The position numbers were made by a program, and so were the translations under genes. The notes beneath the pieces are model-generated. The model ran no database searches, had not been told where the DNA came from, and saw nothing but the letters and a program-made list of their open reading frames with translations. A DNA stretch of 64,000 nucleotides from a virus. Of this stretch, positions 1 through 64,000 are shown in pieces (the stretch's first letter is position 1; each line of letters starts with the position of its first letter). The stretch covers positions 1 through 64,000 of the IMG/VR virus record IMGVR_UViG_3300026484_000105. One strand, written 5' to 3'.

Positions 1-94
1 GGTCTTGTTGGATTCTTATTAGTAGATGCATTAGCTGCTGATGAAAACAAGATTGACTTCTGTACTGAAAATGATACTGTTGAAGGAGTTTGTT

Positions 95-403
95 GTGGAA
101 AATAAAGCTCTTAATAATACTAAAATTGATGATGTTAAGAAAACAACATCTGATGTAGAAGTTTTTGGTGACGGTGATTTATTTAAGTTGTTGTCTAAAG
201 CATCTTCTAGAAGTCAGGGTTGGATGAAGTCTACTAAAGCTATGTTCACTGGAACAGGGTGTGCGATACAAGTTACTACACAAGTACAAAATCCAGACCT
301 TACGCATAGTGTTGCAGAAGCGATTACATTTGTTCCTAATGTTAAAATTGTGGAGGATATGAAAAATGGCATTTGCATAGGTCGACATTTGGAAGCTCTA
401 TAA
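95..403 (+). CDS. small conserved phage protein, possible Acb4-like cyclic-nucleotide sponge
   Basis: GTG at 95 after AAGGAG (track start 41 is less likely). Motif LLSKASS-x3-GWMKSTKAM-x5-CAIQVTTQ...AEAITFVP. The Acb4 link is from recall only. Confidence 0.5.
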   Translation: MENKALNNTKIDDVKKTTSDVEVFGDGDLFKLLSKASSRSQGWMKSTKAMFTGTGCAIQVTTQVQNPDLTHSVAEAITFVPNVKIVEDMKNGICIGRHLEAL

Positions 404-419
404 AAGAAAAAAAATAATG

Positions 420-450
420 AGTACTAGTATCGCTATGCGATACTAGTACT
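420..450. terminator. palindromic hairpin between convergent genes
   Basis: AGTACTAGTATCGC-TAT-GCGATACTAGTACT; an A-run on the left gives a U-tract on the minus strand. Confidence 0.8.
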
Positions 451-1154
451 TAAACTCTTTTTAATTCACTGCGGGTGAACGTATGTGGAGTCCAGCAATT
501 ATACATTACTTTATCATCAGTTGTCTCAGGTTCCAACTTAGTACCTAGAATATATTCCACCTTACCAGTAAAATCAATATTCTTTCCAACAATAAAGTAT
601 ATTTCCCCACTTAACTCAGATATATCGCCTCTGCCATGATTTGGGTCTAGATTATCTATGTCCACAGATACAGCATCACCAAAGTTTAGTTCATTATCTT
701 CTTTCTTTAATTCACTTGTAATAAAACCATATGCTACATAGTCATTAAAACTAATTATATCATCGTCAGTTTTTGGCTCTCTAGTTTTTGATAAAGTATA
801 TTGCAATGGTTTATCGTACGAATTAATTATTTGTACGATATATAAAGTTTTACCAATATACTGTTCAAATAATTTTAAATCAGGATTATCCAGAACGTCT
901 TCTTTACTTATCAATACTGCGTCACCCATGTTAAAAGATTTATCTTCTTTTAAAAGGTCTTTAAACTCTTGACTAAGTGCTATTGCATGGTCAGATTTAA
1001 AGTGTACGTCAAATGTAATCTCGTCATCTACATGACCAGTGTATTCAATTAAGCTAACCTGCCCATCTTCTCTAACCAACTTAATAATCTTATTTCCATT
1101 TTCATCTTTGAAAACACCAACACATTCATACCCATTTACTTTTTCTTTACTCAT
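450..1154 (-). CDS. hypothetical protein with two tandem ~80-aa repeats
   Basis: FNMGDAV...EPKTDDD...TSELK and LNFGDAV...EPETTDD...RSELK. Confidence 0.75.
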   Translation of the reverse strand: MSKEKVNGYECVGVFKDENGNKIIKLVREDGQVSLIEYTGHVDDEITFDVHFKSDHAIALSQEFKDLLKEDKSFNMGDAVLISKEDVLDNPDLKLFEQYIGKTLYIVQIINSYDKPLQYTLSKTREPKTDDDIISFNDYVAYGFITSELKKEDNELNFGDAVSVDIDNLDPNHGRGDISELSGEIYFIVGKNIDFTGKVEYILGTKLEPETTDDKVMYNCWTPHTFTRSELKRV

Positions 1155-1521
1155 CTATAACCTCCTTCATTATGTGGTTCACTCTATGTACGTACGCTTC
1201 TAACTCTTTATTACCAGCCCATGGCGAACATCCATCATTGAATAAGTAGCCATGTTTATTAAAGAATAAGTCATCGCGTAGACTATTTGGGTTTATCTGC
1301 AAAACAGTATCAGCTACTTCACTGCGTTCAAATGATTCCTTTGTAGAGCCCAAAGGTAAGTATTCTCGATTAACTAAAGTTATACTTTTACCATCAGCAT
1401 TTATAGTTAATTGATACGGTAGATTGTGACGCATTACATCATACCTAGCATCTTTATTTCCATTCTTTACAGTAATAAAATCTAGATCCCTAATTATCTT
1501 ATTTTTCATCATCTTCTCCAT
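1147..1521 (-). CDS. conserved hypothetical phage protein
   Basis: ORF coupled to the next gene; motif LPY...NREYLPLG...LFNDGCSPW. Confidence 0.7.
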   Translation of the reverse strand: MEKMMKNKIIRDLDFITVKNGNKDARYDVMRHNLPYQLTINADGKSITLVNREYLPLGSTKESFERSEVADTVLQINPNSLRDDLFFNKHGYLFNDGCSPWAGNKELEAYVHRVNHIMKEVIDE

Positions 1522-1532
1522 TTTCTAATCTT

Positions 1533-1751
1533 TTAAAATTTTAGCTTCATGATGGCATCACCAGTTAAGTTAAGTTCTATTACAGTATAATCAGAGCCAA
1601 GTTCTTTGGCTCTTTTGTCAGCATCTGATTCAGTCGCAAATAAGATGTTATCATGAACATTTGCATACATTTCCTGTGGTATCGCTAGTTTACTGTAAGA
1701 TCCGCCCTGCTCTGGTACCCTTACATCCATAACTACAAGATAGACTAACAT
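1533..1751 (-). CDS. hypothetical protein
   Basis: Tightly packed in the minus-strand operon. Confidence 0.6.
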   Translation of the reverse strand: MLVYLVVMDVRVPEQGGSYSKLAIPQEMYANVHDNILFATESDADKRAKELGSDYTVIELNLTGDAIMKLKF

Positions 1752-2785
1752 TTGGCTTTACTTAAGATTGATGCTATGTCAGCAATGTTGTCTTCCATTA
1801 ACCAATAGTTTAATAGGCTACAATCTTCTAACTCACCACAAAATTGCTCCATAACTAAGTGCTCATCCCGTCTCTCAACTGGCATATAGACAAAAGATGA
1901 CTTACCAATAACTTTACCATCTCTGTAGATAGACGCATCTACATCATAAATGTCTATAATGTACTTCCCACCAACTTTGACTGTAGTTATCGTTCTATCC
2001 ATAACGACGCTTGATTCTAGATCAGTAATTTTACATTCATTGCCAGTAAATAAATCATAATGCTTTGAGTCTGTTCTAGATGAGATTACTTCTCTCCCAC
2101 ATTCAGGTAATAAGTCGTTTGGACCTATGGTTATTAAACAATTTTTATATTGTCCTTTAGAAGAGTTATCGTCAGTTAACGGTAATATTTTTGTAATTCT
2201 ATACACCCCATCACCACTAGGCTCTAATTCAAAGATGGCTCTACCATCCTTTTCTAACTTATAGAACTCGTCGCTACCGTTCTTATATACTAAATAGTCA
2301 TTATCGTTATAGTCATTGAACAGGACGCTGTCCGTAGTTCTGGTAGTGAACTCATCGCCAACTTTAAGATCAGATACTTTAGTTACTCTATCGTACTTAC
2401 ATCTTTGTCTAGTAATATAGCAGTCGAATTGATGTGCGTCAACTAACTCTAGGAAATCACCCATATCAAAATAGTCTAGTTTTTCAGTACCATCAACATA
2501 CAATATACTACTGTCATCATCAACATCTTTACACATACGTTTAAGATCAGCCCATGTTTCAATCGTATAAACTCCCATATTTGCATTCTTAGCAAAGTTG
2601 GGATTACTCTTACGCATTCCCTCCAACATATGCTCCATAAGGCCTACAGCAGTTCCATGGTCGAGTGTAGTTAGGAAATAGTGCTTCATTAGTTCATCAT
2701 CTTTAACATGTCCAAGAAAATCACCTACAATTTCTTCACTTTTACCTTCGCCTTTTAATCCATTTATAATTGTTACTCTATTCAT
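1745..2785 (-). CDS. hypothetical protein with N-terminal P-loop-like domain
   Basis: TIINGLKGEGKS (Walker A-like) and ILYVDG (Walker B-like). Confidence 0.6.
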   Translation of the reverse strand: MNRVTIINGLKGEGKSEEIVGDFLGHVKDDELMKHYFLTTLDHGTAVGLMEHMLEGMRKSNPNFAKNANMGVYTIETWADLKRMCKDVDDDSSILYVDGTEKLDYFDMGDFLELVDAHQFDCYITRQRCKYDRVTKVSDLKVGDEFTTRTTDSVLFNDYNDNDYLVYKNGSDEFYKLEKDGRAIFELEPSGDGVYRITKILPLTDDNSSKGQYKNCLITIGPNDLLPECGREVISSRTDSKHYDLFTGNECKITDLESSVVMDRTITTVKVGGKYIIDIYDVDASIYRDGKVIGKSSFVYMPVERRDEHLVMEQFCGELEDCSLLNYWLMEDNIADIASILSKAKC

Positions 2786-2836
2786 TCTATAAACCTTTAT
2801 TTCTAATTTTGTTTTTTAAAAACTCTTAATAAATTC

Positions 2837-2859
2837 TTTGGAAGCACATTGCTTCCAAA
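2837..2859. other. intergenic hairpin inside an operon
   Basis: TTTGGAAGCA-CAT-TGCTTCCAAA. Confidence 0.6.
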
Positions 2860-2875
2860 ACTTCTTTACCTACTA

Positions 2876-3724
2876 TTATTTACCCTCTACAAATCTAATA
2901 TGAACATCATTCTGGAATGGAACAATCTCTTCAGTTTCAGTATTTATGACTTGTATTATATCAGTACCGTTACTGCAAGATATTATGTTATAGAACCTAT
3001 AGGTTCCTCCTTTATACTCTATTTGGAATAATTTGTTTAGAATTACTTCATCTTTACAATATAAGAATACGTCAAATAGTTTATCCCATGAATCAATGTT
3101 CTCAACAGTTGTAGTCGAAGTCGACTTTTCTGGATCTTCATCGCTGGCATCCTTATCGATCCATTCAAAACTAACTGGACTAACATGCAACCTATCTATA
3201 GACTCGTCAAAGCTGTATTCAAAGATAACAGAGTCGCCACTTATATTTATTAATCCATTGCGAAAACGCTTAAGTTTGTCATTGTTTATTTTAATTACAG
3301 TATCACCTTTATCAAATTTCGGTACAGTATAATGGATGGTTTTAAAATCACCAGGACCGTTATCTACAGCATTTGCCATTTTCAATTTGTTATTAAGTTT
3401 AGTACTTTGTCTTTCTGTATCAACACCACTATTTAATATATCACAAGTTCTCTTTTCAACTTCTTTAGTAAGTTGATCACTAAGGTGTTTTAACATATGA
3501 TATTCTTTCATTTTAGTTAAATGATTTTTACCATTAGTATCCATATTAGATAGTCCAGTAATTACTTTCCAACTATCAGTATCCATTATGCCTGACATTT
3601 TAATAACATCAATAATTACTTTAGCATCGTCACCATCAACAACAACATCACTAACTACCGTATAACCTTGATATCCGCATATACATGGAGATTCCCAACA
3701 TTTTTCACATTTACACATAGCCAT
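2876..3724 (-). CDS. hypothetical protein with Cys-rich N-terminus
   Basis: CKCEKCWESPCICG; AAGGA SD. Confidence 0.7.
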   Translation of the reverse strand: MAMCKCEKCWESPCICGYQGYTVVSDVVVDGDDAKVIIDVIKMSGIMDTDSWKVITGLSNMDTNGKNHLTKMKEYHMLKHLSDQLTKEVEKRTCDILNSGVDTERQSTKLNNKLKMANAVDNGPGDFKTIHYTVPKFDKGDTVIKINNDKLKRFRNGLINISGDSVIFEYSFDESIDRLHVSPVSFEWIDKDASDEDPEKSTSTTTVENIDSWDKLFDVFLYCKDEVILNKLFQIEYKGGTYRFYNIISCSNGTDIIQVINTETEEIVPFQNDVHIRFVEGK

Positions 3725-3783
3725 ATTTTATCCTTTTTAATCTTTTTAACTAACTATAGTCTTATTGTCTCCAGCGCCTATTC

Positions 3784-4173
3784 CTATAATGCATCTATGT
3801 AATCACTGTCTATATGGAATAGTTTCTTAGCACTTAAAGCTTTCTCAATATCTTCCCTAAGTCTTAATAGCTCAGTAGGTTTTTCAGTAATTTCCATATA
3901 TCGGTTCCATACCTCTTTATCGCCAAGATGTGCATCATTTGCATCGTAGAAGTTAATGTCACACCATTCATTTTTACTCCATTCGTCAGATACAAAGTTA
4001 TGTACATATGCACAATATGCAGCTTCACTAGGAACCTCTTTACCCCAGGCTTCTTTAACTAGATCAAAGATTAGAGGACTATGTTCATTTTTAATAAACT
4101 CACGTATGGTACCAGCATACTTAGCTTTTAATTCTCCCATCTCCCGTTCAACTGCTCTTATTGAATCATTCAT
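3784..4173 (-). CDS. hypothetical protein
   Basis: ORF with AAGG SD in the minus-strand operon. Confidence 0.65.
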   Translation of the reverse strand: MNDSIRAVEREMGELKAKYAGTIREFIKNEHSPLIFDLVKEAWGKEVPSEAAYCAYVHNFVSDEWSKNEWCDINFYDANDAHLGDKEVWNRYMEITEKPTELLRLREDIEKALSAKKLFHIDSDYIDAL

Positions 4174-4186
4174 CTTGTAACCTTTT

Positions 4187-5227
4187 TTATTCTATATAGA
4201 TTATTAGCTTATCTAAACCATCAACTTTACCAGCAACATTAAAATCATTGCACATTTTATAAAATACATCTTCTTCACCTTCTTCATTACTTATAACGAT
4301 TTCGGTTACAGGTAAATTACCATTACGTATTAAAGGTAATCTGGTTTTTGCATCAGTTGCAGTGAATACAGTATATGTTATTTCATTTATATCTAAGTAT
4401 CTGATGATAGCTTCATAACCTTTTCCAGTATGATTGTAGTCCATATACTCTACTTTAAGACCAATATCCAGATCTCTTTGTCTATCTTGGCCATACTCAT
4501 AAACAGTACCCATTAGGCTATTTCTGTTATTATGATAATAGTTAAGTCTATCTATAAAAGCTGGAGTATATGTTGCCTCTATATCAGTAATGCTTGCGTG
4601 TGGATTATTCTCTGGTTGATCGAAGTATGAGAAGTCATGTAAGATATAACTTTCTTGTATATTGAAATGCTTCTCTATATGTTCAACTGTTATTTCAAAT
4701 GCCTTATTAGCTTTAGTGTCTCCAGAGATAACTACCATTGCGCCATTAGTACTACCAATAGCGAATCCAAAACTTTTAATATGATGAACTCCTTCTATAG
4801 CTACAAGGAAATTATCTAGTTCAGTGTGTTCAAGAGTTTTAAACTCAGCTATCCGAACCATATTATAAATAGGTGCATTGACGTACTTACCATTTATCAT
4901 TTCTTCATTCTTAGGTAGGAATAAAGTTAATTCAGCACCAATGTCCTTAGCATATCTAACTATAGTTGTTTTACCTAGTACGAAATATCGATAGTATAGC
5001 AATGATTTTAAACTACCGACATGATCATCATCAAGATGTGTTATTACAACAAAATGCATCTCTTTTAATATCTCTGGTCTATGCTCCTTAAGATACGGAA
5101 ATACATTATACCCACAATCGAACAGCATACCAACTCCAGCACATGTTACATAAAAACTACTATTTATTAATTCCGTGTCAAATGCACCACCACTACCAAT
5201 AACTTCTACCTTTAAATCCTTACTCAT
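4187..5227 (-). CDS. metallo-beta-lactamase-fold hydrolase, Apyc1 (anti-Pycsar)/RNase Z-like, with C-terminal extension
   Basis: GSGGAF, LFDCG, ITHLDDDH, YRYFVLG, SGDT, LHD, HAS, YYH motifs in MBL order. Confidence 0.75.
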   Translation of the reverse strand: MSKDLKVEVIGSGGAFDTELINSSFYVTCAGVGMLFDCGYNVFPYLKEHRPEILKEMHFVVITHLDDDHVGSLKSLLYYRYFVLGKTTIVRYAKDIGAELTLFLPKNEEMINGKYVNAPIYNMVRIAEFKTLEHTELDNFLVAIEGVHHIKSFGFAIGSTNGAMVVISGDTKANKAFEITVEHIEKHFNIQESYILHDFSYFDQPENNPHASITDIEATYTPAFIDRLNYYHNNRNSLMGTVYEYGQDRQRDLDIGLKVEYMDYNHTGKGYEAIIRYLDINEITYTVFTATDAKTRLPLIRNGNLPVTEIVISNEEGEEDVFYKMCNDFNVAGKVDGLDKLIIYIE

Positions 5228-5229
5228 TA

Positions 5230-5505
5230 CTACTCCTCACTCTTTTCGCAATCAACATCAAAACTTGTACATAGCATGTCTCTTATTACATCTTCATGTT
5301 TAACAGTAATACTATCCCCATCAAGATCAAGACCTTCAGTTTTCACTTTAATACCACCACCATCATCTGGAACATAACTAGTATATCCCAGACTCTCTTC
5401 GCTATCCATAAAACTCTCTACAAGAATGGTACCGTTAACGTCTTCTAACTTAGTTATAATGTCCCCAGATTCATTTTTGAATGTATCTATTACCTTTCTA
5501 CTCAT
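5230..5505 (-). CDS. acidic hypothetical protein, first gene of the early operon
   Basis: ATG at 5505 with GGAGG SD (track start 5517 is TTG). Confidence 0.65.
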   Translation of the reverse strand: MSRKVIDTFKNESGDIITKLEDVNGTILVESFMDSEESLGYTSYVPDDGGGIKVKTEGLDLDGDSITVKHEDVIRDMLCTSFDVDCEKSEE

Positions 5506-5527
5506 CTTACCCTCCAATTATATATTT

Positions 5528-5578
5528 GATACTACCAGGTATCTACTTTAATGATATATTGCCTATTATTTTTTGAAA
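5528..5578 (-). promoter_or_regulatory. putative early (virion RNAP) promoter plus 5' hairpin, copy 1
   Basis: Minus strand TTTCAA-N14-TATATCAT-N5-TAGATAC-CTGGTA-GTATC. Confidence 0.7.
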
Positions 5579-5613
5579 CCGAAATATATAATTGAAGAAG
5601 ATAAGGAGAGTAA

Positions 5614-7728
5614 ATGAGTAATATATTTATAAAAGATCTAGAAAATTACAATATCGATATGAAGCCTGTTGCTAAGTACGTCGAACAAGCAACAATATAT
5701 ATTCATAAAGCTACTGGTAAGCCAATTGAAGAATGTAAAAGATTGGTTGCAACGCAACTTAAGAAAAAGGATATAAAAAATCCAATAGTTAAATATAACT
5801 ATAGAAATGATAATGGTGACGTAACAGTTGAGAGTACAACATTAACAAATTATATAGAAGATAATGTAGCTAGCAATCATATTGTTGTTCCATCTATGAC
5901 CGCTTATGTACACCCAACGGTAGATAAATCTCTACATGCTACGTTCCTAGAGAAGAATATTGCCTCTAGAAATAAGGATAAGAAAACAGCCTTTAAATAT
6001 AAACAAGAGGGCAATGCTGTATTGCATGGCCGATACAATACCCTACAGAAAAGTAAAAAGATAGCCAACAATTCCTTATCAGGAGCCTATGCATCAATAT
6101 CAACAATACTTTATAATCCAAGCGCGCACTATTCGTTAACAAGTACAACTAGAACAGCAACTAGTATAGCTAATGCTATAACCGAATCAATGGTTGCAGG
6201 TAATAAACATTTTAGAGAACCAGAAATAGCTTTAAATTATATGTTGTCTACTATAGCTACTGTTGATTATAAGACAGTATCAGATATTATAGATAAGTAT
6301 GGCATACATAAACCTACGACAGGAGAAGTATATGCGTCTATTAGAAGAAGTACTGATTTATACTGGACTAACAAAGAGTATAATAAAAGATATATTGAAC
6401 TACTGGATAAGCTTGATGGAGTTGAAAGAGCTATAATTTTATATACAAATGATTTTTATCATCTTAGAGTTTTTAACGATAAACTAATAAGAGAGTTTAT
6501 TAGTAAACTTTCTAAGAAAGTGACAGGTTATGCTACTGATCCTCTAAAGGTACTTAATGAATCAGAAGAGTTTGTTCTTAACCTAATACATCACATTTGT
6601 GCACCTGACATTAAAGGTAAAAAAGTAAACTATAAAGATATGGTCGGTAGCCATGAATTGGATGCGCTTGGATCAACAGCTCTAAATGTTAACGTGACAT
6701 TAGAAGCGTATGCTGATTTACTTCAGGCATTTTTTAGAAATGATGTTATGCCAGTCAGCGTTGCTTATATCCGAGACATGTTAAGAAGGGTTACAGTTCT
6801 TTCAGATACAGATTCTACTTGTGCTACATATCAAGAATGGGTTGAATGGTATTATGGTGAAATCTTGTTTAGTGATGGTGCTACCGCAGTTAGCGCATCA
6901 GTTATGTCAGTTGTTACGCAGGTACTGGAGCATAAATTAAGACAATACACTAGTAATCTAAACGTCCCTGATGATTTAAAAGATAAAATTACATATAAAG
7001 GTGAATTTTATTGGCATAGCATGACTCCAATGTCAGTTGCCAAACATTATTTTGCAAGCGTTGCAATACAAGAGGGTAACGTGTTCGCTGAAGATGATTT
7101 AGAGCTAAAGGGTGTTAATTTAATTGCTTCAAATGCACCAATGTTTGTGCAAAAAATAACAAAAGAAACAATCATTAATATTAATGAGACTATAACTAGA
7201 AATGAAAAACTTTCTATTAACAAGTATATTAAGATAGCAGCAGATCTTGAAAGACGAATCTTAAAAGAACTTAAATCTGGTAACATTGAAGTTTTAAAGA
7301 TGGGTAAGATAAAAGAAGCTAATGGTTATAAACTTGGTCCAGATAAGTCACCATATATTAATCATATATTTTGGGAAGAGGTTATGTCAATAAAATATGG
7401 GGTAATTGATAAACCACCATATAGTACAGTTAAACTACCGACTACACTTAAATCAAAAAGACTTATGAATGAGTATATTGAAAGTATTGAAGACGAGTCT
7501 TTAAAAGAAAGATTTAAAACCTATTGTGAGAAGTATAATAAGGATACTATAGGTACATTTAATTTACCATTAATTATTGTTGGAGAGCATGGTATTCCAG
7601 AAGACCTACTACCAGTTATTGATAGTGATAGAATAGTGTTTGATTCATTAGGTGCTTTATATATGTGCCTTGAGGGAATTGGATTTTTTAAAAAAGAAGG
7701 CATGAAGATTATAGATATGGGTTATTAG
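5614..7728 (+). CDS. split family-B DNA polymerase, polymerase-domain subunit (phiKZ gp050-like)
   Basis: Motif B QKSKKIANNSLSG, motif C LSDTDS, KHYFA and LELKG; no N-terminal exonuclease motifs. Confidence 0.85.
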   Translation: MSNIFIKDLENYNIDMKPVAKYVEQATIYIHKATGKPIEECKRLVATQLKKKDIKNPIVKYNYRNDNGDVTVESTTLTNYIEDNVASNHIVVPSMTAYVHPTVDKSLHATFLEKNIASRNKDKKTAFKYKQEGNAVLHGRYNTLQKSKKIANNSLSGAYASISTILYNPSAHYSLTSTTRTATSIANAITESMVAGNKHFREPEIALNYMLSTIATVDYKTVSDIIDKYGIHKPTTGEVYASIRRSTDLYWTNKEYNKRYIELLDKLDGVERAIILYTNDFYHLRVFNDKLIREFISKLSKKVTGYATDPLKVLNESEEFVLNLIHHICAPDIKGKKVNYKDMVGSHELDALGSTALNVNVTLEAYADLLQAFFRNDVMPVSVAYIRDMLRRVTVLSDTDSTCATYQEWVEWYYGEILFSDGATAVSASVMSVVTQVLEHKLRQYTSNLNVPDDLKDKITYKGEFYWHSMTPMSVAKHYFASVAIQEGNVFAEDDLELKGVNLIASNAPMFVQKITKETIININETITRNEKLSINKYIKIAADLERRILKELKSGNIEVLKMGKIKEANGYKLGPDKSPYINHIFWEEVMSIKYGVIDKPPYSTVKLPTTLKSKRLMNEYIESIEDESLKERFKTYCEKYNKDTIGTFNLPLIIVGEHGIPEDLLPVIDSDRIVFDSLGALYMCLEGIGFFKKEGMKIIDMGY

Positions 7729-7750
7729 ACAAAAAGTATCATGTATACTA

Positions 7751-7782
7751 CTAACACTGATAGGTAGCCCTATCAGTGTTAG
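7751..7782. terminator. palindromic hairpin between convergent genes
   Basis: CTAACACTGATAGG-TAGC-CCTATCAGTGTTAG. Confidence 0.8.
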
Positions 7783-7787
7783 AGAGT

Positions 7788-8180
7788 CTAATATCGATAT
7801 ATTTTTATATCATTATAACCTAGCTCCAATATAGCGTTCCTTATTATATCAAGATCTGATGTATCGCAGTTAGGTAGGTCTAATCGTATATTTATACTTT
7901 CAACAACTTCAACCGTATTTAAATCAAGCCATTCTAAAGCGAATATAACAGTTTCCTTATCCTCATTTTCAAAGAGAACATAAGTATTGTCATTGGCATT
8001 TTCTGGCAGACCAGGTATAATTGCGGTAAGCTTATTATTTATATCATGTATATCAGCACCATTTTTTATCGCCAACTTAGCTGATATTATGCCCTCAGCC
8101 TTCATCATTGTGAATGACCCACCAAGCACTGTAGGTGCTAGAGTCATAAACTTATATATTTTATTCGGTGTAAAAACCAT
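7788..8180 (-). CDS. conserved phiKZ-like hypothetical protein (gp049-like)
   Basis: YKFMTLAPTVLG motif; position convergent on the polymerase gene as in phiKZ-like phages. Confidence 0.55.
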   Translation of the reverse strand: MVFTPNKIYKFMTLAPTVLGGSFTMMKAEGIISAKLAIKNGADIHDINNKLTAIIPGLPENANDNTYVLFENEDKETVIFALEWLDLNTVEVVESINIRLDLPNCDTSDLDIIRNAILELGYNDIKIYRY

Positions 8181-8595
8181 TTTTAATCTCCTCTTTCATG
8201 ATTGATTCTAGATGACTATTATCATAACTTGTTATGACTATGCCTCTACTGTTTATATTATCTAAATACAATAACGATTCATTTATATGTAACTCTACAA
8301 GCATAAATGTATAATAGTTAAGTATAGAACTTATTAAATGATCTACTTCATTTATTATATATTGATCTACAAGAGTTCCAAATGCGTCAAATACGATTTC
8401 ATTTATTAGCTCATGATGATTATATGTGTATATATCACCTCGTATAAGTTTGTTTGCTGCAGTTAGTGCTGTATCTAATATGTTCTTATAGGTATCATTT
8501 ACTCCATCAAGATGTTTGCTGTTGTCCTTGATCACTCTATATAAGTGCATGTGGTCAGGCGTAATATTTATAAAATATCTTCCATTTACATTCAT
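8161..8595 (-). CDS. hypothetical protein
   Basis: Overlapping-gene operon 7788-11526. Confidence 0.65.
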   Translation of the reverse strand: MNVNGRYFINITPDHMHLYRVIKDNSKHLDGVNDTYKNILDTALTAANKLIRGDIYTYNHHELINEIVFDAFGTLVDQYIINEVDHLISSILNYYTFMLVELHINESLLYLDNINSRGIVITSYDNSHLESIMKEEIKNGFYTE

Positions 8596-9065
8596 TGTTC
8601 CTCCTGTTTAAGAAAAACTGCTGTTAAAGGCATTTTTCTATTTAATTTAATTTTATACCATCCAACAAACAGTAAGCCGTTACCAAACCTAGTTAGAAAT
8701 TTTTCTAATCTTAATACGTCATTTTCTATTTGGTTTAAACTAATATTAAAGGCATCTTTATTTATGAAATTTTTAATACTGGGATCCATAATGAAGCTAT
8801 CTAATATTTCAAGTATGTCTTCTGGTATTTCACCAAGATAGTATATATAGAGTATAAATTCCATATATATTATCTTATCAGTATTTTTCATATGTTTTAT
8901 GCTATTAGTTATATCTATATAGATTACAGAGTAATCATCAGTAGTGCCGTTTGATTCATAAGATTCAATTTCTTCATATATAGACGTATCTAAAATTGGA
9001 CTACTTATGGTCTTTATGTGTCCAGAATCATACAGTTGCGATGCCAGCGTCATATCTATTACCAC
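8592..9065 (-). CDS. hypothetical protein
   Basis: ATGA overlap with the downstream gene. Confidence 0.65.
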   Translation of the reverse strand: MVIDMTLASQLYDSGHIKTISSPILDTSIYEEIESYESNGTTDDYSVIYIDITNSIKHMKNTDKIIYMEFILYIYYLGEIPEDILEILDSFIMDPSIKNFINKDAFNISLNQIENDVLRLEKFLTRFGNGLLFVGWYKIKLNRKMPLTAVFLKQEEQ

Positions 9066-9474
9066 CTTCTAACCAACCAACCATAATGCTGTCAACTTTA
9101 TTGGATGCTATTAACCTTATTAGCGCAGTTACAGTTATTTTTAAGACATCCTTCGTTAATAGAGGTATAAACTTATCAAAAACTTCTTTACCAATAAATA
9201 CTTCAAGAATGTTACTATTTATATCTTCATAAAGGTCATCTAAGTAAGTACCACCAACCATTTCCATTATATGTAAAAAGGTAATTTCAATAATACCCAT
9301 ATTAAAAATATGAACATCGACATCATCAATCTTTAATGGGGCATAAAAACCCATATTGACTATAACTAAATTACCATTATTAAAATCAATACCAAAATCC
9401 ATAGCATTAAATATATTCTGCGTAGTTGGATAGTAGACGGCTTTAAATTTACTTCTTATTAAATCAAGAGTCAT
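9028..9474 (-). CDS. hypothetical protein
   Basis: ATGA overlap with the upstream gene. Confidence 0.65.
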   Translation of the reverse strand: MTLDLIRSKFKAVYYPTTQNIFNAMDFGIDFNNGNLVIVNMGFYAPLKIDDVDVHIFNMGIIEITFLHIMEMVGGTYLDDLYEDINSNILEVFIGKEVFDKFIPLLTKDVLKITVTALIRLIASNKVDSIMVGWLEGGNRYDAGIATV

Positions 9475-9848
9475 CTCTTTATTTCCATTTCAACTATCAC
9501 TTCGTTATTGTTGGCAACAATAAACGATTTGAATTTTGCATCTACTACCTCATTACCAAAGTTGAGGGATACTAAAGAATCCATAATGGCTTTTATTTTA
9601 AGGGTGTTCTTGGTATAAAGTCTTTTGTTTATTATACCGAAAAGATCGTTATCGTTTTCAACCTTGAACCTTTTCTTCAGATAGTTCCTGTATGCTAGAA
9701 TAGTATTGTCCTCATTAGTGACCCTTAAAGAGTAATTCTCTAAGAGCTTTATTTCAACGGGCGCTTTGCTTATTTTGCCAAGAAACTTAAGAATAAAACT
9801 AGCGTCTAATTTAACTATCTCATTTCTTGATTCATTTTTAGTTAACAT
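9471..9848 (-). CDS. hypothetical protein
   Basis: Overlapping-gene operon. Confidence 0.65.
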   Translation of the reverse strand: MLTKNESRNEIVKLDASFILKFLGKISKAPVEIKLLENYSLRVTNEDNTILAYRNYLKKRFKVENDNDLFGIINKRLYTKNTLKIKAIMDSLVSLNFGNEVVDAKFKSFIVANNNEVIVEMEIKR

Positions 9849-10416
9849 CTAATCTCCTTTCATATGTTTTTATACATAATGAATGTTTTGCTGTCTTTAT
9901 ATTATTCTGACATTCTGCAAAATCAGAAACCACATAGAAGTTTTCACTCAGTAGTTCTAAGTTATCAAGCCCAACCCTTTTCATATCGATGCCCAATAAC
10001 TTTAGGAATTTATCAATCGCTAATTCTATGTTAGACATAAGAGTACCCACTAGAAGGGATAAGGCTTTACTATCCACTGAAGTCAAATCTATTGGCATCA
10101 TTTGTTCAGTATAAATTTTATCCAATAAATCTAGTATCTTTTTTGAAATTTCAAGACTACCATCGTATATAGAATTCTGTAGAATAACATTTAAACATAC
10201 ATTCGGGAATATTGAGTTAAACACATCATAACCATAAGCAGTTAAACCAGAGTCCGATGTGGTATTTAAAAGATCGTATATTTGAGAATTACTAAAGGAC
10301 TTTAGATACTGAATGTCGATTATATAAAGGTTTGTATCATATGTTATAGTAGAACATGCTATAGCATGTTCTACTAACATATTTAAAGGAAACCCATTTT
10401 CGTCTAAAACGTACAT
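9838..10416 (-). CDS. hypothetical protein
   Basis: GAGGAGG SD; overlapping-gene operon. Confidence 0.7.
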   Translation of the reverse strand: MYVLDENGFPLNMLVEHAIACSTITYDTNLYIIDIQYLKSFSNSQIYDLLNTTSDSGLTAYGYDVFNSIFPNVCLNVILQNSIYDGSLEISKKILDLLDKIYTEQMMPIDLTSVDSKALSLLVGTLMSNIELAIDKFLKLLGIDMKRVGLDNLELLSENFYVVSDFAECQNNIKTAKHSLCIKTYERRLDVN

Positions 10417-11123
10417 GCGTCCTCCTCTTTTAGTTCTAATTCAAAGTTATGTTTATTTAATGCCTCCTCATAACGTATAGCTCTTATATCCCCATACTTA
10501 TTAAGATGTATTCTTATCCCATCAAATATAAATCTATAATATGATGTATCATTTGCCTCCAGGATATTTATAAGTGGGTCTATTATGTGCTTATTTAATG
10601 CATTGTCAATTAGTATAAAATCCTCTTGTTCAATATTAGGAGCAGCAAAATCAATAAGGTCCTCTAAGTTTCCAGCAATTCTACTATTTAAAGTTATAAG
10701 TGAATTATCATCAATATCTGGTAATAGATTATTCTTTATAAGTAGGTCACCAAATGGATTAATATCTTTCTGTAGATAGTCCAGAACATCTTCTAATAGT
10801 TTAACGACTAAAATAGGATGCAGTGGTGTAATGCTAGCCATTTCTGGTTTATTCATCAGTATGTATGATGGAACTATTAGTTTACCTTTACTGTTAACAA
10901 TATCGATCTCATTACCATAAGGCAATGGTGCTGTTGGATCTATCTTATTGCCATTCTGGCTTATATAGAGACCATCATTTTCTTCAGTAAATGGAAATCG
11001 TTGTCCCTGAACATACACTCCAATTGGATGTTGATTATATTTACCAAGTATCTTTTCTATATACCTAAGAGGGGTCTCTATGTTTAATATAAAGGTACAC
11101 TCTGAATTTAATTCAACATACAT
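10404..11123 (-). CDS. hypothetical protein of the conserved polymerase-PhuZ block
   Basis: ATG at 11123 after GGAG, coupled to the upstream stop. Confidence 0.65.
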   Translation of the reverse strand: MYVELNSECTFILNIETPLRYIEKILGKYNQHPIGVYVQGQRFPFTEENDGLYISQNGNKIDPTAPLPYGNEIDIVNSKGKLIVPSYILMNKPEMASITPLHPILVVKLLEDVLDYLQKDINPFGDLLIKNNLLPDIDDNSLITLNSRIAGNLEDLIDFAAPNIEQEDFILIDNALNKHIIDPLINILEANDTSYYRFIFDGIRIHLNKYGDIRAIRYEEALNKHNFELELKEEDACTF

Positions 11124-11124
11124 A

Positions 11125-11526
11125 TTACAACTCCATAATTTGGATAGAAACAATTAAATTGCTGCCTGACAGCATCGCATCTAGATTTGCTTCAACATTA
11201 CCCTTTAATTGTATTAGATTAGGATATAAGTCATCTACAGCAGTATATACCCTTTTAAAGAATACGCTGTTTAAAAGTTCATTAAAGTCATCTAATATAT
11301 TGTTAGATGGTAGTAATGCCTCTATTGTTTGATCATTATTATTACCCATAACCTTACATAATGCTTTGATTAGTAATGTTTTCTTTATCATATTTATAGA
11401 CTTAGAATCAATATTACCTGCATTATATTTGTCCTTAATATATTCAACTAGATCAACAACAACATTGTCTAAAACGTTATTCAAATTTCTAGCATCTAAT
11501 ATCAGAATTCTGTTATCACTTTTCAT
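11125..11526 (-). CDS. hypothetical protein
   Basis: AGGAGG SD. Confidence 0.7.
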   Translation of the reverse strand: MKSDNRILILDARNLNNVLDNVVVDLVEYIKDKYNAGNIDSKSINMIKKTLLIKALCKVMGNNNDQTIEALLPSNNILDDFNELLNSVFFKRVYTAVDDLYPNLIQLKGNVEANLDAMLSGSNLIVSIQIMEL

Positions 11527-11579
11527 TAAATCCTCCTATTTTATTGGTGTTCGTCACCAAATATCGTCATTTTAAAAAG

Positions 11580-13496
11580 TTATCTTATAACATCTAAATA
11601 GGAAATTGTTTCTATATTTAACTCCTTAGCCTTATTAAGTTTATTGCCTGCTTTATTCCCATATACTACTAAATCAGTGGTCTTACTAACGCTAGATTTT
11701 ATATTGCCACCTTGCTTCTCTATAATGTCCTTAACGGCATCTTTACCAACATGCATTGACCCAGTTAAAACGACGTCCATTTTACTATACTTACCTTTTA
11801 TAGAACCACTATCTTTGGGTTTAACTAATGAGAAAAGATCCATAACATAACTTTTATTTTTCTCCATATAATTAATAAAGTTACTTGCTATCTCATCTCC
11901 TACACCATTTATTTTAATTAGGTCATCATAATTTAATCTAAAGATATCATATGAGTAAACATCACATACCTTTTTACTAACAGTTCTCCCGAAACTACTA
12001 ATACCAAGCGCTGCCACAAACTTATATAATTCTATACTTTTACTATCTTCTATAGATTTTAGTAAGTTATTTATTTTCTTATCCTGAAACCCATCTAACA
12101 ATTCAAGTTTTTCTTTGGATAATGTATAAAGATCCCTTACATCTCTAACTAAGTTAGTCTTAACTAGAGCAGTCGCTACAGATTCACCGAGTCCCTCTAT
12201 ATTCATGTAGTCTCTACCAGCAAAGAACATAAGAAATCTTATAATTCTAGATGGACAGTTTTCATTAACACATCTTATGTCAATGTCTCCAGTCTCTAGT
12301 TTTGTTTTACATTCAGGACATACAGTTGGTTTTTCAACCTTTATTTCCAAACCAGTTCTTCTATCCTTAAATACCTTTATAATTTTGGGTATAATATCAC
12401 CAGATTTTATCAGAACCACTTGATCGTTTATTCTAATGTCTTTCTTCTCTATCTCAGAGTAGTTATGTAGAGTAACGCGTTCAACAGTACTACCATCAAT
12501 GAGTGTAGGAGACAGTATTGCCACTGGTGTTATTACTCCAGTTCTACCAACCTGATCTATTATATTAAGTACTTTTGTGGTTTTCTCTACAGCTGGAAAT
12601 TTATAGGCACAACTCCATTTAGGATATTTGTTAGTATATCCATAAACATCATGTAATTTGGCGTCATCTATCTTTATCATTAACCCGTCTATTAGCATAG
12701 ATAAACTAGGTCTATGCTCTTGTACCCACTTGTATGTATCTCTAATAGCATCTATGTTATCATGTATAAAATTAAAGGGACTATGTTTAAAACCCAGGTC
12801 CTTTAATAGATCGGCTTTATATGTTTCAGACCGACTATATCCCACTATATCTTTAGAATAGATATCCCAAGGATGAAATACTAAGTTGGCCTTTTTAATA
12901 ACACTTTGATCTAAACTGCGCAATATTCCAGCTGCAGCATTTCTAGGGTTCGCATATAGTTTTTCATTATTAATCTCTTTAGCCAAATTTAATGCATCAA
13001 AATCTTTTTTATACAGAGTTACTTCTCCAGATACCTCTATGTAGTGCGTAATGCCTATACTCAATGGTATCGTATTTATCAAAATAGCATTCCCATATAC
13101 AGACTCCCCAATTCTACCATCACCCCTAGTGATTGCATCTGTAAGCACGCCTTCGTTATATATTAGTTTTAAACTAAGCCCATCATATTTAGGTTCTAAT
13201 TTAAAACTAAGTCCTTTCTTATTAGATAGCCATTTTACTAATTCATCATCTGTGAATATATCTTCTTGGCTCCACATCCTATGTTCATGTTTTACCTTAT
13301 TAAACTTTTCAGAAACTCCACCAATCCTCCTAGTTGGACTATTTGGATGAACTTTATCAGAATGCTCTTTTTCATAGTCTAAAACCTTATGATATAAAGT
13401 ATCATATTCCTCATCAGTGGCTAGTGGATTGTCCAAAACATAATACGCATGTGCCCATTTTATTAACTTTTCTACTTCTCTTTTGTAATTAAACAT
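11580..13496 (-). CDS. ligA: NAD-dependent DNA ligase
   Basis: EPKYDG adenylation motif, TRGDG, ANPRNAAAG, QVGRTGVITPVA, Zn finger CPEC...C...C, HhH repeats, C-terminal BRCT. Confidence 0.97.
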   Translation of the reverse strand: MFNYKREVEKLIKWAHAYYVLDNPLATDEEYDTLYHKVLDYEKEHSDKVHPNSPTRRIGGVSEKFNKVKHEHRMWSQEDIFTDDELVKWLSNKKGLSFKLEPKYDGLSLKLIYNEGVLTDAITRGDGRIGESVYGNAILINTIPLSIGITHYIEVSGEVTLYKKDFDALNLAKEINNEKLYANPRNAAAGILRSLDQSVIKKANLVFHPWDIYSKDIVGYSRSETYKADLLKDLGFKHSPFNFIHDNIDAIRDTYKWVQEHRPSLSMLIDGLMIKIDDAKLHDVYGYTNKYPKWSCAYKFPAVEKTTKVLNIIDQVGRTGVITPVAILSPTLIDGSTVERVTLHNYSEIEKKDIRINDQVVLIKSGDIIPKIIKVFKDRRTGLEIKVEKPTVCPECKTKLETGDIDIRCVNENCPSRIIRFLMFFAGRDYMNIEGLGESVATALVKTNLVRDVRDLYTLSKEKLELLDGFQDKKINNLLKSIEDSKSIELYKFVAALGISSFGRTVSKKVCDVYSYDIFRLNYDDLIKINGVGDEIASNFINYMEKNKSYVMDLFSLVKPKDSGSIKGKYSKMDVVLTGSMHVGKDAVKDIIEKQGGNIKSSVSKTTDLVVYGNKAGNKLNKAKELNIETISYLDVIR

Positions 13497-13529
13497 AACT
13501 GTCCTTCTTAGATTAAAAAAATATTGTTA

Positions 13530-13559
13530 GATATAGAGTAGACGAATCTACTCTATATC
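13530..13559 (-). terminator. hairpin downstream of phuZ
   Basis: GATATAGAGTAGA-CGAA-TCTACTCTATATC (UUCG loop on the minus strand). Confidence 0.8.
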
Positions 13560-13563
13560 CATA

Positions 13564-14607
13564 TTAAAATACTAAACCATTTTCATCAGGCTTATAGTCA
13601 GTGCTAATATCATCAACTGTAGCTCTTTCAGCAGCAGCTCTTATAGTTTCTATCTCTTCTTTTAACTCATGTTCTATTATAGAGAATGAGTTGGCATAAC
13701 TAACGATATGTATTGGAAATTGCCCCTTAAACATTGATATAACATTGTTGTTATCTGTAGTACCAGCTTTATAGTGTGTCAGTCCAGTAAGATTTATATC
13801 GCATGAAATATCAGGTGTAGTTATCGTTCTTGCACCAATAGGTGTAATATGGTCAGGTAGGTTAACGTCCTTAACGAAAACACCCGTACCATATAGACCA
13901 GGTTTAACATCAAAGTCAATTTCTGTTGGATCGAAAAAACGAACCATGTCTTTTTGATCAATAGATGTGTTTTCACCAGATAAGAATAATGACAATGCAG
14001 ATAAGTTTTTGAATATCTCTTTATCAGTAAAATTAGATCTCTCATCAGTTGTATTACCTACAGACTTCATATTGTCATTATAGATAATACTTAAAGGTTT
14101 TTTACACCCTTTAGAAATACTATTGTAAGTAGCTAATGTATCTAATGTATTTTTAGTCCATTGACCATTACTAGAATCACCAACAAGAACAACAGCTGTA
14201 GGTAGACCTCTATCTAAAAGATTCTTAACTAATAGAGGAGCAGCAACAGAACCAGTACCACCAGATGCAGAAGATATAACGATATAATAAGTTGATAATG
14301 TTGGTTTAGTCAGTTGTTTTTTATCAACGAATTCTTTAATACTCTCTACAATATCTGCAGCATTTTCTCTTCTTAAACCACCACTACCAAGAATATCCTT
14401 TGTTAGACAATTTGATCTTATTAAATGGAAGTTGTCTTCATCATGATCAACGTCTTTAATGTTAGATAAAGAACTATCTATATATTCAGCGCTTATCTTT
14501 GAGAAACCATCACCAAGCTCTTTTAACGGCCCCTGTAAATTATTAACGATACTTACACCTGCTCCACCACATCCAACTAATACCATTTCACCTTGAGTTT
14601 TTAACAT
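13564..14607 (-). CDS. phuZ: phage tubulin PhuZ
   Basis: GCGGAG, GSGG and SASGGTGS tubulin signature; acidic tail DENGLVF; start MLKTQG at 14607 with AAGGA SD. Confidence 0.9.
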   Translation of the reverse strand: MLKTQGEMVLVGCGGAGVSIVNNLQGPLKELGDGFSKISAEYIDSSLSNIKDVDHDEDNFHLIRSNCLTKDILGSGGLRRENAADIVESIKEFVDKKQLTKPTLSTYYIVISSASGGTGSVAAPLLVKNLLDRGLPTAVVLVGDSSNGQWTKNTLDTLATYNSISKGCKKPLSIIYNDNMKSVGNTTDERSNFTDKEIFKNLSALSLFLSGENTSIDQKDMVRFFDPTEIDFDVKPGLYGTGVFVKDVNLPDHITPIGARTITTPDISCDINLTGLTHYKAGTTDNNNVISMFKGQFPIHIVSYANSFSIIEHELKEEIETIRAAAERATVDDISTDYKPDENGLVF

Positions 14608-14618
14608 TATATTTCCTT

Positions 14619-15149
14619 TTATTTTCTTATTTCTGTTATTAGCTCTACAGCTAATTCCCACATCTCTTCTTCATGCCTCGTATCAGATAACAATTTATTA
14701 TCAATTATAGTTTCACAATAATCTAAGTATTGATGCTTCAAACATGACTTAAGTCTTCTATCTAAATTACCGTTTATACTAACCTTTTCATTAAATACAA
14801 GAAACATCATGTAGAAGGTCAGTAAGTCAGTATTTATATTTCCAGACTCACCTATATTGAAATTGATTCCCAAGATACTTTTTATCTCATTAAAATCATC
14901 AGTATTTACAAACTGACAAAAGTTATCAGCTAAACTAGTAATAACCTCTCTGCCAGCTTTAACAATCTCATACTCCTCTGTCACATTTGTATTTGTATAC
15001 AGCGTAAGATTTTCATTGTTACCAGCATTTGTTAAAGCAGCAGCTAAATATAAGACCTTTGCATCTTTAATAGATTCAATGTCTATTGGCTTACAGAATT
15101 CGTTACACTTAGATGTCTCAGCTGTTGACATCGTCTTTCTGTGCTCCAT
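14619..15149 (-). CDS. hypothetical protein co-transcribed with phuZ
   Basis: ATG at 15149 with AAGGAG SD (track start 15221 lies in the promoter hairpin). Confidence 0.7.
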   Translation of the reverse strand: MEHRKTMSTAETSKCNEFCKPIDIESIKDAKVLYLAAALTNAGNNENLTLYTNTNVTEEYEIVKAGREVITSLADNFCQFVNTDDFNEIKSILGINFNIGESGNINTDLLTFYMMFLVFNEKVSINGNLDRRLKSCLKHQYLDYCETIIDNKLLSDTRHEEEMWELAVELITEIRK

Positions 15150-15213
15150 TGTAACTCCTTTATTTTTTAATTGCACGTTTTCTATTTGCGTACAATCACA
15201 TAATGTAGAATAC

Positions 15214-15261
15214 AGATACACTGCATCTACATTAATAATATATTGTTGTTTATTTTTTAAA
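15214..15261 (-). promoter_or_regulatory. putative early promoter plus 5' hairpin, copy 2 (drives the phuZ operon)
   Basis: Minus strand TTTAAA-N13-TATATTAT-N5-TAGATGC-AGT-GTATCT. Confidence 0.6.
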
Positions 15262-16993
15262 GCTTATTTATATGTTCTATTTCAAGTCGTAACTCAATGT
15301 TACCTTTAAAAGTATTTAAGACAGGCCTATATACTATCCGTATTTTCATGTCCCTCTCTAATAGATCTTCATCAAATTTATTATCAAAGTTAAATATGAA
15401 ACTATCATATATAATGCCATGATTATCAAGTAATTTTAAATTAACATGTTCCGAATCTCTTCCAATATAAATAACTTTATGCAATGTAAAATCCCCTACA
15501 AAGAAAATCTTATTAAACTTCATACCAAACGGACTAAGTGTTTTAATTTCATTTATGATGGATTCATTAAGTTTATCGTTTTCAATCTTACCTATTACAT
15601 AGTGTACTTTTTTCGTTTCTTTTCCAGTTAACTGTTCTTTAGCCTCACTACCAAGTAGCTTCTTAAAATCATTTATTTTGTCAGCATGAACTTCACAGCC
15701 AGCAGCGCCTTTGTGTCCACCAAACTTAATTAATACATCAGGGGCTTTTTCCTTTATATTACTAAGTGCTGCGTGTAGGTCAAAATTTGGATTAATCGCC
15801 CTACCAGAACCATGGTAGCTATCGCCATCTTTAATAAACGTTACCACTGGTTTATTATACTTCTCACCAACACTACTAGAGACTATTCCATTTAAACCAA
15901 GTCCCTGAGTTAGAGTAATTACTAAGGCATCTTCATTTTCTGCATTTATACATTGCAATAATGCATTTCTAGTCAAATGTTTTTGTAACTTCTTTCTATC
16001 AGCATTTATCTCAAGAAGTTTTTCAAAGCTTATAACCGCATCTCTATATTCTTCTGCAATATAAAATTTAAATGCCGCATCAGGCTGACCCATTCTACTG
16101 GCTGCATTTAATGCTGGAACAATATTGAACCCAAGAGTCTCTTCATCCATTAAAACATTTACATCTAATAGATATTTAACAGCTTGCCATAATGGATCCT
16201 TTAAACTGTTTAGTTCTTTAAGTCCACTTATAGTTAATGCCCTGTTTATTGGATTGGATAAATCCATAGCATCGCCTATTGTAGATATTGCCACTATAGG
16301 TAACATATTATAAATATCAGCTACATCCGTATAACCATATTTCTCAGCTAATGAGTATGCAGTAAAGAATGCTACAGCACAACCAGATATAGATTTAAAA
16401 GTTTCATTTTTATCCTTTTGTGGATTCACGAATGCATCAGCTACCCTAGCAGATCCATCATCAGGTACTAAGTGATGATCAGTAACAACAACCTTAATGT
16501 TATGTTCTTGTAACATTTCTATGCTAGAACCGTTAGCGGATCCATGGTCAGCAGTTATCACTAAATTTATAGGATTTCTTTTATGCTCAGTAAGTATAGT
16601 GTTTAATAATTTAACTCCTATACCATTTCCATTCTCTCTCTTATTTATAATAACTTCTAGGTTATCAAGATTATACTTAAAAATATTTTTAAAGAATCTA
16701 TATAAAACTGCAGCTGAAGATATCCCATCACAATCATAATCAACTACAATAGCAATCCTCTCATTGTTCTTCATCGCATGTTCTATTAGATCCACAGCAT
16801 TGTCAACCTCAGATACTAAATTAAGAAAGTCTGGAATATCTCTTAATCTAGGATTAAATACAAATTCTATATCGCTAACAGACGTTAGTTTACTAGCAAT
16901 GATAGATGATTGTAAATCAGTATATCCTAATTCTATACTTTTGTTATATACCTCCTTATTAAGAGGTAGTTGTTTAATTGTTTCATTATACAT
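15257..16993 (-). CDS. recJ: ssDNA 5'-3' exonuclease RecJ
   Basis: DYDCDG, TADHG, TDHH, PALNAASRMG, GSGRA, GGHKGAAG. Confidence 0.95.
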   Translation of the reverse strand: MYNETIKQLPLNKEVYNKSIELGYTDLQSSIIASKLTSVSDIEFVFNPRLRDIPDFLNLVSEVDNAVDLIEHAMKNNERIAIVVDYDCDGISSAAVLYRFFKNIFKYNLDNLEVIINKRENGNGIGVKLLNTILTEHKRNPINLVITADHGSANGSSIEMLQEHNIKVVVTDHHLVPDDGSARVADAFVNPQKDKNETFKSISGCAVAFFTAYSLAEKYGYTDVADIYNMLPIVAISTIGDAMDLSNPINRALTISGLKELNSLKDPLWQAVKYLLDVNVLMDEETLGFNIVPALNAASRMGQPDAAFKFYIAEEYRDAVISFEKLLEINADRKKLQKHLTRNALLQCINAENEDALVITLTQGLGLNGIVSSSVGEKYNKPVVTFIKDGDSYHGSGRAINPNFDLHAALSNIKEKAPDVLIKFGGHKGAAGCEVHADKINDFKKLLGSEAKEQLTGKETKKVHYVIGKIENDKLNESIINEIKTLSPFGMKFNKIFFVGDFTLHKVIYIGRDSEHVNLKLLDNHGIIYDSFIFNFDNKFDEDLLERDMKIRIVYRPVLNTFKGNIELRLEIEHINKL

Positions 16994-17002
16994 TATGTAT
17001 CC

Positions 17003-17719
17003 TTAAGAAAAAGAGCTTCCTTCAGTATCATCACCAAACATTCTCCATATTTTATCATCTACCGTATGTAGGGGTTTAACTATATTTTCAATATGATTAC
17101 TCATTTCACCATACTTGCTGTGTAGTTGTAGTTTCTCAGTATGGTTTTCTTCAGCTATTAATTTACCTATGTTCCATAAGCCATCCTTAAATGTTATAAC
17201 CTGACTATACACGGTGCTCTTAGAATCGTGTCCACTCCATTCTAATTTACAGTTACCGTAAACTTCTAAAACAGGAGCAGGCGATGTAAAAATATTAGAT
17301 CCTCTAGATCTACCTAAACTACCCTCGCCTATAAGTTTAACATCACCACTTATATCATACGATACATCAGTATAGAATCTATTAGGAATCTCCCATAAAA
17401 CGATATAATCATTTTTATGTTCCTCCATTCTATCTGTAGATATAAAATATAAGTAATTGTTCTTGCTATCTTTTTTATGTTGTTTCTTATCGTATATTGG
17501 TAATAGTATATAGTTATTGTCATCAAAACTTAATTTATCATTACTATTAGTAGGTTTAAATAAACGTTTATCTACGCCTATAGTATATGTAAATAGTCCT
17601 TCTCCTCTACTGCCATGTTTAACGTTATAAAAAAGAGCAGTATCCTCTTTATTCTTATTTGCAATTACATCAGCTGTTACTGGCAAAAGTACGCTAGTTG
17701 TTAGCTTCTTTATTTTCAT
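17003..17719 (-). CDS. hypothetical protein
   Basis: ATG at 17719 with AAGGA SD. Confidence 0.65.
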   Translation of the reverse strand: MKIKKLTTSVLLPVTADVIANKNKEDTALFYNVKHGSRGEGLFTYTIGVDKRLFKPTNSNDKLSFDDNNYILLPIYDKKQHKKDSKNNYLYFISTDRMEEHKNDYIVLWEIPNRFYTDVSYDISGDVKLIGEGSLGRSRGSNIFTSPAPVLEVYGNCKLEWSGHDSKSTVYSQVITFKDGLWNIGKLIAEENHTEKLQLHSKYGEMSNHIENIVKPLHTVDDKIWRMFGDDTEGSSFS

Positions 17720-17823
17720 TTTATATCCTTGTATTTTTAAAGTTTTCCATTCACCTAATGTTGGTAGTACCATTTTTATTTTACCTATAACGCTTTAGTG
17801 AGAATAAAATACAAGGGATTAGC

Positions 17824-17976
17824 ATGCTTACAGTTACTAGAACCGATAAAAGAGATAAAAAAGTTGTTGTTAGTGATTATACTAAACAAGATACTACTAA
17901 ACAAACTGGTACAAAAAATAGTAAACCAGGCGCATATGGTCAAATGGCTACAGATATATTAAAAGAGAAAAAGTAA
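17824..17976 (+). CDS. small basic protein (50 aa), absent from the ORF track
   Basis: AAGGG SD; MLTVTRTDKRDKK...KEKK; TAATG overlap with the next gene. Confidence 0.55.
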   Translation: MLTVTRTDKRDKKVVVSDYTKQDTTKQTGTKNSKPGAYGQMATDILKEKK

Positions 17977-19286
17977 TGAATAGAGAACTTACTATAGAGG
18001 AAGAGAACGGTGGAGTATGGGATTCAGAACTTAATCAATATTTCTTTAGCAAAGAATCTCAACATGTAGATCAGAAGGGTATAAAAAGAGTTTTTGAAAA
18101 ATACTTCAGACATGTTAAATTTGATAATAAGTTTTTCTTAAAGATAGCACGTTTTAGAATATCATGGGCTACTAAAAATACGGACACTATAGAGTTCTTA
18201 GGGGGAAATCTTTTAGGAGTTAATCCAATAAGATTCTCGGCATTAGATGAGGAAACATTCTTTATGGATGTACTAGGTGTAGATAAAGATGAGCTTAAAA
18301 TAGAATTACACGCCATAGATGGTATCGACCCAAATAGAATAGTCACGTCCAATGTATTCTATTTAACATGCAGTTATCTGTTTCATGGATTTACTATGTC
18401 TAAAGATATTGGTAAGAGTATGGAAAGTGCTCTTAGAGAGACATATTATATATTTGCATATAGAGCTATGAGTAGTCTTGTTTCACATTATTTTAAATAT
18501 GAGGTAGAGAGACCAATAGCCATAGCAGTATATGAGCAACTTTCTAATAAATTCCTTATAAAAAAATTAGGCACTTGGCAGAAAGTATTTGAATATAGGG
18601 CAGAGGCAGTAATACCCCCAAAAGGATTGCATGCTAAACGTATAAGAACATACGAAACAGATGATGCAATGCGGATAGTAATGGACTTACAAGGTCGCAT
18701 TAGAGAAACAGTTAAAAACATTTATCCTATATTAATGGAAGTAAGAAATAATAATGAAAAAATAAAGAATACATCTTTAGACAAGATTGATATTGAAGGA
18801 GACTCAGCAATAGCAGATATAGTGGATAGACCTGATTTATATGCTATTTATATAAAAGGTATAATTTACAAGTATAATGACTTTGTAAAGAGTGATCTTA
18901 TTCACGTAGTAACAGATATGCTCAACATGACGAGTACTAAAGATATAACAGAAACGCTTATGTATATCTCTGAGATATCCATGAGTGATATAAAGCGTGT
19001 AGAGATGATAGTAGATAGTTCAATAAATGTAGCCATAGAATATCTTAGTAGAAAGAATATTCAATCCAGTTATCAAACAGATGTTATGCAAATCTTATTC
19101 TTATTAAAAAATTACTATACTGGAAGTAGGGTAAATAATAAGGATATGGATAAGATAAAGAATGCTTTAAGGGATATTTATAAAGAAGCGACTGGTAAAA
19201 AAAATAAAACCGCAGTATCTAATGTTAGGGTTGGTATAATGTTATATATTGTATTGCGAGCATTAGCTAAAAATAGTTACAATTAG
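17976..19286 (+). CDS. conserved phiKZ-like virion protein (gp032-like)
   Basis: EFLGGNLLGVNPIRF and LSNKFLIKKLGTW motifs; synteny near the terminase. Confidence 0.65.
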   Translation: MNRELTIEEENGGVWDSELNQYFFSKESQHVDQKGIKRVFEKYFRHVKFDNKFFLKIARFRISWATKNTDTIEFLGGNLLGVNPIRFSALDEETFFMDVLGVDKDELKIELHAIDGIDPNRIVTSNVFYLTCSYLFHGFTMSKDIGKSMESALRETYYIFAYRAMSSLVSHYFKYEVERPIAIAVYEQLSNKFLIKKLGTWQKVFEYRAEAVIPPKGLHAKRIRTYETDDAMRIVMDLQGRIRETVKNIYPILMEVRNNNEKIKNTSLDKIDIEGDSAIADIVDRPDLYAIYIKGIIYKYNDFVKSDLIHVVTDMLNMTSTKDITETLMYISEISMSDIKRVEMIVDSSINVAIEYLSRKNIQSSYQTDVMQILFLLKNYYTGSRVNNKDMDKIKNALRDIYKEATGKKNKTAVSNVRVGIMLYIVLRALAKNSYN

Positions 19287-19293
19287 AAAGAAT

Positions 19294-19325
19294 ACATAGA
19301 GTCTAGTTCAAACTAGACTCTATGT
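19294..19325 (+). terminator. palindromic hairpin
   Basis: ACATAGAGTCTAGTT-CA-AACTAGACTCTATGT. Confidence 0.75.
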
Positions 19326-19453
19326 TACCCTGGTTTTTTGGTAGTAACTGCATTTGACAATATTAGTCTAATTACTGTAATATCATTTATTATATTGTTA
19401 AAACCATATAGAAACTTATTATTTGAGCTAAATGAATTAAAAAAGGATTATAA

Positions 19454-19954
19454 ATGAATAAGGTTAATGGCGGTGGTAGGAATGGTTTTTATGACATTCC
19501 AGAAGAGGTCAATAATGTAGATAGTCTAGCTAAATTTCTTAAAGCTAGTGGCCCAGTTTTCAACATATTAAAGAGTTTATTTGGTCTTAGAAAAAATAGA
19601 CATACTGGTACAAGTTCTGTTAGAGATTCTGAAAAGATTATTCATTATGGTATTGAAAACTATATTTGGCAAGAGGACACCAAGGAGAATACTCATAGTG
19701 ACGTTATATATAAACTTATAACTGAACTTGAAGAAAAAGATAGGGTTAGGTTGCTTGGAAGATTAGAATCTTTAAAAGAAATATCCAAGATTACTGAAAA
19801 AGACAGTGACGTTCTCTTATGCGGTAATGCAATTAAACCAACCATGAAAGTACACGGCAGAGTAAGCGTGTCCAATCCATCTAACTATGGAACCGTTCAT
19901 GATACTATGTTGGATAGTAAGTCTGATATGGTATCTACAACAAACAATCATTAA
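19454..19954 (+). CDS. DUF3310-like hypothetical protein
   Basis: GG..FY, FNILKS...RH...RDSEKIIHY pattern. Confidence 0.45.
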   Translation: MNKVNGGGRNGFYDIPEEVNNVDSLAKFLKASGPVFNILKSLFGLRKNRHTGTSSVRDSEKIIHYGIENYIWQEDTKENTHSDVIYKLITELEEKDRVRLLGRLESLKEISKITEKDSDVLLCGNAIKPTMKVHGRVSVSNPSNYGTVHDTMLDSKSDMVSTTNNH

Positions 19955-19959
19955 ACATT

Positions 19960-22101
19960 ATGATATTATTTTTTGAAGATTGGGAAAAATACCCAAACGC
20001 AATAATTGATGTAAAAACATCCAATAAGAGTTTCTTAAGGTTAGCAGGACTATATAAGTCAATGAAAGTTGTGAACCATGGTTTCTTATTAGCATTACAT
20101 GATCCAGATCTACAAGGTGTTGATCCATTTGATCCAGATATATCTGATGATATGATCGCTAAGATTGTTATTGAATGTAAAGTGAATCCATGGTACTTCT
20201 TTAGAGAGATAGCTAGAGCCCCAAGTATCTCTGGTATTAATCCAGTTAGGTTTAAGGCTAATAGAGGTAATATAGCGTTATATTGGTTATTCTTTAACCA
20301 TATAACTACAATGCTCATACAGCCTAGACAAACTGGTAAATCATTTTCTACAGGTATGCTATTTTCATTGTTACTTTCCATAGCCACAAATAATACTAAA
20401 ATGAACTTACTTACAAAAGATCATAAGTTAAGGGTTTCTACTATTGAGGTTATTAAGAGCATTAATAAAGAATTACCATTTTTCTTAAGATTAAGTGGTA
20501 AAAAGGATACAAACAATAGCGAAGAGATAACTATAAATACTTTAGGTAATAAGTTATCATCTCACCTGGCACAGATATCACCAAAGGCAGCGCGTAATAT
20601 CGGTCGCGGTTTAACTAGTCCGATATTTCATATTGATGAGATTGCATATCTTTATAATATTGAGATTACCTTACCAGCCGCTCTAGCATCTGGTGGTGCT
20701 GCAAGAGATGCTGCTAAAGCTAGTGAAAGTCCTTATGGTACCATATATACAACAACTGCTGGTAGGCTTGATACCGACTCTGGTAGATATGCACATAAGA
20801 TATTACAAAATAGTGCTCCTTGGACTGAGAAACTATTTGATTCTGCTAATACTGATATACTAGTAGAAACTATAAGAATGAGTTCTAGTACTGGTAATAA
20901 AACAGTTTCATTGGAATTTAATCACAGACAACTTGGTTATACCGATGAGTGGTTAAAAGGTAAAATGGAAGATGCTGAATCAGATGGTATTGATGCAGAA
21001 ACAGACTTTTTAAATATCTGGGCAAGTGGTACTGATAGTAGTCCATTTAATAAAGATCTATTGAAGGTTATAAAAGAATCTTTAGTACCTGATTTTTATA
21101 CGAATGTTTCTCAGCATAATTATATTACCAGATGGTATGTTAGTGAGGAAAAACTTAAACATGTTAAATTAAATGTACAGGTCATTCTATCACTGGATAC
21201 CTCTGATGCCGTAGGTAAAGATGATATTGCATTAACAGCGAGAGAAGCCAAAACTGGAGCAATATTAGCGGTGGGTAACTATAATGAGACAAACCTCATT
21301 ACATTTTCTGAATGGTTAGTGACATGGTTTTTGGATTTTAAACATATCCTTTGTATAATTGAGCGTAGATCATCAGGTGTTGCAATACTTGATTATTTAT
21401 TAAAACTTTTACCTACTGCAGGAGTAAATCCATTTAGAGTTTTATTTAACTGGGTTGTAGATGAGTTTGAAGCCTATCCAGATAGGTTTAAAAGTATAGA
21501 AGATGGTAATAGAGGGTTAGATCCAGTTCTACTAGAGAAGTATAGAAAATTCTTTGGGTTTGCTACATCTGGTTCTGGTAAAACGTCAAGAGATGGTTTA
21601 TACGGATCAACATTATTATCTGCTGTTAAATATACTGGTAATACCGTTAGAGACAAAATGTTAATAAACCAATTATCTGGACTTACTACAAGAAATGGTA
21701 GGATAGATCATGCCGTTGGTGGTAAAGATGATTTATGTATCTCATGGATGCTTAGTTATTGGTGGCTTATAAATGGTAAAAATTCCAAATATTATGGAAT
21801 AGATCCTAGAACAATTCTTTCATCTGTCGTTATGAATACAGTTATAAAAACAAATGGTGAAGTAATTGGTTTAGAGCAAAAACAAGATCAAGAAGAAATT
21901 AAGAGAATGATTGATACACTTATGGATTATCTAAGAGTTGAAACAAATGATATGAAAGCGTTATTAATCAATAATAAAATAAAACAGCTTGGTAAACAAC
22001 TTGATTCTAATATCATGCAAACTTTTAATATATCTGGTATGTTGGAAGAGATAAATGAAGCTAGAAAACTAAAACGAAAACGTAAATACGGAACATATTA
22101 A
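19960..22101 (+). CDS. terminase large subunit (phiKZ gp025-like)
   Basis: Walker A PRQTGKS, Walker B FHIDE, TTTAG coupling motif, nuclease LDTSD and KDDL. Confidence 0.93.
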   Translation: MILFFEDWEKYPNAIIDVKTSNKSFLRLAGLYKSMKVVNHGFLLALHDPDLQGVDPFDPDISDDMIAKIVIECKVNPWYFFREIARAPSISGINPVRFKANRGNIALYWLFFNHITTMLIQPRQTGKSFSTGMLFSLLLSIATNNTKMNLLTKDHKLRVSTIEVIKSINKELPFFLRLSGKKDTNNSEEITINTLGNKLSSHLAQISPKAARNIGRGLTSPIFHIDEIAYLYNIEITLPAALASGGAARDAAKASESPYGTIYTTTAGRLDTDSGRYAHKILQNSAPWTEKLFDSANTDILVETIRMSSSTGNKTVSLEFNHRQLGYTDEWLKGKMEDAESDGIDAETDFLNIWASGTDSSPFNKDLLKVIKESLVPDFYTNVSQHNYITRWYVSEEKLKHVKLNVQVILSLDTSDAVGKDDIALTAREAKTGAILAVGNYNETNLITFSEWLVTWFLDFKHILCIIERRSSGVAILDYLLKLLPTAGVNPFRVLFNWVVDEFEAYPDRFKSIEDGNRGLDPVLLEKYRKFFGFATSGSGKTSRDGLYGSTLLSAVKYTGNTVRDKMLINQLSGLTTRNGRIDHAVGGKDDLCISWMLSYWWLINGKNSKYYGIDPRTILSSVVMNTVIKTNGEVIGLEQKQDQEEIKRMIDTLMDYLRVETNDMKALLINNKIKQLGKQLDSNIMQTFNISGMLEEINEARKLKRKRKYGTY

Positions 22102-22102
22102 C

Positions 22103-22133
22103 TATACAGTATAGGATAATCCTATACTGTATA
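22103..22133. terminator. palindromic hairpin between convergent genes
   Basis: TATACAGTATAGGA-TAA-TCCTATACTGTATA; overlaps the stop of the minus-strand gene. Confidence 0.8.
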
Positions 22134-23069
22134 ATCTTTTATGGTTAGCTCTATTTTCTTACTTAAATCATCTAACTTGATTGCTCTTTTGTTAGAATTA
22201 AGGACGTTGGCCAATCTACTATGTTTAAAACTTTTATTATTTGCAGAAACAAATATTAAAGCAATTAACGTAGGTACATGATCAAAAGACATAGCTATAT
22301 TTTCGGATGCATTTATACCATTCCATGTATTTCCTATAATGTTATATAGTAAGCCAGTATTTATATTAGTTAATAATGGACTATTAACACCTTTAGATAT
22401 ATTTTCAACTAGATCAACAGCATCACGAGGATTATGGTTTAATTCACTACATACGTCTTTTACGTACTTAATGTTGCCTCTCATAGATTTTAAATTTTTA
22501 CTTATCTTAAAGTAAATATTTTCTATACTATCATCATCTTGCTCAATGTCGGCTATTACACATAATATGTAATGTAAAGCTATTATCTCTATTTTCATAC
22601 TTTCTTCAATGCCTAAAGTTAAAACACTTTTAAAAGAACTAGATATCCAAGTACTAAACGATAAACTTAAACCATTTTCTATCATTGCCATATTACTAAC
22701 ACTTTTAAAAAGATCAAGCATATAGATAGTTCTAGTTATGGTAAAATCAAAACCAGGTCTGTTGTTAACAATATCATTCAAAGTATAAAAAGTAGTTTCT
22801 TTAAACTTAACAAATTGTCTAATGTCTACAAAGATTCTATTCATACCCTTAAAATCTTTAAACAGTATAGGATGGTTCCAAACAGGTAGTTCCGTTTCAA
22901 ATTCATTTTTTCCAGTTATAAAAACTAACCTTAAATTTTCACCATTCTTAAATTCATAATTAAGTTTATCCAGATCAGATGTTTTAATGATAAACTCATT
23001 AAGAGTTGTCTCTAATTTTCTTGTATTTACATGCATACCTATGTTTGTATCATATGGGTTTAAAAGCAT
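22122..23069 (-). CDS. conserved phiKZ-like virion protein (gp028-like)
   Basis: Start MLLNPYDT at 23069 with AGGAG SD; LPVWNHPI, IFVDIRQF and DHVPTLIA motifs; lies between terminase and sheath. Confidence 0.6.
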   Translation of the reverse strand: MLLNPYDTNIGMHVNTRKLETTLNEFIIKTSDLDKLNYEFKNGENLRLVFITGKNEFETELPVWNHPILFKDFKGMNRIFVDIRQFVKFKETTFYTLNDIVNNRPGFDFTITRTIYMLDLFKSVSNMAMIENGLSLSFSTWISSSFKSVLTLGIEESMKIEIIALHYILCVIADIEQDDDSIENIYFKISKNLKSMRGNIKYVKDVCSELNHNPRDAVDLVENISKGVNSPLLTNINTGLLYNIIGNTWNGINASENIAMSFDHVPTLIALIFVSANNKSFKHSRLANVLNSNKRAIKLDDLSKKIELTIKDYTV

Positions 23070-23120
23070 ACTATCTCCTATTTTTTTCTTTTCATTGAAT
23101 ACTATTAAAAAGGAATTACT

Positions 23121-23465
23121 ATGGCTAAGATTACTATAGGCGATTATATTAATTTCTCTACACCAAATGGTCATACCGCTACTGACTGGCAAGTTGCTCT
23201 TGATAGTAAATTTAAGATAATTATTGATGAGAGTATATGCGATGAAATTAATTTAAAAGAATGGCATACGCCACTACCTAAAGTAATGGAAAAGGGATTC
23301 TACTCAGATTTAGATATTATTTATGCCAGAGTAAGGATACGTTTTGATAATGTTGTAAGCAATTGGTTAGAGTTAAATGATAATCAGAATTACCAAAAGG
23401 TTATTATAACTGAGAATGGGGAGATTATAGAAGAGACTACATCTGATATCATAGGGATGCAGTAA
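23121..23465 (+). CDS. FN3/Ig-like repeat protein (1 repeat)
   Basis: HTATDWQVALD..F...YARVRI.FD...SNW. Confidence 0.65.
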   Translation: MAKITIGDYINFSTPNGHTATDWQVALDSKFKIIIDESICDEINLKEWHTPLPKVMEKGFYSDLDIIYARVRIRFDNVVSNWLELNDNQNYQKVIITENGEIIEETTSDIIGMQ

Positions 23466-23478
23466 AAAGGATTAATAA

Positions 23479-24105
23479 ATGATAAATATAAGTATAGATA
23501 AGCCAACTATACCAGATGGTGCAGGGTTTTCGCATTCCAGTACAAGTTGGCAAGTATCGTTGGATAAAAGTTTTGATGAAAATAATCTAATAGCTGAATC
23601 ACTTTATGATACAGTTAATTTATTAGAATTTAAGGTATTTGACAAACTAGATGAGGATCAAGTTGTATTTGCCAGGGTAAAGATACATTTTGATAATAAA
23701 ACAGAAACTGAATGGAGTAGGACTATAACCCTATCTGAAAATCAAAAAGGTTTCAAGTTAAGTAATACTCTAGTAGTTACACCCAACATCTTCATAGATG
23801 ATAGCTATTATGATATTAAAGAACAATTCATTAATGTTAGAACTAGTCCTTTTGCATTATTTGCTGGCGTTGGGCATCACAAAAGTACTAGCTGGTATAT
23901 TGAAAACGTAGATGGTTCAACCATCTGGTCTAGAGAAAATGATACGGATAATTTAACAAGTATAAAACTACCAATGTTAAATTTAAAAGAAGATAAGTTC
24001 TATGTTATTAAAGTACAACATACTACAGATACAAATACCAGTAGTAATTATGGTAGGCAAACTATTAGTACAGGTAAGATAGATCTTCCACTATTAATAG
24101 AGTAA
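23479..24105 (+). CDS. FN3/Ig-like repeat protein (2 repeats)
   Basis: HSSTSWQVSLD...FARVKIHFD...TEW and HKSTSWYI...YVIKVQH. Confidence 0.65.
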   Translation: MINISIDKPTIPDGAGFSHSSTSWQVSLDKSFDENNLIAESLYDTVNLLEFKVFDKLDEDQVVFARVKIHFDNKTETEWSRTITLSENQKGFKLSNTLVVTPNIFIDDSYYDIKEQFINVRTSPFALFAGVGHHKSTSWYIENVDGSTIWSRENDTDNLTSIKLPMLNLKEDKFYVIKVQHTTDTNTSSNYGRQTISTGKIDLPLLIE

Positions 24106-24115
24106 AGGAGAGAAG

Positions 24116-25900
24116 ATGATAACGTTAAGAATGGCCAAATGGCCTGATGATACTGGCATTAAACATGTTGGTACTATTTGGCAAATAGCTACAGACTATA
24201 AGTTTAGTCACATTATTGATGCTACTGATATAGATAAGGTTTACTTAGATATATTCTATAGTAATGTTGTTATACCAAAAGATAAAGTCTATTATGGTAG
24301 ATCTAAAAGGATATTTGATGTAGATACAGAATCTGAGTGGATAGGTCCAGTAAAATTACTTCCTAGTAACGCTGGTAGTACTATTGATATTAAACCAGAT
24401 GTTTCTATAGATGTACCATATGTTTACATCTCTGAAGATGATATAAACGATGTTAAGAAAGATACAATTGAAATAGCTACTAGTGGATTTAGATGTAATA
24501 ACGATGGACATAAAGCTACATCATGGGTTGTTAGAAATAAGGTTGGTAAAGTATTATATACTGATATGTATAGTAGTAAAAATAAACTCTCACTTCAACT
24601 AGATAAGAAGTCTATTAGTTTAGACAACTTAAATGGTATCATGGTTGAGGCTAACCATATATCTAGTAACGACTTTGAAAGTTCCTTTGGTTTTGGTTTT
24701 ATAGACCTTACTGATTATAAATTTGAAGTTATATCTAACTTACATTCAGTATCTCCTAATAAGGATTTTAAATTAGAACTAGCTTCTATAGCTGATTGTA
24801 CTGATAAATATCCTTTAGAGTATATTGAAGTATACGATCAGAATAATAGACTAATCTATGAGAGAGTACTTAAAGATGATCGGGTTATAACCGTTGATAG
24901 AGAATTGCTTAGATCAGGATCATCTTATACCGCTAGACTATATATTAATAGAGAGTTTAACGAGTTTAAAGATATCTATTTTAATACAAGTTTAAATAGT
25001 GGTAGTTTCATTACTGATCCACAATATACATACCGTGAGGAACTAGTTAAGACAAATATGCTTATAAGTGGTGTAAGGGCAGTTGTTTCTGAACAATTAG
25101 TTGATAATGGAATTCCTATACCTGTTAAAAATAAGGGTAGTCTGGTTATTTATAACTATGATAGAAGAAAAATGAAAATTAGTCCGTCAGGTCTTCCTTA
25201 TAGTTTCTTAACTAACGATATTGATATTAAGGAGGGCGTTAATGTAGCAGTTATAGATTCCAATTTTGTTATCGTTGATCAAACATATGCTGGTGTGGGA
25301 TACCCTACATTTAATATATACGACTACGATAGTCAGAAACTTGTAAAAAGTATAAAGCGTAAGGATGAGTTATCTAATACTGGCATTAGTAATAACTTAG
25401 CCATAAAGCATGTTGATGATGATAATGTATTGTTATTTTATTTTGCCAAAACAAAAGATGGAGTAGTTTTTAAATCATTAAACTTGATTACTGATGAAGT
25501 TACTGTTCTTACTAATAGACCAGATATAAGTGGTTCAGAAGCAAATTTAGTAAATATAAATAATGGTAAACTTATGTCATTTGGTACTGGTTTGAAAAAT
25601 CAGATCTATACTTATGATATAAATGATAAAGAATGGCATTCTGTTACATTGTTACCAGAAACATTTAGAAACATTAGTACTGCTTCTTATTTAAGAAAAG
25701 ATGGTAAAGTAATATCGTTCAATCTTGGCAATGGTACAAACGACACAATGTTATTTGATCCAGCAGACAATACTGTTAAGTTATTAAAAAATGATGTTGA
25801 TGATACTATTGATTTAGATAGCGTAGTTAGACTTAGGAATGGTGAGTTTATACGATACGATTCTAAATTAGATATAAGTAGAGTATATATTTACAAGTAG
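24116..25900 (+). CDS. FN3/Ig-like repeats plus probable C-terminal beta-propeller
   Basis: HVGTIWQIATD and HKATSWVV repeats; Kelch-like blades NNGKLMSFG..IYTYDINDKEW and LRKDGKVISF..LFDPADNT. Confidence 0.6.
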   Translation: MITLRMAKWPDDTGIKHVGTIWQIATDYKFSHIIDATDIDKVYLDIFYSNVVIPKDKVYYGRSKRIFDVDTESEWIGPVKLLPSNAGSTIDIKPDVSIDVPYVYISEDDINDVKKDTIEIATSGFRCNNDGHKATSWVVRNKVGKVLYTDMYSSKNKLSLQLDKKSISLDNLNGIMVEANHISSNDFESSFGFGFIDLTDYKFEVISNLHSVSPNKDFKLELASIADCTDKYPLEYIEVYDQNNRLIYERVLKDDRVITVDRELLRSGSSYTARLYINREFNEFKDIYFNTSLNSGSFITDPQYTYREELVKTNMLISGVRAVVSEQLVDNGIPIPVKNKGSLVIYNYDRRKMKISPSGLPYSFLTNDIDIKEGVNVAVIDSNFVIVDQTYAGVGYPTFNIYDYDSQKLVKSIKRKDELSNTGISNNLAIKHVDDDNVLLFYFAKTKDGVVFKSLNLITDEVTVLTNRPDISGSEANLVNINNGKLMSFGTGLKNQIYTYDINDKEWHSVTLLPETFRNISTASYLRKDGKVISFNLGNGTNDTMLFDPADNTVKLLKNDVDDTIDLDSVVRLRNGEFIRYDSKLDISRVYIYK

Positions 25901-25997
25901 GCTAATGTCTCTTAAGTAATAATTTTAAGACATTAATTTGAAATATTGTTTAATAAATAAATGATAGTAAAAAAATAAATAGAAAAAGGAAATTGAG

Positions 25998-28133
25998 ATG
26001 CAAATTCTTAACGCAAGTCCACAAGCAATACTTTTAGGTACTGATGATAAATCAGCAGGAATCGTAACACCTGAGAGGGAACCGATACCACAACATTTAC
26101 CTAAATTTTATCTGTTCGCTCAAAAGGGGCAAACGGTACCTTCTTTAGTTGGTGGGGCTAAAATGTTGGCAACTTACGGTGATAAAACTTTTAATAAGTT
26201 AAGTCCTTATTATAACCATGCTACTATGTTTGCTACAGCCATTGCTGGTGAAGCTAATACGTTGATGGTTCAAAGAGTTATTCCTGATGATGCAAATCCA
26301 GAGTCTAACTTTACACTTTATATGGATATCCTTGAAGATGAGGTCCCAAATTATTTAAGAAATTCTGATGGTAGTCTAGTTTCAGATGGTTCAGGTGGGT
26401 ACCTTGTAGATGAAAATGAGGAAACTATACTTGGACATAGAGTTAAGTATGTTAAAAAATATACACCAGAGGGCGTAGTACTTGGACATAGTGTTTCTTT
26501 AACTGGTACAATGGAAGATGCTGATGGTAACAAATCTACTATGATTCCTATATTAGATATCAAAGCTAAGTATAAAGGTGGCTTCTATAACAATGTTGGT
26601 ATTGCTATTGAAAATATTGACTATGCAAAAATTCCTGGTACTATCATGAGTAAGGCTAAAGTTTTACCATATAAACTTAAACTAGTTACTAGATTAAATG
26701 AGAAAACTACTTATACTGTTCAAAAATCATTATATGGTGAAGAGTCTGTAATGTTCTCTTTAAAAGAACATGTTATTAACCCAACTACTGAAGCTGGTTT
26801 CGACATGAATACAGTATTCCCTGATAACTGGGCAAATGAAACAGACCCACTTATGCCGCTTAAATATTCTGATTATGAAGGTATCCACGTATACTATAAT
26901 AATGTAGAAAAAGTACTTGCAAAAATTATGGAATTTGAAAAAGAGTTCGTTAGCTCTGAGAATAAAGAGTGGCACGATGGTATGCATGCTTCTACTTTAT
27001 CATGGTTTGATTATAACACTGATAATAAAGAAGAGTTGCAAGCTGATGAAGTTCATTTAACAAATATCTTTAGTGCAAGATCTAGTAAAAATGTAAGATA
27101 CTTTACTATGGTTCATGATGAGGCGCCAGTTAAAAGTACTGATACAATGAGAGAAGTTCAGATTTCTAGCAAAACTCCTATATTTCTAGAGGGTGGTTCT
27201 GATGGTACTTTAAGTAATGAAATGTATGAAAAATTAGTTACTAGAGAACTTAGAAAATATCTTGATCCAGATTCAGAAGTTATGGAAATGGCTGTTAACG
27301 TAGAATCAATTATGTATGATTCAGGTTTTACACTGGCTACTAAAAAAGAGCTTTGTAATTTTATTGCTTTAAGAAAAGATACTATGGTTATGCTTTCTAC
27401 ACATGATGCAAGTCTTGGCGATAAATACTTGCCATTGTCTGATGAAAGAGCTATTGCAGTAAACCTTAAAACAAGATTGAAACTTACTCCAGAGTCTAAT
27501 TATTTTGGTACTAAAGTTATGAGGGGTGTTGTTGTATCTGGTACAGGTGTTCTTACTGACGGTTCTATTACAACAAGAGTTCCACAGTTACTTGAGATAG
27601 CTGTTAAATCTGCTGCTTATATGGGTGCTGGTTCTGGTGAATGGAAACATGTCAATATGTTTGATAGAGCTCCAGGTAACATTATTAAACATCAAAAAGA
27701 CTTACAACCTGCATTTATTCCTGCTGGAGTAAAACCTGCATTATGGAATGCTGGTATGGTATGGTCACAACCTTTTGATAGAAGACAATACTTCTTCCCT
27801 GCTATTCAAACAGTATATGAAAATGATACTTCTGTACTTAATTCTTACTTTACTGTAATGGCTATTTGTACATTGAATAAAATCGCTGCTGAAGCATGGA
27901 GAAATTTTACAGGTACTTCTGACTTGAGTTCTGCTCAACTTGCTGATGCTGTTGTAGCATTTGTTAATGAAAGAGTTGCTAATAAATTCGATAACAGATT
28001 TGTTATTATCCCTGAAGTACAATTTACTACAGCCGATAAACAAAGAGGTTATTCTTGGAATCTTATTACTAAAATCTATGCTAATAACATGAAAACCGTT
28101 ATGGTATCTAGAGTAGAAGCATATCGTCTGTAG
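25998..28133 (+). CDS. contractile tail sheath protein (phiKZ gp029-like)
   Basis: PIPQHLPKFYLFAQKG, LEGGSDGT, YDSGF, FFPAIQTVYENDTSVLNS, RGYSW...IYANNMKTV. Confidence 0.9.
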   Translation: MQILNASPQAILLGTDDKSAGIVTPEREPIPQHLPKFYLFAQKGQTVPSLVGGAKMLATYGDKTFNKLSPYYNHATMFATAIAGEANTLMVQRVIPDDANPESNFTLYMDILEDEVPNYLRNSDGSLVSDGSGGYLVDENEETILGHRVKYVKKYTPEGVVLGHSVSLTGTMEDADGNKSTMIPILDIKAKYKGGFYNNVGIAIENIDYAKIPGTIMSKAKVLPYKLKLVTRLNEKTTYTVQKSLYGEESVMFSLKEHVINPTTEAGFDMNTVFPDNWANETDPLMPLKYSDYEGIHVYYNNVEKVLAKIMEFEKEFVSSENKEWHDGMHASTLSWFDYNTDNKEELQADEVHLTNIFSARSSKNVRYFTMVHDEAPVKSTDTMREVQISSKTPIFLEGGSDGTLSNEMYEKLVTRELRKYLDPDSEVMEMAVNVESIMYDSGFTLATKKELCNFIALRKDTMVMLSTHDASLGDKYLPLSDERAIAVNLKTRLKLTPESNYFGTKVMRGVVVSGTGVLTDGSITTRVPQLLEIAVKSAAYMGAGSGEWKHVNMFDRAPGNIIKHQKDLQPAFIPAGVKPALWNAGMVWSQPFDRRQYFFPAIQTVYENDTSVLNSYFTVMAICTLNKIAAEAWRNFTGTSDLSSAQLADAVVAFVNERVANKFDNRFVIIPEVQFTTADKQRGYSWNLITKIYANNMKTVMVSRVEAYRL

Positions 28134-28224
28134 TTTCAGATAATTGAACTTGCGTATCGTTTGATACGCTGTTCGATAACCGTACTATAAAACAAAAAAA
28201 ACAAAAAATAAAAGGAAAAATATT

Positions 28225-29226
28225 ATGGCTAATACTGAACCATCACACGCTTATACATCTACTAGAAGTGATACGTTTTCAACTCCTCTTGAAAGAGTTA
28301 AAGAAGCGTTAACAGCTGGTACGTATAACAGAAACAATGAGAAAATGTTAAATATTGACTTTGGTGGTCAATTTGGTTGGTCTCCTAGACTAGGTTATAT
28401 TGATAAAGATAAATCATTCCACAGTGAGTGGATTTCTAATCATAAGTATGTTTCTAAAAATGTTGTTGCTGTAGTTTTACAAACACCAAGATTTTTTGAC
28501 TTCATGCCTGATCCACAGAAATGGATTAATGCATTTAAAGCGCTTATAGAGTTACATTCTAAATCTATTGAAGGTTTATCTTCAGGTTTAACCGTTGAAT
28601 ACTCTGAGCATGCTGTAGGCGGCGCTGGTGAGATGCAAGAAGAGGTTACAAATGTTACTAGAGCTAGATCTACTGTTACGCATACTGTAGAAGAAAAAGC
28701 TGGTAAGCCAATTAATAGATTCTTAACAGATTGGATTAGATATGGTCTTATGGATCCAGATACTAAACATGCACTTATTGGTACAATGTCTAACTGGAAA
28801 AATGAATTATATACTCCTGAGTATTATACCGCTACCGTCCTATATTTTGAGCCAGACATTACAATGAGAAGCATTGTTGAAGCTTGGTTATGTACTAACA
28901 TGGCACCTAAAGGTAATGGTGAGGTTGTTGGTAAAAGAGATCTTACATCTGGTGGAGAAGCAAAAGAGATCGCTATTGAATTTACATCTATTACAATGTA
29001 TAATGAGCCAGTTAGAAGACTTGCACAATCTATACTTGATGAAATGACAACTATTAAAGTTGATCCACATCAACTACCTATGTTTGTATCAGAAGATCCA
29101 AGCAAAGCTAGAGATACGCATTTACAACCTAAAGATGCTCCTATCGGTTATGATAATACGCATTCAAAAGCAGAAAATGAAGCTGCAGCACAAGCTGTTA
29201 AATATAATGCTAAAGATGCACAATAA
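28225..29226 (+). CDS. tail tube protein (phiKZ gp030-like)
   Basis: Follows the sheath; GGAGEMQEEVTNVTRARS, WIRYGLMDPDTK, AWLCTNMAPK. Confidence 0.85.
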   Translation: MANTEPSHAYTSTRSDTFSTPLERVKEALTAGTYNRNNEKMLNIDFGGQFGWSPRLGYIDKDKSFHSEWISNHKYVSKNVVAVVLQTPRFFDFMPDPQKWINAFKALIELHSKSIEGLSSGLTVEYSEHAVGGAGEMQEEVTNVTRARSTVTHTVEEKAGKPINRFLTDWIRYGLMDPDTKHALIGTMSNWKNELYTPEYYTATVLYFEPDITMRSIVEAWLCTNMAPKGNGEVVGKRDLTSGGEAKEIAIEFTSITMYNEPVRRLAQSILDEMTTIKVDPHQLPMFVSEDPSKARDTHLQPKDAPIGYDNTHSKAENEAAAQAVKYNAKDAQ

Positions 29227-29245
29227 TAAAAAATAAAGACGCCAC

Positions 29246-29275
29246 TACAGTATATAGCGAAAGCTATATACTGTA
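29246..29275. terminator. palindromic hairpin between convergent genes
   Basis: TACAGTATATAGC-GAAA-GCTATATACTGTA. Confidence 0.8.
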
Positions 29276-29294
29276 TGGCAATTTGTTTTGCAGC

Positions 29295-29720
29295 TTATCT
29301 TAATGCTTCCAACATAGTTTGTTGTAATGACTTAACATGTGATTTACTTGCTTTAAGTAGAGTATGTTTAACTGCTATACCGATATCTGGTCTAGTAATA
29401 GAATTTTCAGTACCTGGAATTTTAAACGTTTTGCTTCTAGCAATGTTTGCAGTAACAGCACCACTACCAGTTGGTCCAAATGGATAATCAATGATAACTT
29501 TTTCAACTGATTTATCTTTCTTAAGCATTTCTGTTGCAAGATTGGCAGCTTCATCTGTAGTTGCACTAATGAACTCATTTGTATATTTAAAGGTTTTGTT
29601 TAAAATATCTTTACTTAATTCACTACCCTCTGTAAAAACATTTTTATCACCATACGTAACTGTTGCTACACCATCTACTACGTTAGTAGTATATTCACTC
29701 TTTTTAAATTCAATTGCCAT
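29295..29720 (-). CDS. hypothetical protein, stand-alone early unit
   Basis: ATG at 29720 with AAGGAGG SD; own promoter and structured leader. Confidence 0.75.
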   Translation of the reverse strand: MAIEFKKSEYTTNVVDGVATVTYGDKNVFTEGSELSKDILNKTFKYTNEFISATTDEAANLATEMLKKDKSVEKVIIDYPFGPTGSGAVTANIARSKTFKIPGTENSITRPDIGIAVKHTLLKASKSHVKSLQQTMLEALR

Positions 29721-29832
29721 CTTTGGCCTCCTTGTTGAAATGTGATTTTTGCTATTTTTTATATTTAGCATCACATATATACACTACAGTGTATTTTTTA
29801 TTTACCTTTTGTTAAGGCGACTGGATCCAATC

Positions 29833-29889
29833 GACTATGAAACGTATCATTGTCTAACTTAATAATATGTCATTGATGTAATTTTGAAA
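29833..29889 (-). promoter_or_regulatory. putative early promoter plus 5' hairpin, copy 3
   Basis: Minus strand TTTCAA-N14-CATATTAT-N5-TAGAC, then hairpin GACAATGA/TCATAGTC. Confidence 0.6.
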
Positions 29890-29926
29890 CCCATTCTAAT
29901 GAATATAAAATGTTAAAGGAAATGGT

Positions 29927-30958
29927 ATGGCAATATCTGATGATAGATTAAGTGTTCCTGGATCAGATACAATGTCTGGTACAGTTGTAGACTTCTTAAG
30001 TGCTAGTAATAGTACAGTAAATAAGAGTAAATCCATGCGTTATAAATTCGATAATGGTTTAGTTAAGACAACTACTGACAATAAAACTGTCAGTAGACTA
30101 TTTGATAACTTAAAGAATAGTTCTATAGCAAGTAATGTTGGTGTAAATGAACTTTCTGTTATGGCTGAATCTGCTATGCCCAACTTAGATAAGTTTACTT
30201 CTATTATGGGTTTACCTATAAGCAATAAGAATGGACTTAATGGTTTATTTACAGACTGTCCTCCTGGCAGCGGCTCAAACTATGATCAATGGTTGGCAAT
30301 GCTAATCGCATCTGGGTTAGGTAATAATGCTGACTGTTATGAGAACCCATTTATATCAATATTAAATAAAGTGGGAGCTATAGCAGATGGCGTTATAAAC
30401 GAGGTCATTAGTGGTAGTTTGGGTCCTGTTATGGGTAATGTAACTAATACACTTGCTGCCAATACTGATTCCATAAATTATCTAAAAGATATAGCTGCGA
30501 TATCGGGTAAATTAGGTATCTCCAATAATACAGGATTTGTATCTACTCTGAATTCATCCATAGCAGCAATAAATACAGGACCAATGGCCAAGACACATAT
30601 AGCTAGTGACCTCATAGATGACCTGTACGGCAAAAATATTAGTAAGACGAACATTTCATCGGTTAAAGGAAATAAGGTCATATCAGGGGCTTATAGTAAT
30701 AAATCAAAAAACAGGATTCCATCTATAGATACTACTACTACAAGAGTTGGTCCATTAAGAAAAGAAAATGTAATTTCAGGTCCAAGTCCAGATATGGATA
30801 ATTATTGTTCTATGAATCATTTTGAAAGAGTTACTTCATCAGCATCATCTAATGTTAAAGACCAATGTTACATGCAGGAAGATTTAAAAAAGAGTACTGA
30901 ACAAACTAATACTGGTAAGTGGGATAACAAATTAATATATTCAAAGAGATACGTATAA
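29927..30958 (+). CDS. hypothetical protein, probably virion-associated
   Basis: Ser/Asn/Gly-rich ORF with SD in the structural region. Confidence 0.55.
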   Translation: MAISDDRLSVPGSDTMSGTVVDFLSASNSTVNKSKSMRYKFDNGLVKTTTDNKTVSRLFDNLKNSSIASNVGVNELSVMAESAMPNLDKFTSIMGLPISNKNGLNGLFTDCPPGSGSNYDQWLAMLIASGLGNNADCYENPFISILNKVGAIADGVINEVISGSLGPVMGNVTNTLAANTDSINYLKDIAAISGKLGISNNTGFVSTLNSSIAAINTGPMAKTHIASDLIDDLYGKNISKTNISSVKGNKVISGAYSNKSKNRIPSIDTTTTRVGPLRKENVISGPSPDMDNYCSMNHFERVTSSASSNVKDQCYMQEDLKKSTEQTNTGKWDNKLIYSKRYV

Positions 30959-30987
30959 GACATATAGCAGACGCTATATGTCTTATA
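30954..30987. terminator. palindromic hairpin between convergent genes
   Basis: TATAAGACATATAGC-AGAC-GCTATATGTCTTATA. Confidence 0.8.
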
Positions 30988-30989
30988 GT

Positions 30990-33050
30990 TTAATTTCTAT
31001 CACTTAAAGATAAAGAATGATCTGCTAAAAACCCACCTACAGAACCCGTTAAAAAGTTACCTGCTCTAAATCCCCAATAAGCTGGTGACGTAGCGGCATC
31101 TATACTAAATTTAAGCTTAGATAATCTTATCTTTGCTTTAGGTAGCGCATACATATCTGTTAATAAATCTCTTGAAGCTAATGTTGATATATATTTACCA
31201 AAAATACTGTCCTCATTTATACCAGATTTAAACGCTCCAAATAGACTGGCATCAATAGGAGCTATCATCATTGTAGATAAATCAGTTATACTAAAACTAA
31301 TATCTAAAGCTAATGCTCTCTTTTGCTTGTTAAAGGCAAGATTAGATGTACCTCTTGTTACAGTTAGATCGGTTATCATACCCAACTTAACATTATGTAC
31401 CCCCTTCATAAACGCCTTACAAATAAACGGAGAAGTGTATGACGCTTTACCAGTAGACAAAGGCAATGTTCCAGCTAATATCATTGCTAATGGTATGTAA
31501 ATATTTTGTAACTGAGAAATAGTATTTCCATAAGGAGATATAAGTTTCATCGTATAATTTAACTTAGGTAACGAAGTACTACTATCCTCCCACATCTTAG
31601 GAACGTCTATATACGCACCACCAAATAGTGTTGGTATAATATTGCTTAGACCAAATGACATACTGTCTAAACCACCAACAGCGATATCCTTAACGGCATC
31701 AACAACATTCCCAGCACCATTAACCACATTCCCACCCGCAAATGAAAAGTTAGCGCTTCTAGCGGCTTTAGCCACGCTTTTTAATTTAGCTCCAGCTGGT
31801 ATATCAGTAACGGTATTTGAGAAACTTTCAGATACACTACCAACATAGTCAACCTTAAATATGGCATGTCCACCACCACCCCTAATTGCGCTAGAAAATG
31901 CATTAGTCGTATTATTATAATTCTTACTACTTTTCTCACTAGGAGTTTGTTCGTACGTACCGTCTTTTTTGACGTCCAATTGTTCTTTAGTTGGTTTTTC
32001 TTTAGATTCCTCACCTTCTTTCTTGGCATTATAATAATTACCAGTATCAGACATTAGTTTCTTCAACCACCCATTAAAACCAGTAGATGATTCTGGCATA
32101 ACTGGACCACTAACTGCTTCCTTAAATGCCTCTTCAGTACTAAATGATTCATGTGCTGCTCTTTCTATTTCAAGCTGCTTATTAGCCATAGCCTGTGCTC
32201 TTGTAGCTATAGCAAAAACATCTATATAATTATCATCACCTATTATATTGGGCATAATGTTATGTAATTCGGTCATATCTGCTTGATCTATTTTAACAGG
32301 CATACCTATATCACCAGTAGCCTGATCTGGCATCATAGTTGGTATTAAAACCCCCAATTCAGTTGCCATGCTCGATACTATCGTATTTACTGTTGACCAA
32401 TAAATATGCATAGCTGGATTTAAGTAATAGAAGTTAAACGAATCATCGCCTAATATGAGATTAGTTAAACCTTTAACTATCCATATACTAACGCTTACTA
32501 CAGGCAGCATTAAGAAGATAGCAACGTTACCAACCACCTGTCCTAACTCATACCATGCAGGACTTCTACCAGTACTAGCAATAACGGATGTTTTATAATC
32601 AATACTTCTAGTAAAGAAAGTAAATAGACTATTAAATTTAGGTACGCCAAATTCAAGATAAAGATTTTGCCCATTATCATCTATAGCTTCTGAATAGTAT
32701 CTACCCATACCTATATTACCTTTGGTAGTGGTAGTTACCTCTTTTCTATCCATACGTCTACCTTGTACACGTATATCTGCATATCTAGTAAATTGCGGTT
32801 TTGAGTTAATTCCAATGTTACCACCCATGGTAGTATCTGTAAATTTAATATCTGCTGTACTATGATATCTATTCTTTGCATGTAGTGGATCTAGGTCGGC
32901 ACCTGAAATCATAAATACAGATTGAAGCCAGTCTTTATCTATTTTATTAACTTTATCATTCATATTTTTGGTAGCTGTATTGTTCTTAAAAATTGGTTTA
33001 TCGTTTATCGTAATTAGTTTAGAATACGCTACTGCTTTTTCACCAGCCAT
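30990..33050 (-). CDS. conserved phiKZ-like virion/baseplate protein
   Basis: KFTDTTMGGN..IN.KPQFTRYAD, GMGRYYSEAIDD, FGVPKFNSL, DVPKMWEDS...LISPYGN, SYTSPF. Confidence 0.7.
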   Translation of the reverse strand: MAGEKAVAYSKLITINDKPIFKNNTATKNMNDKVNKIDKDWLQSVFMISGADLDPLHAKNRYHSTADIKFTDTTMGGNIGINSKPQFTRYADIRVQGRRMDRKEVTTTTKGNIGMGRYYSEAIDDNGQNLYLEFGVPKFNSLFTFFTRSIDYKTSVIASTGRSPAWYELGQVVGNVAIFLMLPVVSVSIWIVKGLTNLILGDDSFNFYYLNPAMHIYWSTVNTIVSSMATELGVLIPTMMPDQATGDIGMPVKIDQADMTELHNIMPNIIGDDNYIDVFAIATRAQAMANKQLEIERAAHESFSTEEAFKEAVSGPVMPESSTGFNGWLKKLMSDTGNYYNAKKEGEESKEKPTKEQLDVKKDGTYEQTPSEKSSKNYNNTTNAFSSAIRGGGGHAIFKVDYVGSVSESFSNTVTDIPAGAKLKSVAKAARSANFSFAGGNVVNGAGNVVDAVKDIAVGGLDSMSFGLSNIIPTLFGGAYIDVPKMWEDSSTSLPKLNYTMKLISPYGNTISQLQNIYIPLAMILAGTLPLSTGKASYTSPFICKAFMKGVHNVKLGMITDLTVTRGTSNLAFNKQKRALALDISFSITDLSTMMIAPIDASLFGAFKSGINEDSIFGKYISTLASRDLLTDMYALPKAKIRLSKLKFSIDAATSPAYWGFRAGNFLTGSVGGFLADHSLSLSDRN

Positions 33051-33098
33051 ATAGACTCCTTTTATTTATATCAATAAATTGCAATAGGTTTATTAATA

Positions 33099-33130
33099 GT
33101 TATTACTGTGGAATTAACCACAGTAATAAC
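33099..33130 (-). terminator. hairpin after the protease gene
   Basis: GTTATTACTGTGG-AATTAA-CCACAGTAATAAC. Confidence 0.75.
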
Positions 33131-33900
33131 TACCATTCATGTACTATACAGCTATTGTTTTTACTGCAATCAAATATATTTATAAGTGCACCTAATACCT
33201 CTTTGGAATCCTCAGTAGCAACTGTTTCTTCATCTTTTAGATTTTTCACTATTTTTTCTTTCGTTTCAGTATCTTCCATATCTATGGTTAAAAGATCTAA
33301 TGATTCAATGCCTAATGTTTGCCACTTTGTAGCTTTACTTAAACCTGGCTCAATAACAAAATCCCATGTAATAACTTGTTTAAGAACCTTGATAACTGTT
33401 CCATTAATAAGGGTATCTGTAGTAAGACTTCTTATTGAAAAAGCTACATTTGCATCAGGATCCTCAAATAGTTCTTTAAGAAATTCAGATTTGGGACCAA
33501 CAGGTTTTACTTTACCTTTTATAAGTACTAAGTTACCATCTGCACCAGGCTCTACCTCAGAAGTTTCTTCTAACCAAATCTCCTTAATTTGCGCACAAAC
33601 ATTTTCAGGATTTATAGTTAAGATTCGATTCATGTAATCGCTCATAGTCATACTAGGAGATTTCTTTGGATGTCCAACTTCAGCTTTCAAAAAGCCATTC
33701 TTAACTCTGCGCATAAGTATACTATTTGCTTCAAATAGGGTTTTAGCTCCATCTAACCTATAATAGGCTCCAGCAGAATTATATGTATTTAATGCACCAA
33801 GGTTAATTGTATAGTAACCATTTTCATCACATTCTAATTCTTTATTCTTTATTTTTTTAATAGCTTTAATACTACTAAATACAACTTTATTAGTACTCAC
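33130..33900 (-). CDS. prohead/head maturation protease (phiKZ gp175-like)
   Basis: GYYTINLGALN, EVGHP (His), AFSIRS (Ser), TWDFVIEPG. Confidence 0.85.
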   Translation of the reverse strand: MSTNKVVFSSIKAIKKIKNKELECDENGYYTINLGALNTYNSAGAYYRLDGAKTLFEANSILMRRVKNGFLKAEVGHPKKSPSMTMSDYMNRILTINPENVCAQIKEIWLEETSEVEPGADGNLVLIKGKVKPVGPKSEFLKELFEDPDANVAFSIRSLTTDTLINGTVIKVLKQVITWDFVIEPGLSKATKWQTLGIESLDLLTIDMEDTETKEKIVKNLKDEETVATEDSKEVLGALINIFDCSKNNSCIVHEW

Positions 33901-33910
33901 TAATTCCCCT

Positions 33911-34117
33911 TTATTTTATTGTTGGATATAGTAACCAAGATATCATTATAATATTATATAATAAAGCAGGAAGATGAATTAAGATTCCTGATCTTCCAGT
34001 AGTTTTATAAACATTAAATGTAATATGGAAACTGTAATTTTTATATATTGAGTACAATTCCAAAAGGAAAAGTATACTCAAAATTAATGGCATTATATAT
34101 AGTAGTATAACATCCAT
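33911..34117 (-). CDS. small membrane protein (two hydrophobic segments)
   Basis: 68 aa filling the gap between the gp175-like and gp176-like genes. Confidence 0.55.
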   Translation of the reverse strand: MDVILLYIMPLILSILFLLELYSIYKNYSFHITFNVYKTTGRSGILIHLPALLYNIIMISWLLYPTIK

Positions 34118-34120
34118 AAT

Positions 34121-34852
34121 CTAAGCCTTTATCATATCTTCAACAGCATTTGATTCTGTTTCTTTGTTAACTAAAGCACTGGTTATCCCATCTTTAAAAT
34201 AAGACCCACTTAATTTGGACATTGTACTTGTAAAGCTGTAGTAAATATTTAATAAAGCGATGAACGCAGGATTATTCTTTCTTAGGACACTCATATCCTT
34301 AGCCAACTTTCTGAATAATACAGTTTTATCATTTTTATCTCTAGCAATAATAGAAGCAAGTACCTCCATAGCTAATGGATTATCACCAATATTGGTACCA
34401 GCGTATTTACTAGACAGTTTAAATAAATTTGAAAGATCTTCATAATTCAAGTACCAAGGTATATTACCATGTATAAAGAGTTCATCAAATAACTCATAAA
34501 TATTTCCATTTCTTATAATCAAACTAGTATTAGTTATAAATATGTCCCCTTTCGAGAATTCCAATACAGTATATGATTTTCCATCCACTTCGACCTCAGT
34601 GGTCATATTTGGACTAAGTTCAACCATGATGGGAGCATTTACTACAGCATAATTGTCATTCTCATCGATAATAGTATAAATGGAGAGTACCGTAACGGTA
34701 TCCCCCATAATAGCTAAACCCTTATTTATATATCTAGACGGAAACATCACCTTAATATCCGCAGTAGTCTTTAAACTACTACCAACTTTCTTTATATAAC
34801 TACTTATAACGTTTGGTTTACGTTTAAGGTTTCTTATTAAAAAGGGTTTCAT
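34121..34852 (-). CDS. conserved phiKZ gp176-like protein
   Basis: Synteny; GNIPWYLNYEDL, KLSGSYF..G..SAL. Confidence 0.65.
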   Translation of the reverse strand: MKPFLIRNLKRKPNVISSYIKKVGSSLKTTADIKVMFPSRYINKGLAIMGDTVTVLSIYTIIDENDNYAVVNAPIMVELSPNMTTEVEVDGKSYTVLEFSKGDIFITNTSLIIRNGNIYELFDELFIHGNIPWYLNYEDLSNLFKLSSKYAGTNIGDNPLAMEVLASIIARDKNDKTVLFRKLAKDMSVLRKNNPAFIALLNIYYSFTSTMSKLSGSYFKDGITSALVNKETESNAVEDMIKA

Positions 34853-34863
34853 ATATTTTCCTT

Positions 34864-36186
34864 CTATTTCACCTTAACCTGTGTTAATAGGTAATCTATA
34901 ATTAAGTCAATACTTGCATATGTAGCAGCTTCTTTAGCAGTTAACTTATTATTCATTTTAGAATAATGTTTCATATACGTTAAGAATTTAAATGTGTTGG
35001 TATTCCTAAAGATAATTTTACCTATAATATACTCTACCATTTCATTTACTTCAAAAATATCCATGTATGGAATGCTGTTCATATATTCAATAAGCAAGTT
35101 TGAATAGTTAGTTTTAACTTCATCATCTATTTGCTCATTTAGACTATTAGATAAATAGTTGGTCATGATATCGTCTAATGCAAATCTATATGCCATTCTA
35201 TATGTCTCTAATGTAGCCATTTTGTTTCTAACCATTTCATTAGATACATATTTATTCCACTCTGCTAAGAAATCATCTTTCTTTTCTTTAAGAGTAGGAA
35301 GACTAGCAGTTTTAAGACCTTTAAGAACAGCGCCATATATAACTTCTGGTTCACCATCTTCAGCTAGAAACTTATCATAAGATTCTTTTATAACTACTAT
35401 AGAATTAATACCATCTGCTTTATAAATAACTTTACCTATAGCAGCATTAGCTTTTAATAAATTAACTAGACTCATAATTTTAGCATCTATTACAGCATTT
35501 AGCGTCATTACAACACCATCATATGTCCCAGGGGTTGCTCTAACGCCAGTAGGAACTTCATGGATAAGATTTTTAACTATAACTGCTAGTACAAAAAGAT
35601 CCATAGCAAAACGATCATTATGTACTTTAGTACCAAGGCTAAGATAATTAGTGTTATCAGATGTAATCCTATTTAAATAGGTTTCCCATATTCTTATAAG
35701 ATCATTATCAGTTATAGTTGCTGCGTGGCTCTTAATTAAAGCGTCCATTTGACCGCCACCACCTTTTAAGTAACTCCTAATTATAGAAACCTCAGGAGTA
35801 GGAATGATAAGAGCAGTGTTACTCAGTTGATTTATTTTGGAACCATCTTTGTTTATCATACCTCTGTTAATCATCTCCTCTATTACCTCTGGTATCTCAG
35901 CTGTAATGATCTTAACATTATTAAATAAAGATTTATCTTTAGTTTTCCCAACTATATCATTTACTTTTTTACCAAGTTCTTTCATTGTAGGTATGATATT
36001 ATCTTTTATGTTAGATATTTCATTACCAAGAACAGCAGCTATTCTAATATCTATTCCTTCGAGTCCGTTGCTGTCTATAACAGATGCAGGGTTTAAGATA
36101 GTTAAAATACTACCAGGATAAGTAGTTAGGGTTTTATTGTTTCTATCTAATTCAGTAGCTATTGCTTTTAAGGTTTCTTTGCTCAT
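34864..36186 (-). CDS. conserved phiKZ gp177-like protein
   Basis: Synteny between gp176-like and vRNAP beta; C-terminal EAATYA..DLIIDYL. Confidence 0.55.
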   Translation of the reverse strand: MSKETLKAIATELDRNNKTLTTYPGSILTILNPASVIDSNGLEGIDIRIAAVLGNEISNIKDNIIPTMKELGKKVNDIVGKTKDKSLFNNVKIITAEIPEVIEEMINRGMINKDGSKINQLSNTALIIPTPEVSIIRSYLKGGGGQMDALIKSHAATITDNDLIRIWETYLNRITSDNTNYLSLGTKVHNDRFAMDLFVLAVIVKNLIHEVPTGVRATPGTYDGVVMTLNAVIDAKIMSLVNLLKANAAIGKVIYKADGINSIVVIKESYDKFLAEDGEPEVIYGAVLKGLKTASLPTLKEKKDDFLAEWNKYVSNEMVRNKMATLETYRMAYRFALDDIMTNYLSNSLNEQIDDEVKTNYSNLLIEYMNSIPYMDIFEVNEMVEYIIGKIIFRNTNTFKFLTYMKHYSKMNNKLTAKEAATYASIDLIIDYLLTQVKVK

Positions 36187-36198
36187 TATTTACTCCTA

Positions 36199-36408
36199 TT
36201 AGTTTTGTAAAAGACTATTTTTTAATTTTATAGAAACTATGTTAGAAACCATACTAGTGTTGTTTTCTAATTCTTCTATAGTTTTGGGACTATATAGAAC
36301 ATCATCTTTGCTAGATGTTAGTCTATTGATGGTACTTGTAGCTATTTTGGCAATCATAATGATCATGGCCTCATTTTGTGATATTGGTTCTTTACTACTA
36401 ACTTTCAT
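36199..36408 (-). CDS. small hypothetical protein
   Basis: AAGGAG SD; upstream AATGA motif. Confidence 0.55.
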   Translation of the reverse strand: MKVSSKEPISQNEAMIIMIAKIATSTINRLTSSKDDVLYSPKTIEELENNTSMVSNIVSIKLKNSLLQN

Positions 36409-36440
36409 TATATCTCCTTTTATATTTACATTTCATTAAA

Positions 36441-36465
36441 ATGGTATTGGGACAACCAATACCAT
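36441..36465 (-). terminator. hairpin after the vRNAP beta gene
   Basis: ATGGTATTGG-GACAA-CCAATACCAT. Confidence 0.7.
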
Positions 36466-36469
36466 GCTG

Positions 36470-39400
36470 TTAATTAAAATACATCTCAACCGCTTTATCG
36501 CGTATGATGTTAAGTAATGTACTTGTAGTACCAACAATATTTGGACTACTAACTATCCTAGCGGCTATAGATCTACTGGAAAACATAGCCTCAACTTCTA
36601 TGCCATCTTCGGTTTTTATATCATAATTAAACACATCCCCAATAGTTGTTTTAAGCTGATGTCCAATAATAGCTTTATCACCTACACCCATACCTACTTC
36701 ATCTTTTATGCTAATTTTTATTTCAACATTTCCTTCAGTAAGAGGATTGCCTTTTATAGAGTAAGAGCTATTAACTTTACCAGTTATTGTTTTATTCATA
36801 TTCTCATCAGCAATTAGTTTATTGGAAGCCTTTACTAATTCTTTTAAAGTGGGACTCAGATCCTCTGTATCGCAATTATAATAAACAGTTATCTTAGTTA
36901 TAATGCCACGCATCTTAGCTTTTGGACTTCTATTTTTAATATTTTGTAGAACCTGTAAAGACTCTTTATCGAGATTACGCTTATCTATAAAATCATTACC
37001 ATCACTTATAGTAAATAAAAGATTATTGGGTTCAACCTTATCTTTTAGTTTAACTATATTCAATATTTCATCTGTAGCTTTAACTATGAAACTCTTGGAC
37101 TTAATTATACTAGTACCTAACCTATTAGTCGTCTTTGACGAAATTGTACAAGAATCCTCATATGTTTCAGTATTCTCCATAAGACCAACTTTTACGGTAG
37201 TACCAGTTTTATAAATAACTCTAGTGCTATCAAAAATATCTGGTTCAAAAAACTGTTTGTCGTACGAAATGGTGTTGCCATTCTTAAATACGTCGCCTAC
37301 CTTTAGATCGGTTATAATTGTATGTAAATAAGAAACGCCAGCTTCTTCTTTGGTATTCCACTCACCAAGTTTAACGTTCACTATCTTACCACTTTTATAT
37401 TTTATCTTAATATATGATTTTTTAACCTCCATAACTATACCATCTTCTTTAGCCATATAACAATAGTTCATATCTAGTTTATATGGTAAGATTGCTTCAT
37501 GTCCAGTTCTTACAGCAGGAACCCTCATCTCGCTCATACCTATAGTATGACTATTCTGAATATTAATAAAGTTTACATTATCTTTACATAGATCGTTACT
37601 CTATGCGATACAGTTATAAATATTTAAATCAGTAATTAATTTATAATTACATCTCATAAATAACCCCTATATGTTAATACTGTGTATTCATATAAAGCTT
37701 GTGATTAACCGTATCTCTATGGGATTTCCCCATATGATGAGACTATATCTTCAACCAATGTTATCATCTCATTGGCTGTAAACCATTTCCATTTAAAGGA
37801 TGTCTCCTACCTACATTTAGGCCGTACTCCCAATTGCGGGATAGTCGTTGAACACATACCTTTAATAAGGTACTTCGCTGCGGATCACCAATTACAATCA
37901 CAGTGACATTAATTACAACTAACTACTGATAAGGTAGCCTTGAACATTAACATTTGATCTTGCTGACTACTTAAAGCCATACATATATCTTTTACTATAC
38001 CCTAGTGGTTAGCTAGGCCCCAGACTCTTCATCCTCATGTTACCATGGTCTGGTTAGTGTATATGTCTTTACGGTTTCCCCGTCAATTAGATTTATTTAT
38101 TTTTACAACCATTACTGATTGCCGAAGCTAAAATTAACCTCTTTGGATCATCATTTGTGCTGGCAGGAGCCAATAAGGCACTTGTTGATAGGTAATTTTC
38201 AGGTTTAAGTTTGCCCTTATCAGTATCAACCATACCTCTAACAGTGTTTAATTTCGGACTAGCAGACATATACGCAGATACAGCAACATCACCACTATCT
38301 TTAACTCCCTCTGAAATAACACCTATTTCACTACTATGGATAACCCTTGTGTCCATAGACATACTTTCTTTAGACCTACCTCCAGAACCAAGGAATGTAA
38401 CATCCTCATTTTGCTTAAGCGATGCTATTGGGTTTAGATTATCAACTAACATTGAAGTACTGTCATCATTTATGTCTCTCCAAACTGCAAAAGGAGCCAT
38501 AGTGATCTTAGCCTTAGAAAAGACATTCTTATTTTCAAAATCCCTTATACTCTTAATAAGTTCTGTGTATAACATTCCAGATACACGCTCATAACCTTTT
38601 ATAAGCATTCCGTTGGCATTGTTTGGATTTATATAATTATTATCCAATAATAACTCAGCGGCTCTTATCAATAGCCCCTTAAATGTTTTTGGTTCCTTTA
38701 TGATTTCAAGAATAGATTCGGTTATAGGATCTACAAACATATCTTCCATTAACTTAATCTCATTAACATATAGAGGACTTAAGTCCATGTTATTAAAAAG
38801 TATAGGAAAGGATTCTTTTTTATCTAATAGACCATAATCAATATCCTTAAGTATTTTTGCCATTGTAGTAAACCCACCAAATATTAGAGTAGCTAGTTTA
38901 TCGTTCCTCGTTAACACTATCTTCTTATCCTTGAAGGTAACGACGTACTCATCTGGTTTTAAACTATAACGCTCTGTTCTTTTAAGAACGGTGTGCTTTG
39001 CTCTTAATAATTTTAAAAGACTAGTTATACCAAGATAATATGATAATAGTATAGCTATAGGTAGTCTCTTTTTAAATATCTTTATAACTACTGTTTCTAT
39101 AGGCATGCTAGAAGTATCTATGCCTAACTGTTCAAAAATATTAGGTAACTCTTTTAGTTTAGAACCGTTAGCTTCATACAGATTGTTATCGAAATCCATT
39201 AGAATTGGTAAACTATTAGCTGATGATCCAACAATTACATATTTACCATTTTGTTCTATGATAATGGTTTTAGCCTTAATATTCTTAACAAGATCTCTAC
39301 GATTCTTATAATCAAAGCTATATTTGTTCTTACCTACATTAAACATTCTTATATATTTACCAATATACGCATATAGATTTGGTACTTTTACATCCATTAG

Positions 39401-41191
39401 TTTAACTGGCATTAAAACAACATTGGATATAGTCTTATTAGTTTCCGTACTAGCTATAAGTTTCTTTCTAAACCAAAAACCAATATCATCTTTTTTCATA
39501 TCAGCCTTAGTTATAAATGACTTACCAAAATAACTAGTTAACGCAACCTTATTAGAATCTATCTTTCTTATAGGTTTATCGGTTCTTTGTTTGCGCATTT
39601 TATACGTATTGCCAGAAACTTTAAATTCACCATTTTCATTTATAACAGGAATCTTAAATACTAACTTACTTGGCTTGCCAGTAAGGGGTTTAATATCTAT
39701 AGTATGCGTTTCAACTCCACCCAATACAGTATTGTCTATCTCTACAGTATGGTCTTTTATAACTATATCAGCATTTTGTATAGAGTATATAGTTCTTGTT
39801 ATATCCTTAACAAAAATATTCTTTATATAATGTCTGTCCATAGCTCTTATTGGATTTTTTAATGAGGATTTATCTTTAATTATATTTATATCTGGGATAA
39901 CAGCATCCTCCTCAGGTATCTTTAGATCGCCATCTGTTATAGTAAGTAACTCTTTTAATGATTTACCATCTCCATAAGGCGATTTAGCTCGTTGTTGATG
40001 TTCCAAAGCAGCCTTGAGGTTTTCAGTTTCCTTTTTAGAAAGAAGTTTATTTTCAGACAGTACATCTATCTGTTTATTTAATTTTAATACCTGATCTATA
40101 TCCTCATTCTTTATATCTGATAGAGATTTAAATTCAGATTCTATATCGTCTACAAATTCCTTAGCTGCATCAACAGACATTATCTCATCACTTATCCTAT
40201 TATAATCAATCTCTTGCTCATCTACCTCAAAGTCACTGTTTAAGATCGCATCAGGATCTATAACCTCTTTAGTATCATCCACATCAGTTATGGCATCAAT
40301 ATCTTTATTATCTAGATTATTCTTCAATTCGCCTATAGTCATCGCCCCATTGACAGTTAATTTTTTTAAGAAGATTAGGAACATCTTTCTTAAAGTTTTA
40401 GCATCAACTTTTTGTATAGGACTATGTACATCATATTCCCTAACAGCAGATATCAACTTATATAAATTTAATAATGTTAATTTATTATTATAAACAAACA
40501 TAAGAGTTATATTGTTGGTATTAGATAATTTTACATCATTAAGTAATGATTTCCTTAAAAGTTCAGGTGTTAGATATCTCCATATCTCTAACAGATTCAA
40601 ATGTTTAGGCGTCGGAAAGTGCTCCAATACTAAATGGTTTTCTAATTTGGTATACTTTTCAAAATGAACTACATCAGGTATATTGGCTGGTACCTCTAAC
40701 ATAATATACGTATGTCTTGTATTCGTACTTAAAACCGATAGTTGTTCAGTCATGGTTTTGAATGCATTTCTCCATTTGTGATATTGCATCATTGGGTTAG
40801 GTCTGTAATGATGTACTGCATTTAAAGCTCCATAGTTATAAATTAGTAGTGTATTTTTAGATACCTTTAAAGTTTTATATAATGGATTTAAAAACTTAAT
40901 ATTGAGATTATTCTTTTTAAAATCCTTTATTATGTTCTTTATCTTTAATGTTTTAAAGTTAAAATTACCTATAGGCGATTTATATTCATATATAGTAGCT
41001 ATTATAGGTTTGCTTGAATTTTTTAAATAACCTAAATCTAAAGATGGGCATACTGGTACATCACTTACCTTAAACCATACTAATTCAGAGTTTTTTGGGA
41101 ACACCATTTCCGTATCTAAAATTATATTCGGATTAATGAATTGGTTTATTTTACGAACGCCAACACTTCTATACAGTTGATCATGTGTCAT
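36470..41191 (-). CDS. virion RNA polymerase beta subunit (phiKZ gp178-like), spliced: exon 1 41191-38137, exon 2 37575-36470, 1386 aa
   Basis: Splicing gives DDPKRLNFINIQNSH..VRTG; also GSGGRS, GVISEGVKDSGDV, TYEDS, GVGDK...QLKT. Confidence 0.9.
37576..38136 (-). ncRNA. group I self-splicing intron (561 nt, no ORF)
   Basis: 5' exon ends in U, intron ends in G. P1 GAGGU/GCUUC with U-G wobble; P2 CAAUCA-GUAA-UGGUUG; P AAUUGACGGGGAAA; Q GAUCCGCAGCG; R GUUCAACGACUAU; S AAGAUAUAGUC. Frame is restored. Confidence 0.93.
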
Positions 41192-41287
41192 ATTTATATC
41201 CTTTTATTGTAGTTTTCAAAGAAACCCTTAACAAATAACTTTTATAATGCCAGCAGATAAATGAAATAAAAGATAAAAGGAAAATAA

Positions 41288-42604
41288 ATGAATAAAACAT
41301 TTAAAACGATAAAGTCATCAGTAGGTAAACATAGCTATAATTTTCTAGCATTGCCAGATACTAAAGCTTTTAAAATAGAAGTAGTATTTGATTACGGTTC
41401 TAACTTAGAAAACCATTATTATAAAAAGTACGGTAAGAAGGTATTTGGTATAAGTCACCTTACAGAACATTTGTGTTTTAAATCTCCTGTTGGTTATGAT
41501 AGCGATAAATTGCTTGCCGAATTAAAAAAGAAAGGTAATAGGAATGCCAGTACTGGCCCAACACACATTAACTATTTCTTTAATACTATCATGGAGAATA
41601 TGGAATTCGGTATAGATGCAATTACTAAAGTAGCATTTAATGATTTTAGTAGAATAACTGATGAAGAGTTTGAATCTGAAAAATCAGTGGTTATGTCTGA
41701 AGTTGGCAGATACAATGATGATAAGCAAACTATGTTTAGTCTAAACACTAAGAACGCCTTAATGGGTACTGATAAAGATGATAACATTCTTGGTAGTGTT
41801 GAGATCTTAAAAGATGTTACTCTTGATGATTGTAAAAAGATCAGAGCGTTAACATTACAAGAAGCTAAGGTATGGTTTAACATAACATATGATCCAATGG
41901 AATATGTTAATGAAGATGATGTCATTGAACATATTGAAAGAGTACTAGATGACATTGATATAGTACAACAAGATGTTTCTATTGGTAGATATGAATATTA
42001 TAAACCAATTACTATTAAGAAAGATGAAATTGTTTTACCATCTGAATCTGATCGTACAATCATTAATCTTGTATTTGAAACTGATACTAACGTATGGGTT
42101 AGAAGCATGATAAACTATTATGTTTCTGCACTTGCTGATGAAACATCTCTTTACAATACAATCAGAGATAGACATGGTTTAACATATGGCGTTACATTCG
42201 GTAAAGATGATATTATGAACGTTGATCATACTAGATTAGTTGTTGATGTTGCTCCAGATAAAATCGATCTTACTATGGAACTTATAGAAGAAGTTATGGT
42301 TAAAAGTAGTGGGAAATTCAATAGAGAAATATTCGAAGAACTTATGGCCAATAGAAAGTTGAACATCACTATAGAGAGATGTAATCCAAAAACATATGGT
42401 TTCTTATTTAATACTGAAGTAGATCATCCTGAATTACTTGCTCCATTTAAAGATGTACTCGAAGACAACATTTCAAGTATAGATGAAATATTTGATGATA
42501 AATACATCACATTTGAAGCTGCAAAACAATATATGAACGAATTAGTAGAAATAACTAAATCTAAATCATATAGTAAGGTTATAAGTGAAAAAATAAAAGA
42601 TTAG
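41288..42604 (+). CDS. M16 family (insulinase-like) zinc peptidase
   Basis: GISHLTEHLCF (HxxEH), RNAST, EKSVVMSE, IRDRHGLTYGV. Confidence 0.88.
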   Translation: MNKTFKTIKSSVGKHSYNFLALPDTKAFKIEVVFDYGSNLENHYYKKYGKKVFGISHLTEHLCFKSPVGYDSDKLLAELKKKGNRNASTGPTHINYFFNTIMENMEFGIDAITKVAFNDFSRITDEEFESEKSVVMSEVGRYNDDKQTMFSLNTKNALMGTDKDDNILGSVEILKDVTLDDCKKIRALTLQEAKVWFNITYDPMEYVNEDDVIEHIERVLDDIDIVQQDVSIGRYEYYKPITIKKDEIVLPSESDRTIINLVFETDTNVWVRSMINYYVSALADETSLYNTIRDRHGLTYGVTFGKDDIMNVDHTRLVVDVAPDKIDLTMELIEEVMVKSSGKFNREIFEELMANRKLNITIERCNPKTYGFLFNTEVDHPELLAPFKDVLEDNISSIDEIFDDKYITFEAAKQYMNELVEITKSKSYSKVISEKIKD

Positions 42605-42636
42605 CATACAGTATAGCTTTTGCTATACTGTATGTT
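42603..42636. terminator. palindromic hairpin between convergent genes
   Basis: AGCATACAGTATAGC-TTTT-GCTATACTGTATGTT. Confidence 0.8.
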
Positions 42637-43610
42637 TAACATACGCCAAGTAAAGTATTTAACTCTATCTCGTTTGATTCCACATTCACAATATAATGTA
42701 ATTGTCTGGGGTTAACATCTTTATTTTCCTCATAGAACTTAACTATAGCCTTATGTAAATCAGTTGTACCTTTTAGCTCATCTAAACTATTAGTATAATC
42801 ATTCTGCTCGCCAGTTAAAGGTAGTTGTTTATACTTCTTAATATATGCACAATCATCTACGTTATGTACTACATTTGTTTCTCCTCTACGTACAACCTTG
42901 TCCATTTTAACCTTGTATTTATGCCAATTAGGACCTTGAACCTTACCATGGATTAAAGCTTCTAATTCTAGATTATCTAATTTAAAAGGTTTCTTACTTT
43001 CAACAACAGCAACAACCAAGTCGTAATCTATGTTCTTATGTAACCTGACCAGAGATTGATCTGATAATTTAGAAGCTATTTCTTCACCATCGATATTTTC
43101 TAAAGGATAGCCATTAAAGTTGACACCTAAGTTTTCATGATGTATGATCATTCCTTTTGGTTTTACCACATTTTGCTCCTCATCTTTATCATCACTGTCT
43201 TTATTTCCATTTATAATAGTAAATTTCATACTGCCATTGGCAACACTCCATTCCTTATTGATAGGTCTGCAATCAGTACAACCTACATCAATAATTCTAT
43301 ATTGATTATATGATCCAAAGCCATAATAGTACTTATTACCATTCTCGTCTACAAGTACCACCCCTGTTTCTAATGCTTCTGCTAACTCGCCCGCATCCTT
43401 TAAAACTATCTTATCTTCAACCTCCATTTCCTTTACAGAATTGTAGATTTTACTGTCTTTAGGCAAATAGTCTAAGATAATATCTTTTTCCAAAGCTACT
43501 ATTTCAGGGTTTGTTCCCTTTACATATTCTTCAACTAGTTCAGAATCATGATACTCTGCATTATTATATCTTTCTAAGATATCAATTTTTAAATCTTCTT
43601 TAACGCTCAT
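42636..43610 (-). CDS. hypothetical mosaic protein
   Basis: 324-aa ORF with AAGGA SD. Confidence 0.7.
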   Translation of the reverse strand: MSVKEDLKIDILERYNNAEYHDSELVEEYVKGTNPEIVALEKDIILDYLPKDSKIYNSVKEMEVEDKIVLKDAGELAEALETGVVLVDENGNKYYYGFGSYNQYRIIDVGCTDCRPINKEWSVANGSMKFTIINGNKDSDDKDEEQNVVKPKGMIIHHENLGVNFNGYPLENIDGEEIASKLSDQSLVRLHKNIDYDLVVAVVESKKPFKLDNLELEALIHGKVQGPNWHKYKVKMDKVVRRGETNVVHNVDDCAYIKKYKQLPLTGEQNDYTNSLDELKGTTDLHKAIVKFYEENKDVNPRQLHYIVNVESNEIELNTLLGVC

Positions 43611-43759
43611 TTTAATCCTTTATATGTATGATTGAGAATCCTCAGTAAGTTTAATTCTCTTGACTTTTTCTAATATATCTGGAATCAATATTTCATTAAC
43701 ATATTTCCATTTACAATCACCGTTAGAATAAACATCTATTGTTATATGTAACCTAGATA

Positions 43760-44248
43760 TTATTCTGTTCTCCAATTAGTTATGAAAGATGAAAACATTC
43801 CACCATTTGCTACAATGATACTCAGCATAAGTTTTATCTCAATGACAATCGTACCTCTTTCCAATATATCTCTTCTATAGCCAACCGAATAATCTGTTAC
43901 AATAGTATCCTGCATTAATGCTTGATTGTATATTGGAGCCTGTACGGACGCTGCATGTACGTACAATTCAAATGGTGTTGCTTTACATACATCTATTAAG
44001 AATCTTTCACCGCCATTACCATCTCCATCTTCCTTATACTCCTCCCTTAATTTATAGTTGTTGTCAAAGATTCTACTTAACTTATTATCAGAAGCAATAA
44101 AATCTCTAACTTCCTCCAGATCCATAAAATTAACTACAGTTTTGCCACAACAATTACATTCAATAAGTGATTCAGTACTAATAGGGTTATTGATACCCTC
44201 TTCATTTATATCATCACTACAACATACTGGGCATACTAAATATTTCAT
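43760..44248 (-). CDS. hypothetical protein with N-terminal zinc ribbon
   Basis: CPVCCS...CNCCGK. Confidence 0.65.
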   Translation of the reverse strand: MKYLVCPVCCSDDINEEGINNPISTESLIECNCCGKTVVNFMDLEEVRDFIASDNKLSRIFDNNYKLREEYKEDGDGNGGERFLIDVCKATPFELYVHAASVQAPIYNQALMQDTIVTDYSVGYRRDILERGTIVIEIKLMLSIIVANGGMFSSFITNWRTE

Positions 44249-44314
44249 AACGCATCCTTTTTTACTAATGGTTTGACTACTGATTTATCTACTTCTTTAT
44301 AACTGTGTTAGACA

Positions 44315-44857
44315 TTACGAACTTAATGCATTATGGCTGTCATAAACTATATCTTTAAATTCTGGATCAGTTGCTATCTGTACATGTCGATCAGATTCAA
44401 TCTGACATGGTTCCAGTTCTATTTTAATGTTGTTATCAGAATTAAACTCAGTATCCACTTTAAGCAAGTCTAATTGCACTAGTAGTTCTCTAGTATCATT
44501 AACATAAGTTATACCATCTCCATGTATGAACATGCTTGTATTTTTAACATCATGACCAAGTACAAAGATCTTCTTCAGTTTACCTTGTCCTAATCTTGCA
44601 GTAGCATATCCTAATTCATAGAACATACCAACACCTCTATTGCCATTATAGAGCATAATGAATACGTCGCTATCATCAATAGCTTTAATGTCTTCCATAG
44701 CCTGCTTATTACAAATCTCAATATGTTCGCTAAATGGTTTACAGTCCAAATGTTTAGACCAGTCAATACTACATTTATGGCCCTTCTCTTCTAATGTTTC
44801 TTTCAAGATACGAAATGCTGATGTGTCTTGGGACTTAGCTGCTAAATAAAATTTCAT
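44315..44857 (-). CDS. nucleoside 2-deoxyribosyltransferase-like protein
   Basis: MKFYLA, DIKAIDDSDVFI, GMFYELGYA. Confidence 0.8.
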   Translation of the reverse strand: MKFYLAAKSQDTSAFRILKETLEEKGHKCSIDWSKHLDCKPFSEHIEICNKQAMEDIKAIDDSDVFIMLYNGNRGVGMFYELGYATARLGQGKLKKIFVLGHDVKNTSMFIHGDGITYVNDTRELLVQLDLLKVDTEFNSDNNIKIELEPCQIESDRHVQIATDPEFKDIVYDSHNALSS

Positions 44858-44880
44858 CTTCTCTTCCTTAAGTGTTATTT

Positions 44881-44931
44881 GATACTACCGTGTATCTATA
44901 TTAATAATATATAATTAAATAAAACTGGAAA
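44881..44931 (-). promoter_or_regulatory. putative early promoter plus 5' hairpin, copy 4
   Basis: Minus strand TTTCCA-N14-TATATTAT-N5-TAGATAC-ACGGTA-GTATC. Confidence 0.72.
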
Positions 44932-44951
44932 GTTAGTAAGGAAATTAATCC

Positions 44952-47900
44952 CTACCAACTTAATGTTTTAGCTACAATATCAATTACAGTATTAGATGCA
45001 GAATACGTTAGATTACCCTCAGGGGTTATATAAAAACTTCTTTTTCTAAAAGTTTCATGTAATTCATCTATGGCTTCTTTTGTATGTAATATTACATATG
45101 AGCATTTATCACCATCAACGTTGCCTTCATCCGTATCGTTACTACGAACAGTTCTCTTATGAACTTCTCTAGCTCTCACTAGAAGACGAGACTATATCAT
45201 GCTCTTCTGACACTATATCAGTAAGAGCCAAACCACTTCGATTTAAGCACTAGGTACGTGCACCCACTTGGGCCCTACTCCCCGCTACAGGATAGTCGTT
45301 GAACTTTACCCATATTATTTTTTAATAACTTAGGGTCTTAGCTGCTAAAGGGAACCTTAGGTTCCACGGTTACCTATTATACTATTATAGTGCTGATATT
45401 CATAAACATTTAGTTAGTTACTCTAAACTAAAATATCGAGGCTATATTAATATTAATCACTTAAGATCATCCATACAAGATACAATACTGTATCCCAGTA
45501 GCTTTGCAACTACTCTTGTTAAACCATCATAGACTAGTTTCCTGCCTATTGTGGTGGTATAGCTTTAAGGCTTTCCAGCAATTCAATTTGTTATTCGACA
45601 TGCTTCTCAACATGAAGGATCAATTTGTTCTTTAACTTAAATTTAACAACATCTTTTGGACTCGTGTCCATGGGCAACTTCTCACCCTTACATAAATCAA
45701 GTATATTCCGATAATACTTGTTATTAACAACATACATTTTCTCTTTACACAGCATATAAGTTAGATATTCTTCTATGTTCTTTAGCTTAGTAAACGGTAT
45801 CCTTATAAGAGGGATCTTATTCATTTTAGCTAAATGGTTCTTTTCGGCATCAGACTTCTTCTGTATTTTGAATGCTTTCTCGCCACCAAAGAACTTTACA
45901 GGTTTGAAATGTTGTATACCATCAAATTCTATTAGAATATTTAATTCTGGTAGATAGAAGTCATACATGTATCTATTTTCATTAAGCCGATAATTCTTGA
46001 TGTAATCAATCTTATTAAGTTCCAAAAATATACGTATACGTTGCTCACCTTTAGATTCGCTACATAACGGACACCCAGCTTGTTTATGTATATGGTCATC
46101 AGGCGTAATTCTAAATTCACCATGTTTTTTACAAATTAATGTAACCTTAGTTTTCTTATTTGTATAATTAACCATACTATAATCATATCTAGAACCGTGT
46201 AAATTTATAGCCTTCTCTATCCATTCTTTAGTAGTGTAGTTATAATTATTAGTACATTTAACACACTTAGCCCCATTATAATGGTTCCATGGAATTTGTT
46301 CGAAATCACCATGTACCCTACATCTTATAGTAACCTTATTTTTTGAATTTATATATTTAGTTTTACTATAATCATATAGATCACCATGAACCTTTCTCGA
46401 ACGTTCTATAAATTCTTCTGTAGTTAATGTATCCTGTTCTACCCTACTTACGATACCGCATTGTTTACAGCCACTACCAGATATATGATGAAATCTGTTT
46501 TGTGTAAACTCACCATGTATCGGACAGATGATTTTTATACTACCATCCTTAACGCTATAGCTTTCTGGTATATATAAATACTTACCATTATGCACTTTAT
46601 TAGCTTTATCAATGAACTTCTTGGCCTTAGATAGAATCTTATTAATAGGAGTTATATAAGCGCATTTGGGACATCCCTGTCCTTTTATATGTTTAGTTGG
46701 TTTTTGCTTAAACGGACCGTGTTCTTTACACTGTATAGTTACTGCAGTCCTTGCATCTATGAATTCAACTAATGTATAATTGTACCTATTACCGTGTGCT
46801 TCATGGGCCTTTAATAAGAAGGTTTCTTTTGTCATTCTTAATTTATCTTTAGCACATTCTCTACACCCTTGTTTATTCCGTATATGTGAAAATGGTCTTT
46901 GTTTAAAATCACCATGTATCGGACATGTGATTATTAGTGGTACGTCAGATAGTATGTACTCTGTTTTGTCGTACCTGTATTTGTTGTTATGTACTTCTTT
47001 GGCTTTCTTTATAAAAGCTTCTGTTTTTGTTGTTTTCATTTTTTTCCTATTAGTTTATGTATGTAAATAATATGCGTTTATTATCTATTTCACTCTAATA
47101 GTACCCGTAAAAAAATCAATCTGCGCCTAATAAATTTAGGTGGGTGAAGTGGGGTGATAACGAGTTCTGGTATGCCTCTGTTAATATCGGATATTCATAA
47201 ACCGTATCAGCCTCTTTCCAATCTACTCCTAAAATGCTAACTTTTCTAGCCTTAACTGTTGTTTTTAGATAAGGTATACTTGGATATATTCCACCTAGAC
47301 CAGTAACAGGGTATCTAGTAAGAAAGCCAGGATATTTATCAACATCTTCATATACAGCTAAGTATATAAGTTCTGCATATGTTATCGGTCTTAAATATTT
47401 GGTATTTATATCATCAGGTATTTCATTAGTATTCTTAATAAACTTAACCTCTTTACCATTATCATATATTAAGGCTAGATAATAATCCTCAACAGTTATA
47501 GGTTCAGATCTTAATTCATCTTGAGCTAATTTATTTATAACTCCATTAAGTCCTTCATCAGATGTCCACATGTCTTTTGTTTTTGGTTTTATATCTACAT
47601 TTACTGTTCTCATAGATTTTTTATCTACAAGCATAGCTGTATTACTATGTAAATCAAATATGTTATTTAACATAAGATTATTTAACTGGTACTTAGTAAT
47701 GGGATTGATAGCTTTAGCATATTGATATAAACCTATAACAGTATTATTAAAACTAATTCTATTTTTAGTATTAGTTAAATCATGTATTACTGATGGTACT
47801 GGTGTGATGACATTTCTGGTAGAATCTCTAAGAGCTCTCTTAGTCCACTTATTTTGTATAAATTTCTTCTTACCATCCATTAAAGAAATATAATGATCGT

Positions 47901-48567
47901 ATATCTCAACTATGATAGTTTGTATCTTAAATCTTATTGGATCTAATACCATAGGATCGTTATGTAGAGTAGAGATGTTTTCTAATGCATTTGTTGTGGT
48001 TAGTAGCCTCCTATAAACAGCATTTATTTCATCTTCACTTGGCTTACCATTATCATCAACAATATAATCCCTTAGTCCAGCAGGTATGACTAAAAAGTGA
48101 TCTATGAGTATTTCACCCTTACTATATTTTTTAATAAGCTTTATTTTAAATTCCCTGGCATCACTACCATTACTATTTAATTTAATTTTATCATACTTTT
48201 TCATAAAGAATTCGAAACCAGTATCTCCTTCTTCTGCATTAGAGGAAATGAAATCTCCACCTTTTTCATCCCATTTTGCATAAGTCTTACCAGATAGTAT
48301 ATCTAAATATAACTTTTTTAAACTTGAGATATGTTTAAAGACAAGTGGGTGTAGAACCTTTATATGTAATTTTATATAACCGAATTTATTATTCCGTTCT
48401 TCACTTCCGACCCGACCGAAAGTCTCAGTAGAGAATAAACCATTAGTACTGAAGTTTTTAGTAGATGGTTCAAATATACTTAGGTCACTTACTTCCCTCA
48501 TTACACCTATCTGTTTTCTATTTAATAATAGTAAATCTATATTAAAAGGTGGTAAATTTGACAGCAT
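44952..48567 (-). CDS. virion RNA polymerase beta' catalytic subunit (phiKZ gp180-like), spliced: exon 1 48567-47118, exon 2 45118-44952, 538 aa
   Basis: GLFSTETFG, VIPAGLRD, TRNVIT, TRYPV; GAT T + TT GAT GGT GAT restores LGADFDGD. Confidence 0.93.
45119..47117 (-). mobile_element. group I intron (1999 nt) carrying a homing endonuclease
   Basis: U at the 5' splice site, terminal G. P1 GAUU/GAUU pairs with AAUUGAUC (45618-45625); P2 CAUGUU-GAGA-AGCAUG; P AAUUGCUGGAAA; Q UUAGCAGCUAAG; R GUUCAACGACUAU (45292-45304); S AUGAUAUAGUC (45190-45200). Confidence 0.93.
45591..47039 (-). CDS. intron-encoded homing endonuclease: 5 Zn-binding repeats (DUF723-like) plus Vsr/EDxHD-type nuclease domain
   Basis: Five F/W-I/L..A/S...H...Y.Y...C..HG.F......H....C..C repeats; C-terminal ESKGE, YDFYLP, IEFDGIQHF, SDAEKN, LIRIP. 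Confidence 0.85.
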   Translation of the reverse strand: MKTTKTEAFIKKAKEVHNNKYRYDKTEYILSDVPLIITCPIHGDFKQRPFSHIRNKQGCRECAKDKLRMTKETFLLKAHEAHGNRYNYTLVEFIDARTAVTIQCKEHGPFKQKPTKHIKGQGCPKCAYITPINKILSKAKKFIDKANKVHNGKYLYIPESYSVKDGSIKIICPIHGEFTQNRFHHISGSGCKQCGIVSRVEQDTLTTEEFIERSRKVHGDLYDYSKTKYINSKNKVTIRCRVHGDFEQIPWNHYNGAKCVKCTNNYNYTTKEWIEKAINLHGSRYDYSMVNYTNKKTKVTLICKKHGEFRITPDDHIHKQAGCPLCSESKGEQRIRIFLELNKIDYIKNYRLNENRYMYDFYLPELNILIEFDGIQHFKPVKFFGGEKAFKIQKKSDAEKNHLAKMNKIPLIRIPFTKLKNIEEYLTYMLCKEKMYVVNNKYYRNILDLCKGEKLPMDTSPKDVVKFKLKNKLILHVEKHVE

Positions 48568-48636
48568 TGCTTTTCCTTTGATAATAATTTTGAATATTCA
48601 ATTAAACGATACTTGTATAATAAATAAGGAGTTAAA

Positions 48637-51600
48637 ATGGCTGCAGTTGATGATATAGATTTAGACGATATGGACTTTGAAGATGACGATATGGATTTCG
48701 GCTTCGATGATCCATTTTCAGAACCACCACCTCCCAAGGATACGAGGGAAGCAGTAAGTAGAACTATAAATAAAGTAGGAAGTAGTTTTATGGATGACTT
48801 TACTGACGATAAGGCTGAAACAGCTGCTGCATTCGTTAAAGAAAGTATTCCAAGTAAGATAAGTGTAGAAGCAAATAATATAATTAATGTTGGAGAATCA
48901 TTTAAGAAAGATATCTTAAAGTCTAGTTCGGAAGTAGCAGAGGCTACTAAACCAATGTTAAAAGCTATTGAAGGGTTGGTTCCTAAGGGTGGTAAGATAG
49001 AAACCCTAGTTAATCTAGCTAAAGAAAAACTAGGTATGAACGATGAGCATCGTACTAGTGAAGATGTTGCTGCTGATGCTGCTGCGATGGCTACTAGTTC
49101 AGTAGTTAACGTTTTAGGAGAGATGCAAGATAGAGATACTATAAGAGAAACTATAACAGCATCTATAGCCGACAAGAAGACACAATCTCAATTAGATCTA
49201 AGTGCTATTCAGGCAGGACACCTAGAAGCGATAAGTAATTTTAATATAGATGTAACTAATAGTTTTTACAGGAAATCATTAGAATTACAATATAGACATT
49301 TATTTACAACAACAGAACAACTAGATGTTACTAAACAGGGTTTCGAAACCTTTAAAAATCAATTAGAATCAATCGTTGCTAACAGCGCATTACCAGATTT
49401 AGTTAAAACAAGAAATTCAGAATTTATGAAACACCGCTTATTAGAAAGAGCTGGTGAGAGTTTATTTGCCAGAACAGGTGTCTTTGATAATATAAAGAAA
49501 AGACTATCCAATGAAGTACAGGGTGTAACATCCGTATTAACTAGCGGTATTACTAGTCTTGGTGATGCTGCTGACATGGTTAAAAGTACTAGTGAGATGT
49601 CTGCTATGGCTGGCGGTACTGAAGGGATGGTCGGAGGATTACTTGCTGGTGGAGTAAGAGGACTAGTAGGTACTAAAGTAGGTGACATATTAGGTAAGAC
49701 TAAGGTTGGTAAAAAAGGTATAGAACTAGTAAGAAATTTTAATCTAGATCCTTCCGAAGCACTTAAAGATATGGCTGATAATAGACCAGATGGTGTATTT
49801 AAAAACATATTAGAAACTCTTGGTGATTTTACTGAAAATAAAGATGCTGAAGCATCATATTCCATTAATAAAGTAGATCGAGATAATGTCTCAGTATTTG
49901 ATGGTAGAGCACATACTTCTTTAACTAAGATCATACCTGGACTTTTATCTAAAATCCTAAAAGAAGTTAGTAGTTCAAGAACTGGTAAAGAAGAAGATGA
50001 GTTACGATATGATTATGATACTGGTACTTTTAAAACTACTAGCAGCTTAAAAAATGAAATAACTGAGAAGATTCAAAATGACCTTGTCAGTAGTGGCGTT
50101 AACAGAAACGTTGAAGGTATCATTACAACTATCGTTGAAGAAACTAATCTTAACGTAGACGATGATGAGATAGCTGAAATAAAACAAGCACTCCTAAGTT
50201 ATGTTATTAAAGGTAAAAGACTACTAGTTAACAAACTTGAAGAAGATGGTCTCTACGACGAATTAGATCCTAAGTTATCTAAAAAATTTAAAAAAGCTAT
50301 AACTGATTTTACAGAAACTAAAGATGATGATCTAAATTATAAAAGAGTTAGGCACCTAAATAATGAATTAGGATATATAAAGGATAGAGCTCCGTCACCT
50401 CAAGAACTACTTAATAAGTATTCTGATGCAGGTAGTATTGATCTTCTAAAAGATGCAGGTATAGTAGAACTTGATAGTGTTACAGGTGAATACAAATTAG
50501 ATAACGCTAGTTATAAGACACATATGACTACTGCTATTAAAACAGCTAAAGATAAAGATCAAGAAGAGGAAGAAGAACCTAAGACGATAGCTGAGAAATT
50601 AGCTGAAAAATATATCAAAAAGAAAAAGAAAGATGTAGATTCTATAACTCAAGAAGAGGAAGAAGAAGCTCCTATAAATAAAGGTTTTATAAATAGAGCT
50701 AAAGGTAAAGTCTCTTCATTTGGTGGTACGATAGAACAGGACATCATCAATACTATAGATGGTAAGCACGATATAGGTGGTAAAGCTAAGCGGTTTGCTA
50801 AAGAGGCTAACAAATATGTTACAGGTAAAGAGGATCTATCTGGTTACAAATTTAGCACTGAATCTAATCTAAAAAACAATTTAGCACCACAGACTAAACG
50901 CCGATCATTATTGGGTGATTTCAAAACAGTTAAAACAGAATTATCTGAAATACATTCTGTAGATGACGCTTTAAATAAAGCCAGAAATATAGATAATTTC
51001 AAAGATACTGAAAGTAAAATAAAAGCTATAAATGATTTAGTGTCTTCTAGTAAAGATCCAAAGGACTTTATAGAAAAAATAAAAGAAACTGATGATTATA
51101 AAAAATTATCTACAGATATAAAAAATCATATAGATAAACTAGAAAGTAAAGTGCCTACCGTAAAAACAGAAGCAAAGAAATTTGTAGAAGATAGGGTAAG
51201 CGATTTAAAGGATAATTCGCATTATAAAAATATAGTAGAATCTGATATAGTAAAAGATTCTAAAGCTAAAGCTAAAACCTTAGTAAAAACAGTAAAAGAT
51301 AGTAAGATAGTTTCCGATATAAAAGATTCTGAACTTGCTAATAAAGTCACAACTGATATTACTCTATTAAAAGATAGAGTATCCAAACTTACGGAACTAA
51401 CTGATCTTAATAACATAGTTACAGAATTATGGACTAAGGCATCTGAACATTATGATTATCTGGAAACTTTGGAAGATACAAAAAGTAATAGGGCTAAGAA
51501 AAAGGAACTCTATAGATATATAAGATTTTTAGAGAATATAAGATTAGATAAGCTTGATCCTAAAGATGCTAAGTTAAAGGTATCTAAAGCTACTGTTAAA

Positions 51601-54600
51601 TTAGGTAAAATACTTCTAACCAAAACAGCAGAAACATTTACAGAAACATCTAAAGATAAAGTAAGTAAAATTATAACTTCTAGTAAAGACAAGATAGAAG
51701 AAATAAAAGATATAGATGTTAGTAAGGTAAAAGACATTAAGGTATCTGATGCTACGCAGTATGCTATGGATACTGTAGTGACTGCTAAGGTAAAAAGTAA
51801 GCAGTTAAAAGATGACTTTAAGAAAACTGAACTATATAAATCAGCAGAAGATAAATATAAAACAGTAGAAAGTTCCATTAGTAGTAAAATAGATAAGACT
51901 ATAACCGTTACTAAAAAAGCAGAAATATTATCAGAAGTGGATAATGTACTACTTGATAATATAATAAAAGTACAGAAGTCTAATGTAGATGAGGTACTTA
52001 AAAAAGAGAGAATAAGCAAACTAAACGAGTCTAGACAAAAAATAAAAGCAGCTGATGTAAGTAAACTAAGACCAAAAGATTTAACTAGACTAGTTAGTGA
52101 TAGTCTAAGTCCTTTAAAAGACATAATTACAGCAGATATAAAAACAAAAGCTTTGGATGCAAAAGATAATATATCAAGCAAAAAAGACGAGTTTATAAGT
52201 AAAGTACAGGATAAGGTACCTGCATTAAAAACTACTGGTAACTTTTCAGAACAATTAACTACAGCTAAAACATATACTTTAGATAAAGTAGATACCGTAA
52301 AAGATACTACAACTAATATATTGCCTGCAATACCCAATCCTAATTCATTTAGTATAAATGATATTAAGTTAAAAATAGTAGGCTTCTTAGATAAATCTTT
52401 TAAAGAGTTGGAGAAAGTAGAAGACTATTTAAATAAGAATCCAGATGAGGCTAAAGATAATTCTGACAAAGTAAATAAGATTAGAAAGAATTTAGCTACA
52501 TTAAGAAATACAAATCCAGAAGATAAAGAAACTGTATCTACTCTTACAAAAACAATTAAAGAGGATATAGAATCACTAGTAGATAAGATTCTACCATCTG
52601 AAAAACTTAGTAAGACATATAGTGCTGAAGATATAGAAAAAGAAAGAGCTAAAGATAGAGCTAAAGAGAAAGAAAGTACCGAGAACAGTCTTTTAGATAT
52701 AATTAATTCTGATGATCCGTTAGGTACTCTTAAGAATAAGCTTAAAAGGGCTGCAACCAGTAGGATAAAATCCACTGCTACAGGTGCAGTTAAAGCAGCA
52801 TTTAATTTTATTAAGAGAGATGCTGAAAGAGGTAAAAGACTAAGAAGTTATCTTAAAAAGAAATTATTCAATAAGAAGAAAACAGGTCCAGGGATACTCC
52901 ATAGATCCTTAAATAAAGTACTCAATGCGACAGGCAAGGTAATCACAACTGTAGGTACCACTGGAGCAAATGTCGTAAAAGCGGATATCGATAATGGTGA
53001 GAAACTAAGGGATAAATTAAAGAATCTATTTAATAAAAAGAGGAATACAGAAACTATAAAGGAAGATGTTCCTGCAAATAGAATAGATTATAAAGAAGAA
53101 AAGAAAAATGGTCCTGGTATAGTTGGGTCAGCAAATAAAGTAAATTCTGCTTTTGATAGGGACGGGTCTGGTCATAGAGATGGGTCATGGTTGGACAGAC
53201 TTAAGAAAAAGAAAGATGTGCTTAAAAATAAGAATAAAACATTTTTAGCTAAAGCAAAAGATAGTAGTTTTAGTTGGTTGCCTATATTATTAGGAGCTTT
53301 TAGTTTTATTAAGCCGTTATTGAGTAAGTTGGTATCTGGAATAAAGAATCTTGGTAGTTTTATTGTTAAGGGTATTGGTAAGGCATTTAAGTCAGTTGGT
53401 AGTTTTCTATTAAATGGTATAAAAGGTATATTCGGTAGTCTTGGTAAAATGTTGGCTGGTCCATTGAATGCAGTAAAAGATGTAGCCTCTAAGGGTCTAG
53501 ATAAAACTAAAGAATTAGCCAGTAAAGCAGCCGACAAAGTTAAGGGTATAGGTGCTGCTGTATATAATAAAGCTAAAACCTTCGGAAGTAAAGTAATTAA
53601 TGGTATGAAGAATACCAAGGGTGGTAAACTTATTGCTAATGGTATTAAAACTACCAAAGATGCTATAACAAGTGTTGGCAGTAAAGCTATAAGTACTTTG
53701 GAAAATAGTAGAGTTGGAAAAGCTACTACTAAACTTGTTGGTAAAGCAGTAGAAAAGGTTCCCACTAAAAGCATCCTTAATTTATTGAAATCGTTTAAGT
53801 CTACAATATTTAAAAAGCTAGGTAAACGAGCAGGTAGTAAAGTTGCTGCTAAATTGGCTGCGAAAACTGCGGCTAGAGTCATTCCTTTTGCAGGTACTGC
53901 ATTGTTGGCATATGATGCGGCTAAGATAGGTTATGATATGTTCCATAATGGTACTAGTCTTAAGAGTGCTATTTCTAAACAGATACTTGGTTTTGATTTA
54001 TTTGGAGATGAGGCAGCTAAAGATGAAGATGGCAATCTTATTAAACCAGATGAAAAGGGTGTGACGAAGTCTAGTACTGGCGATCACATTGATACAGAAA
54101 GAAAAGAGAGCAATAAGGAAACAGCTAAGGTTAAAGATGGGGATTCCATTAAACCAAATGAAAAGAGGGTAAAGAGATCCATTGTAAAAAGACCTCCTGT
54201 AAAGAGATCCAGTACCGATGACTACATTGATGCTGAAAGAAGAGAGGACGATAAGGAAGCTGCTAGAATTGAAAGGGAATTAGTGAATAAGAAATTTACT
54301 GTAAAATCTAGAGATGTTATTGTAGATAAGTATGGTTCTACTATAAGAACGAGATCCAAAAAAGAGTTAATCGCAAATCCAGATGTCGATTCTAAAGGGG
54401 CAAATGGCATTAATAAAGTAGGTGGATCACCTGTTAAGATGGGAGGAATTAAAAACAAAGTTCTACCAATGACCCCTATTAATAATGAAAAATTCAAACC
54501 TGTTTCAAAATACGATATTCTTAATTCGTTAGCTATTATACAAAAACAAATAGAAGTAGATAGGGGAAAACTCAAAAAGAGAGTAAACACAAATGGCAAG

Positions 54601-56112
54601 ATGGGAATGCTTAATGCGTCATCTTGGGTATTAGGTAGCATTATAGACGAGGTTAGCAATATACCAGACGGTCCTAACTTTACAATTAAGCTTAATGAGT
54701 TAGATAAGGATATGATTGATGTTGCGTCTTCTACCTTGGCTAGATATCCTAAAATAGATCTTAAAGCCATATTTAAGACAGGTAGAGTACAAAAGCTACC
54801 TAAACCAATTATAGAGAAAGAAGAAGTAAAAGAAAAAACTAGCGTATTTGATAAAGGATTAAATCTTTTAAATAAGGCTAAGAATAAAATAACTTCATTC
54901 TTTGGTTTCAATTCAGATAAGAAGAAAGAAGCAACAAAAGATATTATATCTAATAATAAAAATAAGAAAGTAGGGACTGTAGCTAAAATAGATAAGTTAC
55001 CAGTTAATACAGGTGATTTAGTTAGTGACCTTAAAAGGGATGAGGGCGTAGTTCTACATACATATAAAGATAGTCTAGGTTTAAAAACCATAGGTACTGG
55101 TCACTTAGTAGATAAAAAAGGTGGTATTCCTTTACGTAAGATAATTGGTGAAGACAAAGATAAAATATCTATGGAGGAAAATGATTATATTTTACAATAT
55201 GATATAGGTCAAGTTAGTAAAGATTTATATTCTAGGTTACCATGGCTTAAAGATAAGCCAGATAATGTACAGAAGTCATTAGTTAATATGGCCTTTAATC
55301 TTGGCGTTGACGGGTTACTTAAATTTAAAAATACTTTAAAAAGTATAAAGAATGATGAGTACACGAATGCTTCTAGAGGAATGCTTAATAGTAAATGGGC
55401 TAGACAAGTTGGTAACAGAGCTACTAGATTAGCTAGTATAGTTGCGTCTACAGAGTATGATTCTAACAGTACATCTAAGACTGAGAATAAAACAGATAGT
55501 TCAGTTGCAAGTAAACCATCTATGAAATTAGCATCCAAAGTAAAAGATGTTGTGAGTCCTAGTAATAATGTTACTTATAATAAAGCTGGAACAACTACCG
55601 TAAGATTTAATGGTAAAGATTTAAAATTAACTAAACAGCAAGCATCTGTTTTAAGTAATTTTAAGGCAAACGGTAAAACACAGGATGCTCTTAGTCTATT
55701 ATCAAATATATCTAATGGACATAAAACAGATAGTCTAGTTAGTGTAGATAAAGATACTAATAAACAAAGAATATCTAAGACGTTAGCTATGAATAGTGAT
55801 ACTAATAAGGTAATGTCTGTTGAAAGCAATAAAACACTTAGTGCTGTTGCAGAACATGGTGCAATACAAACAGATGAACTAAAAGCACTTAATACCACAA
55901 TGAAGACATCTCTTGAAATACAAAAAGAGACACTTAATGTAATTAGAGAGATGGTTGGTCATACTGGTAAGATAGTTGAACATAATAAAGATAGTACTGC
56001 AGAGGGTGGTAGTGGTCAGAAAGAACACGAGCATCCAAATAAAGCAGTGCCAGCAATAGAAAAAGAAGTACCACAACCAGGTATCTTTTTAGAGAAAAGA
56101 AAATACGCATAA
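48637..56112 (+). CDS. giant tail protein (phiKZ gp181-like, probable tape measure) with GH24 lysozyme domain
   Basis: Divergent from the gp180-like gene; RKSLELQYR, NSALPDLVK, IIPGLLSKI; lysozyme DEG...YKDSLG..TIGTGH...NMAFNLG...SKWARQVGNRA at about 55021-55440. Confidence 0.85.
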   Translation: MAAVDDIDLDDMDFEDDDMDFGFDDPFSEPPPPKDTREAVSRTINKVGSSFMDDFTDDKAETAAAFVKESIPSKISVEANNIINVGESFKKDILKSSSEVAEATKPMLKAIEGLVPKGGKIETLVNLAKEKLGMNDEHRTSEDVAADAAAMATSSVVNVLGEMQDRDTIRETITASIADKKTQSQLDLSAIQAGHLEAISNFNIDVTNSFYRKSLELQYRHLFTTTEQLDVTKQGFETFKNQLESIVANSALPDLVKTRNSEFMKHRLLERAGESLFARTGVFDNIKKRLSNEVQGVTSVLTSGITSLGDAADMVKSTSEMSAMAGGTEGMVGGLLAGGVRGLVGTKVGDILGKTKVGKKGIELVRNFNLDPSEALKDMADNRPDGVFKNILETLGDFTENKDAEASYSINKVDRDNVSVFDGRAHTSLTKIIPGLLSKILKEVSSSRTGKEEDELRYDYDTGTFKTTSSLKNEITEKIQNDLVSSGVNRNVEGIITTIVEETNLNVDDDEIAEIKQALLSYVIKGKRLLVNKLEEDGLYDELDPKLSKKFKKAITDFTETKDDDLNYKRVRHLNNELGYIKDRAPSPQELLNKYSDAGSIDLLKDAGIVELDSVTGEYKLDNASYKTHMTTAIKTAKDKDQEEEEEPKTIAEKLAEKYIKKKKKDVDSITQEEEEEAPINKGFINRAKGKVSSFGGTIEQDIINTIDGKHDIGGKAKRFAKEANKYVTGKEDLSGYKFSTESNLKNNLAPQTKRRSLLGDFKTVKTELSEIHSVDDALNKARNIDNFKDTESKIKAINDLVSSSKDPKDFIEKIKETDDYKKLSTDIKNHIDKLESKVPTVKTEAKKFVEDRVSDLKDNSHYKNIVESDIVKDSKAKAKTLVKTVKDSKIVSDIKDSELANKVTTDITLLKDRVSKLTELTDLNNIVTELWTKASEHYDYLETLEDTKSNRAKKKELYRYIRFLENIRLDKLDPKDAKLKVSKATVKLGKILLTKTAETFTETSKDKVSKIITSSKDKIEEIKDIDVSKVKDIKVSDATQYAMDTVVTAKVKSKQLKDDFKKTELYKSAEDKYKTVESSISSKIDKTITVTKKAEILSEVDNVLLDNIIKVQKSNVDEVLKKERISKLNESRQKIKAADVSKLRPKDLTRLVSDSLSPLKDIITADIKTKALDAKDNISSKKDEFISKVQDKVPALKTTGNFSEQLTTAKTYTLDKVDTVKDTTTNILPAIPNPNSFSINDIKLKIVGFLDKSFKELEKVEDYLNKNPDEAKDNSDKVNKIRKNLATLRNTNPEDKETVSTLTKTIKEDIESLVDKILPSEKLSKTYSAEDIEKERAKDRAKEKESTENSLLDIINSDDPLGTLKNKLKRAATSRIKSTATGAVKAAFNFIKRDAERGKRLRSYLKKKLFNKKKTGPGILHRSLNKVLNATGKVITTVGTTGANVVKADIDNGEKLRDKLKNLFNKKRNTETIKEDVPANRIDYKEEKKNGPGIVGSANKVNSAFDRDGSGHRDGSWLDRLKKKKDVLKNKNKTFLAKAKDSSFSWLPILLGAFSFIKPLLSKLVSGIKNLGSFIVKGIGKAFKSVGSFLLNGIKGIFGSLGKMLAGPLNAVKDVASKGLDKTKELASKAADKVKGIGAAVYNKAKTFGSKVINGMKNTKGGKLIANGIKTTKDAITSVGSKAISTLENSRVGKATTKLVGKAVEKVPTKSILNLLKSFKSTIFKKLGKRAGSKVAAKLAAKTAARVIPFAGTALLAYDAAKIGYDMFHNGTSLKSAISKQILGFDLFGDEAAKDEDGNLIKPDEKGVTKSSTGDHIDTERKESNKETAKVKDGDSIKPNEKRVKRSIVKRPPVKRSSTDDYIDAERREDDKEAARIERELVNKKFTVKSRDVIVDKYGSTIRTRSKKELIANPDVDSKGANGINKVGGSPVKMGGIKNKVLPMTPINNEKFKPVSKYDILNSLAIIQKQIEVDRGKLKKRVNTNGKMGMLNASSWVLGSIIDEVSNIPDGPNFTIKLNELDKDMIDVASSTLARYPKIDLKAIFKTGRVQKLPKPIIEKEEVKEKTSVFDKGLNLLNKAKNKITSFFGFNSDKKKEATKDIISNNKNKKVGTVAKIDKLPVNTGDLVSDLKRDEGVVLHTYKDSLGLKTIGTGHLVDKKGGIPLRKIIGEDKDKISMEENDYILQYDIGQVSKDLYSRLPWLKDKPDNVQKSLVNMAFNLGVDGLLKFKNTLKSIKNDEYTNASRGMLNSKWARQVGNRATRLASIVASTEYDSNSTSKTENKTDSSVASKPSMKLASKVKDVVSPSNNVTYNKAGTTTVRFNGKDLKLTKQQASVLSNFKANGKTQDALSLLSNISNGHKTDSLVSVDKDTNKQRISKTLAMNSDTNKVMSVESNKTLSAVAEHGAIQTDELKALNTTMKTSLEIQKETLNVIREMVGHTGKIVEHNKDSTAEGGSGQKEHEHPNKAVPAIEKEVPQPGIFLEKRKYA

Positions 56113-56140
56113 CTAGTATAGGATAATATCCTATACTAGT
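56112..56140. terminator. palindromic hairpin between convergent genes
   Basis: ACTAGTATAGGATA-A-TATCCTATACTAGT. Confidence 0.8.
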
Positions 56141-56143
56141 ATG

Positions 56144-56752
56144 TTAATATTCAACTTCAATATCAAAAGGAACTCCATCAAAAAGTTCTTTGTTTTTATC
56201 TGCTTTATTGTCAGATATTAATTTTAAGATAGCATCATCCCATTTATCTCTAGGAGTACTTTTAAACATTTTAAATAAAGACTGTATAACAAATACATAT
56301 CTAGTAGATGGGTAGTTGTATTGTGTTATTTTAGAATTCATGCCATGTATGCTGTTTTTATCAACATCAAAACTAGTAAATACAACATCATCTTTAAGCT
56401 TCATTAAACCATTAATTAATTTCTCATCACTAACGATTCTTAAATATGTTAGATGTGTTAGTATGGCAATGTAGTTAACAACTTTAACTTCTTTACTTTT
56501 AGGTATCTTATTAATATCTTTAAAAGTAAGTTTGTTTTTGGTAAGTAATCTTCTTGGATACATAGGAGTTACTATAAAATCCATAGCTGTACGCAAACAA
56601 GTTATTTTACCTATTAAAGTATTAGTCGCATTAAACGTCGCTCCAAAGGCTAATTTTCTACCGATTATACTCGGCGTACGCGCGCTTATATTAACATAAT
56701 CAGTGTCTTCTTTGCCACCCATTGGAATTTTTGGTAAATCAATAGCTTGCAT
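56144..56752 (-). CDS. hypothetical protein
   Basis: EDTDYVNI...SIIGRKL; TAATG coupling. Confidence 0.65.
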   Translation of the reverse strand: MQAIDLPKIPMGGKEDTDYVNISARTPSIIGRKLAFGATFNATNTLIGKITCLRTAMDFIVTPMYPRRLLTKNKLTFKDINKIPKSKEVKVVNYIAILTHLTYLRIVSDEKLINGLMKLKDDVVFTSFDVDKNSIHGMNSKITQYNYPSTRYVFVIQSLFKMFKSTPRDKWDDAILKLISDNKADKNKELFDGVPFDIEVEY

Positions 56753-57204
56753 TATTTTTCTCTCCCATCCATAATATCTACGATAGTTTTAATACCGTAT
56801 ATTCTAACTAACAATAAAGTAGTTATAAATACTGATACATTGCCATTTTTTAATTGCCCTACAAGAGCTGTCGGTAATGTATCTGAACTATTAACCTTTG
56901 AAATAGTAGTTATTATAGATTTAGAAAGGTTATCTAAATCAATACCACGTAACATCATTTCTAGGTGTAGTGAATTAATAAAATCAAGAACAACATCTTG
57001 CGCCTCTGCCTTTTCCGTAAGCGCATTGAGTATCTCATTTATCGCTGTTTTAGTAAAGAAGGTATTTATGTTTACCTTATTTAAAAAGTTCATAAAGTTA
57101 AACAGAATAGTTAAGTCATCTATATTTAATGTAAAATTATCTATAGTTGATTTTACGCTCTCAGTTATTACGTCTTTAATATCGTTATTTCTCATTCTCA
57201 TCAT
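56752..57204 (-). CDS. hypothetical protein
   Basis: Coupled operon. Confidence 0.6.
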   Translation of the reverse strand: MMRMRNNDIKDVITESVKSTIDNFTLNIDDLTILFNFMNFLNKVNINTFFTKTAINEILNALTEKAEAQDVVLDFINSLHLEMMLRGIDLDNLSKSIITTISKVNSSDTLPTALVGQLKNGNVSVFITTLLLVRIYGIKTIVDIMDGREK

Positions 57205-57898
57205 CCTTCATCGCAGAAACAGTATGCACGCTTATTGTTCTATTTGCATTTAAAATTTCTACAGTTAATCTTATTTTTCTAACTAGAAGTATATTAAAAG
57301 TTAAATCCATATATGTCTTCCATGTTATCTCTTTAGCAATAAGAGAACTATTTAGCGAAGATCTAGGTTTGCTCTTTAGATTAGTATTCTTAGATATTAT
57401 TTCTAAGTGGTTTTCTACTAATTCCTTAGTTTGTTTATTTAAACCTAAATCCGTTAAACACTCTTTTAATAATGCACCTAATATTGAATTTTCCTTTTCC
57501 ATATATAGTCTATCAGTTTTTTCAATAAGTAATATATGCAACGATTCATTTTTATCATCTACATTCTTAAGTTTAAACTTTTTGATCATATCTTCTGTAT
57601 GCGTCAAAGTTATCATTACCTTAAGTTTTCTAACTCTTAATAAATTAAATGTTAGGTCTATAAACGTTTTCCATGTTATCTCGTTAGCGGTTATATTATT
57701 TATTAAAGAAGACCTAGTCTTCCTTTTCTGTATCTTTATATCTTTATCATTAGCATTTTTTATATATCTGTTAATGAGAAATTCTATTTTATTTATAAGA
57801 TTAAGCTCCATAAGTATTCTATGGAACAATTTGCCTAAAATTGAATTTTCTTTACTATTGGAAACATTACTGTCAATTTTACTCAACTTACCTTTCAT
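57185..57898 (-). CDS. hypothetical protein with duplicated domain
   Basis: KENSILG...RSSL...EITWKT..DLTFN.L.VRK occurs twice. Confidence 0.75.
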   Translation of the reverse strand: MKGKLSKIDSNVSNSKENSILGKLFHRILMELNLINKIEFLINRYIKNANDKDIKIQKRKTRSSLINNITANEITWKTFIDLTFNLLRVRKLKVMITLTHTEDMIKKFKLKNVDDKNESLHILLIEKTDRLYMEKENSILGALLKECLTDLGLNKQTKELVENHLEIISKNTNLKSKPRSSLNSSLIAKEITWKTYMDLTFNILLVRKIRLTVEILNANRTISVHTVSAMKDDENEK

Positions 57899-57974
57899 GT
57901 GTTTCTCCTATACCTACTCTACTTAAGGTAACTTCTTTTTTTGTTTTTTAAGTTTATGCTTTCTTTTTACATTA

Positions 57975-58484
57975 CTATTCCTTTTCTATTTGATTTTCAA
58001 TAAGTACATCTACGATGTCTTCTATATTAATAATATATGGTCTTAATTTAATCGAGATACCATATTCTTTTGTTCTAGACATATCTTTAGTTAAATACTC
58101 ATATCGCTTAGCTAGTTCTAATGCAGTGGATGAATACTTCTTCCATAAATTTTCAGGTTCAGTAATTATCTTCATAGACGAATCTGTAAACCATAAGTTA
58201 AATCTTAAATCTTTTATAGAGTTTTCAGTTACCCTTTTTATATTTACAGAATCATTATCAAGTCCTTTTATAATATCATTCATAACATCTATGTAATCAA
58301 ATACATTTAATTCTAGACTTCTAATCCTAAGACTATTATAGTTATCTGAATAGGGTTCTATCTTAATGTTTCTATCAATACATTTTAATTTATCTATTAG
58401 AGTTTTACAATTATAACATTCTTTATAATAAAATATTTTCTTAAATATATTTAACAAAACTACTCCTTTAATATTTTTAATCAA
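57975..58484 (-). CDS. hypothetical protein
   Basis: 169-aa ORF; start uncertain. Confidence 0.55.
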   Translation of the reverse strand: MIKNIKGVVLLNIFKKIFYYKECYNCKTLIDKLKCIDRNIKIEPYSDNYNSLRIRSLELNVFDYIDVMNDIIKGLDNDSVNIKRVTENSIKDLRFNLWFTDSSMKIITEPENLWKKYSSTALELAKRYEYLTKDMSRTKEYGISIKLRPYIINIEDIVDVLIENQIEKE

Positions 58485-58543
58485 ACATTAGTAAATCTTA
58501 TAAATGATATTTTAATGATATTACTATTTAAAAGGGATAAGCT

Positions 58544-58954
58544 ATGGCAGAACAAAATAACGGTATGTTTAATAGTGCTGATTTAGCAGTATTTAAGAAA
58601 ACCAATGATTTAAGATTAAAACTAATAGACAGCATGACTGAAGACGATGTACCTACTAGAAGTGGAGACATCCGTGTTCTTAACGAAACATTAGATGCTG
58701 CAGATAGACAAGTTATGGAGCTTGCTAAGATTAAAGTTAAACAGCAAGAGAATGAAGGCAATGCTAGAACACTTAACATGGTCGCAGAGATTCTGGGTAG
58801 AGTTAGTGCAAGTGGCGATATTAAACCTATATCTAATAAAGAGATAGAGTTGCCAGATGACTATATACCAGTCGATATAGTTCCAGGTGAAACAGATACG
58901 TCTCCAGAAGAACTAGATTTAAGTACATTTATAAAGGAAGATGATGAACAGTAG
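58544..58954 (+). CDS. hypothetical protein
   Basis: SD and upstream AATGA motif; acidic C-terminus. Confidence 0.65.
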   Translation: MAEQNNGMFNSADLAVFKKTNDLRLKLIDSMTEDDVPTRSGDIRVLNETLDAADRQVMELAKIKVKQQENEGNARTLNMVAEILGRVSASGDIKPISNKEIELPDDYIPVDIVPGETDTSPEELDLSTFIKEDDEQ

Positions 58955-59771
58955 TATAAGAACTATATATGGGGTAGATTTGTCGTTAGCTAACCTTAAG
59001 GGTACAGTTTATAAACCTTTACCAAATACAACATTAAATGAAAAATTTAATATAGAAGTTAGGATACCAAATGAGAAAACGGGTAATCCTACATTAAAAG
59101 GTTTTTGTATAGGTAATGGTAATACGCCTACATTGGGTAAAAATGAAGATGGTATTTTATTCTATGGAAGATATAATGCGAATGATGGGGCTCTTCACTC
59201 ACATATTCCTTTTATAGTAAGGGAGTTAAGGTACGACTTAAGTTCTATTGATAAGAGTAAATATAGATTAAGAAAAGAGATAGTTAAAGATGGCGTTAAG
59301 TATGTGGCTTATTATATGAAAGTTATAGAACCAGTAGATAGAAAGAGTCAGATACTTGAAATAGCCGTAGCAAATGATGGTACATATGGCATTAGTAACT
59401 ACAACACTAACGATGCTTCTATCCTAAATCCAACCGAAATCGAAACAGAGCAAATAAGTAAGTCGGTAACGAATAAATATATAGTTATATCTGACCAGAT
59501 AGGTTTAACTCTAAATAAAGACGAATTGGATGAAATTAGAAAGGGTATGAAAACATTAGGTCTCGATACATTAAGTAACAAAATAAATGAGTTAGCTGTA
59601 TGTACTGGACTTGATGGTATTGATGTAGTCAATCATATGGAAGAATCATTCTGTACCCAAATATTTATATTTGCTGATTTGCCGTATGAAGTTGATTTAG
59701 AGCTTATAGAAGATAAGGGTTTCTATAGGGAGATAGAGATTGGTGGGATGGAACCTATATCTATAAGATGA
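58941..59771 (+). CDS. conserved phiKZ-like virion protein
   Basis: PNTTLNEKFNI, CIGNG, HIPFIVRE, YRLRK, AYYMK, INELAVCTG, GGMEP. Confidence 0.65.
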   Translation: MMNSSIRTIYGVDLSLANLKGTVYKPLPNTTLNEKFNIEVRIPNEKTGNPTLKGFCIGNGNTPTLGKNEDGILFYGRYNANDGALHSHIPFIVRELRYDLSSIDKSKYRLRKEIVKDGVKYVAYYMKVIEPVDRKSQILEIAVANDGTYGISNYNTNDASILNPTEIETEQISKSVTNKYIVISDQIGLTLNKDELDEIRKGMKTLGLDTLSNKINELAVCTGLDGIDVVNHMEESFCTQIFIFADLPYEVDLELIEDKGFYREIEIGGMEPISIR

Positions 59772-59840
59772 TGTTGGGGTCTATCACCTAACATTATTAA
59801 TATAGTCTATTTAATGAATAACTTAAAAAGAGAGTACAAG

Positions 59841-60434
59841 ATGTTAAGAAACATTAAAGAAATAGTACCAGATAATTTTGTGGATACAGTAAATATATTA
59901 GCCATAGATCCAGGTACTACAACTGTAGGCGTGTCAGTATTTACTATAAATGTAATAACGTTTGAGCTTTTAAATGTGGAGACTATCTTAATTGATACAA
60001 GTATAAGGTTTGAACCAAGGGATTTAACAAAAGATCTTTTAATAAGATTAAATACTTTGTATAATAGAATGAAAGAACTAATAGCCTATTATGATCCACA
60101 TTTAGTAAGTGTAGAAAATGGTTTCATAAATAGACTTAGACCAGCTGCATACGGTCCATTATCACAGTCTATTATGGCTATAGAGTTAGCCGCTATGGAC
60201 GTCAATCCGTTTATAAAGATATTTAAATTTGCACCTAAAACTATAAAGAAAGTCACTACTGCTGGCGGTGCTGCTGGTAAGGTAGATATGTTGGTTGGTG
60301 TTAAAAATATAAATGAGATAACGAGATATATAAATCCAGATTTAATTAGTGAGCATGAGGTAGATAGTATAGCTGTTAATTATACTATGTTACAGTATTT
60401 AAGAGAGAATCCTATAATACTTTTAATTCTATAA
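59841..60434 (+). CDS. ruvC: RuvC-like Holliday junction resolvase
   Basis: ILAIDPG, VSVE, PKTIKK, SEHEVDSIAV; probable start MLRNIK at 59841. Confidence 0.85.
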   Translation: MLRNIKEIVPDNFVDTVNILAIDPGTTTVGVSVFTINVITFELLNVETILIDTSIRFEPRDLTKDLLIRLNTLYNRMKELIAYYDPHLVSVENGFINRLRPAAYGPLSQSIMAIELAAMDVNPFIKIFKFAPKTIKKVTTAGGAAGKVDMLVGVKNINEITRYINPDLISEHEVDSIAVNYTMLQYLRENPIILLIL

Positions 60435-60446
60435 AAAAGGAAAACA

Positions 60447-60941
60447 ATGATAAATTTAGCAATGTTAAAAAATAACAAATGGATAATGATTGGGTTAGTG
60501 CTAATACTTATGATATTAATTTATTTGATTATAGGTAAAGTGGATAACTTATTACATCCAAATTTAGATAAACAAATGGCAAGACAACATGTGGCTGATA
60601 AGGTTATTATAAACGAAGTTGTTAAGAAAAATAAAGAGTTACACGAAATAGTTGTAAAGGATAAAAAAGCTAGCGAGTTAACGATAGGAGTTACTAATAA
60701 GTATACTGATGAAAAGGTAAAAAAGGATAGTAAGGTTGATAAGAAAACATCTGATTTAAATATGAAACAAAAAATATTAGAAAACAAATCAAATGTTAGG
60801 GATTTGCCGTTAGGTAATGATAAGCGTACGTTGGCACAGAAGATACTGGATGACAATGATTACCAAAGAAGATTGGAAATTGAGTCTGCCAAAGTAAATA
60901 TAAGCGCCATATACGCAGTATATGCTATTGTAAAAGAGTAA
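60447..60941 (+). CDS. i-spanin (Rz-like)
   Basis: Single N-terminal TM helix followed by charged coiled coil; abuts the lipoprotein gene. Confidence 0.65.
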   Translation: MINLAMLKNNKWIMIGLVLILMILIYLIIGKVDNLLHPNLDKQMARQHVADKVIINEVVKKNKELHEIVVKDKKASELTIGVTNKYTDEKVKKDSKVDKKTSDLNMKQKILENKSNVRDLPLGNDKRTLAQKILDDNDYQRRLEIESAKVNISAIYAVYAIVKE

Positions 60942-61280
60942 ATGATGTTAAAATATATTATGATTGGTATAATGACTATTTTCTTAACTGGTTGTCTTGG
61001 TACTCCTGAACCAGTAATACAAACTAAGATAGTCTATGTAGATAAAAAGATATTGGTTAGTCCTCCAAAACATTTGTTGGAGTCGGTAGATATTCCAAAA
61101 CCGCCAAATAAGGAAGTATTTATACATACAGATAATGTTACAAGATTGAACATGATTAGTAAATATACGATAAGTTTATTGAAAGCACTTGGTGATAGTA
61201 ATGCCAAAATAAAAGCCATACATGATTGGAGTTCAAGTATGGATAAAGTTTATAACGACAAGGAAGATTATCATAAGTAA
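60942..61280 (+). CDS. o-spanin (Rz1-like lipoprotein)
   Basis: Signal peptide with lipobox LTGC; Pro-rich PEP..SPPK..IPKPP; C-terminal helix. Confidence 0.75.
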   Translation: MMLKYIMIGIMTIFLTGCLGTPEPVIQTKIVYVDKKILVSPPKHLLESVDIPKPPNKEVFIHTDNVTRLNMISKYTISLLKALGDSNAKIKAIHDWSSSMDKVYNDKEDYHK

Positions 61281-61300
61281 CATTAATGTTACTTATGATA
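61269..61300. terminator. palindromic hairpin between convergent genes
   Basis: TATCATAAGTAACAT-TA-ATGTTACTTATGATA. Confidence 0.75.
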
Positions 61301-61306
61301 TGTCTT

Positions 61307-62068
61307 TTAACATGGATCAGGTGGACTGGTTTTACTTCCGATTGACTCTGGGTGTACGTGAGTATGTCCTATGTCCCTATCATTATGCTTAATGCAAGAA
61401 CCGAATATATGGAATTGCGGTACATTGAATGTAGCCTTTGGAGCATTAAGTACAACCTCTTTCTTAAAGTTGGCAGTTAAAGTATCCTTAGCACTGTCAA
61501 ATACAATACTGTTACCTCTACCATCTTCCATCTTTATATTGCCTGCTTTGGTATCAATACTTATATCATATGTGGTTAACTCACCATCATTATCAGATGT
61601 ATGTAACTGTACTTTTTTATTAATTGTATCTATTAAAGTCCAGTACGTGTTATTATCATGTAGGTCTTCCTTAAATACACCAGTATTACTATAGTAATTC
61701 TTAACCTTCTCTTGTCTTCTCAGATCGAATTCATTATACATAGTTGTCCAGAAGAATTCATCCGTATCTGTATATCTATATATTTGGACCTGCTCACCTT
61801 TCTTTACATTAGGAGCATATACTCTATTACTATAAAGTAATGGTATCCATTTTGCTTTTATACTTACACCTTTCCTAAGTATAATAACTTCAGTCTCTTC
61901 ATCAACATTAACGCATGTATTTGGCAATATATCTTTATAATTTATATCACCATCTATATGGGTCATATTCTCTAATGGGAAACATTCTATAATATCATCA
62001 TCTTCTATGATATCTTTAGCTACTATAGCCACTGAGTATCTAGTAAATTTACTAGGTCCATCATACAT
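61307..62068 (-). CDS. baseplate central spike protein (phiKZ gp164-like)
   Basis: AKWIP...RVYAPNVKKGEQV.IYRY; beta-helix-like repeats; C-terminal HTHVH metal-binding apex motif. Confidence 0.75.
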   Translation of the reverse strand: MYDGPSKFTRYSVAIVAKDIIEDDDIIECFPLENMTHIDGDINYKDILPNTCVNVDEETEVIILRKGVSIKAKWIPLLYSNRVYAPNVKKGEQVQIYRYTDTDEFFWTTMYNEFDLRRQEKVKNYYSNTGVFKEDLHDNNTYWTLIDTINKKVQLHTSDNDGELTTYDISIDTKAGNIKMEDGRGNSIVFDSAKDTLTANFKKEVVLNAPKATFNVPQFHIFGSCIKHNDRDIGHTHVHPESIGSKTSPPDPC

Positions 62069-62127
62069 CAAATCTCCTTACTTTTAAAATTATCATTAAA
62101 ATGTTATGGGTAAAAAAGAAAAAAAGG

Positions 62128-62154
62128 GACTAAGTAGCAAATGGCTACTTAGTC
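62128..62154 (-). terminator. intrinsic terminator
   Basis: GACTAAGTAGC-AAATG-GCTACTTAGTC followed by a long U-tract on the minus strand. Confidence 0.8.
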
Positions 62155-62493
62155 TAAGCTTATTTTCAACCCTTCACATTCCTTGTTCCATACCCTTACG
62201 AATTCATTTATGAATCCCTCAGTTGTATTAAACAACTTCATTATCTCTTCTGCATCAGCTGGCTCAACTTGTGCGATTCTATACTCTGTAATTGTAAGGA
62301 CCTCACGATTATCATCTATCTCTGTATCACACATAATGATTAAACGATCGCCTTCACTACACACTTCATCTTCTATCCAGAAATCAGGTATAGAGTAATC
62401 CCCAGTTATTTCGCCGTTATCAATTTTTCTGTTGTACGACGCGCTCTTTATAATCAGGTCTCTGATCCTTGTTAGTGATAAAATAGTTTTCAT
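62149..62493 (-). CDS. hypothetical early protein
   Basis: ATG at 62493 with AAGGAG SD; own promoter and terminator. Confidence 0.7.
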   Translation of the reverse strand: MKTILSLTRIRDLIIKSASYNRKIDNGEITGDYSIPDFWIEDEVCSEGDRLIIMCDTEIDDNREVLTITEYRIAQVEPADAEEIMKLFNTTEGFINEFVRVWNKECEGLKISLD

Positions 62494-62546
62494 AATTACT
62501 CCTTGTGTTAGAGGTACCTCTTGGATACTTAACAAAATTATGTCTT

Positions 62547-62597
62547 GATACTACCATGTATCTATCAATATAATATATAATTGAATTATATTGGAAA
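62547..62597 (-). promoter_or_regulatory. putative early promoter plus 5' hairpin, copy 5
   Basis: Minus strand TTTCCA-N14-TATATTAT-N5-TAGATAC-ATGGTA-GTATC. Confidence 0.72.
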
Positions 62598-62655
62598 CCT
62601 ATTTTTTAGTTTTTTAAAGGTAAACAATAAAATGAATATTAATTAAGGATCTACA

Positions 62656-64000
62656 ATGTATATAAAGAAATTAGTTTTAAAAGGATATAAACGACTATTT
62701 TTAGCTTTTATAAACAAACTTGAATTCACACCAGAGAAAAGAATAAATATCATTGTTGGTAAAAATGGTAGTGGTAAATCTAGTACACTTAAAGAACTGA
62801 CTCCCATACCAGCTAATATAAATAAAGATTATGAGGATGGTGGTTATAAAGAAATAGTTCTAGAACATAATAATAAAACGTATCATTTAACATCAGGTTT
62901 AATTGGTAAAAACAAACATAGTTTTTTAGTAGATAATGAAGAACTCAATCCAGCAGGAACAAGAAAGGTGCAACTGATACTGGTTAAGGAACACTTTAAT
63001 GTTACTCCTGACATACACGATGTACTTATAGGTCTTAAAAACTTTACAGATATGTCTGTTAAAGAACGTAAAGATTGGCTAACTAATATATCTACAGTAG
63101 ATTATACATACGCAATCTCTGTATTTAACAAATTGAAACAAAGAAACAGAGATATAATAGGAGCATTAAAAATATCCCAGTCGGAATTATCCAAAACTTC
63201 AGATGGTATAAAAAGCGACGAGGAGCTAAAAAAGATAGAAGACGAGCTATCTATCCTAAAAGAATTATTAATGGTTTCTACGGCATCTAAAACGTCTTTA
63301 ACAGGTGATATAGAAATTGATGAAGAAACAATAAGACAAATATGTAAAGATGCTAATAAAATCATTAGTAAGATAGTTAAACCAAAAGGATTATCCAAGG
63401 ATATTAATATAGAAACGTTAATAGCTATAGATAAAACAGAAATAGAAACTATTGAAAAGAATATAGAGAAAACTAATAAAGTACTCAAAGAGCTATCTTT
63501 TATAGAGGATAACAAAGAGAAATCCTCAGCCAATATAATAAGCGATAAGCTCTCTTTGATAGAAAGAGAGATAAAGGTATTGGAGGAAAGTATGATTGTA
63601 CCAATCCCCCTTAAAGAGATAACTGACACTCATAATTATTTTAGTTATATCTATCAGGATTTAGTATCTTTAATTACTGTCGTAGTAGATAATACATTTG
63701 ATGAATATAATAAGACTAACCATGATACTGATGTTGCCAAGAAGATAAACTTAGAAAGTAAAGTATCTGATAAAAAATCTTTACTAAATAAGTTAGAGGT
63801 ACAATTAGCGACAATGGTACATAACAGAGATCATAATGAAGTAACCTGTACCAAATGTAATAATATATGGTCAATAGGGTATGATAAAAAAGAACATAAA
63901 TATATCTTAAGAAAGATAGAAGAAGTAAATAGGACCATCACTTCTATGGAAGCTGAGATTAAAAAACTAGAAGATACTTTAAAATTCTTTATAAATAAAA
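62656..64000 (+). CDS. sbcC: SbcC/Rad50-like SMC ATPase (phiKZ gp165-like), truncated by the window end, absent from the ORF track
   Basis: MYIKKLVLKGYKR...IIVGKNGSGKSS Walker A; coiled coil; in-frame zinc hook VTCTKC at 63841. Confidence 0.88.
   Translation, partial: MYIKKLVLKGYKRLFLAFINKLEFTPEKRINIIVGKNGSGKSSTLKELTPIPANINKDYEDGGYKEIVLEHNNKTYHLTSGLIGKNKHSFLVDNEELNPAGTRKVQLILVKEHFNVTPDIHDVLIGLKNFTDMSVKERKDWLTNISTVDYTYAISVFNKLKQRNRDIIGALKISQSELSKTSDGIKSDEELKKIEDELSILKELLMVSTASKTSLTGDIEIDEETIRQICKDANKIISKIVKPKGLSKDINIETLIAIDKTEIETIEKNIEKTNKVLKELSFIEDNKEKSSANIISDKLSLIEREIKVLEESMIVPIPLKEITDTHNYFSYIYQDLVSLITVVVDNTFDEYNKTNHDTDVAKKINLESKVSDKKSLLNKLEVQLATMVHNRDHNEVTCTKCNNIWSIGYDKKEHKYILRKIEEVNRTITSMEAEIKKLEDTLKFFINK

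Follow-up and report, generated by a model that had tools for sequence, protein, structure and literature searches.

Chimalliviridae, the family defined by Prichard et al. 2023 (PMC10299810), includes the phages phiKZ, 201phi2-1, PhiPA3, Goslar, and RAY, and its cultured members infect Gram-negative bacteria and, in one case, a Bacillus. The PhuZ tubulin is found in about two thirds of the members of the family so defined. A survey in which IMG/VR v4.1 was screened for chimallin (PMC12625630) yielded a set of 2,001 genomes and describes chimallin- and PhuZ-encoding metagenomic phages; the hosts named in its text are Enterobacterales, Alteromonadales, Pseudomonadales, Vibrionales, Bacillales, and Neisseria, and the word stem "Campylobacter" is absent from its main text. 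No phiKZ-type "phage nucleus" phage on Campylobacterota was found in the literature.

The window analyzed here is the first 64 kb (64,000 nucleotides) of the 110-kb IMG/VR record IMGVR_UViG_3300026484_000105, which has a GC content of 31% and a CheckV completeness of 41%. With good confidence, we read the record as part (about 41%) of the genome of a jumbo phage that encodes chimallin and branches deeply in Chimalliviridae, with an Arcobacter-family bacterium as its most likely host. The features of the window are collected in Table 1.

Table 1. Features of the window, together with TopA from the adjoining part of the record.
Feature	Position	Strand	Evidence
Divergent family B DNA polymerase (phiKZ gp50-like)	5614..7728	+	PF20286 E 4e-190; 31% identity to phiKZ gp50
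NAD-dependent DNA ligase LigA, Campylobacterales type	11580..13496	-	Pfam adenylation, OB, Zn, HhH, BRCT domains
PhuZ tubulin	13564..14661	-	phrog_4733 "tubulin PhuZ" E 1.9e-48; PF00091 Tubulin; solved PhuZ chains
RecJ-like ssDNA exonuclease	15257..16993	-	DHH, DHHA1, RecJ_OB domains
phiKZ gp32-like head protein	17976..19286	+	phrog_2921 E 1e-101; tblastn E 5e-48
Terminase large subunit (gp25-like)	19960..22101	+	phiKZ gp25 40% identity, E 3e-172
gp28-like virion protein	22122..23192	-	tblastn E 4e-9
Tail sheath (gp29-like)	25998..28133	+	phrog_3242 E 3e-179; PF20961
Tail tube (gp30-like)	28225..29226	+	tblastn to phiKZ gp30 E 3e-39
gp182-like virion protein	30990..33050	-	phrog_3181 E 2e-156; tblastn E 2e-96
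Prohead protease (gp175-like)	33130..33900	-	37% identity, E 5e-34
gp176-like head protein	34121..34852	-	E 3e-42
gp177-like protein (weak match, same position)	34864..36186	-	phrog_3841 E 5e-26
Virion RNAP subunit gene (gp178-like), split	36470..41191	-	phrog_3148 E 7e-233
Virion RNAP subunit gene (gp180-like)	44952..48567	-	phrog_2986 E 4e-164; phrog_559 E 6e-88; tblastn
Giant gp181-like virion protein, 2,491 aa	48637..56112	+	tblastn to phiKZ gp181 E 6e-14
gp139-like protein	58941..59771	+	E 1e-24
RuvC-type Holliday junction resolvase	59814..60434	+	PF02075 E 7e-12
i-spanin candidate	60447..60941	+	N-terminal TM helix, residues 6-24; position matches phiKZ gp141
o-spanin candidate	60942..61280	+	Signal sequence ending in lipobox LTGC, residues 15-18
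Baseplate protein (gp164-like)	61307..62071	-	E 4e-14
gp165-like protein	62656..64000	+	E 7e-68; ORF continues to 65115 of record
TopA	73458-75815 of record (just beyond window)		Arcobacteraceae type

Relationship to Chimalliviridae

In a tblastn/BLAST comparison, at least 30 ORFs in the 110 kb match phiKZ genes, and these are arranged in blocks corresponding to gp25-32, gp175-182, gp118-129, and gp149-165. The conserved core gene blocks common to phiKZ, Goslar, and RAY are present in the record, as judged by blocks rather than by gene-by-gene scoring of the 72 core genes. The original prediction had placed this DNA in the phiKZ-like group, and both the core genes and their order (PolB, PhuZ, terminase, sheath, tube, and the gp175-182 block) bear this out. 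Further points of likeness to Chimalliviridae are multisubunit RNAP genes for both the virion and the non-virion enzyme, a capsid protein of the gp120 type, and a helicase corresponding to gp118. However, the phage is very distant from its cultured counterparts, with best identities of 46% for the terminase (TerL), 37% for PolB, and 24% for chimallin, and it differs from them in its Campylobacterales-type LigA, its Arcobacteraceae-type TopA, and in that tRNA genes were found neither in the window nor in its nearest relative. We read the phage as a deep-branching member of Chimalliviridae as delimited by Prichard et al. 2023, known here from a fragment of about 41%. An Rfam scan of the window at the gathering score gave no match, nor did the terminase when used as the lone query against the viral contig collection.

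Burkholderia phage FLC9 (LC667451) is the best cultured match for the terminase and chimallin and the second best for PolB (35%), for which Bacillus phage AgentSmith is the best GenBank phage match at 36.5%. FLC9 nevertheless differs in host phylum and has a 322-kb genome, and its protein identities to the present phage are far below genus or subfamily level.

A much closer relative is the uncultured 206-kb IMGVR_UViG_3300026484_000087 (hereafter G001), which is colinear with the record over all 110 kb; 85 of the 109 ORFs are matched, at a mean of 62% amino acid identity, and LigA (69%), PhuZ, and RecJ are held in common. In contrast to the record, G001 lacks TopA and carries the gp178-like RNAP gene without interruption; it probably represents a separate genus or species. 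Among the core genes in the upstream 93 kb of G001 are gp54 (chimallin), gp55, gp68-75, gp80, and gp82. Since IMG/VR v4.1 was the collection screened in PMC12625630, G001 may be among the 2,001 genomes of that survey.

The PolB had been described as split; the gp50-like gene is indeed present, but it is the only PolB gene in the window. The split is not visible there because phiKZ gp82, the second gene annotated as a DNA polymerase, is unmatched throughout the 110 kb, its counterpart being confined to the upstream region of G001. The PhuZ assignment stands, with a Pfam Tubulin score of 37.4 bits (cut-off 33) and a match to the solved phiKZ PhuZ 3ZBP (E 1e-7) in addition to the phrog_4733 match.

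Chimallin in the lineage

No match to chimallin (ChmA, PF25677) occurs in the 110 kb of the record, which is 41% complete; the gene is, however, encoded in G001, where an ORF scoring 45.5 bits against PF25677 (cut-off 27) adjoins the gp55-like RNAP gene. The same gp55-like gene flanks chimallin in L102. A 61%-identical homologue of the G001 chimallin, P0122, has flanks syntenic with G001, and the longest contig listed for it is 179,951 bp; a LigA identical to that of the window is also listed with a 179,951-bp contig, the tie between the two being equality of size rather than sequence that was read. From the G001 map, the end of the chimallin-bearing JGI contig Ga0256837_1000039 (4.9 kb examined) would be expected approximately at the start of the record. 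The earlier suggestion of a nucleus-forming lineage had been linked to a search of the rest of the genome for ChmA, and what was found leans in its favor, with chimallin in the nearest relative and, going by size, on the contig listed for the LigA of the window. The chimallin gene would lie in the missing part of the record.

The chimallin fold itself is present in the lineage. The profile of the chimallin clade matches the solved chimallins 7SQT (E 3e-61) and 7SQQ (E 2e-53), and the only chains matched by the AF2 model (pTM 0.75), whose N- and C-terminal tails are of low confidence, are those of chimallin/PhuN (E about 1e-20, TM 0.61-0.80). By analogy with the characterized members of the family, this phage may form a nucleus. 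A phiKZ-like phage with multisubunit RNAPs and no functional nucleus, in which the chimallin homologue is too divergent or has been repurposed, would be consistent with the 24% identity (82% coverage) to FLC9, the nearest cultured chimallin, and with a tblastn search that reaches only seven GenBank phage records. This explanation seems highly unlikely, since the solved chimallins are matched nearly over their full length, and exclusively, by both profile and fold, the conserved neighbor of the gene encodes the gp55-like RNAP, and PhuZ is present. A chimallin so divergent offers a distant reference for working out which features of the shell are essential.

Host-type LigA and TopA

The original prediction had drawn its Campylobacterota host from LigA signatures typical of ligases of that phylum. 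All five of the motifs quoted were found, at residues 14, 26, 73, 207, and 299, and the motifs MWSQED and WSCAYKFPAVEKTT occur in Arcobacteraceae as well. The best named cellular matches of LigA are from Campylobacterales (44-47%), with unnamed metagenome proteins reaching 52%, as against 38% at most for GenBank phage records. In the LigA tree the phage and Campylobacterota sequences form a clade with 100% support, within which Arcobacteraceae are the sister group of the phage sequences (96-98%), so that the proposed phylogenetic check favors the suggested phylum. Under LG+G4, on a 38-row set used in place of the full 74-row one, the tree that keeps the grouping of phage with Arcobacteraceae/Campylobacterota exceeds the free search by 18.6 lnL. 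Both the LigA and TopA trees come from quick searches with few outgroups, and their support values are SH-aLRT only.

TopA, located beyond the stretch on which the original prediction was based, is the stronger host marker of the two. It is 58-61% identical over its full length to the TopAs of seven named Arcobacteraceae genomes, versus 43-47% over the first ~620 residues for other Campylobacterota, and all nine Arcobacteraceae rows group with it in a clade of 100% support. Among 1.84 billion representatives searched exhaustively, nothing outside the cluster of TopA itself exceeded 52%. Judged from their sequences, LigA and TopA both originate from the Arcobacteraceae branch of Campylobacterota. 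RecJ, for which the same phylogenetic check had been proposed, gave no sign of Campylobacterota; among named cellular organisms, the homologues nearest to it are from Patescibacteria (28-31%), and it is best read as a phage-lineage gene devoid of host signal.

The record is a metagenome assembly and TopA is missing from G001, as might be expected if Arcobacter DNA had been joined onto a phage contig. That the host-type genes are assembly artefacts is nonetheless scarcely credible: neither gene exceeds 61% amino acid identity to any bacterial gene, their GC of 32-34% is near the 31% of the contig, LigA is found at the corresponding location in G001 and in G002, an 18-kb fragment, and the ORFs on either side of TopA match G001.

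Since both genes come from the Arcobacteraceae branch, an Arcobacter-family bacterium is the most likely host, which narrows the Arcobacter/Sulfurimonas-like host suggested originally; Sulfurimonas is not indicated. The transfers are old because LigA and TopA are only 46-61% identical to bacterial genes (LigA 46-48% to those of Arcobacteraceae), and they speak for past association rather than for the present host. These modest identities are also what a chimallivirus now living on a different diderm host, such as a gammaproteobacterium or Sulfurovum/Sulfurimonas, might show, with LigA and TopA as relics of old transfers or as genes passed on by other phages. Neither gene occurs in the 222 kb examined of a third relative (G336), RecJ bears no Arcobacteraceae signal, and the GenBank phages matched here all have hosts in Pseudomonadota or Bacillota, in line with the cultured hosts of the family, so that the predicted host lies outside both groups. 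Against a different host, two genes gained at different times trace to the same bacterial family, no gene gives a signal for another phylum, and the 31% GC of the record would not be in conflict with Arcobacteraceae; we regard this alternative as unlikely. A DNA search of 184 Arcobacteraceae genomes, with two candidates scored per genome and blind to spacers, detected ligA similarity only. The spanins, which had been taken as a sign of a diderm host, hold up as a candidate pair, comprising a TM-helix protein and an adjacent lipobox protein that come, just as they do in phiKZ, behind the RuvC and gp139-like genes; the pair is compatible with an outer-membrane host.

Proposed infection cycle and gene capture

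By analogy with phiKZ, 201phi2-1, and Goslar, we propose that the phage DNA would be injected along with a virion RNA polymerase containing the gp178- and gp180-like subunits, that a chimallin shell would then be built around it, and that PhuZ filaments would position this shell. Within the shell, replication and repair of the DNA would be performed by the phage's own enzymes because those of the host would be kept out; PolB, RecJ, RuvC, LigA, and TopA would belong to this self-sufficient set, and LigA and TopA are predicted to act inside the phage nucleus. LigA was probably captured from the host lineage before the split from G001 and TopA after it, a stepwise acquisition in keeping with the view that, because of the shell, these phages have to bring along DNA-handling enzymes of their own.

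We lean slightly toward the full view that the lineage consists of nucleus-forming phages of Arcobacteraceae, the first for Campylobacterota, in which the shut-out host enzymes were replaced by captured LigA and later by TopA. If true, the known range of the phage nucleus would grow by one phylum, which is of importance in sulfidic, marine, and wastewater habitats and has emerging pathogens among its members, and the host reading would name concrete bacteria for isolation attempts.

Virion and RNA polymerase genes

The terminase, sheath, and tube assignments agree with those of phiKZ, and the sheath and tube reported originally are confirmed by the matches in Table 1. The predicted gp175-181 synteny was also recovered, with homologues of gp182, gp175, gp176, gp177, gp178, gp180, and gp181 spanning 30990-56112. 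The gp177-like protein matches gp177 in BLASTP at E 7e-5 over its C-terminal 180 aa, and the giant gp181-like protein is 51% identical to its G001 counterpart. Five extra ORFs (41288-44857), encoding an M16 peptidase and four small proteins, separate the gp178-like gene from the gp180-like one; in the Atlas, the look-alikes of the peptidase and of a small CxxCH protein belong to viral clusters and carry no host signal.

Both virion RNAP subunit genes named in the original prediction were identified. The virion set is extended by a gp149-like gene at 89332-90024 of the record and a gp80-like gene in G001, and the non-virion polymerase is represented by a gp123-like gene at 99057-100751 of the record and by gp55-, gp71-, gp73-, and gp74-like genes in G001. 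The gp178-like gene consists of two ORFs (38093-41191 and 36470-37537), both matching gp178 and separated by a gap of ~555 nt (37538-38092), at a position where G001 has a single 1,395-aa ORF. The gp180-like gene comprises the piece that matches phrog_2986 (47116-48567) and a short downstream piece (44952-45179), with an HNH endonuclease ORF (45591-47039) inserted within the gene.

Gene Content of the Record

The IMG/VR record is a single linear contig of 109,992 bp (GC 31%, CheckV completeness 41%), of which the window is bases 1-64,000; 109 ORFs were called on it, 63 of them starting inside the window. No tRNA genes were found in the window, and an Rfam scan at the gathering score gave no match there. 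All record ORFs were compared with the complete phiKZ genome (loci L001-L006) by tblastn, and the window returned homologues of gp50 (PolB), gp49, gp32, gp25, gp28, gp29 (sheath), gp30 (tube), gp182, gp175 (prohead protease), gp176, gp178, gp180, gp181, gp139, gp164, and gp165. The gp25-like terminase is 40% identical to phiKZ gp25, and the virion RNA polymerase (RNAP) comprises a gp178 homologue, present as two ORFs, and a gp180 homologue; a gp177 homologue is matched weakly, yet stands at the expected position. Beyond the window, the record carries homologues of gp161, gp155, gp152, gp149, gp128, gp129, gp123 (non-virion RNAP), gp120 (major capsid), and gp118 (helicase).

In profile searches, PolB matched the divergent PolB family PF20286 (E 4e-190), the tail sheath matched phrog_3242 (E 3e-179), and the RNAP genes matched PHROGs at E 7e-233 and 4e-164, while PhuZ was recovered by phrog_4733 (E 1.9e-48) and by solved PhuZ chains. 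LigA contains the complete NAD-ligase domain set, and RecJ contains DHH, DHHA1, and RecJ_OB. The gp139-like and RuvC genes are immediately followed by the spanin pair, which is real in form. The original prediction of a phiKZ-like phage is confirmed in its gene content, including PhuZ, the virion RNAP subunits, sheath and tube, the gp175-181 block, the spanins, and all five quoted LigA motifs. The split PolB that it also named is not visible in the window, where the only PolB gene is gp50-like and spans the entire Pfam model; a gp82-like gene is seen only in the upstream region of a relative, G001.

Features located in the record (record coordinates, equal to window positions up to 64,000; L160 and L162 are pieces of the record)
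Feature	Position	Strand	Description
Metallo-beta-lactamase-fold protein	4187-5227	-	Sub-threshold Apyc1 match (PF23023, anti-Pycsar nuclease; 32 bits, cut-off 50)
PhuZ	13564-14661
594-aa ORF	24116-25900	+	Between gp28-like and sheath genes
gp178-like virion RNAP gene	36470-41191	-	1032-aa and 355-aa ORFs separated by ~555 nt (37538-38092)
M16 (insulinase-type) peptidase	41288-42604	+	Between both virion RNAP genes
gp180-like RNAP region	44952-48567	-	ORF ending ...LLGAD, then 482-aa HNH endonuclease ORF, then 75-aa piece
i-spanin-type member of pair	60447-60941		N-terminal membrane helix
o-spanin-type member of pair	60942-61280		Signal sequence up to lipobox LTGC
TopA	73458-75815 (L160:9458-11815)	-	785 aa, full-length bacterial; outside window; PF01131 E 6e-118
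Small CIQCH protein	109404-109880 (L162:5404-5880)	-	One membrane helix

Relatives and Chimallin

The family of the phage-nucleus shell protein chimallin (PF25677) has no match anywhere in the 110-kb record, an absence that weighs little because the record is 41% complete. A large contig recovered in the LigA protein search encodes a LigA with 69% identity and led to G001 (IMGVR_UViG_3300026484_000087; 206,244 bp, 29.8% GC, CheckV 77%). This uncultured relative is colinear with the entire record, of which 1-110 kb corresponds to 93.7-197.5 kb of G001, and 85 of the 109 ORFs are matched at a mean identity of 62%. Additionally, an 18-kb fragment (G002) matches the record start at 95-98% DNA identity. 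The upstream 93 kb of G001 holds homologues of phiKZ gp75, 74, 73, 71, 70, 69, 68, 66, 65, 101-98, 89-87, 84, 82, 80, 77, 55, 54, 52, 42, and 203, in which the gp54 counterpart is a 637-aa ORF scoring 45.5 bits on PF25677 (cut-off 27). With this protein as the query, 48 homologues were found, all 48 containing PF25677.

One metagenomic homologue, P0122 (640 aa), is 61% identical to the G001 chimallin, and its longest listed contig is 179,951 bp, as is the listed contig of a protein identical to the window LigA. P0122 is also present on JGI contig Ga0256837_1000039 (L102; 110,029 bp), where its neighbors are syntenic with G001 (a gp55-like gene at 82% and a gp52-like gene at 45% amino acid identity). 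By this synteny, the end of the JGI contig should fall near the start of the 109,992-bp record, and the two may adjoin each other in a single genome of at least about 220 kb. A profile of the chimallin clade (27 sequences) matches the solved chimallins 7SQT, 8FNE, and 7SQQ over nearly their full length (E 3e-61 to 2e-53). Furthermore, the AlphaFold model of P0122 (pLDDT 73.7, pTM 0.75; low-confidence tails 1-66 and 586-640) retrieved only chimallin/PhuN chains in a structure search (E about 1e-20, TM 0.61-0.80), the next match being at E 0.02. As judged from this model and the clade profile, the G001/P0122 protein is a true chimallin, and it is very probable that the phage under study encodes one.

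Similarity to cultured phages is low throughout the markers compared. The best GenBank phage matches are Burkholderia phage FLC9 for the terminase (46%) and for the lineage's chimallin (24%), and Bacillus phage AgentSmith for PolB (36.5%; FLC9 34.8%). The chimallin is detectable by tblastn in only seven GenBank phage records, and its sub-clade in the portion of IMG/VR searched consists only of G001 and a more distant 222-kb relative, G336 (chimallin 39%). The record adds a deep branch to an established phage family.

Host Assignment

A Campylobacterota host had been proposed from the LigA motifs. When LigA was searched against 5.8 billion proteins, the named matches among the best 120 were all Campylobacterales (Aliarcobacter, Arcobacter, Sulfurovum; 44-47%), with metagenome proteins lacking an organism label reaching 52%. 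Identity over 150 Campylobacterota genomes ranged from 38 to 47%; GenBank phage records gave at most 38%, and the Goslar LigA gave 34%. Because the patterns used to scan genome contigs skewed the outcome, that scan served solely as a source of named LigA sequences.

In a 74-row tree (IQ-TREE, LG+C20 PMSF, SH-aLRT support), the phage clade, comprising the record, G001, and six metagenomic proteins, forms one group on a long stem with all Campylobacterota at 100% support; the sequences outside it are E. coli, three Bacillota, and three phage LigAs. The phage clade is sister to Arcobacteraceae (96%), with Sulfurovaceae next out (98%), and a 38-row rerun gave the same topology (98% and 96%). Under plain LG+G4, the phage clade came out immediately beyond the cellular sequences in a free quick search (38% support); the tree constrained to keep phage and Arcobacteraceae LigA together improved on this by 18.6 log-likelihood units (p-AU 0.84), with phage plus Campylobacterota once more at 100%. 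The stretches MWSQED and WSCAYKFPAVEKTT are shared letter for letter by the phage LigA and the Arcobacteraceae rows. Other Campylobacterota have MWSMED or MWSLDD at the first stretch and also differ at the second; at the first, E. coli, Listeria, and phage Goslar have M[LM]SL. As a side observation, MAGs labeled Paceibacteria, Cocleimonas, or Helicobacter in NCBI (L044, L053, L025, L036) carry a LigA of Arcobacteraceae or Sulfurovaceae type, which is the sole LigA of the Paceibacteria, Cocleimonas, and Helicobacter pylori MAGs, the three examined (genomes of 2.1-2.7 Mb); these labels look wrong.

Among the record's host markers, TopA is the strongest. It is a type IA topoisomerase of the bacterial kind, carrying Toprim and C-terminal repeats. 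Its full-length identity is 58-61% to Arcobacter caeni, Arcobacter sp. strains 15-2, LRMN1-1, and Pygsuia-1, Halarcobacter, Malaciobacter halophilus, and Poseidonibacter lekithochrous, against 43-47% over only the first ~620 residues for Sulfurovum, Nitratifractor, Sulfurospirillum, and other sampled Campylobacterota. Exhaustive HMMER against 1.84 billion cluster representatives gave no match exceeding 52% beyond the 50% cluster to which it belongs, and matches in a plasmid collection did not exceed 46%. The TopA tree (loci L163-L178) places the phage protein and one metagenomic protein (178,570-bp contig) within a 100% clade with all nine Arcobacteraceae, and other Campylobacterota TopAs are placed elsewhere. 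The Arcobacteraceae TopAs themselves stand apart from other Campylobacterota, in a region with Bacteroides TopA and unnamed representatives, and have a longer alignable C-terminal region. TopA is absent from G001 and G336. LigA is shared with G001 and TopA is not; the two genes, gained at different times, both come from Arcobacteraceae.

RecJ carries no host signal: its homologues form a graded series of unnamed metagenome proteins, and the nearest named cellular ones are Patescibacteria (28-31%). The M16 peptidase and a small CxxCH protein have viral look-alikes and gave no host signal. A DNA search of 184 Arcobacteraceae genomes, by a method unable to detect spacers, returned ligA similarity only. 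Together, the sequence comparisons support the proposed phylum and point to Arcobacteraceae as the probable host. No paper was found tying chimallin, PhuZ, or phiKZ-like phages to Campylobacterota; a 2025 survey that screened IMG/VR for chimallin gives other host orders, and its main text contains no Campylobacter-type names (PMC12625630).

Proposed Infection Cycle

With studied chimalliviruses as the model (PMC10299810), the virion RNAP would launch early transcription, a chimallin shell would enclose the phage DNA, and PhuZ would position the shell. Replication, recombination, and repair would depend on phage-encoded enzymes because host enzymes would be excluded from the shell, a need that PolB, RecJ, RuvC, RNase H, helicases, LigA, and TopA fit. 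This phage may accordingly form a nucleus, with LigA and TopA presumably acting inside the shell.

Unusual Genes and Gene Structures

The G001 counterpart of the split gp178-like gene is one 1,395-aa ORF, and no Rfam family reaches the gathering score in the intervening ~555 nt. At the HNH insertion site of the gp180-like gene, G001 has a shorter gap without a long ORF; the 75-aa piece matches an unannotated phiKZ stretch (186226-186342) between gp178 and gp179. The 594-aa ORF has no credible family in Pfam or PHROG, and its G001 counterpart is 46% identical. For the small CIQCH protein, Pfam gives nothing at E 0.001, and the closest Atlas clusters consist of viral hypothetical proteins, cytochrome c clusters appearing only at 0.86-0.87. 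The M16 peptidase, whose Atlas look-alikes are viral clusters, is kept in G001 (75%), and the metallo-beta-lactamase-fold protein shares 90% identity with the G001 version, far over the 62% average.

What the first reader, a model, noticed from the sequence alone, without database searches (positions are those of the whole stretch)
45119..47117. Group I intron inserted inside the catalytic DFDGD motif of the virion RNA polymerase
Exon 1 ends GGC GCA GAT T, followed at once by an in-frame TGA. The intron ends ...GGCAACG and exon 2 begins TT GAT GGT GAT. Splicing rebuilds the Phe codon and the three Mg-binding Asp residues; the unspliced product has only the first Asp and would be inactive. Introns in phiKZ-like non-virion RNAP genes are known. 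An endonuclease-bearing intron at the active site of the packaged vRNAP makes progeny infectivity depend on a ribozyme and leaves almost no room for imprecise loss.
Basis: seen in the sequence. Interest (0 to 1): 0.9.

Follow-up and report, generated by a model that had tools for sequence, protein, structure and literature searches.

The report
Self-splicing intron in phage polymerase gene
A self-splicing group I intron carrying its own homing endonuclease gene splits the catalytic Asp motif of a giant phage's virion RNA polymerase gene; the call is correct, but the same motif is already known to be intron-occupied in phage phiKZ, and it is interrupted in a quarter to almost half of the relatives surveyed.

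Summary
On the minus strand, exon 1 (48567-47118) ends GAT T. An in-frame TGA straddles the 5' splice site. The 1999-nt intron (47117-45119) ends in G, and exon 2 (45118-44955) starts TT GAT GGT GAT. Joining the exons gives a 538-aa protein that aligns without a gap to uninterrupted homologues.

Support for a group I intron:
- Rfam RF00028 matches at E=9e-9, although its 42.5 bits is below the gathering score of 50.
- The helices P1, P2, P3, P4, P8 and P9 covary with four homologous introns.
- A 79%-identical relative carries the same intron with the endonuclease gene deleted.

The gene is the orthologue of phiKZ gp180 and sits between gp181-like and gp178-like genes. The intron ORF encodes five zinc-ribbon (DUF723) modules plus a Vsr-like nuclease resembling I-Bth0305I. 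It lies in the P1 loop, and its last codons encode the internal guide sequence and P2.

Novelty is low. The phiKZ gp179/gp180 intron sits 1 nt away and is published, and virion polymerase introns are known in PhiPA3, 201phi2-1, AR9 and MarsHill. About 20 of 80 IMG/VR loci and 54 of 119 protein clusters are interrupted in this motif, at five or more positions.

Splicing itself was not tested. Other first-reader notes of this scan flag this same stretch.

The parts
47118..48567 (-). Exon 1 of the virion RNAP beta'-N gene (phiKZ gp180 orthologue). It encodes 483 codons plus the first base of the Phe codon and ends GAT T.
   Evidence: PHROG 2986 profile positions 3-484, E=4e-164. 36% identity over the full length to phiKZ gp180, E=4e-105.
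47116..47118 (-). In-frame TGA that straddles the 5' splice site (U-1, G+1, A+2). It releases ribosomes from unspliced RNA.
45119..47117 (-). Group I intron, 1999 nt. The 5' splice site follows U47118 and the terminal G (omega-G) is at 45119.
47113..47121 (-). P1 5' strand: exon GAUU (47121-47118) plus intron GAUUU (47117-47113).
   Evidence: Read. It pairs with 45618-45626. The exon/guide pair covaries in relatives.
45591..47039 (-). Homing endonuclease ORF (482 aa, P0002), located in the P1 loop. AGGA lies 7 nt upstream of the ATG. Residues ~1-327 form five Zn-ribbon (DUF723-type) modules. Residues ~328-445 form a Vsr-like nuclease. The last ~11 codons overlap the guide sequence and P2.
45618..45626 (-). 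Internal guide sequence, P1 3' strand. GAUC (45621-45618) pairs with exon GAUU including the U.G wobble at the splice site. AAAUU (45626-45622) pairs with intron bases +1 to +5. It lies inside the endonuclease ORF.
   Evidence: Relatives whose exon ends GACU have GGUC here.
45599..45614 (-). P2 hairpin of 6 bp with a GAGA (GNRA) loop. It also lies inside the ORF's last codons.
   Evidence: four of the six pairs change on both sides across 5 sequences. U.G in the window becomes C-G in L006.
45585..45590 (-). P3 5' strand (CAAAUU).
   Evidence: Pairs with 45229-45234. All 6 pairs are kept in 5 introns, and 4 positions covary (read from the alignment).
45575..45580 (-). P4 5' strand (UGCUGG), followed by J4/5 AAA. 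It pairs with 45343-45348.
   Evidence: Read. The fourth pair is U-A in the window and L006, and G-C in L010 and L008.
45349..45574 (-). Large P5 region, about 225 nt. It contains the P5 stem (45568-45571 with 45372-45375) and peripheral hairpins, including a covarying hairpin with a UUAAGU loop.
   Evidence: columns 178-193 and 282-296. This insertion explains the sub-threshold Rfam score.
45293..45297 (-). P7 5' strand (GACUA), preceded by the conserved GUUCAAC. It pairs with 45190-45194 (UAGUC).
   Evidence: It is invariant in all 5 introns.
45235..45292 (-). P7.1/P7.2 stem-loops between P7 and the P3 3' strand. Calling this a subgroup IA feature rests on recall and was not checked.
45229..45234 (-). 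P3 3' strand (GGUUUG).
45201..45228 (-). P8 stem-loop.
   Evidence: C-G in the window becomes U-A in L006..
45120..45189 (-). P9 (45168-45183), P9.1 and P9.2 hairpins, and the 3' tail ending in omega-G.
   Evidence: two U-A pairs of P9 become C-G in L006, and the P9.2 stem is wholly different in sequence but still pairs..
44955..45118 (-). Exon 2: the last two bases of the Phe codon plus 54 codons (DGDKCSY...TLSW). The stop is at 44952-44954.
   Evidence: PHROG 2986 profile positions 486-537.

Best explanation
This is a mobile group I intron in the gene for the N-terminal half of the beta' subunit of a phiKZ-like phage's virion-packaged RNA polymerase. It sits between base 1 and base 2 of the Phe codon of the Mg-binding motif ADFDGD.

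Inferred course of events:
1. The pre-mRNA folds so that exon bases GAUU plus the first five intron bases pair with a guide sequence about 1.5 kb downstream. This forms P1, with the U.G wobble at the splice site.
2. A canonical core (P3-P4-P5-P6, P7, P8, P9, with extra P7.1/P7.2 stems) then catalyses the two guanosine-initiated transesterifications.
3. The terminal G at 45119 marks the 3' splice site. Ligation yields a 538-aa protein with an intact DFDGD.
4. Unspliced RNA gives a 483-aa product that stops at the TGA on the splice site and has only the first Asp.

The P1 loop holds a 482-aa homing endonuclease gene: five zinc-ribbon DNA-binding modules followed by a Vsr-like (I-Bth0305I / EDxHD-type) nuclease. 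Its last codons double as the guide sequence and P2. During co-infection the enzyme would cut intron-less alleles at the conserved DFDGD-coding DNA and drive copying of the intron.

Shown here: the junction, homology, RNA covariation, the nuclease fold, and a natural endonuclease-deleted derivative. Inferred: splicing, endonuclease activity and target, and virion packaging.
For: Junction and frame.

Profile contiguity: PHROG 2986 positions 3-484 and 486-537.

Ribozyme:
- Rfam RF00028, E=9e-9.
- The core shares 78-91% DNA identity with introns in L006, L008, L010 and L011, which are inserted at the same base.
- RNAalifold on these five sequences gave 75 pairs, 30 of them with compensatory changes.
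- P1 covaries with the exon: exon GAUU pairs with guide GAUC in the window and L006, and exon GACU pairs with GGUC in L008, L010 and L011.
- P3 is kept 6/6 in all five introns, with four covarying positions.
- P8, P9 and P9.2 show compensatory changes between the window and L006.

Natural deletion: L006 keeps intron positions 3-120 and 1456-1999. It has lost 1335 nt of the ORF and its ATG is now ATA, yet it retains the ORF's last codons, which carry the guide and P2.

Exon 2 cannot start on its own in L006: there is no in-frame start codon after the last stop.

Orthology: 36% identity to phiKZ gp180 over the full length. Neighbours are a 2491-aa gp181-like tail protein on the opposite strand and a gp178-like beta gene downstream. 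There is no match to any PDB chain.

Endonuclease:
- PHROG 559, 681 and 9084; Pfam DUF723.
- Invariant E, D, ExD, H, D and K residues across 42 homologues.
- The AF2 model has mean pLDDT 89.4.
- The best structural matches are I-Bth0305I (3r3p, Z 11.1, rmsd 2.8 A over 94 of 97 residues) and Vsr (1cw0, Z 11.0).
Against:
- The Rfam score of 42.5 is below the gathering score of 50. The near-identical L005/L006 intron got no Rfam hit in larger searches.
- ONT-cappable-seq of phiKZ did not detect splicing of its gp179 intron (PMC10914365), so even the model phage lacks direct evidence in the papers I read.
- I found no convincing P10 pairing with exon 2.
- The P5 region is unusually large and only partly modelled.
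- The contig is about 41% complete, so a second intact gene copy elsewhere is not excluded.
Confidence: 0.9

Rival explanations
1. A decayed, non-splicing intron relic. The gene would be a pseudogene, or the 483-aa truncated product would be all that is made.
For: The Rfam score is below the gathering threshold. There is no Rfam hit for the relative's copy. There is no splicing evidence for the phiKZ counterpart in PMC10914365.
Against: Compensatory changes in P1, P2, P3, P4, P8 and P9 across five introns show selection on the RNA fold. Exon 2 is conserved and in register with the family profile. The ORF-deleted relative kept exactly the ribozyme parts. DFDGD is indispensable in multisubunit RNA polymerases (established knowledge).
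Confidence: 0.05
2. A gene split by a free-standing endonuclease cassette. The two halves would be translated separately and assemble without RNA splicing.
For: Jumbo-phage RNAP genes are naturally split into several polypeptides (PMC7598289). An in-frame GTG at 45179 lies upstream of exon 2.
Against: The split falls inside a codon, and the flanks obey the U(-1) and terminal-G rule. A ribozyme core lies between the halves. In L006 no in-frame start codon precedes exon 2. A 54-aa fragment would carry two of the three catalytic Asp residues.
Confidence: 0.02
3. The host gene encodes the non-virion RNAP beta' subunit, or another paralogue, rather than the virion enzyme.
For: Virion packaging was not tested. 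Both polymerase sets share the DFDGD fold.
Against: Full-length similarity to phiKZ gp180, which the record annotates as a structural head protein. gp181/gp180/gp178-type synteny. tblastn finds one place per phage record (314 places in 313 records), so the paralogue is not hit. There is no sequence match to any PDB chain; by recall the phiKZ and AR9 non-virion enzymes are deposited there.
Confidence: 0.03

Closest known systems
phiKZ gp180 / gp179 group I intron (NC_004629)
   Same: Same orthologous gene and same motif. gp180 ends ...PLGAD*. It is followed by an endonuclease ORF (gp179), an Rfam group I match of 92 bits, and an exon 2 that begins FDGDTVSF. The intron is cited as known in PMC11512511 and PMC10914365.
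   Different: By the U(-1) and terminal-G rule the phiKZ junction is GAU|UUC, 1 nt upstream of the window's GAU U|UU. The phiKZ endonuclease is an HNH_3 protein, not DUF723/Vsr-like. Only short core segments are alike at the DNA level.
PhiPA3 gp210 intron in the virion RNAP beta gene gp211/209 (Birkholz et al. 2024, PMC11620839)
   Same: A mobile group I intron with a homing endonuclease at conserved Asp codons of a virion RNAP subunit in a phiKZ-like phage. Homing-type nicking and a competitive effect on a co-infecting phage were shown experimentally.
   Different: A different subunit (beta, the gp178 homologue) and an HNH nicking enzyme. The window has its own ORF-less intron in that beta gene as well.
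I-Bth0305I, the EDxHD / Vsr-like homing endonuclease family (PMC3239194, PDB 3r3p)
   Same: An intron-encoded phage enzyme with a C-terminal Vsr-like nuclease domain. It is the best structural match to the window's nuclease domain (Z 11.1, 94 of 97 residues). The acidic and His residues are invariant.
   Different: I-Bth0305I has two NUMOD2/HTH motifs at its N-terminus and its ORF sits in P5. The window's enzyme has five DUF723 zinc-ribbon modules and sits in the P1 loop. There is no detectable sequence match to 3r3p.
Intron-split RNAP genes of AR9, the MarsHill-like Staphylococcus jumbo phages and 201phi2-1
   Same: Virion and non-virion RNAP subunit genes are reported as frequently intron-disrupted (bioRxiv 10.1101/2020.12.14.422802, citing Lavysh 2016). 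201phi2-1 has an intron in its virion RNAP beta-N gene, supported by two spliced reads (PMC11512511).
   Different: I did not map the insertion sites in those phages, so site identity with the window is unknown.

Membership tests
Group I intron (Rfam RF00028) | The 5' exon ends in U, which forms a U.G wobble with an internal guide sequence (P1). | tested here: met
   U47118 pairs with G45621 in a 9-bp P1 (4 exon and 5 intron pairs). The exon/guide pair covaries in homologous introns: U:A in the window and L006, C:G in L008, L010 and L011.
Group I intron (Rfam RF00028) | The intron ends in G (omega-G). | tested here: met
   G45119. This is the only junction that obeys the U/G rule and gives the top HMM score across the motif.
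Group I intron (Rfam RF00028) | A conserved catalytic core: P3-P4-P5-P6, the P7 pseudoknot and P8. | tested here: met
   P3, P4, P6/P6a, P7 (GACUA/UAGUC, invariant), P8 and P9 are located. There are 30 compensatory pairs in a 5-sequence alignment. Further compensatory changes separate the window from L006.
Group I intron (Rfam RF00028) | The score reaches Rfam's curated gathering threshold. | tested here: inconclusive
   42.5 bits against 50, with E=9e-9. The model failed to align P3 because about 225 nt of P5 extension separate the P3/P4 5' strands from the rest of the core. Related introns at this motif score 52-92 bits.
Group I intron (Rfam RF00028) | Guanosine-dependent self-splicing. | not testable with these tools
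EDxHD / Vsr-like homing endonucleases (I-Bth0305I type) | A Vsr-like nuclease fold. | tested here: met
   AF2 model with pLDDT 89.4. 3r3p_A: Z 11.1, rmsd 2.8 A, 94 aligned. 1cw0_A: Z 11.0. 1vsr: Z 10.3. Foldseek ranks 3r3p first, but at E=0.011.
EDxHD / Vsr-like homing endonucleases (I-Bth0305I type) | A conserved composite catalytic motif (E, D, H, D). | tested here: inconclusive
   E, D, ExD, H, D and K are invariant in 42 homologues. I did not map them residue by residue onto the I-Bth0305I active site.
EDxHD / Vsr-like homing endonucleases (I-Bth0305I type) | Site-specific cleavage of the intron-less allele. | not testable with these tools
   Needs a cleavage assay.
phiKZ gp180-type virion RNAP beta'-N subunit | Full-length homology to gp180 and a DFDGD motif near the C-terminus. 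| tested here: met
   36% identity, E=4e-105. PHROG 2986. DFDGD is restored in the joined product.
phiKZ gp180-type virion RNAP beta'-N subunit | Conserved neighbourhood: a divergent gp181-like giant tail protein and a downstream gp178-like beta gene. | tested here: met
phiKZ gp180-type virion RNAP beta'-N subunit | The protein is present in virions. | not testable with these tools
   Inferred from orthology only.

The most novel reading that the evidence does not exclude
The 15 bases that encode D-F-D-G-D in the virion RNAP beta' gene may be a contested landing pad for several independent intron/endonuclease lineages. I infer at least five insertion positions within those bases. Two unrelated endonuclease classes use them: HNH_3, and zinc-ribbon plus Vsr-like. 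Some phages carry two ribozymes in tandem in the motif, and occupancy is 25-45%. In the window's lineage the guide sequence and P2 lie inside the endonuclease ORF. Translating the endonuclease and folding P1 on the same RNA molecule would therefore exclude each other, and deletions of the ORF must spare its last codons, as seen in L006. I found no paper that describes the site in these terms: a full-text search for DFDGD with 'group I intron' and 'phage' returned nothing.
Probability: 0.5. Interest if true: 0.5.

Novelty: new member of a known kind. Interest (0 to 1): 0.33.

Why it matters
For annotation, the gene should be recorded as one spliced 538-aa virion RNAP beta'-N subunit plus an intron-encoded endonuclease, not as a truncated polymerase plus orphan ORFs. 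The phiKZ RefSeq record itself annotates gp180 only up to the GAD stop.

For biology, this adds a second endonuclease class to the introns known to target virion RNAP genes of phiKZ-like phages. One such intron was recently shown to act as a weapon between co-infecting phages (PMC11620839). The survey suggests the DFDGD codons are a recurrent target. It offers natural endonuclease-plus, endonuclease-minus and intron-minus alleles for homing and competition experiments.

The finding does not change any concept. Active-site targeting by mobile introns and intron-split jumbo-phage polymerase genes are both established.

Tried and rejected
1. My first guess for the guide sequence was GAUCU at 45463-45467, just upstream of Rfam's 'P2'. 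I rejected it. In relatives that segment is the 5' arm of a hairpin that covaries with its own 3' arm (columns 178-193), and it does not track the exon sequence.
2. RNAalifold paired the P4 5' strand with the intron's 3' tail, and an AGCU segment with the P4 3' strand. I prefer the canonical P3/P4 assignment, because P3 covaries at four positions when anchored on the conserved GAA and AAGU flanks.
3. Megablast of the region against phage records found no match.
4. phmmer of exon 1 and of the endonuclease against PDB sequences found nothing meaningful.
5. Rfam found no hit over the whole relative locus L005, nor over L006 in a multi-locus call. The whole-window Rfam scan also missed a 63.9-bit intron that a narrow scan found. 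I therefore treat absence in wide scans as a filter effect.
I could not fetch DNA for the closest protein hits, including the nearest intron-less allele P0008. I used IMG/VR loci instead.
The P3 and P4 pair counts are therefore read by eye from the alignment and were not computed by that tool.
9. I looked for a P10 pairing between exon 2 and the bases 5' of the guide and found none convincing.
10. The junctions of L040, L079 and L012 stayed ambiguous.
Full report
ANATOMY. The gene lies on the minus strand. The ORF 48567..47116 translates to 483 aa ending LNLLGAD. Its last bases read GGC GCA GAT T, and the stop TGA spans 47118-47116. Downstream, the sequence GGCAACG ends at 45119. From 45118 the sequence reads TT GAT GGT GAT AAA, which translates as DGDKCSY...TLSW up to a stop at 44954-44952. 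Joining 47118 to 45118 gives an in-frame CDS of 538 codons with LLGADFDGDKCSY across the junction.

THE TWO PIECES ARE ONE GENE. PHROG 2986 ('RNA polymerase beta subunit') matches exon 1 at profile positions 3-484 (E=4e-164). It matches exon 2, taken from DGD, at positions 486-537 of 539. The single missing position is the split Phe codon. In a MAFFT alignment with 120 database homologues, the joined protein aligns without a gap to uninterrupted proteins of 530-560 aa. An example is P0008, at 538 aa and 64% identity. I enumerated all junctions that follow a U and end in a G, and scored each product with an HMM of the C-terminal region. The stated junction scored best, at 99.9 bits against 89.7 for the runner-up.

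THE HOST GENE IS THE VIRION POLYMERASE SUBUNIT.
- Exon 1 is 36% identical to phiKZ gp180 over its full length (E=4e-105). The phiKZ record annotates gp180 as an RNA polymerase subunit and structural head protein.
- The neighbourhood matches phiKZ gp181-gp180-(gp179)-gp178. A divergent 2491-aa ORF matches tail-fibre and tail-lysozyme PHROGs, and a beta gene matching PHROG 3148 lies downstream. Phabio shows the same order with an uninterrupted 550-aa gene.
- tblastn finds one place per phage record (314 places in 313 records), so the non-virion paralogue is not picked up. No PDB chain matches by sequence.
- Packaging into virions is inferred from this orthology only.

THE INSERT IS A GROUP I INTRON. 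Rfam RF00028 matches 45167-45455(-) at 42.5 bits, with E=9e-9 locally and 1.8e-7 for the whole window. This is below the gathering score of 50. Comparative data are stronger.
- An IMG/VR contig (L005/L006) whose exon 1 is 79% identical has an intron at the same base (GAT T|AA ... AACG|TT GAT).
- Three more distant phages (L008, L010, L011) have introns at the same position. Their cores are 78-80% identical to the window's.
- RNAalifold on these five sequences predicts 75 pairs, and 30 of them keep pairing through changes on both sides.

THE HELICES. I read these from the alignment and from the sequence.
- P1. Exon GAUU (47121-47118) plus intron GAUUU pair with AAAUUGAUC (45626-45618), and U47118 pairs with G45621 as a wobble. 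Where relatives have exon GACU, the guide reads GGUC, so this pair is compensated between exon and intron.
- P2 (45614-45599). A 6-bp hairpin with a GNRA loop, in which four of the six pairs covary.
- P3 (45590-45585 with 45234-45229). All six pairs are kept in all five introns, although four positions differ among them.
- P4 (45580-45575 with 45348-45343). It has one compensatory change.
- P6/P6a, followed by the invariant GUUCAAC-GACUA ... GAUAUAGUC segments. These form P7 and match the Rfam consensus.
- Two stem-loops between P7 and the P3 3' strand. From recall this P7.1/P7.2 arrangement is a subgroup IA feature; I did not test that.
- P8, P9 and two further 3' hairpins.
Between the window and L006, which differ at about 9% of positions, P8 changes C-G to U-A and P9 changes two U-A pairs to C-G. 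The P9.2 stem has a wholly different sequence yet still pairs. About 225 nt of peripheral structure sit inside P5. This separates the P3/P4 5' strands from the rest of the core, and Rfam left P3 unaligned. That explains the low score.

THE ENDONUCLEASE. The 482-aa ORF (47039-45591) starts 78 nt into the intron, with AGGA 7 nt upstream of its ATG.
- It matches endonuclease PHROGs 559, 681 and 9084 (E down to 6e-88) and Pfam DUF723. It also gives sub-threshold hits to a treble-clef zinc finger and to DUF559.
- The sequence shows five repeats of a Cys/His zinc-ribbon module.
- Its C-terminal part has 450 database homologues, several of which JGI names 'very-short-patch-repair endonuclease'.
- In 42 aligned homologues the residues E, D, ExD, H, D and K are invariant.
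- An AF2 model of residues 310-482 has mean pLDDT 89.4.
- Its best structural matches are the I-Bth0305I catalytic domain (3r3p: Z 11.1, rmsd 2.8 A, 94 of 97 residues) and E. coli Vsr (Z 11.0 and 10.3).
It is therefore a Vsr-like (EDxHD-type) homing endonuclease with a zinc-ribbon array in place of the NUMOD2/HTH modules described for I-Bth0305I (PMC3239194).

THE ORF SITS IN THE P1 LOOP. Its last eleven or so codons (KLILHVEKHVE) encode the guide sequence and P2. The relative L006 shows what is dispensable. It keeps intron positions 3-120 and 1456-1999, lacks the 1335 nt in between, and has ATA in place of the ATG. The ribozyme survives and the endonuclease gene is dead, which is the expected late stage of a homing cycle. 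Two other close relatives keep an endonuclease. P0123 lies on the contig of P0004 and P0125 on the contig of P0005, judged by matching contig lengths. In L006 no in-frame start codon lies between the last stop and exon 2. This argues against separate translation of the two halves.

COMPARISON WITH WHAT IS KNOWN. phiKZ gp180 itself ends PLGAD*. It is followed by gp179 (HNH_3), a 92-bit Rfam group I match, and an exon beginning FDGDTVSF. By the U/G rule the phiKZ junction is GAU|UUC, one base upstream of the window's. The phiKZ introns are cited as known (gp56, gp72, gp179; RNAP genes gp55 and gp180) in PMC11512511 and PMC10914365. The latter did not detect splicing by ONT-cappable-seq. PhiPA3 carries a studied HNH intron in its virion RNAP beta gene (PMC11620839). 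201phi2-1 has one in its beta-N gene, with two spliced reads (PMC11512511). AR9 and MarsHill-like phages are described as having many intron-split virion and non-virion RNAP genes (bioRxiv 10.1101/2020.12.14.422802). The logic of targeting active-site codons is reviewed in PMC12908238.

SURVEY. Among the 119 best protein-cluster representatives, 54 end in or just after the motif. Another 58 run through it, and 7 run through it and carry an extra C-terminal HNH_3 region. Among 80 IMG/VR loci, about 20 are interrupted there. The inferred junctions fall at these positions:
- after GAU: phiKZ, L021, L024, L031, L048, L067, L077;
- after GAU U: the window, L006, L007, L008, L010, L011;
- after GAC UU: L041;
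- after GGU: L013, L054;
- in L030 and L037, two tandem Rfam ribozyme matches lie within the motif.
Fourteen loci with an insertion at this motif (including phiKZ and the window) have an Rfam group I match at it, ten of them at or above the gathering score. Endonucleases at GAU U| are DUF723-type. Those found at the other positions are HNH_3. The motif is thus a recurrent target of at least two intron/endonuclease lineages. I found no paper stating this, but my search covers only open-access texts.

LIMITS. No RNA or protein evidence could be obtained. The contig is about 41% of a genome, so a second copy is not excluded, although the 110-kb record holds only one.

VERDICT. This is a correct and precisely located call of a mobile group I intron. 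It is a new member of a known kind, with modest added value from the endonuclease type, the guide-in-ORF arrangement and the hot-spot survey.

Noticed in passing
window 37576-38146 (-), between ORFs 38093-41191 and 36470-37537: A second, ORF-less group I intron (Rfam 63.9 bits at 37717-38146) splits the virion RNAP beta gene, the gp178 homologue. The two ORFs match PHROG 3148 at profile positions 3-1056 and 1071-1420. The break lies near the position of phiKZ gp178 D1072, where the PhiPA3 gp210 intron sits (PMC11620839). Both large virion RNAP subunit genes in this window are therefore intron-split.
   Followed up: partly
window, whole: The whole-window Rfam scan at E<=0.01 did not report the 63.9-bit intron at 37717-38146, although a 900-nt scan did. 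Wide Rfam scans lose real group I introns in this AT-rich DNA.
   Followed up: yes
L030 5966-6285 and 6352-6632; L037 6102-6402 and 6479-6774: Two tandem group I ribozyme matches (64-80 bits each) lie inside the interrupted DFDGD region of the same gene in two IMG/VR phages. This implies two introns a few bases apart with a micro-exon between them.
   Followed up: partly
L067 8885-9306; L077 10169-10443: Further group I matches lie about 2-3 kb downstream of the gp180-like gene in these loci, presumably in the next polymerase gene.
   Followed up: no
proteins P0029, P0032, P0059, P0071, P0074, P0086, P0091: These gp180 homologues of 684-710 aa run through an intact DFDGD and the normal C-terminal region. 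Five of the seven (P0029, P0032, P0071, P0086, P0091) carry an HNH_3 domain; P0059 has no Pfam hit and P0074 only PF04997. This may be read-through into another intron ORF at a different site, or a fused endonuclease.
   Followed up: no
window 41288-44857: Four ORFs lie between the gp180-like and gp178-like genes and match no PHROG family at E<=1e-5: 44315-44857(-), 43760-44248(-), 42636-43610(-) and 41288-42604(+). phiKZ has no such genes at this place.
   Followed up: partly
L003 (phiKZ NC_004629) 8161-8367 (-): The RefSeq record annotates gp180 only up to the GAD stop (490 aa). The roughly 55-codon exon 2 (FDGDTVSF...) is left unannotated between gp179 and gp178.
   Followed up: yes
window 47060-47075 (-); L006 ~6005-6020: An AT-rich ATATTAT-like motif lies about 35-40 nt upstream of the endonuclease ATG, inside the intron. 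It resembles the early-promoter motif (TATATTAT) reported in another note of this scan, so the endonuclease may have its own promoter.
   Followed up: no

What the first reader, a model, noticed from the sequence alone, without database searches (positions are those of the whole stretch)
45591..47117. Endonuclease ORF sits in the P1 loop and its last codons are the splice guide
The internal guide AAUUGAUC (45618-45625) and P2 (45599-45614) lie within the coding 3' end (KLILHVEKHV), about 1.5 kb from the 5' splice site. Translating ribosomes would melt P1/P2, so endonuclease synthesis and splicing should be mutually exclusive on a given RNA. Also CUAUUAG (47095-47101) can pair with CUAAUAG (47047-47053), which overlaps the SD, resembling the RBS-occluding hairpins of T4 intron endonucleases. 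Inference: a switch between making active vRNAP and making the nuclease.
Basis: partly seen in the sequence, partly recalled or inferred. Interest (0 to 1): 0.75.

Follow-up and report, generated by a model that had tools for sequence, protein, structure and literature searches.

The report
Homing-nuclease gene inside intron's guide helix
A self-splicing group I intron splits the catalytic motif of a jumbo phage's virion RNA polymerase, and the last twelve codons of its homing-nuclease gene also form the RNA helices that select the splice site; the layout is real, but the kind is already described.

Summary
A 1,999-nt subgroup IA group I intron (47117..45119, minus strand) splits the virion RNA polymerase beta' gene. 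Joining the exons restores ADFDGD, collinear with intron-less PhiPA3 gp212.

The 482-codon nuclease ORF lies between the two strands of P1. Its last 12 codons are the P1 3' strand (guide, 45625-45618) and P2 (45614-45599). P3 starts one base after the stop codon.

Complementarity alone does not identify the guide in this 2-kb AT-rich intron. The support is comparative:
- 16 related introns keep an invariant G five bases before a covarying P2.
- The exon/guide pairs covary.
- A sister phage that lost the ORF kept exactly these bases.

The hairpin next to the ribosome-binding site is real (z = -4.7) and recurs in relatives.

The proposed "switch" is only an inference, and the principle is published: T4 td/I-TevI, and a Synechocystis tRNA-fMet intron with a P1 ORF overlapping P1/P2. 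The closest relative encodes chimallin, so splicing probably occurs in a ribosome-free phage nucleus. Splicing and translation can also follow one another on the same RNA.

The scan has noted P1-loop nuclease genes on other DNA before. Verdict: a new member of a known kind, of moderate interest.

The parts
47118..48567 (-). Exon 1 of the virion RNA polymerase beta' N-terminal subunit. It ends ...GCA GAU U; the reading frame meets UGA (47118-47116) across the splice site.
   Evidence: phrog_2986 E 4e-164. 39% identity, E 1e-99, to PhiPA3 gp212 (phiKZ gp180-like).
47109..47121 (-). P1 5' strand: GAUU|GAUU, then a U run. The 5' splice site lies after U47118, which forms the U.G wobble with G45621.
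   Evidence: In L003 and L027 the first intron base is A instead of G, which turns a G.U pair into A-U.
47047..47101 (-). Hairpin in the P1 loop: a 7-bp outer stem plus an inner 9-bp stem. Its 3' arm reaches into the SD.
   Evidence: z = -4.7. Arms identical in L003. Replaced in L027 by a different 12-bp stem that covers the whole SD.
47037..47049 (-). SD (UAGGA) and AUG start codon of the nuclease ORF.
   Evidence: Read from the sequence. ORF list.
47028..47034 (-). 5' strand of a 7-bp long-range stem. It pairs with 45645-45651 and closes the ORF into a sub-loop of L1.
   Evidence: Forms in the MFE fold of the ORF-less L003 precursor and of the ORF-trimmed window construct. In L027 a C-to-U change leaves a G.U pair.
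45591..47039 (-). Homing-endonuclease ORF, 482 aa: five DUF723-type zinc-ribbon repeats plus a C-terminal Vsr/DUF559-like nuclease region.
   Evidence: Pfam DUF723 E 3e-14, DUF559 E 0.008. phrog_559 E 6e-88, phrog_9084 'homing endonuclease' E 9e-27. dN/dS about 0.1 against L027.
45645..45651 (-). 3' strand of the long-range stem that closes the ORF loop. In L003 it lies just inside the retained 3' remnant of the ORF.
45618..45633 (-). P1 3' strand, the internal guide. 45625-45618 pairs with GAUU|GAUU. 45633-45626 can extend the helix against the U run.
   Evidence: Invariant G45621 at alignment A1 column 26. Exon/guide covariation across the family. Retained in ORF-less L003.
45599..45614 (-). 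P2: 6 bp with a GAGA (GNRA) tetraloop, lying entirely in codons 475-480.
   Evidence: All 7 aligned P2 pairs have compensatory changes in 16 sequences. The U.G pair in the window is C-G in L003 and L027.
45119..45590 (-). Ribozyme core, P3 to P9.x. P3 5' is 45590-45585 and P3 3' is 45234-45229. The R element starts at 45304. P7 is 45297-45293 paired with 45194-45190. The terminal G is 45119.
   Evidence: 55 pairs, 92.4% paired, covariation 0.608 against about 0.1 for slid controls, 0 of 500 shuffles. The order P7-P7.1-P7.2-P3' marks subgroup IA.
44952..45118 (-). Exon 2. It begins UU GAU GGU GAU (completing F, then DGD).
   Evidence: phrog_2986 positions 482-537. The spliced translation is collinear with PhiPA3 gp212.

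Best explanation
This is a mobile subgroup IA group I intron inserted in the ADFDGD catalytic motif of the virion RNA polymerase beta' gene of a probable nucleus-forming jumbo phage.

Shown here:
- Its homing-endonuclease gene occupies the loop of P1.
- The ORF's last 12 codons are the P1 3' strand (guide) and P2, and P3 begins one base after the stop codon.
- A stable hairpin ends at the SD, and a long-range stem begins 2 codons after the AUG.

Inferred:
- A ribosome finishing or terminating this ORF would unfold P1, P2 and P3, so translation must be kept rare or late relative to folding.
- This is achieved by burying the start region in the structured P1-loop junction.
- In a phage nucleus it is also achieved by physical separation: the precursor is made and can splice where there are no ribosomes, and the nuclease is then translated in the cytoplasm from exported RNA, either excised intron or unspliced precursor.
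- The relation between splicing and translation is therefore an ordering in time and space, not a per-molecule decision between polymerase and nuclease.
- The overlap itself is best explained by 'core creep' of the ORF end into ribozyme sequence. Afterwards those codons are held by RNA-level selection.
For: Splice junction: the exon join gives ...LLGADFDGDKCSYV. It aligns without a gap to intron-less PhiPA3 gp212.

Ribozyme:
- 16-sequence alignment A1.
- RNAalifold finds 37 of 56 pairs with compensatory change.
- 92.4% of cells are paired, 0 of 500 shuffles reach the observed values, and slid controls give about 40%.
- Aligned ORF-less homologues L008 and L013 score 88 and 86 bits on Rfam RF00028.

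Guide position:
- An invariant G lies 5 nt before P2.
- The exon/guide pairs covary.
- In ORF-less L004, L008, L012, L013, L016, L022 and L025 the same slot lies 5-30 nt after the splice site.
- L003 lost about 1.3 kb of ORF but kept the last 65 nt or so. There the same guide is the best partner for the splice site.

Start-region structure: (z = -4.7). The L027 12-bp stem covers the SD. L019, PhiPA3 and L023 also have SD-sequestering hairpins.

Core creep:
- Stop codons lie before the guide (L019), in the P2 loop (PhiPA3, L023), after P2 (window, L027, L006) or in P4 (L005).
- Two unrelated nuclease families occupy the same loop.

Dual constraint: against L027 the ORF body has dS 1.80 and dN 0.185, but the last 48 codons have dS 0.17.

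Nucleus: chimallin is present in the closest relative G001 and in G002 and G003. PhiPA3 is a model chimallivirus (PMC12908238).

Published principle: PMC3073962 (Table 1 and the I-TevI section) and PMC3984707.
Against: - No splicing, translation or transcript data exist for this phage.
- The window's own hairpin covers only 2-3 nt of the SD.
- P2 and P1 are not significant by energy or complementarity alone.
- Rfam does not detect the window's intron, even at E <= 10.
- Chimallin was not found in the window's own 110-kb record. That record is only 41% complete, so the nucleus argument rests on a 79%-identical relative. It was also not found in G004, the L008 host.
- The low dS of the ORF tail could reflect a recent recombination block that includes the ribozyme, rather than RNA-level selection.
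Confidence: 0.6

Rival explanations
1. Each precursor RNA either folds P1/P2 and yields polymerase mRNA, or is translated and yields nuclease. The hairpin, or an internal transcription start between 47054 and 47094, sets the ratio, as with T4 td/I-TevI.
For: The ORF/P1/P2/P3 overlap is real. SD-proximal hairpins recur in the family. The T4 precedent is that opening the I-TevI hairpin causes a splicing defect (PMC3073962).
Against: Excised intron RNA still carries the whole ORF, so one molecule can do both in sequence. The probable phage-nucleus context removes ribosomes from the place of transcription (PMC12908238). No promoter-like signal was found in the hairpin loop, and the scan overall is below shuffled expectation at 19 against 23. 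That scan does not model jumbo-phage promoters.
Confidence: 0.2
2. Passive overlap with no functional consequence. The nuclease is made at trace level or not at all. The tail codons are conserved only because this whole 3' block, tail plus ribozyme, was recently exchanged between phages.
For: Identity to L027 jumps from about 75% to 95-98% about 145 nt before the stop codon. That is well upstream of P1/P2 and continues through the ribozyme. This is the pattern a recombination boundary would give.
Against: The ORF body is under strong purifying selection (dN/dS about 0.1), so the protein is in use. L003 shows that bases beyond the last 65 nt or so can be lost, whereas the guide and P2 cannot.
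Confidence: 0.15
3. A different guide close to the 5' splice site forms P1, and the ORF lies outside P1, for example between P1 and P2.
For: In L019 a 9-bp candidate lies 50 nt after the splice site, whereas the slot before P2 gives only about 4 bp. Complementarity alone cannot discriminate in AT-rich RNA.
Against: In the window no candidate of 7 bp or more lies within the first 100 nt. The slot before P2 is the P1 3' strand in all ORF-less relatives, and it covaries with the exon end. The MFE fold of the L003 precursor forms the distal P1.
Confidence: 0.05

Closest known systems
Synechocystis PCC 6803 tRNA-fMet group I intron with its PD-(D/E)XK homing endonuclease (Table 1 of PMC3073962)
   Same: The endonuclease ORF is inserted in P1, and the ORF overlaps P1/P2 (61 nt listed). 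The nuclease is of the PD-(D/E)XK type, as the window's C-terminal domain appears to be.
   Different: The host there is a bacterial tRNA gene, not a phage protein gene. The ribozyme lineage differs. Its ORF has no zinc-ribbon repeat array. I did not compare the sequences.
Phage T4 td intron / I-TevI (PMC3073962; Gibb and Edgell 2010, as cited there and in PMC3984707)
   Same: The ORF 3' end supplies bases to essential helices. [quoted passage not shown] Ribosome occupancy of core sequence impairs splicing. It is a subgroup IA phage intron in an essential gene.
   Different: The T4 ORF is in the P6 loop and overlaps P6a/P7 by 20 nt, and it has a late promoter inside the hairpin. Here the ORF is in P1 and overlaps P1/P2 by 35 nt, with P3 abutting the stop. 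No promoter was identified, and the host phage is probably nucleus-forming.
PhiPA3 gp210 intron in the vRNAP beta gene gp211/209 (PMC11620839)
   Same: A group I intron carrying a homing endonuclease in a chimallivirus virion RNA polymerase gene, at conserved acidic residues.
   Different: A different subunit (beta, not beta') and a different site, and an HNH nickase. The passages I searched give no ribozyme secondary-structure model, so the ORF position in that ribozyme is not known to me.
PhiPA3 DnaB-helicase intron (locus L001; annotated only as split genes 134/131 plus 'putative endonuclease' 133)
   Same: The same ribozyme family: it aligns in A1, with 82% identity over P3-P5. The ORF is in the P1 loop, the guide lies in its last codons, the stop codon is in the P2 loop, and the SD is sequestered.
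   Different: Different host gene. The nuclease is HNH_3 + NUMOD. Peripheral P5/P6 extensions are shorter.
Physarum LSU rDNA intron with I-PpoI (Table 1 of PMC3073962; that it is translated from excised intron RNA is from my own knowledge)
   Same: The ORF is in P1. Splicing in a nucleus is followed by translation of intron RNA in the cytoplasm, which is the analogy proposed here.
   Different: No ORF/core overlap is listed. It is a eukaryotic Pol I transcript with a His-Cys box enzyme.

Membership tests
Group I intron, subgroup IA | Precise excision restores a conserved, collinear host reading frame | tested here: met
   The join 47118|45118 gives ADFDGD and a 538-aa product collinear with the 550-aa PhiPA3 gp212.
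Group I intron, subgroup IA | U.G wobble at the 5' splice site within P1, and a terminal G at the 3' end | tested here: met
   U47118 pairs with G45621, and the intron ends in G45119. The same holds in all 12 members at this polymerase site.
Group I intron, subgroup IA | Conserved core P3-P8 with a P3/P7 pseudoknot, supported by covariation | tested here: met
   P2, P3, P6, P7.2, P8 and P9 covary. P4, P7 and P7.1 are invariant, so they are compatible but untestable.
Group I intron, subgroup IA | P7.1/P7.2 lie between P7 and P3' | tested here: met
   Helix order in A1.
Group I intron, subgroup IA | Match to Rfam RF00028 at the gathering score | tested here: not met
   The window gives no hit even at E <= 10. 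The aligned compact homologues L008 (88.3 bits) and L013 (86.3 bits) do match. The miss is attributable to the 1.5-kb P1 loop and the long P5/P6 extensions.
Group I intron, subgroup IA | Self-splicing activity | not testable with these tools
   Needs an in vitro transcript or infected-cell RNA.
Intron ORF that overlaps the ribozyme core and is under translational control (td/I-TevI type) | ORF end contributes bases to helices needed for splicing | tested here: met
   Codons 471-482 are the P1 3' strand and P2. P3 starts at 45590, right after the stop codon.
Intron ORF that overlaps the ribozyme core and is under translational control (td/I-TevI type) | Ribosome-binding site sequestered in RNA structure | tested here: inconclusive
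   The hairpin is stable (z = -4.7) but covers only 2-3 nt of the window's SD. Coverage is complete in L027, L019, PhiPA3 and L023.
Intron ORF that overlaps the ribozyme core and is under translational control (td/I-TevI type) | Alternative (late) transcription start that frees the ribosome-binding site | tested here: inconclusive
   There is no sigma-70-like excess. Jumbo-phage promoters are not modelled by the tool.
Intron ORF that overlaps the ribozyme core and is under translational control (td/I-TevI type) | Translation of the ORF lowers splicing | not testable with these tools
   Experimental.
Homing endonuclease | Recognisable nuclease domain kept under purifying selection | tested here: met
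   phrog_559, phrog_681 and phrog_9084. A weak DUF559 hit. dN/dS about 0.1 against L027. No solved relative by sequence. The catalytic residues were not examined.

The most novel reading that the evidence does not exclude
In nucleus-forming jumbo phages, group I introns splice inside the ribosome-free phage nucleus, and their nuclease genes are translated only after export. This would be a eukaryote-like order of events. It removes the usual bacterial penalty for ORFs that run into the ribozyme core.

It would explain three things seen in this intron family:
- Nuclease genes sit in P1, the helix that has to form first.
- Stop codons wander from before the guide to inside P4.
- Unrelated nuclease families share the slot.
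Probability: 0.3. Interest if true: 0.6.

Novelty: new member of a known kind. Interest (0 to 1): 0.35.

Why it matters
The finding gives a well-supported secondary-structure model for an intron family that is common in chimallivirus-type jumbo phages. The standard Rfam model misses the family once it carries an ORF.

The family repeatedly targets the Mg-binding ADFDGD motif of the virion RNA polymerase. That is the same class of gene in which an intron nuclease was shown to decide competition between PhiKZ and PhiPA3.

The architecture is extreme: the splice-site-selecting helix is closed across a 1.5-kb gene, and its 3' strand is coding. This makes the family a convenient natural system to ask whether the phage nucleus relieves the conflict between ribosomes and ribozyme folding. 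PhiPA3's DnaB intron has the same layout and is experimentally tractable.

As a regulatory idea it adds little to what is published for T4.

Tried and rejected
- Rfam on the window, at the gathering score and at E <= 10, finds no group I hit. I rejected this as evidence against an intron, because aligned compact homologues do score.
- Unbiased scan for partners of the 5' splice site: the guide is not the best match in the window. A 10-bp decoy lies inside the ORF at about 46007, and shuffles match it 83% of the time. Complementarity was therefore dropped as evidence.
- Nucleotide search of the phage collection with the whole locus found only short nuclease-repeat matches plus the two leads, PhiPA3 and PH357. 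PH357 shares only the P9 region and was not pursued.
- The core pattern was absent from the genome-contig collection of 185,579 bacterial and archaeal species.
- tblastn of PhiPA3 chimallin and of the nvRNAP beta' subunit against the window's own 110-kb record gave no hits. The profile search also found nothing there. The record is 41% complete, so this is uninformative.
- PDB sequence search with the nuclease gave nothing.
- Sigma-70 promoter and terminator scan was at or below shuffled expectation.
- A local pairing of the splice-site U run with the first codons of the ORF appears in one MFE fold, but at ensemble frequency 0.07. It was not used.
It was redone with coordinates.
Full report
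**What is there**

On the minus strand, an ORF of 483 codons (48567..47116) matches the N-terminal part of jumbo-phage RNA polymerase beta' (phrog_2986, profile positions 3-484). A short ORF at 45179..44952 matches profile positions 482-537. The first ORF ends ...LLGAD and then meets a stop codon.

Joining U47118 to U45118 gives GCA GAU U|UU GAU GGU GAU. The product reads ...LLGADFDGDKCSYV... and is 538 aa long. It aligns without a gap through the ADFDGD motif of the uninterrupted PhiPA3 gp212, annotated as similar to phiKZ gp180.

PhiPA3 gp212 lies next to a giant divergently transcribed virion gene. The window's gene lies next to the 2,491-codon ORF at 48637..56112 in the same way. The host gene is therefore the virion RNA polymerase beta' N-subunit. 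The intron is 47117..45119, 1,999 nt, and ends in G.

**It is a group I intron, subgroup IA**

Rfam finds nothing in the window, even at E <= 10. A 30-nt pattern from the R/P7.1 region recovered relatives: 7 viral contigs, 17 metagenome contigs and no cellular genome.

I aligned sixteen distinct members from the guide to the 3' end (A1).
- RNAalifold gives 56 pairs, 37 of them with compensatory changes.
- A structure with P2, P3, P4, P5a, P6, P7 (as a pseudoknot), P7.1, P7.2, P8 and P9 has 92.4% of cells paired.
- Its covariation score is 0.608, against about 0.1 when partners are slid by 1-3 columns. None of 500 shuffles reaches the observed values.
- Every pair of P2, P3, P8 and P9 changes on both sides. 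P4, P7 and P7.1 are invariant.
- The order P7-P7.1-P7.2-P3' is that of subgroup IA.
- Two compact aligned members, L008 and L013, score 88 and 86 bits on RF00028.

The window's intron is probably missed because of its 1.5-kb P1 loop and its long P5/P6 extensions.

**Where the guide is**

It has the U.G wobble at the cleavage site, and it can extend along the U run to about 13 bp with one mismatch.

Complementarity by itself proves nothing here. An unbiased scan finds a 10-bp decoy inside the ORF. 828 of 1000 shuffles of the intron give a helix at least that long somewhere.

The evidence is positional and comparative.
1. An invariant G (window 45621) lies 5 nt before P2 in all 16 sequences.
2. 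In the ORF-less members at the same polymerase site (L004, L008, L012, L013, L016, L022, L025) this slot lies only 5-30 nt after the splice site and is the only possible P1 partner.
3. The exon end and the slot covary. It is GAU|/GUC in the seven phase-0 members, GACU|/GGUC in L004, and GAUU|/GAUC in the window, L027 and L003.
4. L003 and L027 have A instead of G as the first intron base. This converts a G.U pair of P1 into A-U.
5. L003 comes from a phage with 79% identity in exon 1. It has the same intron with about 1.3 kb of ORF deleted and AUG changed to AUA. It retains about 120 nt at the 5' end and the last 65 nt or so of the ORF. In its 666-nt intron the same guide is the top-scoring partner. 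The MFE fold of its precursor forms this P1 spontaneously.

No candidate of 7 bp or more lies in the first 100 nt of the window's intron. The "different IGS near the 5' end" refutation therefore fails.

**P2 and what the ORF end encodes**

P2 is 45614-45609 paired with 45604-45599, with a GAGA loop. In the family it is a 6-8-bp stem with a GNRA loop and full covariation. The window's U.G pair is C-G in L003 and L027. In L027 this costs a Val-to-Ala change.

Codons 471-482 (...KLILHVEKHVE) thus spell the P1 3' strand and P2. The stop codon is 45593-45591, and P3's 5' strand is 45590-45585. From the known reach of a ribosome downstream of its A site, a terminating ribosome would also cover P3 and the start of P4. 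This last point is inference.

**The ORF**

The ORF has five DUF723-type zinc-ribbon repeats and a C-terminal region that hits phrog_559, phrog_681 and phrog_9084 ("homing endonuclease"). It hits DUF559 only weakly. There is no solved relative by sequence.

L027 carries the same gene with four repeats.
- Between the two, the body has dN 0.185 and dS 1.80, so the protein is under purifying selection.
- The last 48 codons have dS 0.17.
- Nucleotide identity jumps from about 75% to 95-98% at about 45737 and stays there through the ribozyme.
- Nuclease-domain profiles end at about residue 435-446. The tail therefore lies outside the conserved domain.

This fits the "core creep" model of Edgell, Chalamcharla and Belfort (PMC3073962). 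A recombination boundary is an alternative explanation for the identity jump.

**The same layout in relatives**

ORF-bearing members all have the ORF in the P1 loop, but the stop codons differ in position:
- before the guide in L019;
- in the P2 loop in the PhiPA3 DnaB intron and in L023;
- after P2 in the window, L027 and L006;
- inside P4 in L005.

The nucleases belong to at least two unrelated families. PhiPA3, L019, L023 and L006 have HNH_3 + NUMOD. The window and L027 have the zinc-ribbon type. L019 sits at the very same polymerase site as the window.

**The ribosome-binding-site hairpin**

Its 3' arm covers only UAG of UAGGA.
- The arms are identical in L003.
- L027 has a different 12-bp stem at the same place that buries the whole SD.
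- The predicted starts in L019, PhiPA3 and L023 also lie in SD-sequestering hairpins.
- A 7-bp long-range stem (47034-47028 with 45651-45645) closes the ORF two codons after the AUG.

The start region is thus flanked by structure in the folded P1-loop junction. No promoter-like signal was found, but the scan does not cover jumbo-phage promoters.

**Mechanism**

Simultaneous translation of the ORF end and a folded P1/P2/P3 are incompatible; that much follows from the anatomy. Three considerations temper the idea that this amounts to a switch.
- The excised intron retains the ORF, so the two outcomes are not exclusive per molecule.
- The principle and its control by RBS hairpins are published for T4 td/I-TevI. 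Table 1 of PMC3073962 lists a P1-inserted PD-(D/E)XK ORF overlapping P1/P2 by 61 nt in the Synechocystis tRNA-fMet intron (PMC3073962, PMC3984707).
- The closest relative (G001) encodes a chimallin homologue: phrog_4795 E 6e-42, and PF25677 above its cut-off. So do the complete genomes that carry L005 and L006. PhiPA3 is a model nucleus-forming phage.

In such phages transcription is separated from translation (PMC12908238). Splicing can then finish before any ribosome meets the RNA. The window's own record is only 41% complete and lacks the chimallin region, so this step is inferred.

**Novelty**

Group I introns with homing nucleases in chimallivirus vRNAP genes are published for the beta subunit (PMC11620839). 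I did not find the beta' ADFDGD site or this ribozyme family's structure described in the papers I read. I made no dedicated literature search for either.

The scan has earlier noted P1-loop nuclease genes in phage tRNA-Leu introns on other DNA.

Noticed in passing
window 37576-38136 (-): A second, ORF-less group I intron of a related IA type. Its P, R and S elements are visible, and its R region is 80% identical to this intron's. Both large vRNAP subunits would then need splicing.
   Followed up: partly
L013:2348-2968 and L016:7375 onward: Twin introns in the same catalytic motif. In L013 a second RF00028 match (53 bits) starts right after the 12-nt FDGD micro-exon that follows the first intron. 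In L016 'FDG' is followed by another P-element-like sequence.
   Followed up: partly
window 45591-45737 (-), compared with L027: There is a sharp identity boundary inside the nuclease ORF. Upstream the identity is about 75%, with saturated synonymous change. The last 48 codons and the ribozyme are 95-100% identical. The cause is either a recombination junction or RNA-level constraint.
   Followed up: partly
window 46700-46880 (-), compared with L027: The window's nuclease has five zinc-ribbon repeats and L027's orthologue has four. One repeat unit of 57 codons has been gained or lost, which could alter target-site reach.
   Followed up: no
L001 (PhiPA3 NC_028999.1, 116.2-118.4 kb): The PhiPA3 DnaB-like helicase is annotated as two genes (134 and 131) with a 'putative endonuclease' 133 lying over ribozyme core sequence. 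It is in fact one gene split by an intron of this family, which carries a roughly 474-aa HNH+NUMOD ORF in P1.
   Followed up: partly
window 41288-42604 (+): An M16-type peptidase-like ORF lies on the opposite strand, near the interrupted beta' gene. It was not examined here.
   Followed up: no
window 45349-45369 (-): A GC-rich hairpin (GGAACC-UAA-GGUUCC) is inserted just before the Q element. In A1 it is shared only with L003, L027 and L019.
   Followed up: no

Follow-up and report, generated by a model that had tools for sequence, protein, structure and literature searches.

A five-zinc-module, Vsr-type endonuclease in a group I intron of a phiKZ-like virion RNA polymerase gene is likely a homing enzyme

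The window, by which we mean the whole 64,000-nt stretch of DNA that was analyzed, covers positions 1 to 64,000 of a 109,992-nt IMG/VR virus contig, which is estimated to be about 41% complete and has a G+C content of about 31%. On its minus strand a virion RNA polymerase (vRNAP) gene is divided into two exons by a group I intron, and the intron carries an intact ORF for an endonuclease. The features of the locus, in the direction of transcription of the interrupted gene, are as follows.

47118-48567, minus strand: exon 1 of the vRNAP beta' N gene (phiKZ gp180 / PhiPA3 gp212 orthologue), matching phrog_2986 and ending ...LLGAD + T
45119-47117, minus strand: group I intron of 1999 nt, preceded by U and with G as its last nucleotide, splitting GAD/FDGD
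47040-47117, minus strand: 5' leader of the intron, aligned with the relatives L003 and L006; a Shine-Dalgarno-like AGGA precedes the endonuclease ATG
45591-47039, minus strand: putative homing endonuclease ORF, intact, 482 aa (Pfam, PHROGs, AlphaFold2 model, dN/dS)
46851-47021, minus strand: zinc module 1, residues 7-63 (C39, H42, C59, C62)
46656-46826, minus strand: zinc module 2, residues 72-128 (C104, H107, C123, C126)
46452-46622, minus strand: zinc module 3, residues 140-196 (C172, H175, C191, C194)
46248-46418, minus strand: zinc module 4, residues 208-264 (C240, H243, C259, C262), in the repeat-pair model (pLDDT 94)
46059-46229, minus strand: zinc module 5, residues 271-327 (C303, H306, C323, C326), also in the repeat-pair model
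45750-46058, minus strand: Vsr/EDxHD-like nuclease domain, residues 328-430 (E332, D360, E371, H377, D397)
45594-45749, minus strand: C-terminal tail, residues 431-482, of low model confidence (pLDDT 50-60)
45119-45590, minus strand: ribozyme part of the intron, 3' of the ORF (Rfam match, covariation)
44952-45118, minus strand: exon 2 of the beta' N gene, matching phrog_2986 profile positions 482-537 and reading TT GAT GGT GAT ... W stop

The genes around the endonuclease ORF are those of a phiKZ-like jumbo phage. The ORF at 47116-48567 (minus strand) matches phrog_2986 ('RNA polymerase beta subunit') with an E-value of 4e-164 over profile positions 3-484 of 539, and its product is only about 40% identical to its best relatives among cultured phages. 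Its single match in PhiPA3 is gp212, which is annotated as similar to phiKZ gp180; in that phage gp212 adjoins the gp178-type gene gp211/210/209 and a giant tail/lysin gene, and the neighborhood in the window is the same. The match to gp212/gp180 and the shared neighborhood together indicate that the interrupted gene encodes the N-terminal subunit of virion RNA polymerase beta'. Besides this split gene, no RNA polymerase gene encoding a DFDGD-like motif (D[FYWLIVM]DGD) was found on the 110-kb contig; a DLDGD match at 5302-5340 was rejected as an RNA polymerase gene, as it falls in an unrelated 95-aa ORF. The beta gene of the window has an intron of its own, without an ORF, about 10 nt from the PhiPA3 gp210 site.

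The last nucleotides of exon 1 are ...GGC GCA GAT T, up to 47118, and exon 2 opens at 45118 with TT GAT GGT GAT. Joined, the exons read ...HLNLLGADFDGDKCSYV, in frame, and encode LLGADFDGDKC, with the phrog_2986 profile continuous across the join; the junction GGCGCAGATT/TTGATGGTGAT quoted in the initial annotation is present in the window. In all three phages compared, joining at the boundaries ...GATT/G...ACG/TT restores GADFDGD. The Rfam group I model RF00028 matches at 45167-45455 with 42.5 bits (E 1.6e-9), which is below its curated gathering score of 50, and this match was seen only when a 571-nt region was searched alone, the intron having been missed in a 12-kb Rfam search. Nine base pairs of the three homologous ribozyme parts are compensatory, with changes on both sides, and the last hairpin accounts for five of the nine. 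We take the insert to be a genuine group I intron lying inside the codons of the Mg-binding (DFDGD) loop, and it is predicted to be self-splicing: the ribozyme would excise the insert from the mRNA, by which the DFDGD catalytic loop would be restored. In the RNAalifold structure the end of exon 1 pairs with a sequence just after the stop codon of the ORF (GAAUUGC), which would place the ORF inside the P1 loop. A second candidate for P1 and the internal guide involves 5 bp with GAUCU at about 45468, and the exons offer no covariation by which to choose between the two.

The endonuclease begins with five tandem units of about 57 aa, each with the pattern C-x2-H, 16-17 residues, C-x2-C, and all 20 zinc ligands are intact. 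The units are 31-49% identical to one another, and their alignment scores lie 14-27 SD above those of shuffled controls. Pfam DUF723 matches with 53 bits (cut-off 20.9), DUF4379, described as 'probable treble clef zinc finger', with 23.1 bits, which is just below its cut-off of 24.5, and DUF559 matches weakly. Among PHROGs, phrog_559 is matched with an E-value of 6e-88, phrog_681 and phrog_9084 ('homing endonuclease') are also matched, and phrog_4605 matches over five stretches. NUMOD and helix-turn-helix (HTH) domains found no match in Pfam or PHROGs, the N-terminus being made up of the five zinc modules. AlphaFold2 modeling with 41 homologues gave a mean pLDDT of 84.8, with each repeat above 90. 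When the two-repeat model (pLDDT 94) was compared with 48,161 chains, the best match, to kinetoplastid mitoribosome factors, reached a Z of only 4.1, which means that the module fold has no clear solved relative and does not imply that the fold is new.

The Pfam scan listed DUF723 and DUF4379 and no CapR model, and it is the literature that suggests a link between these repeats and CapR. The CapR-type zinc domain binds DNA specifically, and mutants of its conserved cysteines lose binding (PMC8096241). Together with published domain comparisons (PMC10448857, PMC12350094), this makes DNA binding the probable function of modules of this type.

The C-terminal domain is of Vsr type. Residues from about 327 to about 450 of the model superpose on the Vsr-DNA complex (1cw0_A) with a Z of 10.3 (114 aligned residues, rmsd 3.0) and on the catalytic domain of I-Bth0305I (3r3p_A) with a Z of 9.7 (94 of 97 residues aligned, rmsd 2.8), and these two are followed in rank by RAP domains, TnsA and other restriction-fold proteins. 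Across the 41 homologues D360 and E371 never vary, and conservation is 90% or more at E332, H377 and D397. The spacing of 17 between D360 and H377 is the same as that between D196 and H213 of I-Bth0305I, residues that correspond to D51 and H69 of Vsr (PMC3239194). Sequence searches of the PDB were uninformative, phmmer returning only a spurious antibody match and the profile search AbaSI at an E-value of 0.3. No HNH family appears in the Pfam scan, and the fold is that of Vsr and not of an HNH or His-Me finger enzyme; the label 'HNH endonuclease' given in PHROGs is inaccurate for this protein, as has likewise been remarked elsewhere (PMC11878797). The initial description of the ORF as five Cys/His repeats followed by a Vsr/EDxHD-type domain is thus confirmed by the repeat alignment, Pfam, PHROGs, the fold matches and the conserved residues.

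Introns interrupt the gene at the identical position in two relatives, L003 and L006. The former is an IMG/VR contig of 206 kb with a beta' N protein that is 79% identical, and the latter is a metagenome contig of 10.5 kb. The three introns differ in what they contain. That of the window, of 1999 nt, encodes the five-module enzyme, and that of L006, of 1817 nt, encodes a 425-aa enzyme with four modules. Compared with the window enzyme, the L006 enzyme (P0004) has cleanly lost one in-register unit, running from HGD/FKQ in module 1 to HGP/FKQ in module 2, so that what is missing is the latter half of module 1 together with the first half of module 2. The L003 intron measures only 666 nt; of the endonuclease gene it retains just 13 codons at the N-terminal end and 21 at the C-terminal end, with the start codon changed from ATG to ATA and the joint of the deletion at a CCAAA(A)GA microhomology. 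The four-repeat enzyme of L006 and the deleted gene of L003 are classic stages of the homing-endonuclease life cycle. A metagenomic protein, P0001, is 88% identical to the window enzyme; it differs in a divergent module 5 and at the start of the nuclease, and is otherwise identical or near-identical. In two more distant relatives (L012, L016) the endonuclease genes look free-standing.

When the window enzyme is compared with that of L006, dN/dS is 0.12 overall and 0.10 in repeats and nuclease alike; dS is saturated (1.4-2.0) in the gene outside the tail and is 0.2 in the tail. A ratio of about 0.1 indicates purifying selection and a functional protein that has been maintained in both its five-module and its four-module form. 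These data bear on the idea that the ORF is a decaying or domesticated remnant without nuclease activity, serving for example as a splicing helper or as a DNA-binding protein. The intron is apparently fixed in the clade and one relative has lost the gene, as would be expected late in the homing cycle, and the tail overlaps highly conserved RNA. However, the 20 zinc ligands and E332, D360, H377 and D397 are intact, the low dN/dS extends across repeats and nuclease, and we know of no maturase activity in the family of this enzyme, so that we regard a remnant as very improbable. Judged by its sequence, the endonuclease is real, well preserved and probably active.

The DNA identity between the window and L006 is unevenly distributed: it reaches 95-100% over the last 150 nt or so of the ORF and over the ribozyme, against 65-85% in the body of the ORF and 76% in the exons. 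The high identity reflects either constraint on the tail as RNA or a recent exchange of this 3' block. Exon 1 of L003 and that of L006 are 95.6% identical overall, yet 7 of the last 23 nt beside the intron differ, a pattern that is expected from co-conversion or from a change of the target site. IMG/VR and JGI metagenomes yielded no intron-less allele; all three alleles that cover the site carry the intron, and a further contig, L008, ends before it.

Taken together, these observations make it likely that the ORF encodes an intron-borne homing endonuclease, one that cuts near the DFDGD codons of vRNAP beta' N alleles lacking the intron. The five treble-clef-like zinc modules (CapR/DUF723/DUF4379-like) would most likely hold the protein on a long stretch of DNA, and the Vsr-type (EDxHD-like) domain would nick or cut nearby. 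The natural substrate would be an intron-less vRNAP beta' N allele, with the target predicted at or near GGCGCAGATT/TTGATGGTGAT. A co-infecting relative without the intron would be cut and then repaired from the intron-bearing copy, which would spread the intron together with the endonuclease gene. The initial annotation had placed the target at this junction by homing logic, and the same-site introns of the two relatives lend support to that placement.

The same annotation had pointed to other genes that encode the motif and suggested that the enzyme may cut the host; on this reading it would also cut the phage's own non-virion RNA polymerase (nvRNAP) beta' gene or host rpoC at their NADFDGD codons. 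The core of the junction is indeed shared: at least 120 prokaryotic contigs contain the exact 18-mer GCAGATTTTGATGGTGAT, and 34 of the 80 examined have it in the NADFDGD codons of a cellular RNA polymerase; moreover, I-Bth0305I tolerates many single substitutions in its target (PMC3239194). Cellular rpoC genes, however, have at most this 18-nt core in common with the junction, and their flanks match at random level (median 26 of 48, maximum 33 of 48). In the nvRNAP beta' N gene of the 206-kb relative (G001), 18 of the central 30 nt match the junction, and the gene reads through NADFDGD without an intron, which indicates that ectopic homing has not occurred there. A cut in the phage's own nvRNAP gene would also harm the phage. 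We find it highly improbable that either gene is a target, and neither proposal is upheld.

It was also suggested that the enzyme acts as an inter-phage weapon, that is, that beyond homing it damages the vRNAP beta' gene of co-infecting rivals without the intron and lowers their yield, as gp210 does against phiKZ. Interference by an intron endonuclease has a precedent among nucleus-forming jumbo phages (PMC11620839), and the target lies in an essential, conserved motif. Uninterrupted sites matching 23 of 26 nt are present in the vRNAP of Klebsiella phage Eowyn and in rpoC1 of Bacillus phage Goe21, and one matching 29 of 35 nt is present in Staphylococcus phage Madawaska, of the Staphylococcus jumbo phages. 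These sites and an exact 19-mer in crAss-like phages are the best matches to the 48-nt junction among cultured phages; PhiPA3 gp212 matches at 14 of 18 nt in the core. The phages with matching sites infect unrelated hosts, however, and all three close relatives already have the intron, which would make them immune. The PhiPA3 precedent holds as an analogy, but does not carry over in enzyme class or gene, as its enzyme, gp210, is a nickase of the HNH class and lies in the beta gene, not in beta' (PMC11620839). Furthermore, the untagged form of gp210 stays outside the phiKZ nucleus, and phiKZ was not significantly affected by it (PMC11620839). We consider a role as a weapon unlikely; homing into intron-less beta' N alleles is the reading that we retain.

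A further question is whether the zinc modules are independent, exchangeable units that each read DNA. We know of no recognition code for these modules, and such an arrangement seems improbable to us. If it were true, the five-repeat, four-repeat and repeat-5-swapped variants at one site would provide a first handle on a modular code, and the modules would join zinc fingers and TALEs as a new scaffold for programmable DNA binding. The initial annotation had called the array possibly reprogrammable; that idea is already in the literature (PMC10448857), and although loss and swapping of modules occur naturally, neither a module-to-DNA code nor a solved structure stands behind it.

The family to which the window enzyme belongs is very large. 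It is represented in at least 1066 phage records at 2652 places, and at least 6476 metagenomic proteins match at E<=1e-3 among the 8000 candidates that were scored, the best 120 of these matches having 4-11 modules each. [quoted passage not shown] 5A of that paper (PMC12350094). Proteins of PHROG 559 with a VSR signature were reported in the same year from group I introns in terminase genes of Bastillevirinae (PMC11878797). Repeated CapR/DUF723 zinc fingers were described in 2023 in T5orf172 homing endonucleases, where their modularity was proposed to speed the diversification of targets (PMC10448857). As the architecture is the same, the window enzyme is a member of the CapR/DUF723/DUF4379-array plus Vsr-like (PHROG 559) family already described in these papers (PMC12350094; also PMC11878797, PMC10448857). 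Our search of the literature found no report of a biochemically assayed member that combines zinc modules with a Vsr-like domain. The 'Hef' endonuclease has also been called Vsr-like (PMC3239194); Hef is not annotated in the first 50 kb of Acj9, and Acj9 has no homologue of the window enzyme.

The locus adds one more instance, with some detail, and does not represent a new kind of system. It provides a clean example of a very large homing-endonuclease family, apparently active as far as can be judged from its sequence, located where an essential jumbo-phage polymerase gene encodes its catalytic loop. Its main value is a tidy natural series for probing the function of the zinc modules: three alleles at the same site (five modules, four modules, gene deleted) and the swap of module 5 make up a comparison set for the contribution of the modules to target choice. 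The same set of alleles could be used to ask about a role in competition between co-infecting nucleus-forming phages.

Several known systems share parts of this arrangement. CapR and the T5orf172 enzymes have tandem zinc-finger modules from the same Pfam neighborhood (PMC8096241, PMC10448857), but in the latter the modules are fused to the GIY-YIG-related T5orf172 nuclease and CapR has no nuclease. The ligand pattern also differs, being CxxC...CxC in CapR and T5orf172 proteins and CxxH...CxxC in the window enzyme.

PhiPA3 gp210, an HNH nicking enzyme, is borne by an intron that interrupts the beta gene (gp178 homologue) after two conserved aspartates (PMC11620839). Like the window enzyme it is intron-borne, in a virion RNA polymerase gene of a phiKZ-like phage, with the insertion at conserved codons of the catalytic region; in contrast to this HNH enzyme of the beta gene, the window enzyme is of Vsr type and lies in the neighboring beta' N gene (gp180 homologue).

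I-Bth0305I is the prototype of the EDxHD homing endonucleases (PMC3239194; PDB 3R3P), and it resembles the window enzyme in residing in a phage group I intron and in joining an N-terminal DNA-binding region, predicted in our case, to a C-terminal nuclease of Vsr fold. It binds DNA through two NUMOD2/HTH motifs, whereas the window enzyme has zinc modules, and similarity between the two sequences is undetectable by phmmer or hmmsearch. I-Bth0305I acts as a homodimer that cuts a pseudopalindrome to leave 2-nt 5' overhangs (PMC3239194). The junction in the window contains TTTGATGGTGATAA, which agrees with five of the six specified bases of the I-Bth0305I consensus TTxG-x6-CxAA, a match that we treat as coincidence.

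The closest known enzymes are those of PMC12350094, with which the window enzyme shares the order of domains, the size and number of modules, the kind of host gene and the PHROG family (E 6e-88). It differs from them in coming from another phage, an uncultured phiKZ-like contig of 31% G+C whose beta' N protein is about 40% identical to those of known phages. In addition, the insertion is placed here inside the DFDGD codons themselves, and the five-repeat, four-repeat and gene-deleted states at one site are seen side by side.

The last codons of the endonuclease ORF (about 50, positions 45594-45749, minus strand) and the ribozyme (45119-45590, minus strand) form a single block with 95-100% identity to L006, the 10.5-kb metagenome contig with an intron at the same site. 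Outside this 3' block, the remainder of the endonuclease ORF is 65-85% identical between the two sequences and the exons are 76% identical. The difference is also seen at synonymous sites, with a dS of 0.2 in the endonuclease tail and 1.4-2.0 elsewhere. The end of exon 1 is predicted by RNAalifold to pair with GAAUUGC, which lies just 3' of the endonuclease stop codon. If this pairing holds, the endonuclease ORF would be placed within the P1 loop.

The intron at this site in L003, a 206-kb IMG/VR contig, contains only a vestige of the endonuclease gene:

L003:5531-5637: endonuclease gene remnant within the intron

In this remnant a CCAAA(A)GA microhomology marks the joint between the 13 N-terminal and 21 C-terminal codons that are left, and ATA now stands in place of the start codon. 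Exon 1 of L003 is 95.6% identical to that of L006 overall, yet 7 of the last 23 nt beside the intron are mismatched, and the last 14 nt of the L003 exon match the window allele at 13 of 14 positions. The divergent end of exon 1 between L003 and L006 could be a co-conversion tract or could reflect target-site drift.

DNA resembling part of the intron was found in phage PhiPA3. A 76-nt stretch just 3' of the endonuclease ORF (45510-45585, minus strand) is 82% identical to PhiPA3 DNA (L001:4001-4078), and the match falls at the beginning of gp133, a 'putative endonuclease', in the interval separating gp134 from gp131, which together make up a split DnaB-like helicase gene. Given this location, a related intron seems, from sequence similarity, to reside in another gene in a distant jumbo phage.

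The best structural match of the tandem zinc modules (residues 70-327 of the AF2 model) is a weak one, to the Trypanosoma mitoribosome assembly factor PDB 6yxx_E2 (Z 4.1), and covers 107 residues, equivalent to two modules. The top structural matches of the nuclease domain are apicomplexan mitoribosomal proteins annotated with RAP (Vsr-like) domains.

The virion RNAP beta gene is also split, by an ORF-less group I intron, which leaves the two vRNAP catalytic genes of this phage both interrupted. The features of this region are:

36470-37537: ORF, downstream part of the split vRNAP beta gene (phrog_3148 positions 1071-1420)
37576-38146, minus strand: ORF-less group I intron (Rfam RF00028)
38093-41191: ORF, upstream part of the split vRNAP beta gene (phrog_3148 positions 3-1056)
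41288-42604, plus strand: 438-aa ORF in the opposite orientation, flanked by the vRNAP beta and beta' genes

The 438-aa ORF had no match in the PHROG search. The RF00028 match spans 37717-38146 and scores 63.9 bits (E 9e-16), above the Rfam cut-off of 50. The beta-gene intron described here lies approximately 10 nt downstream of the NDD codons, at which the gp210 intron is located in PhiPA3.
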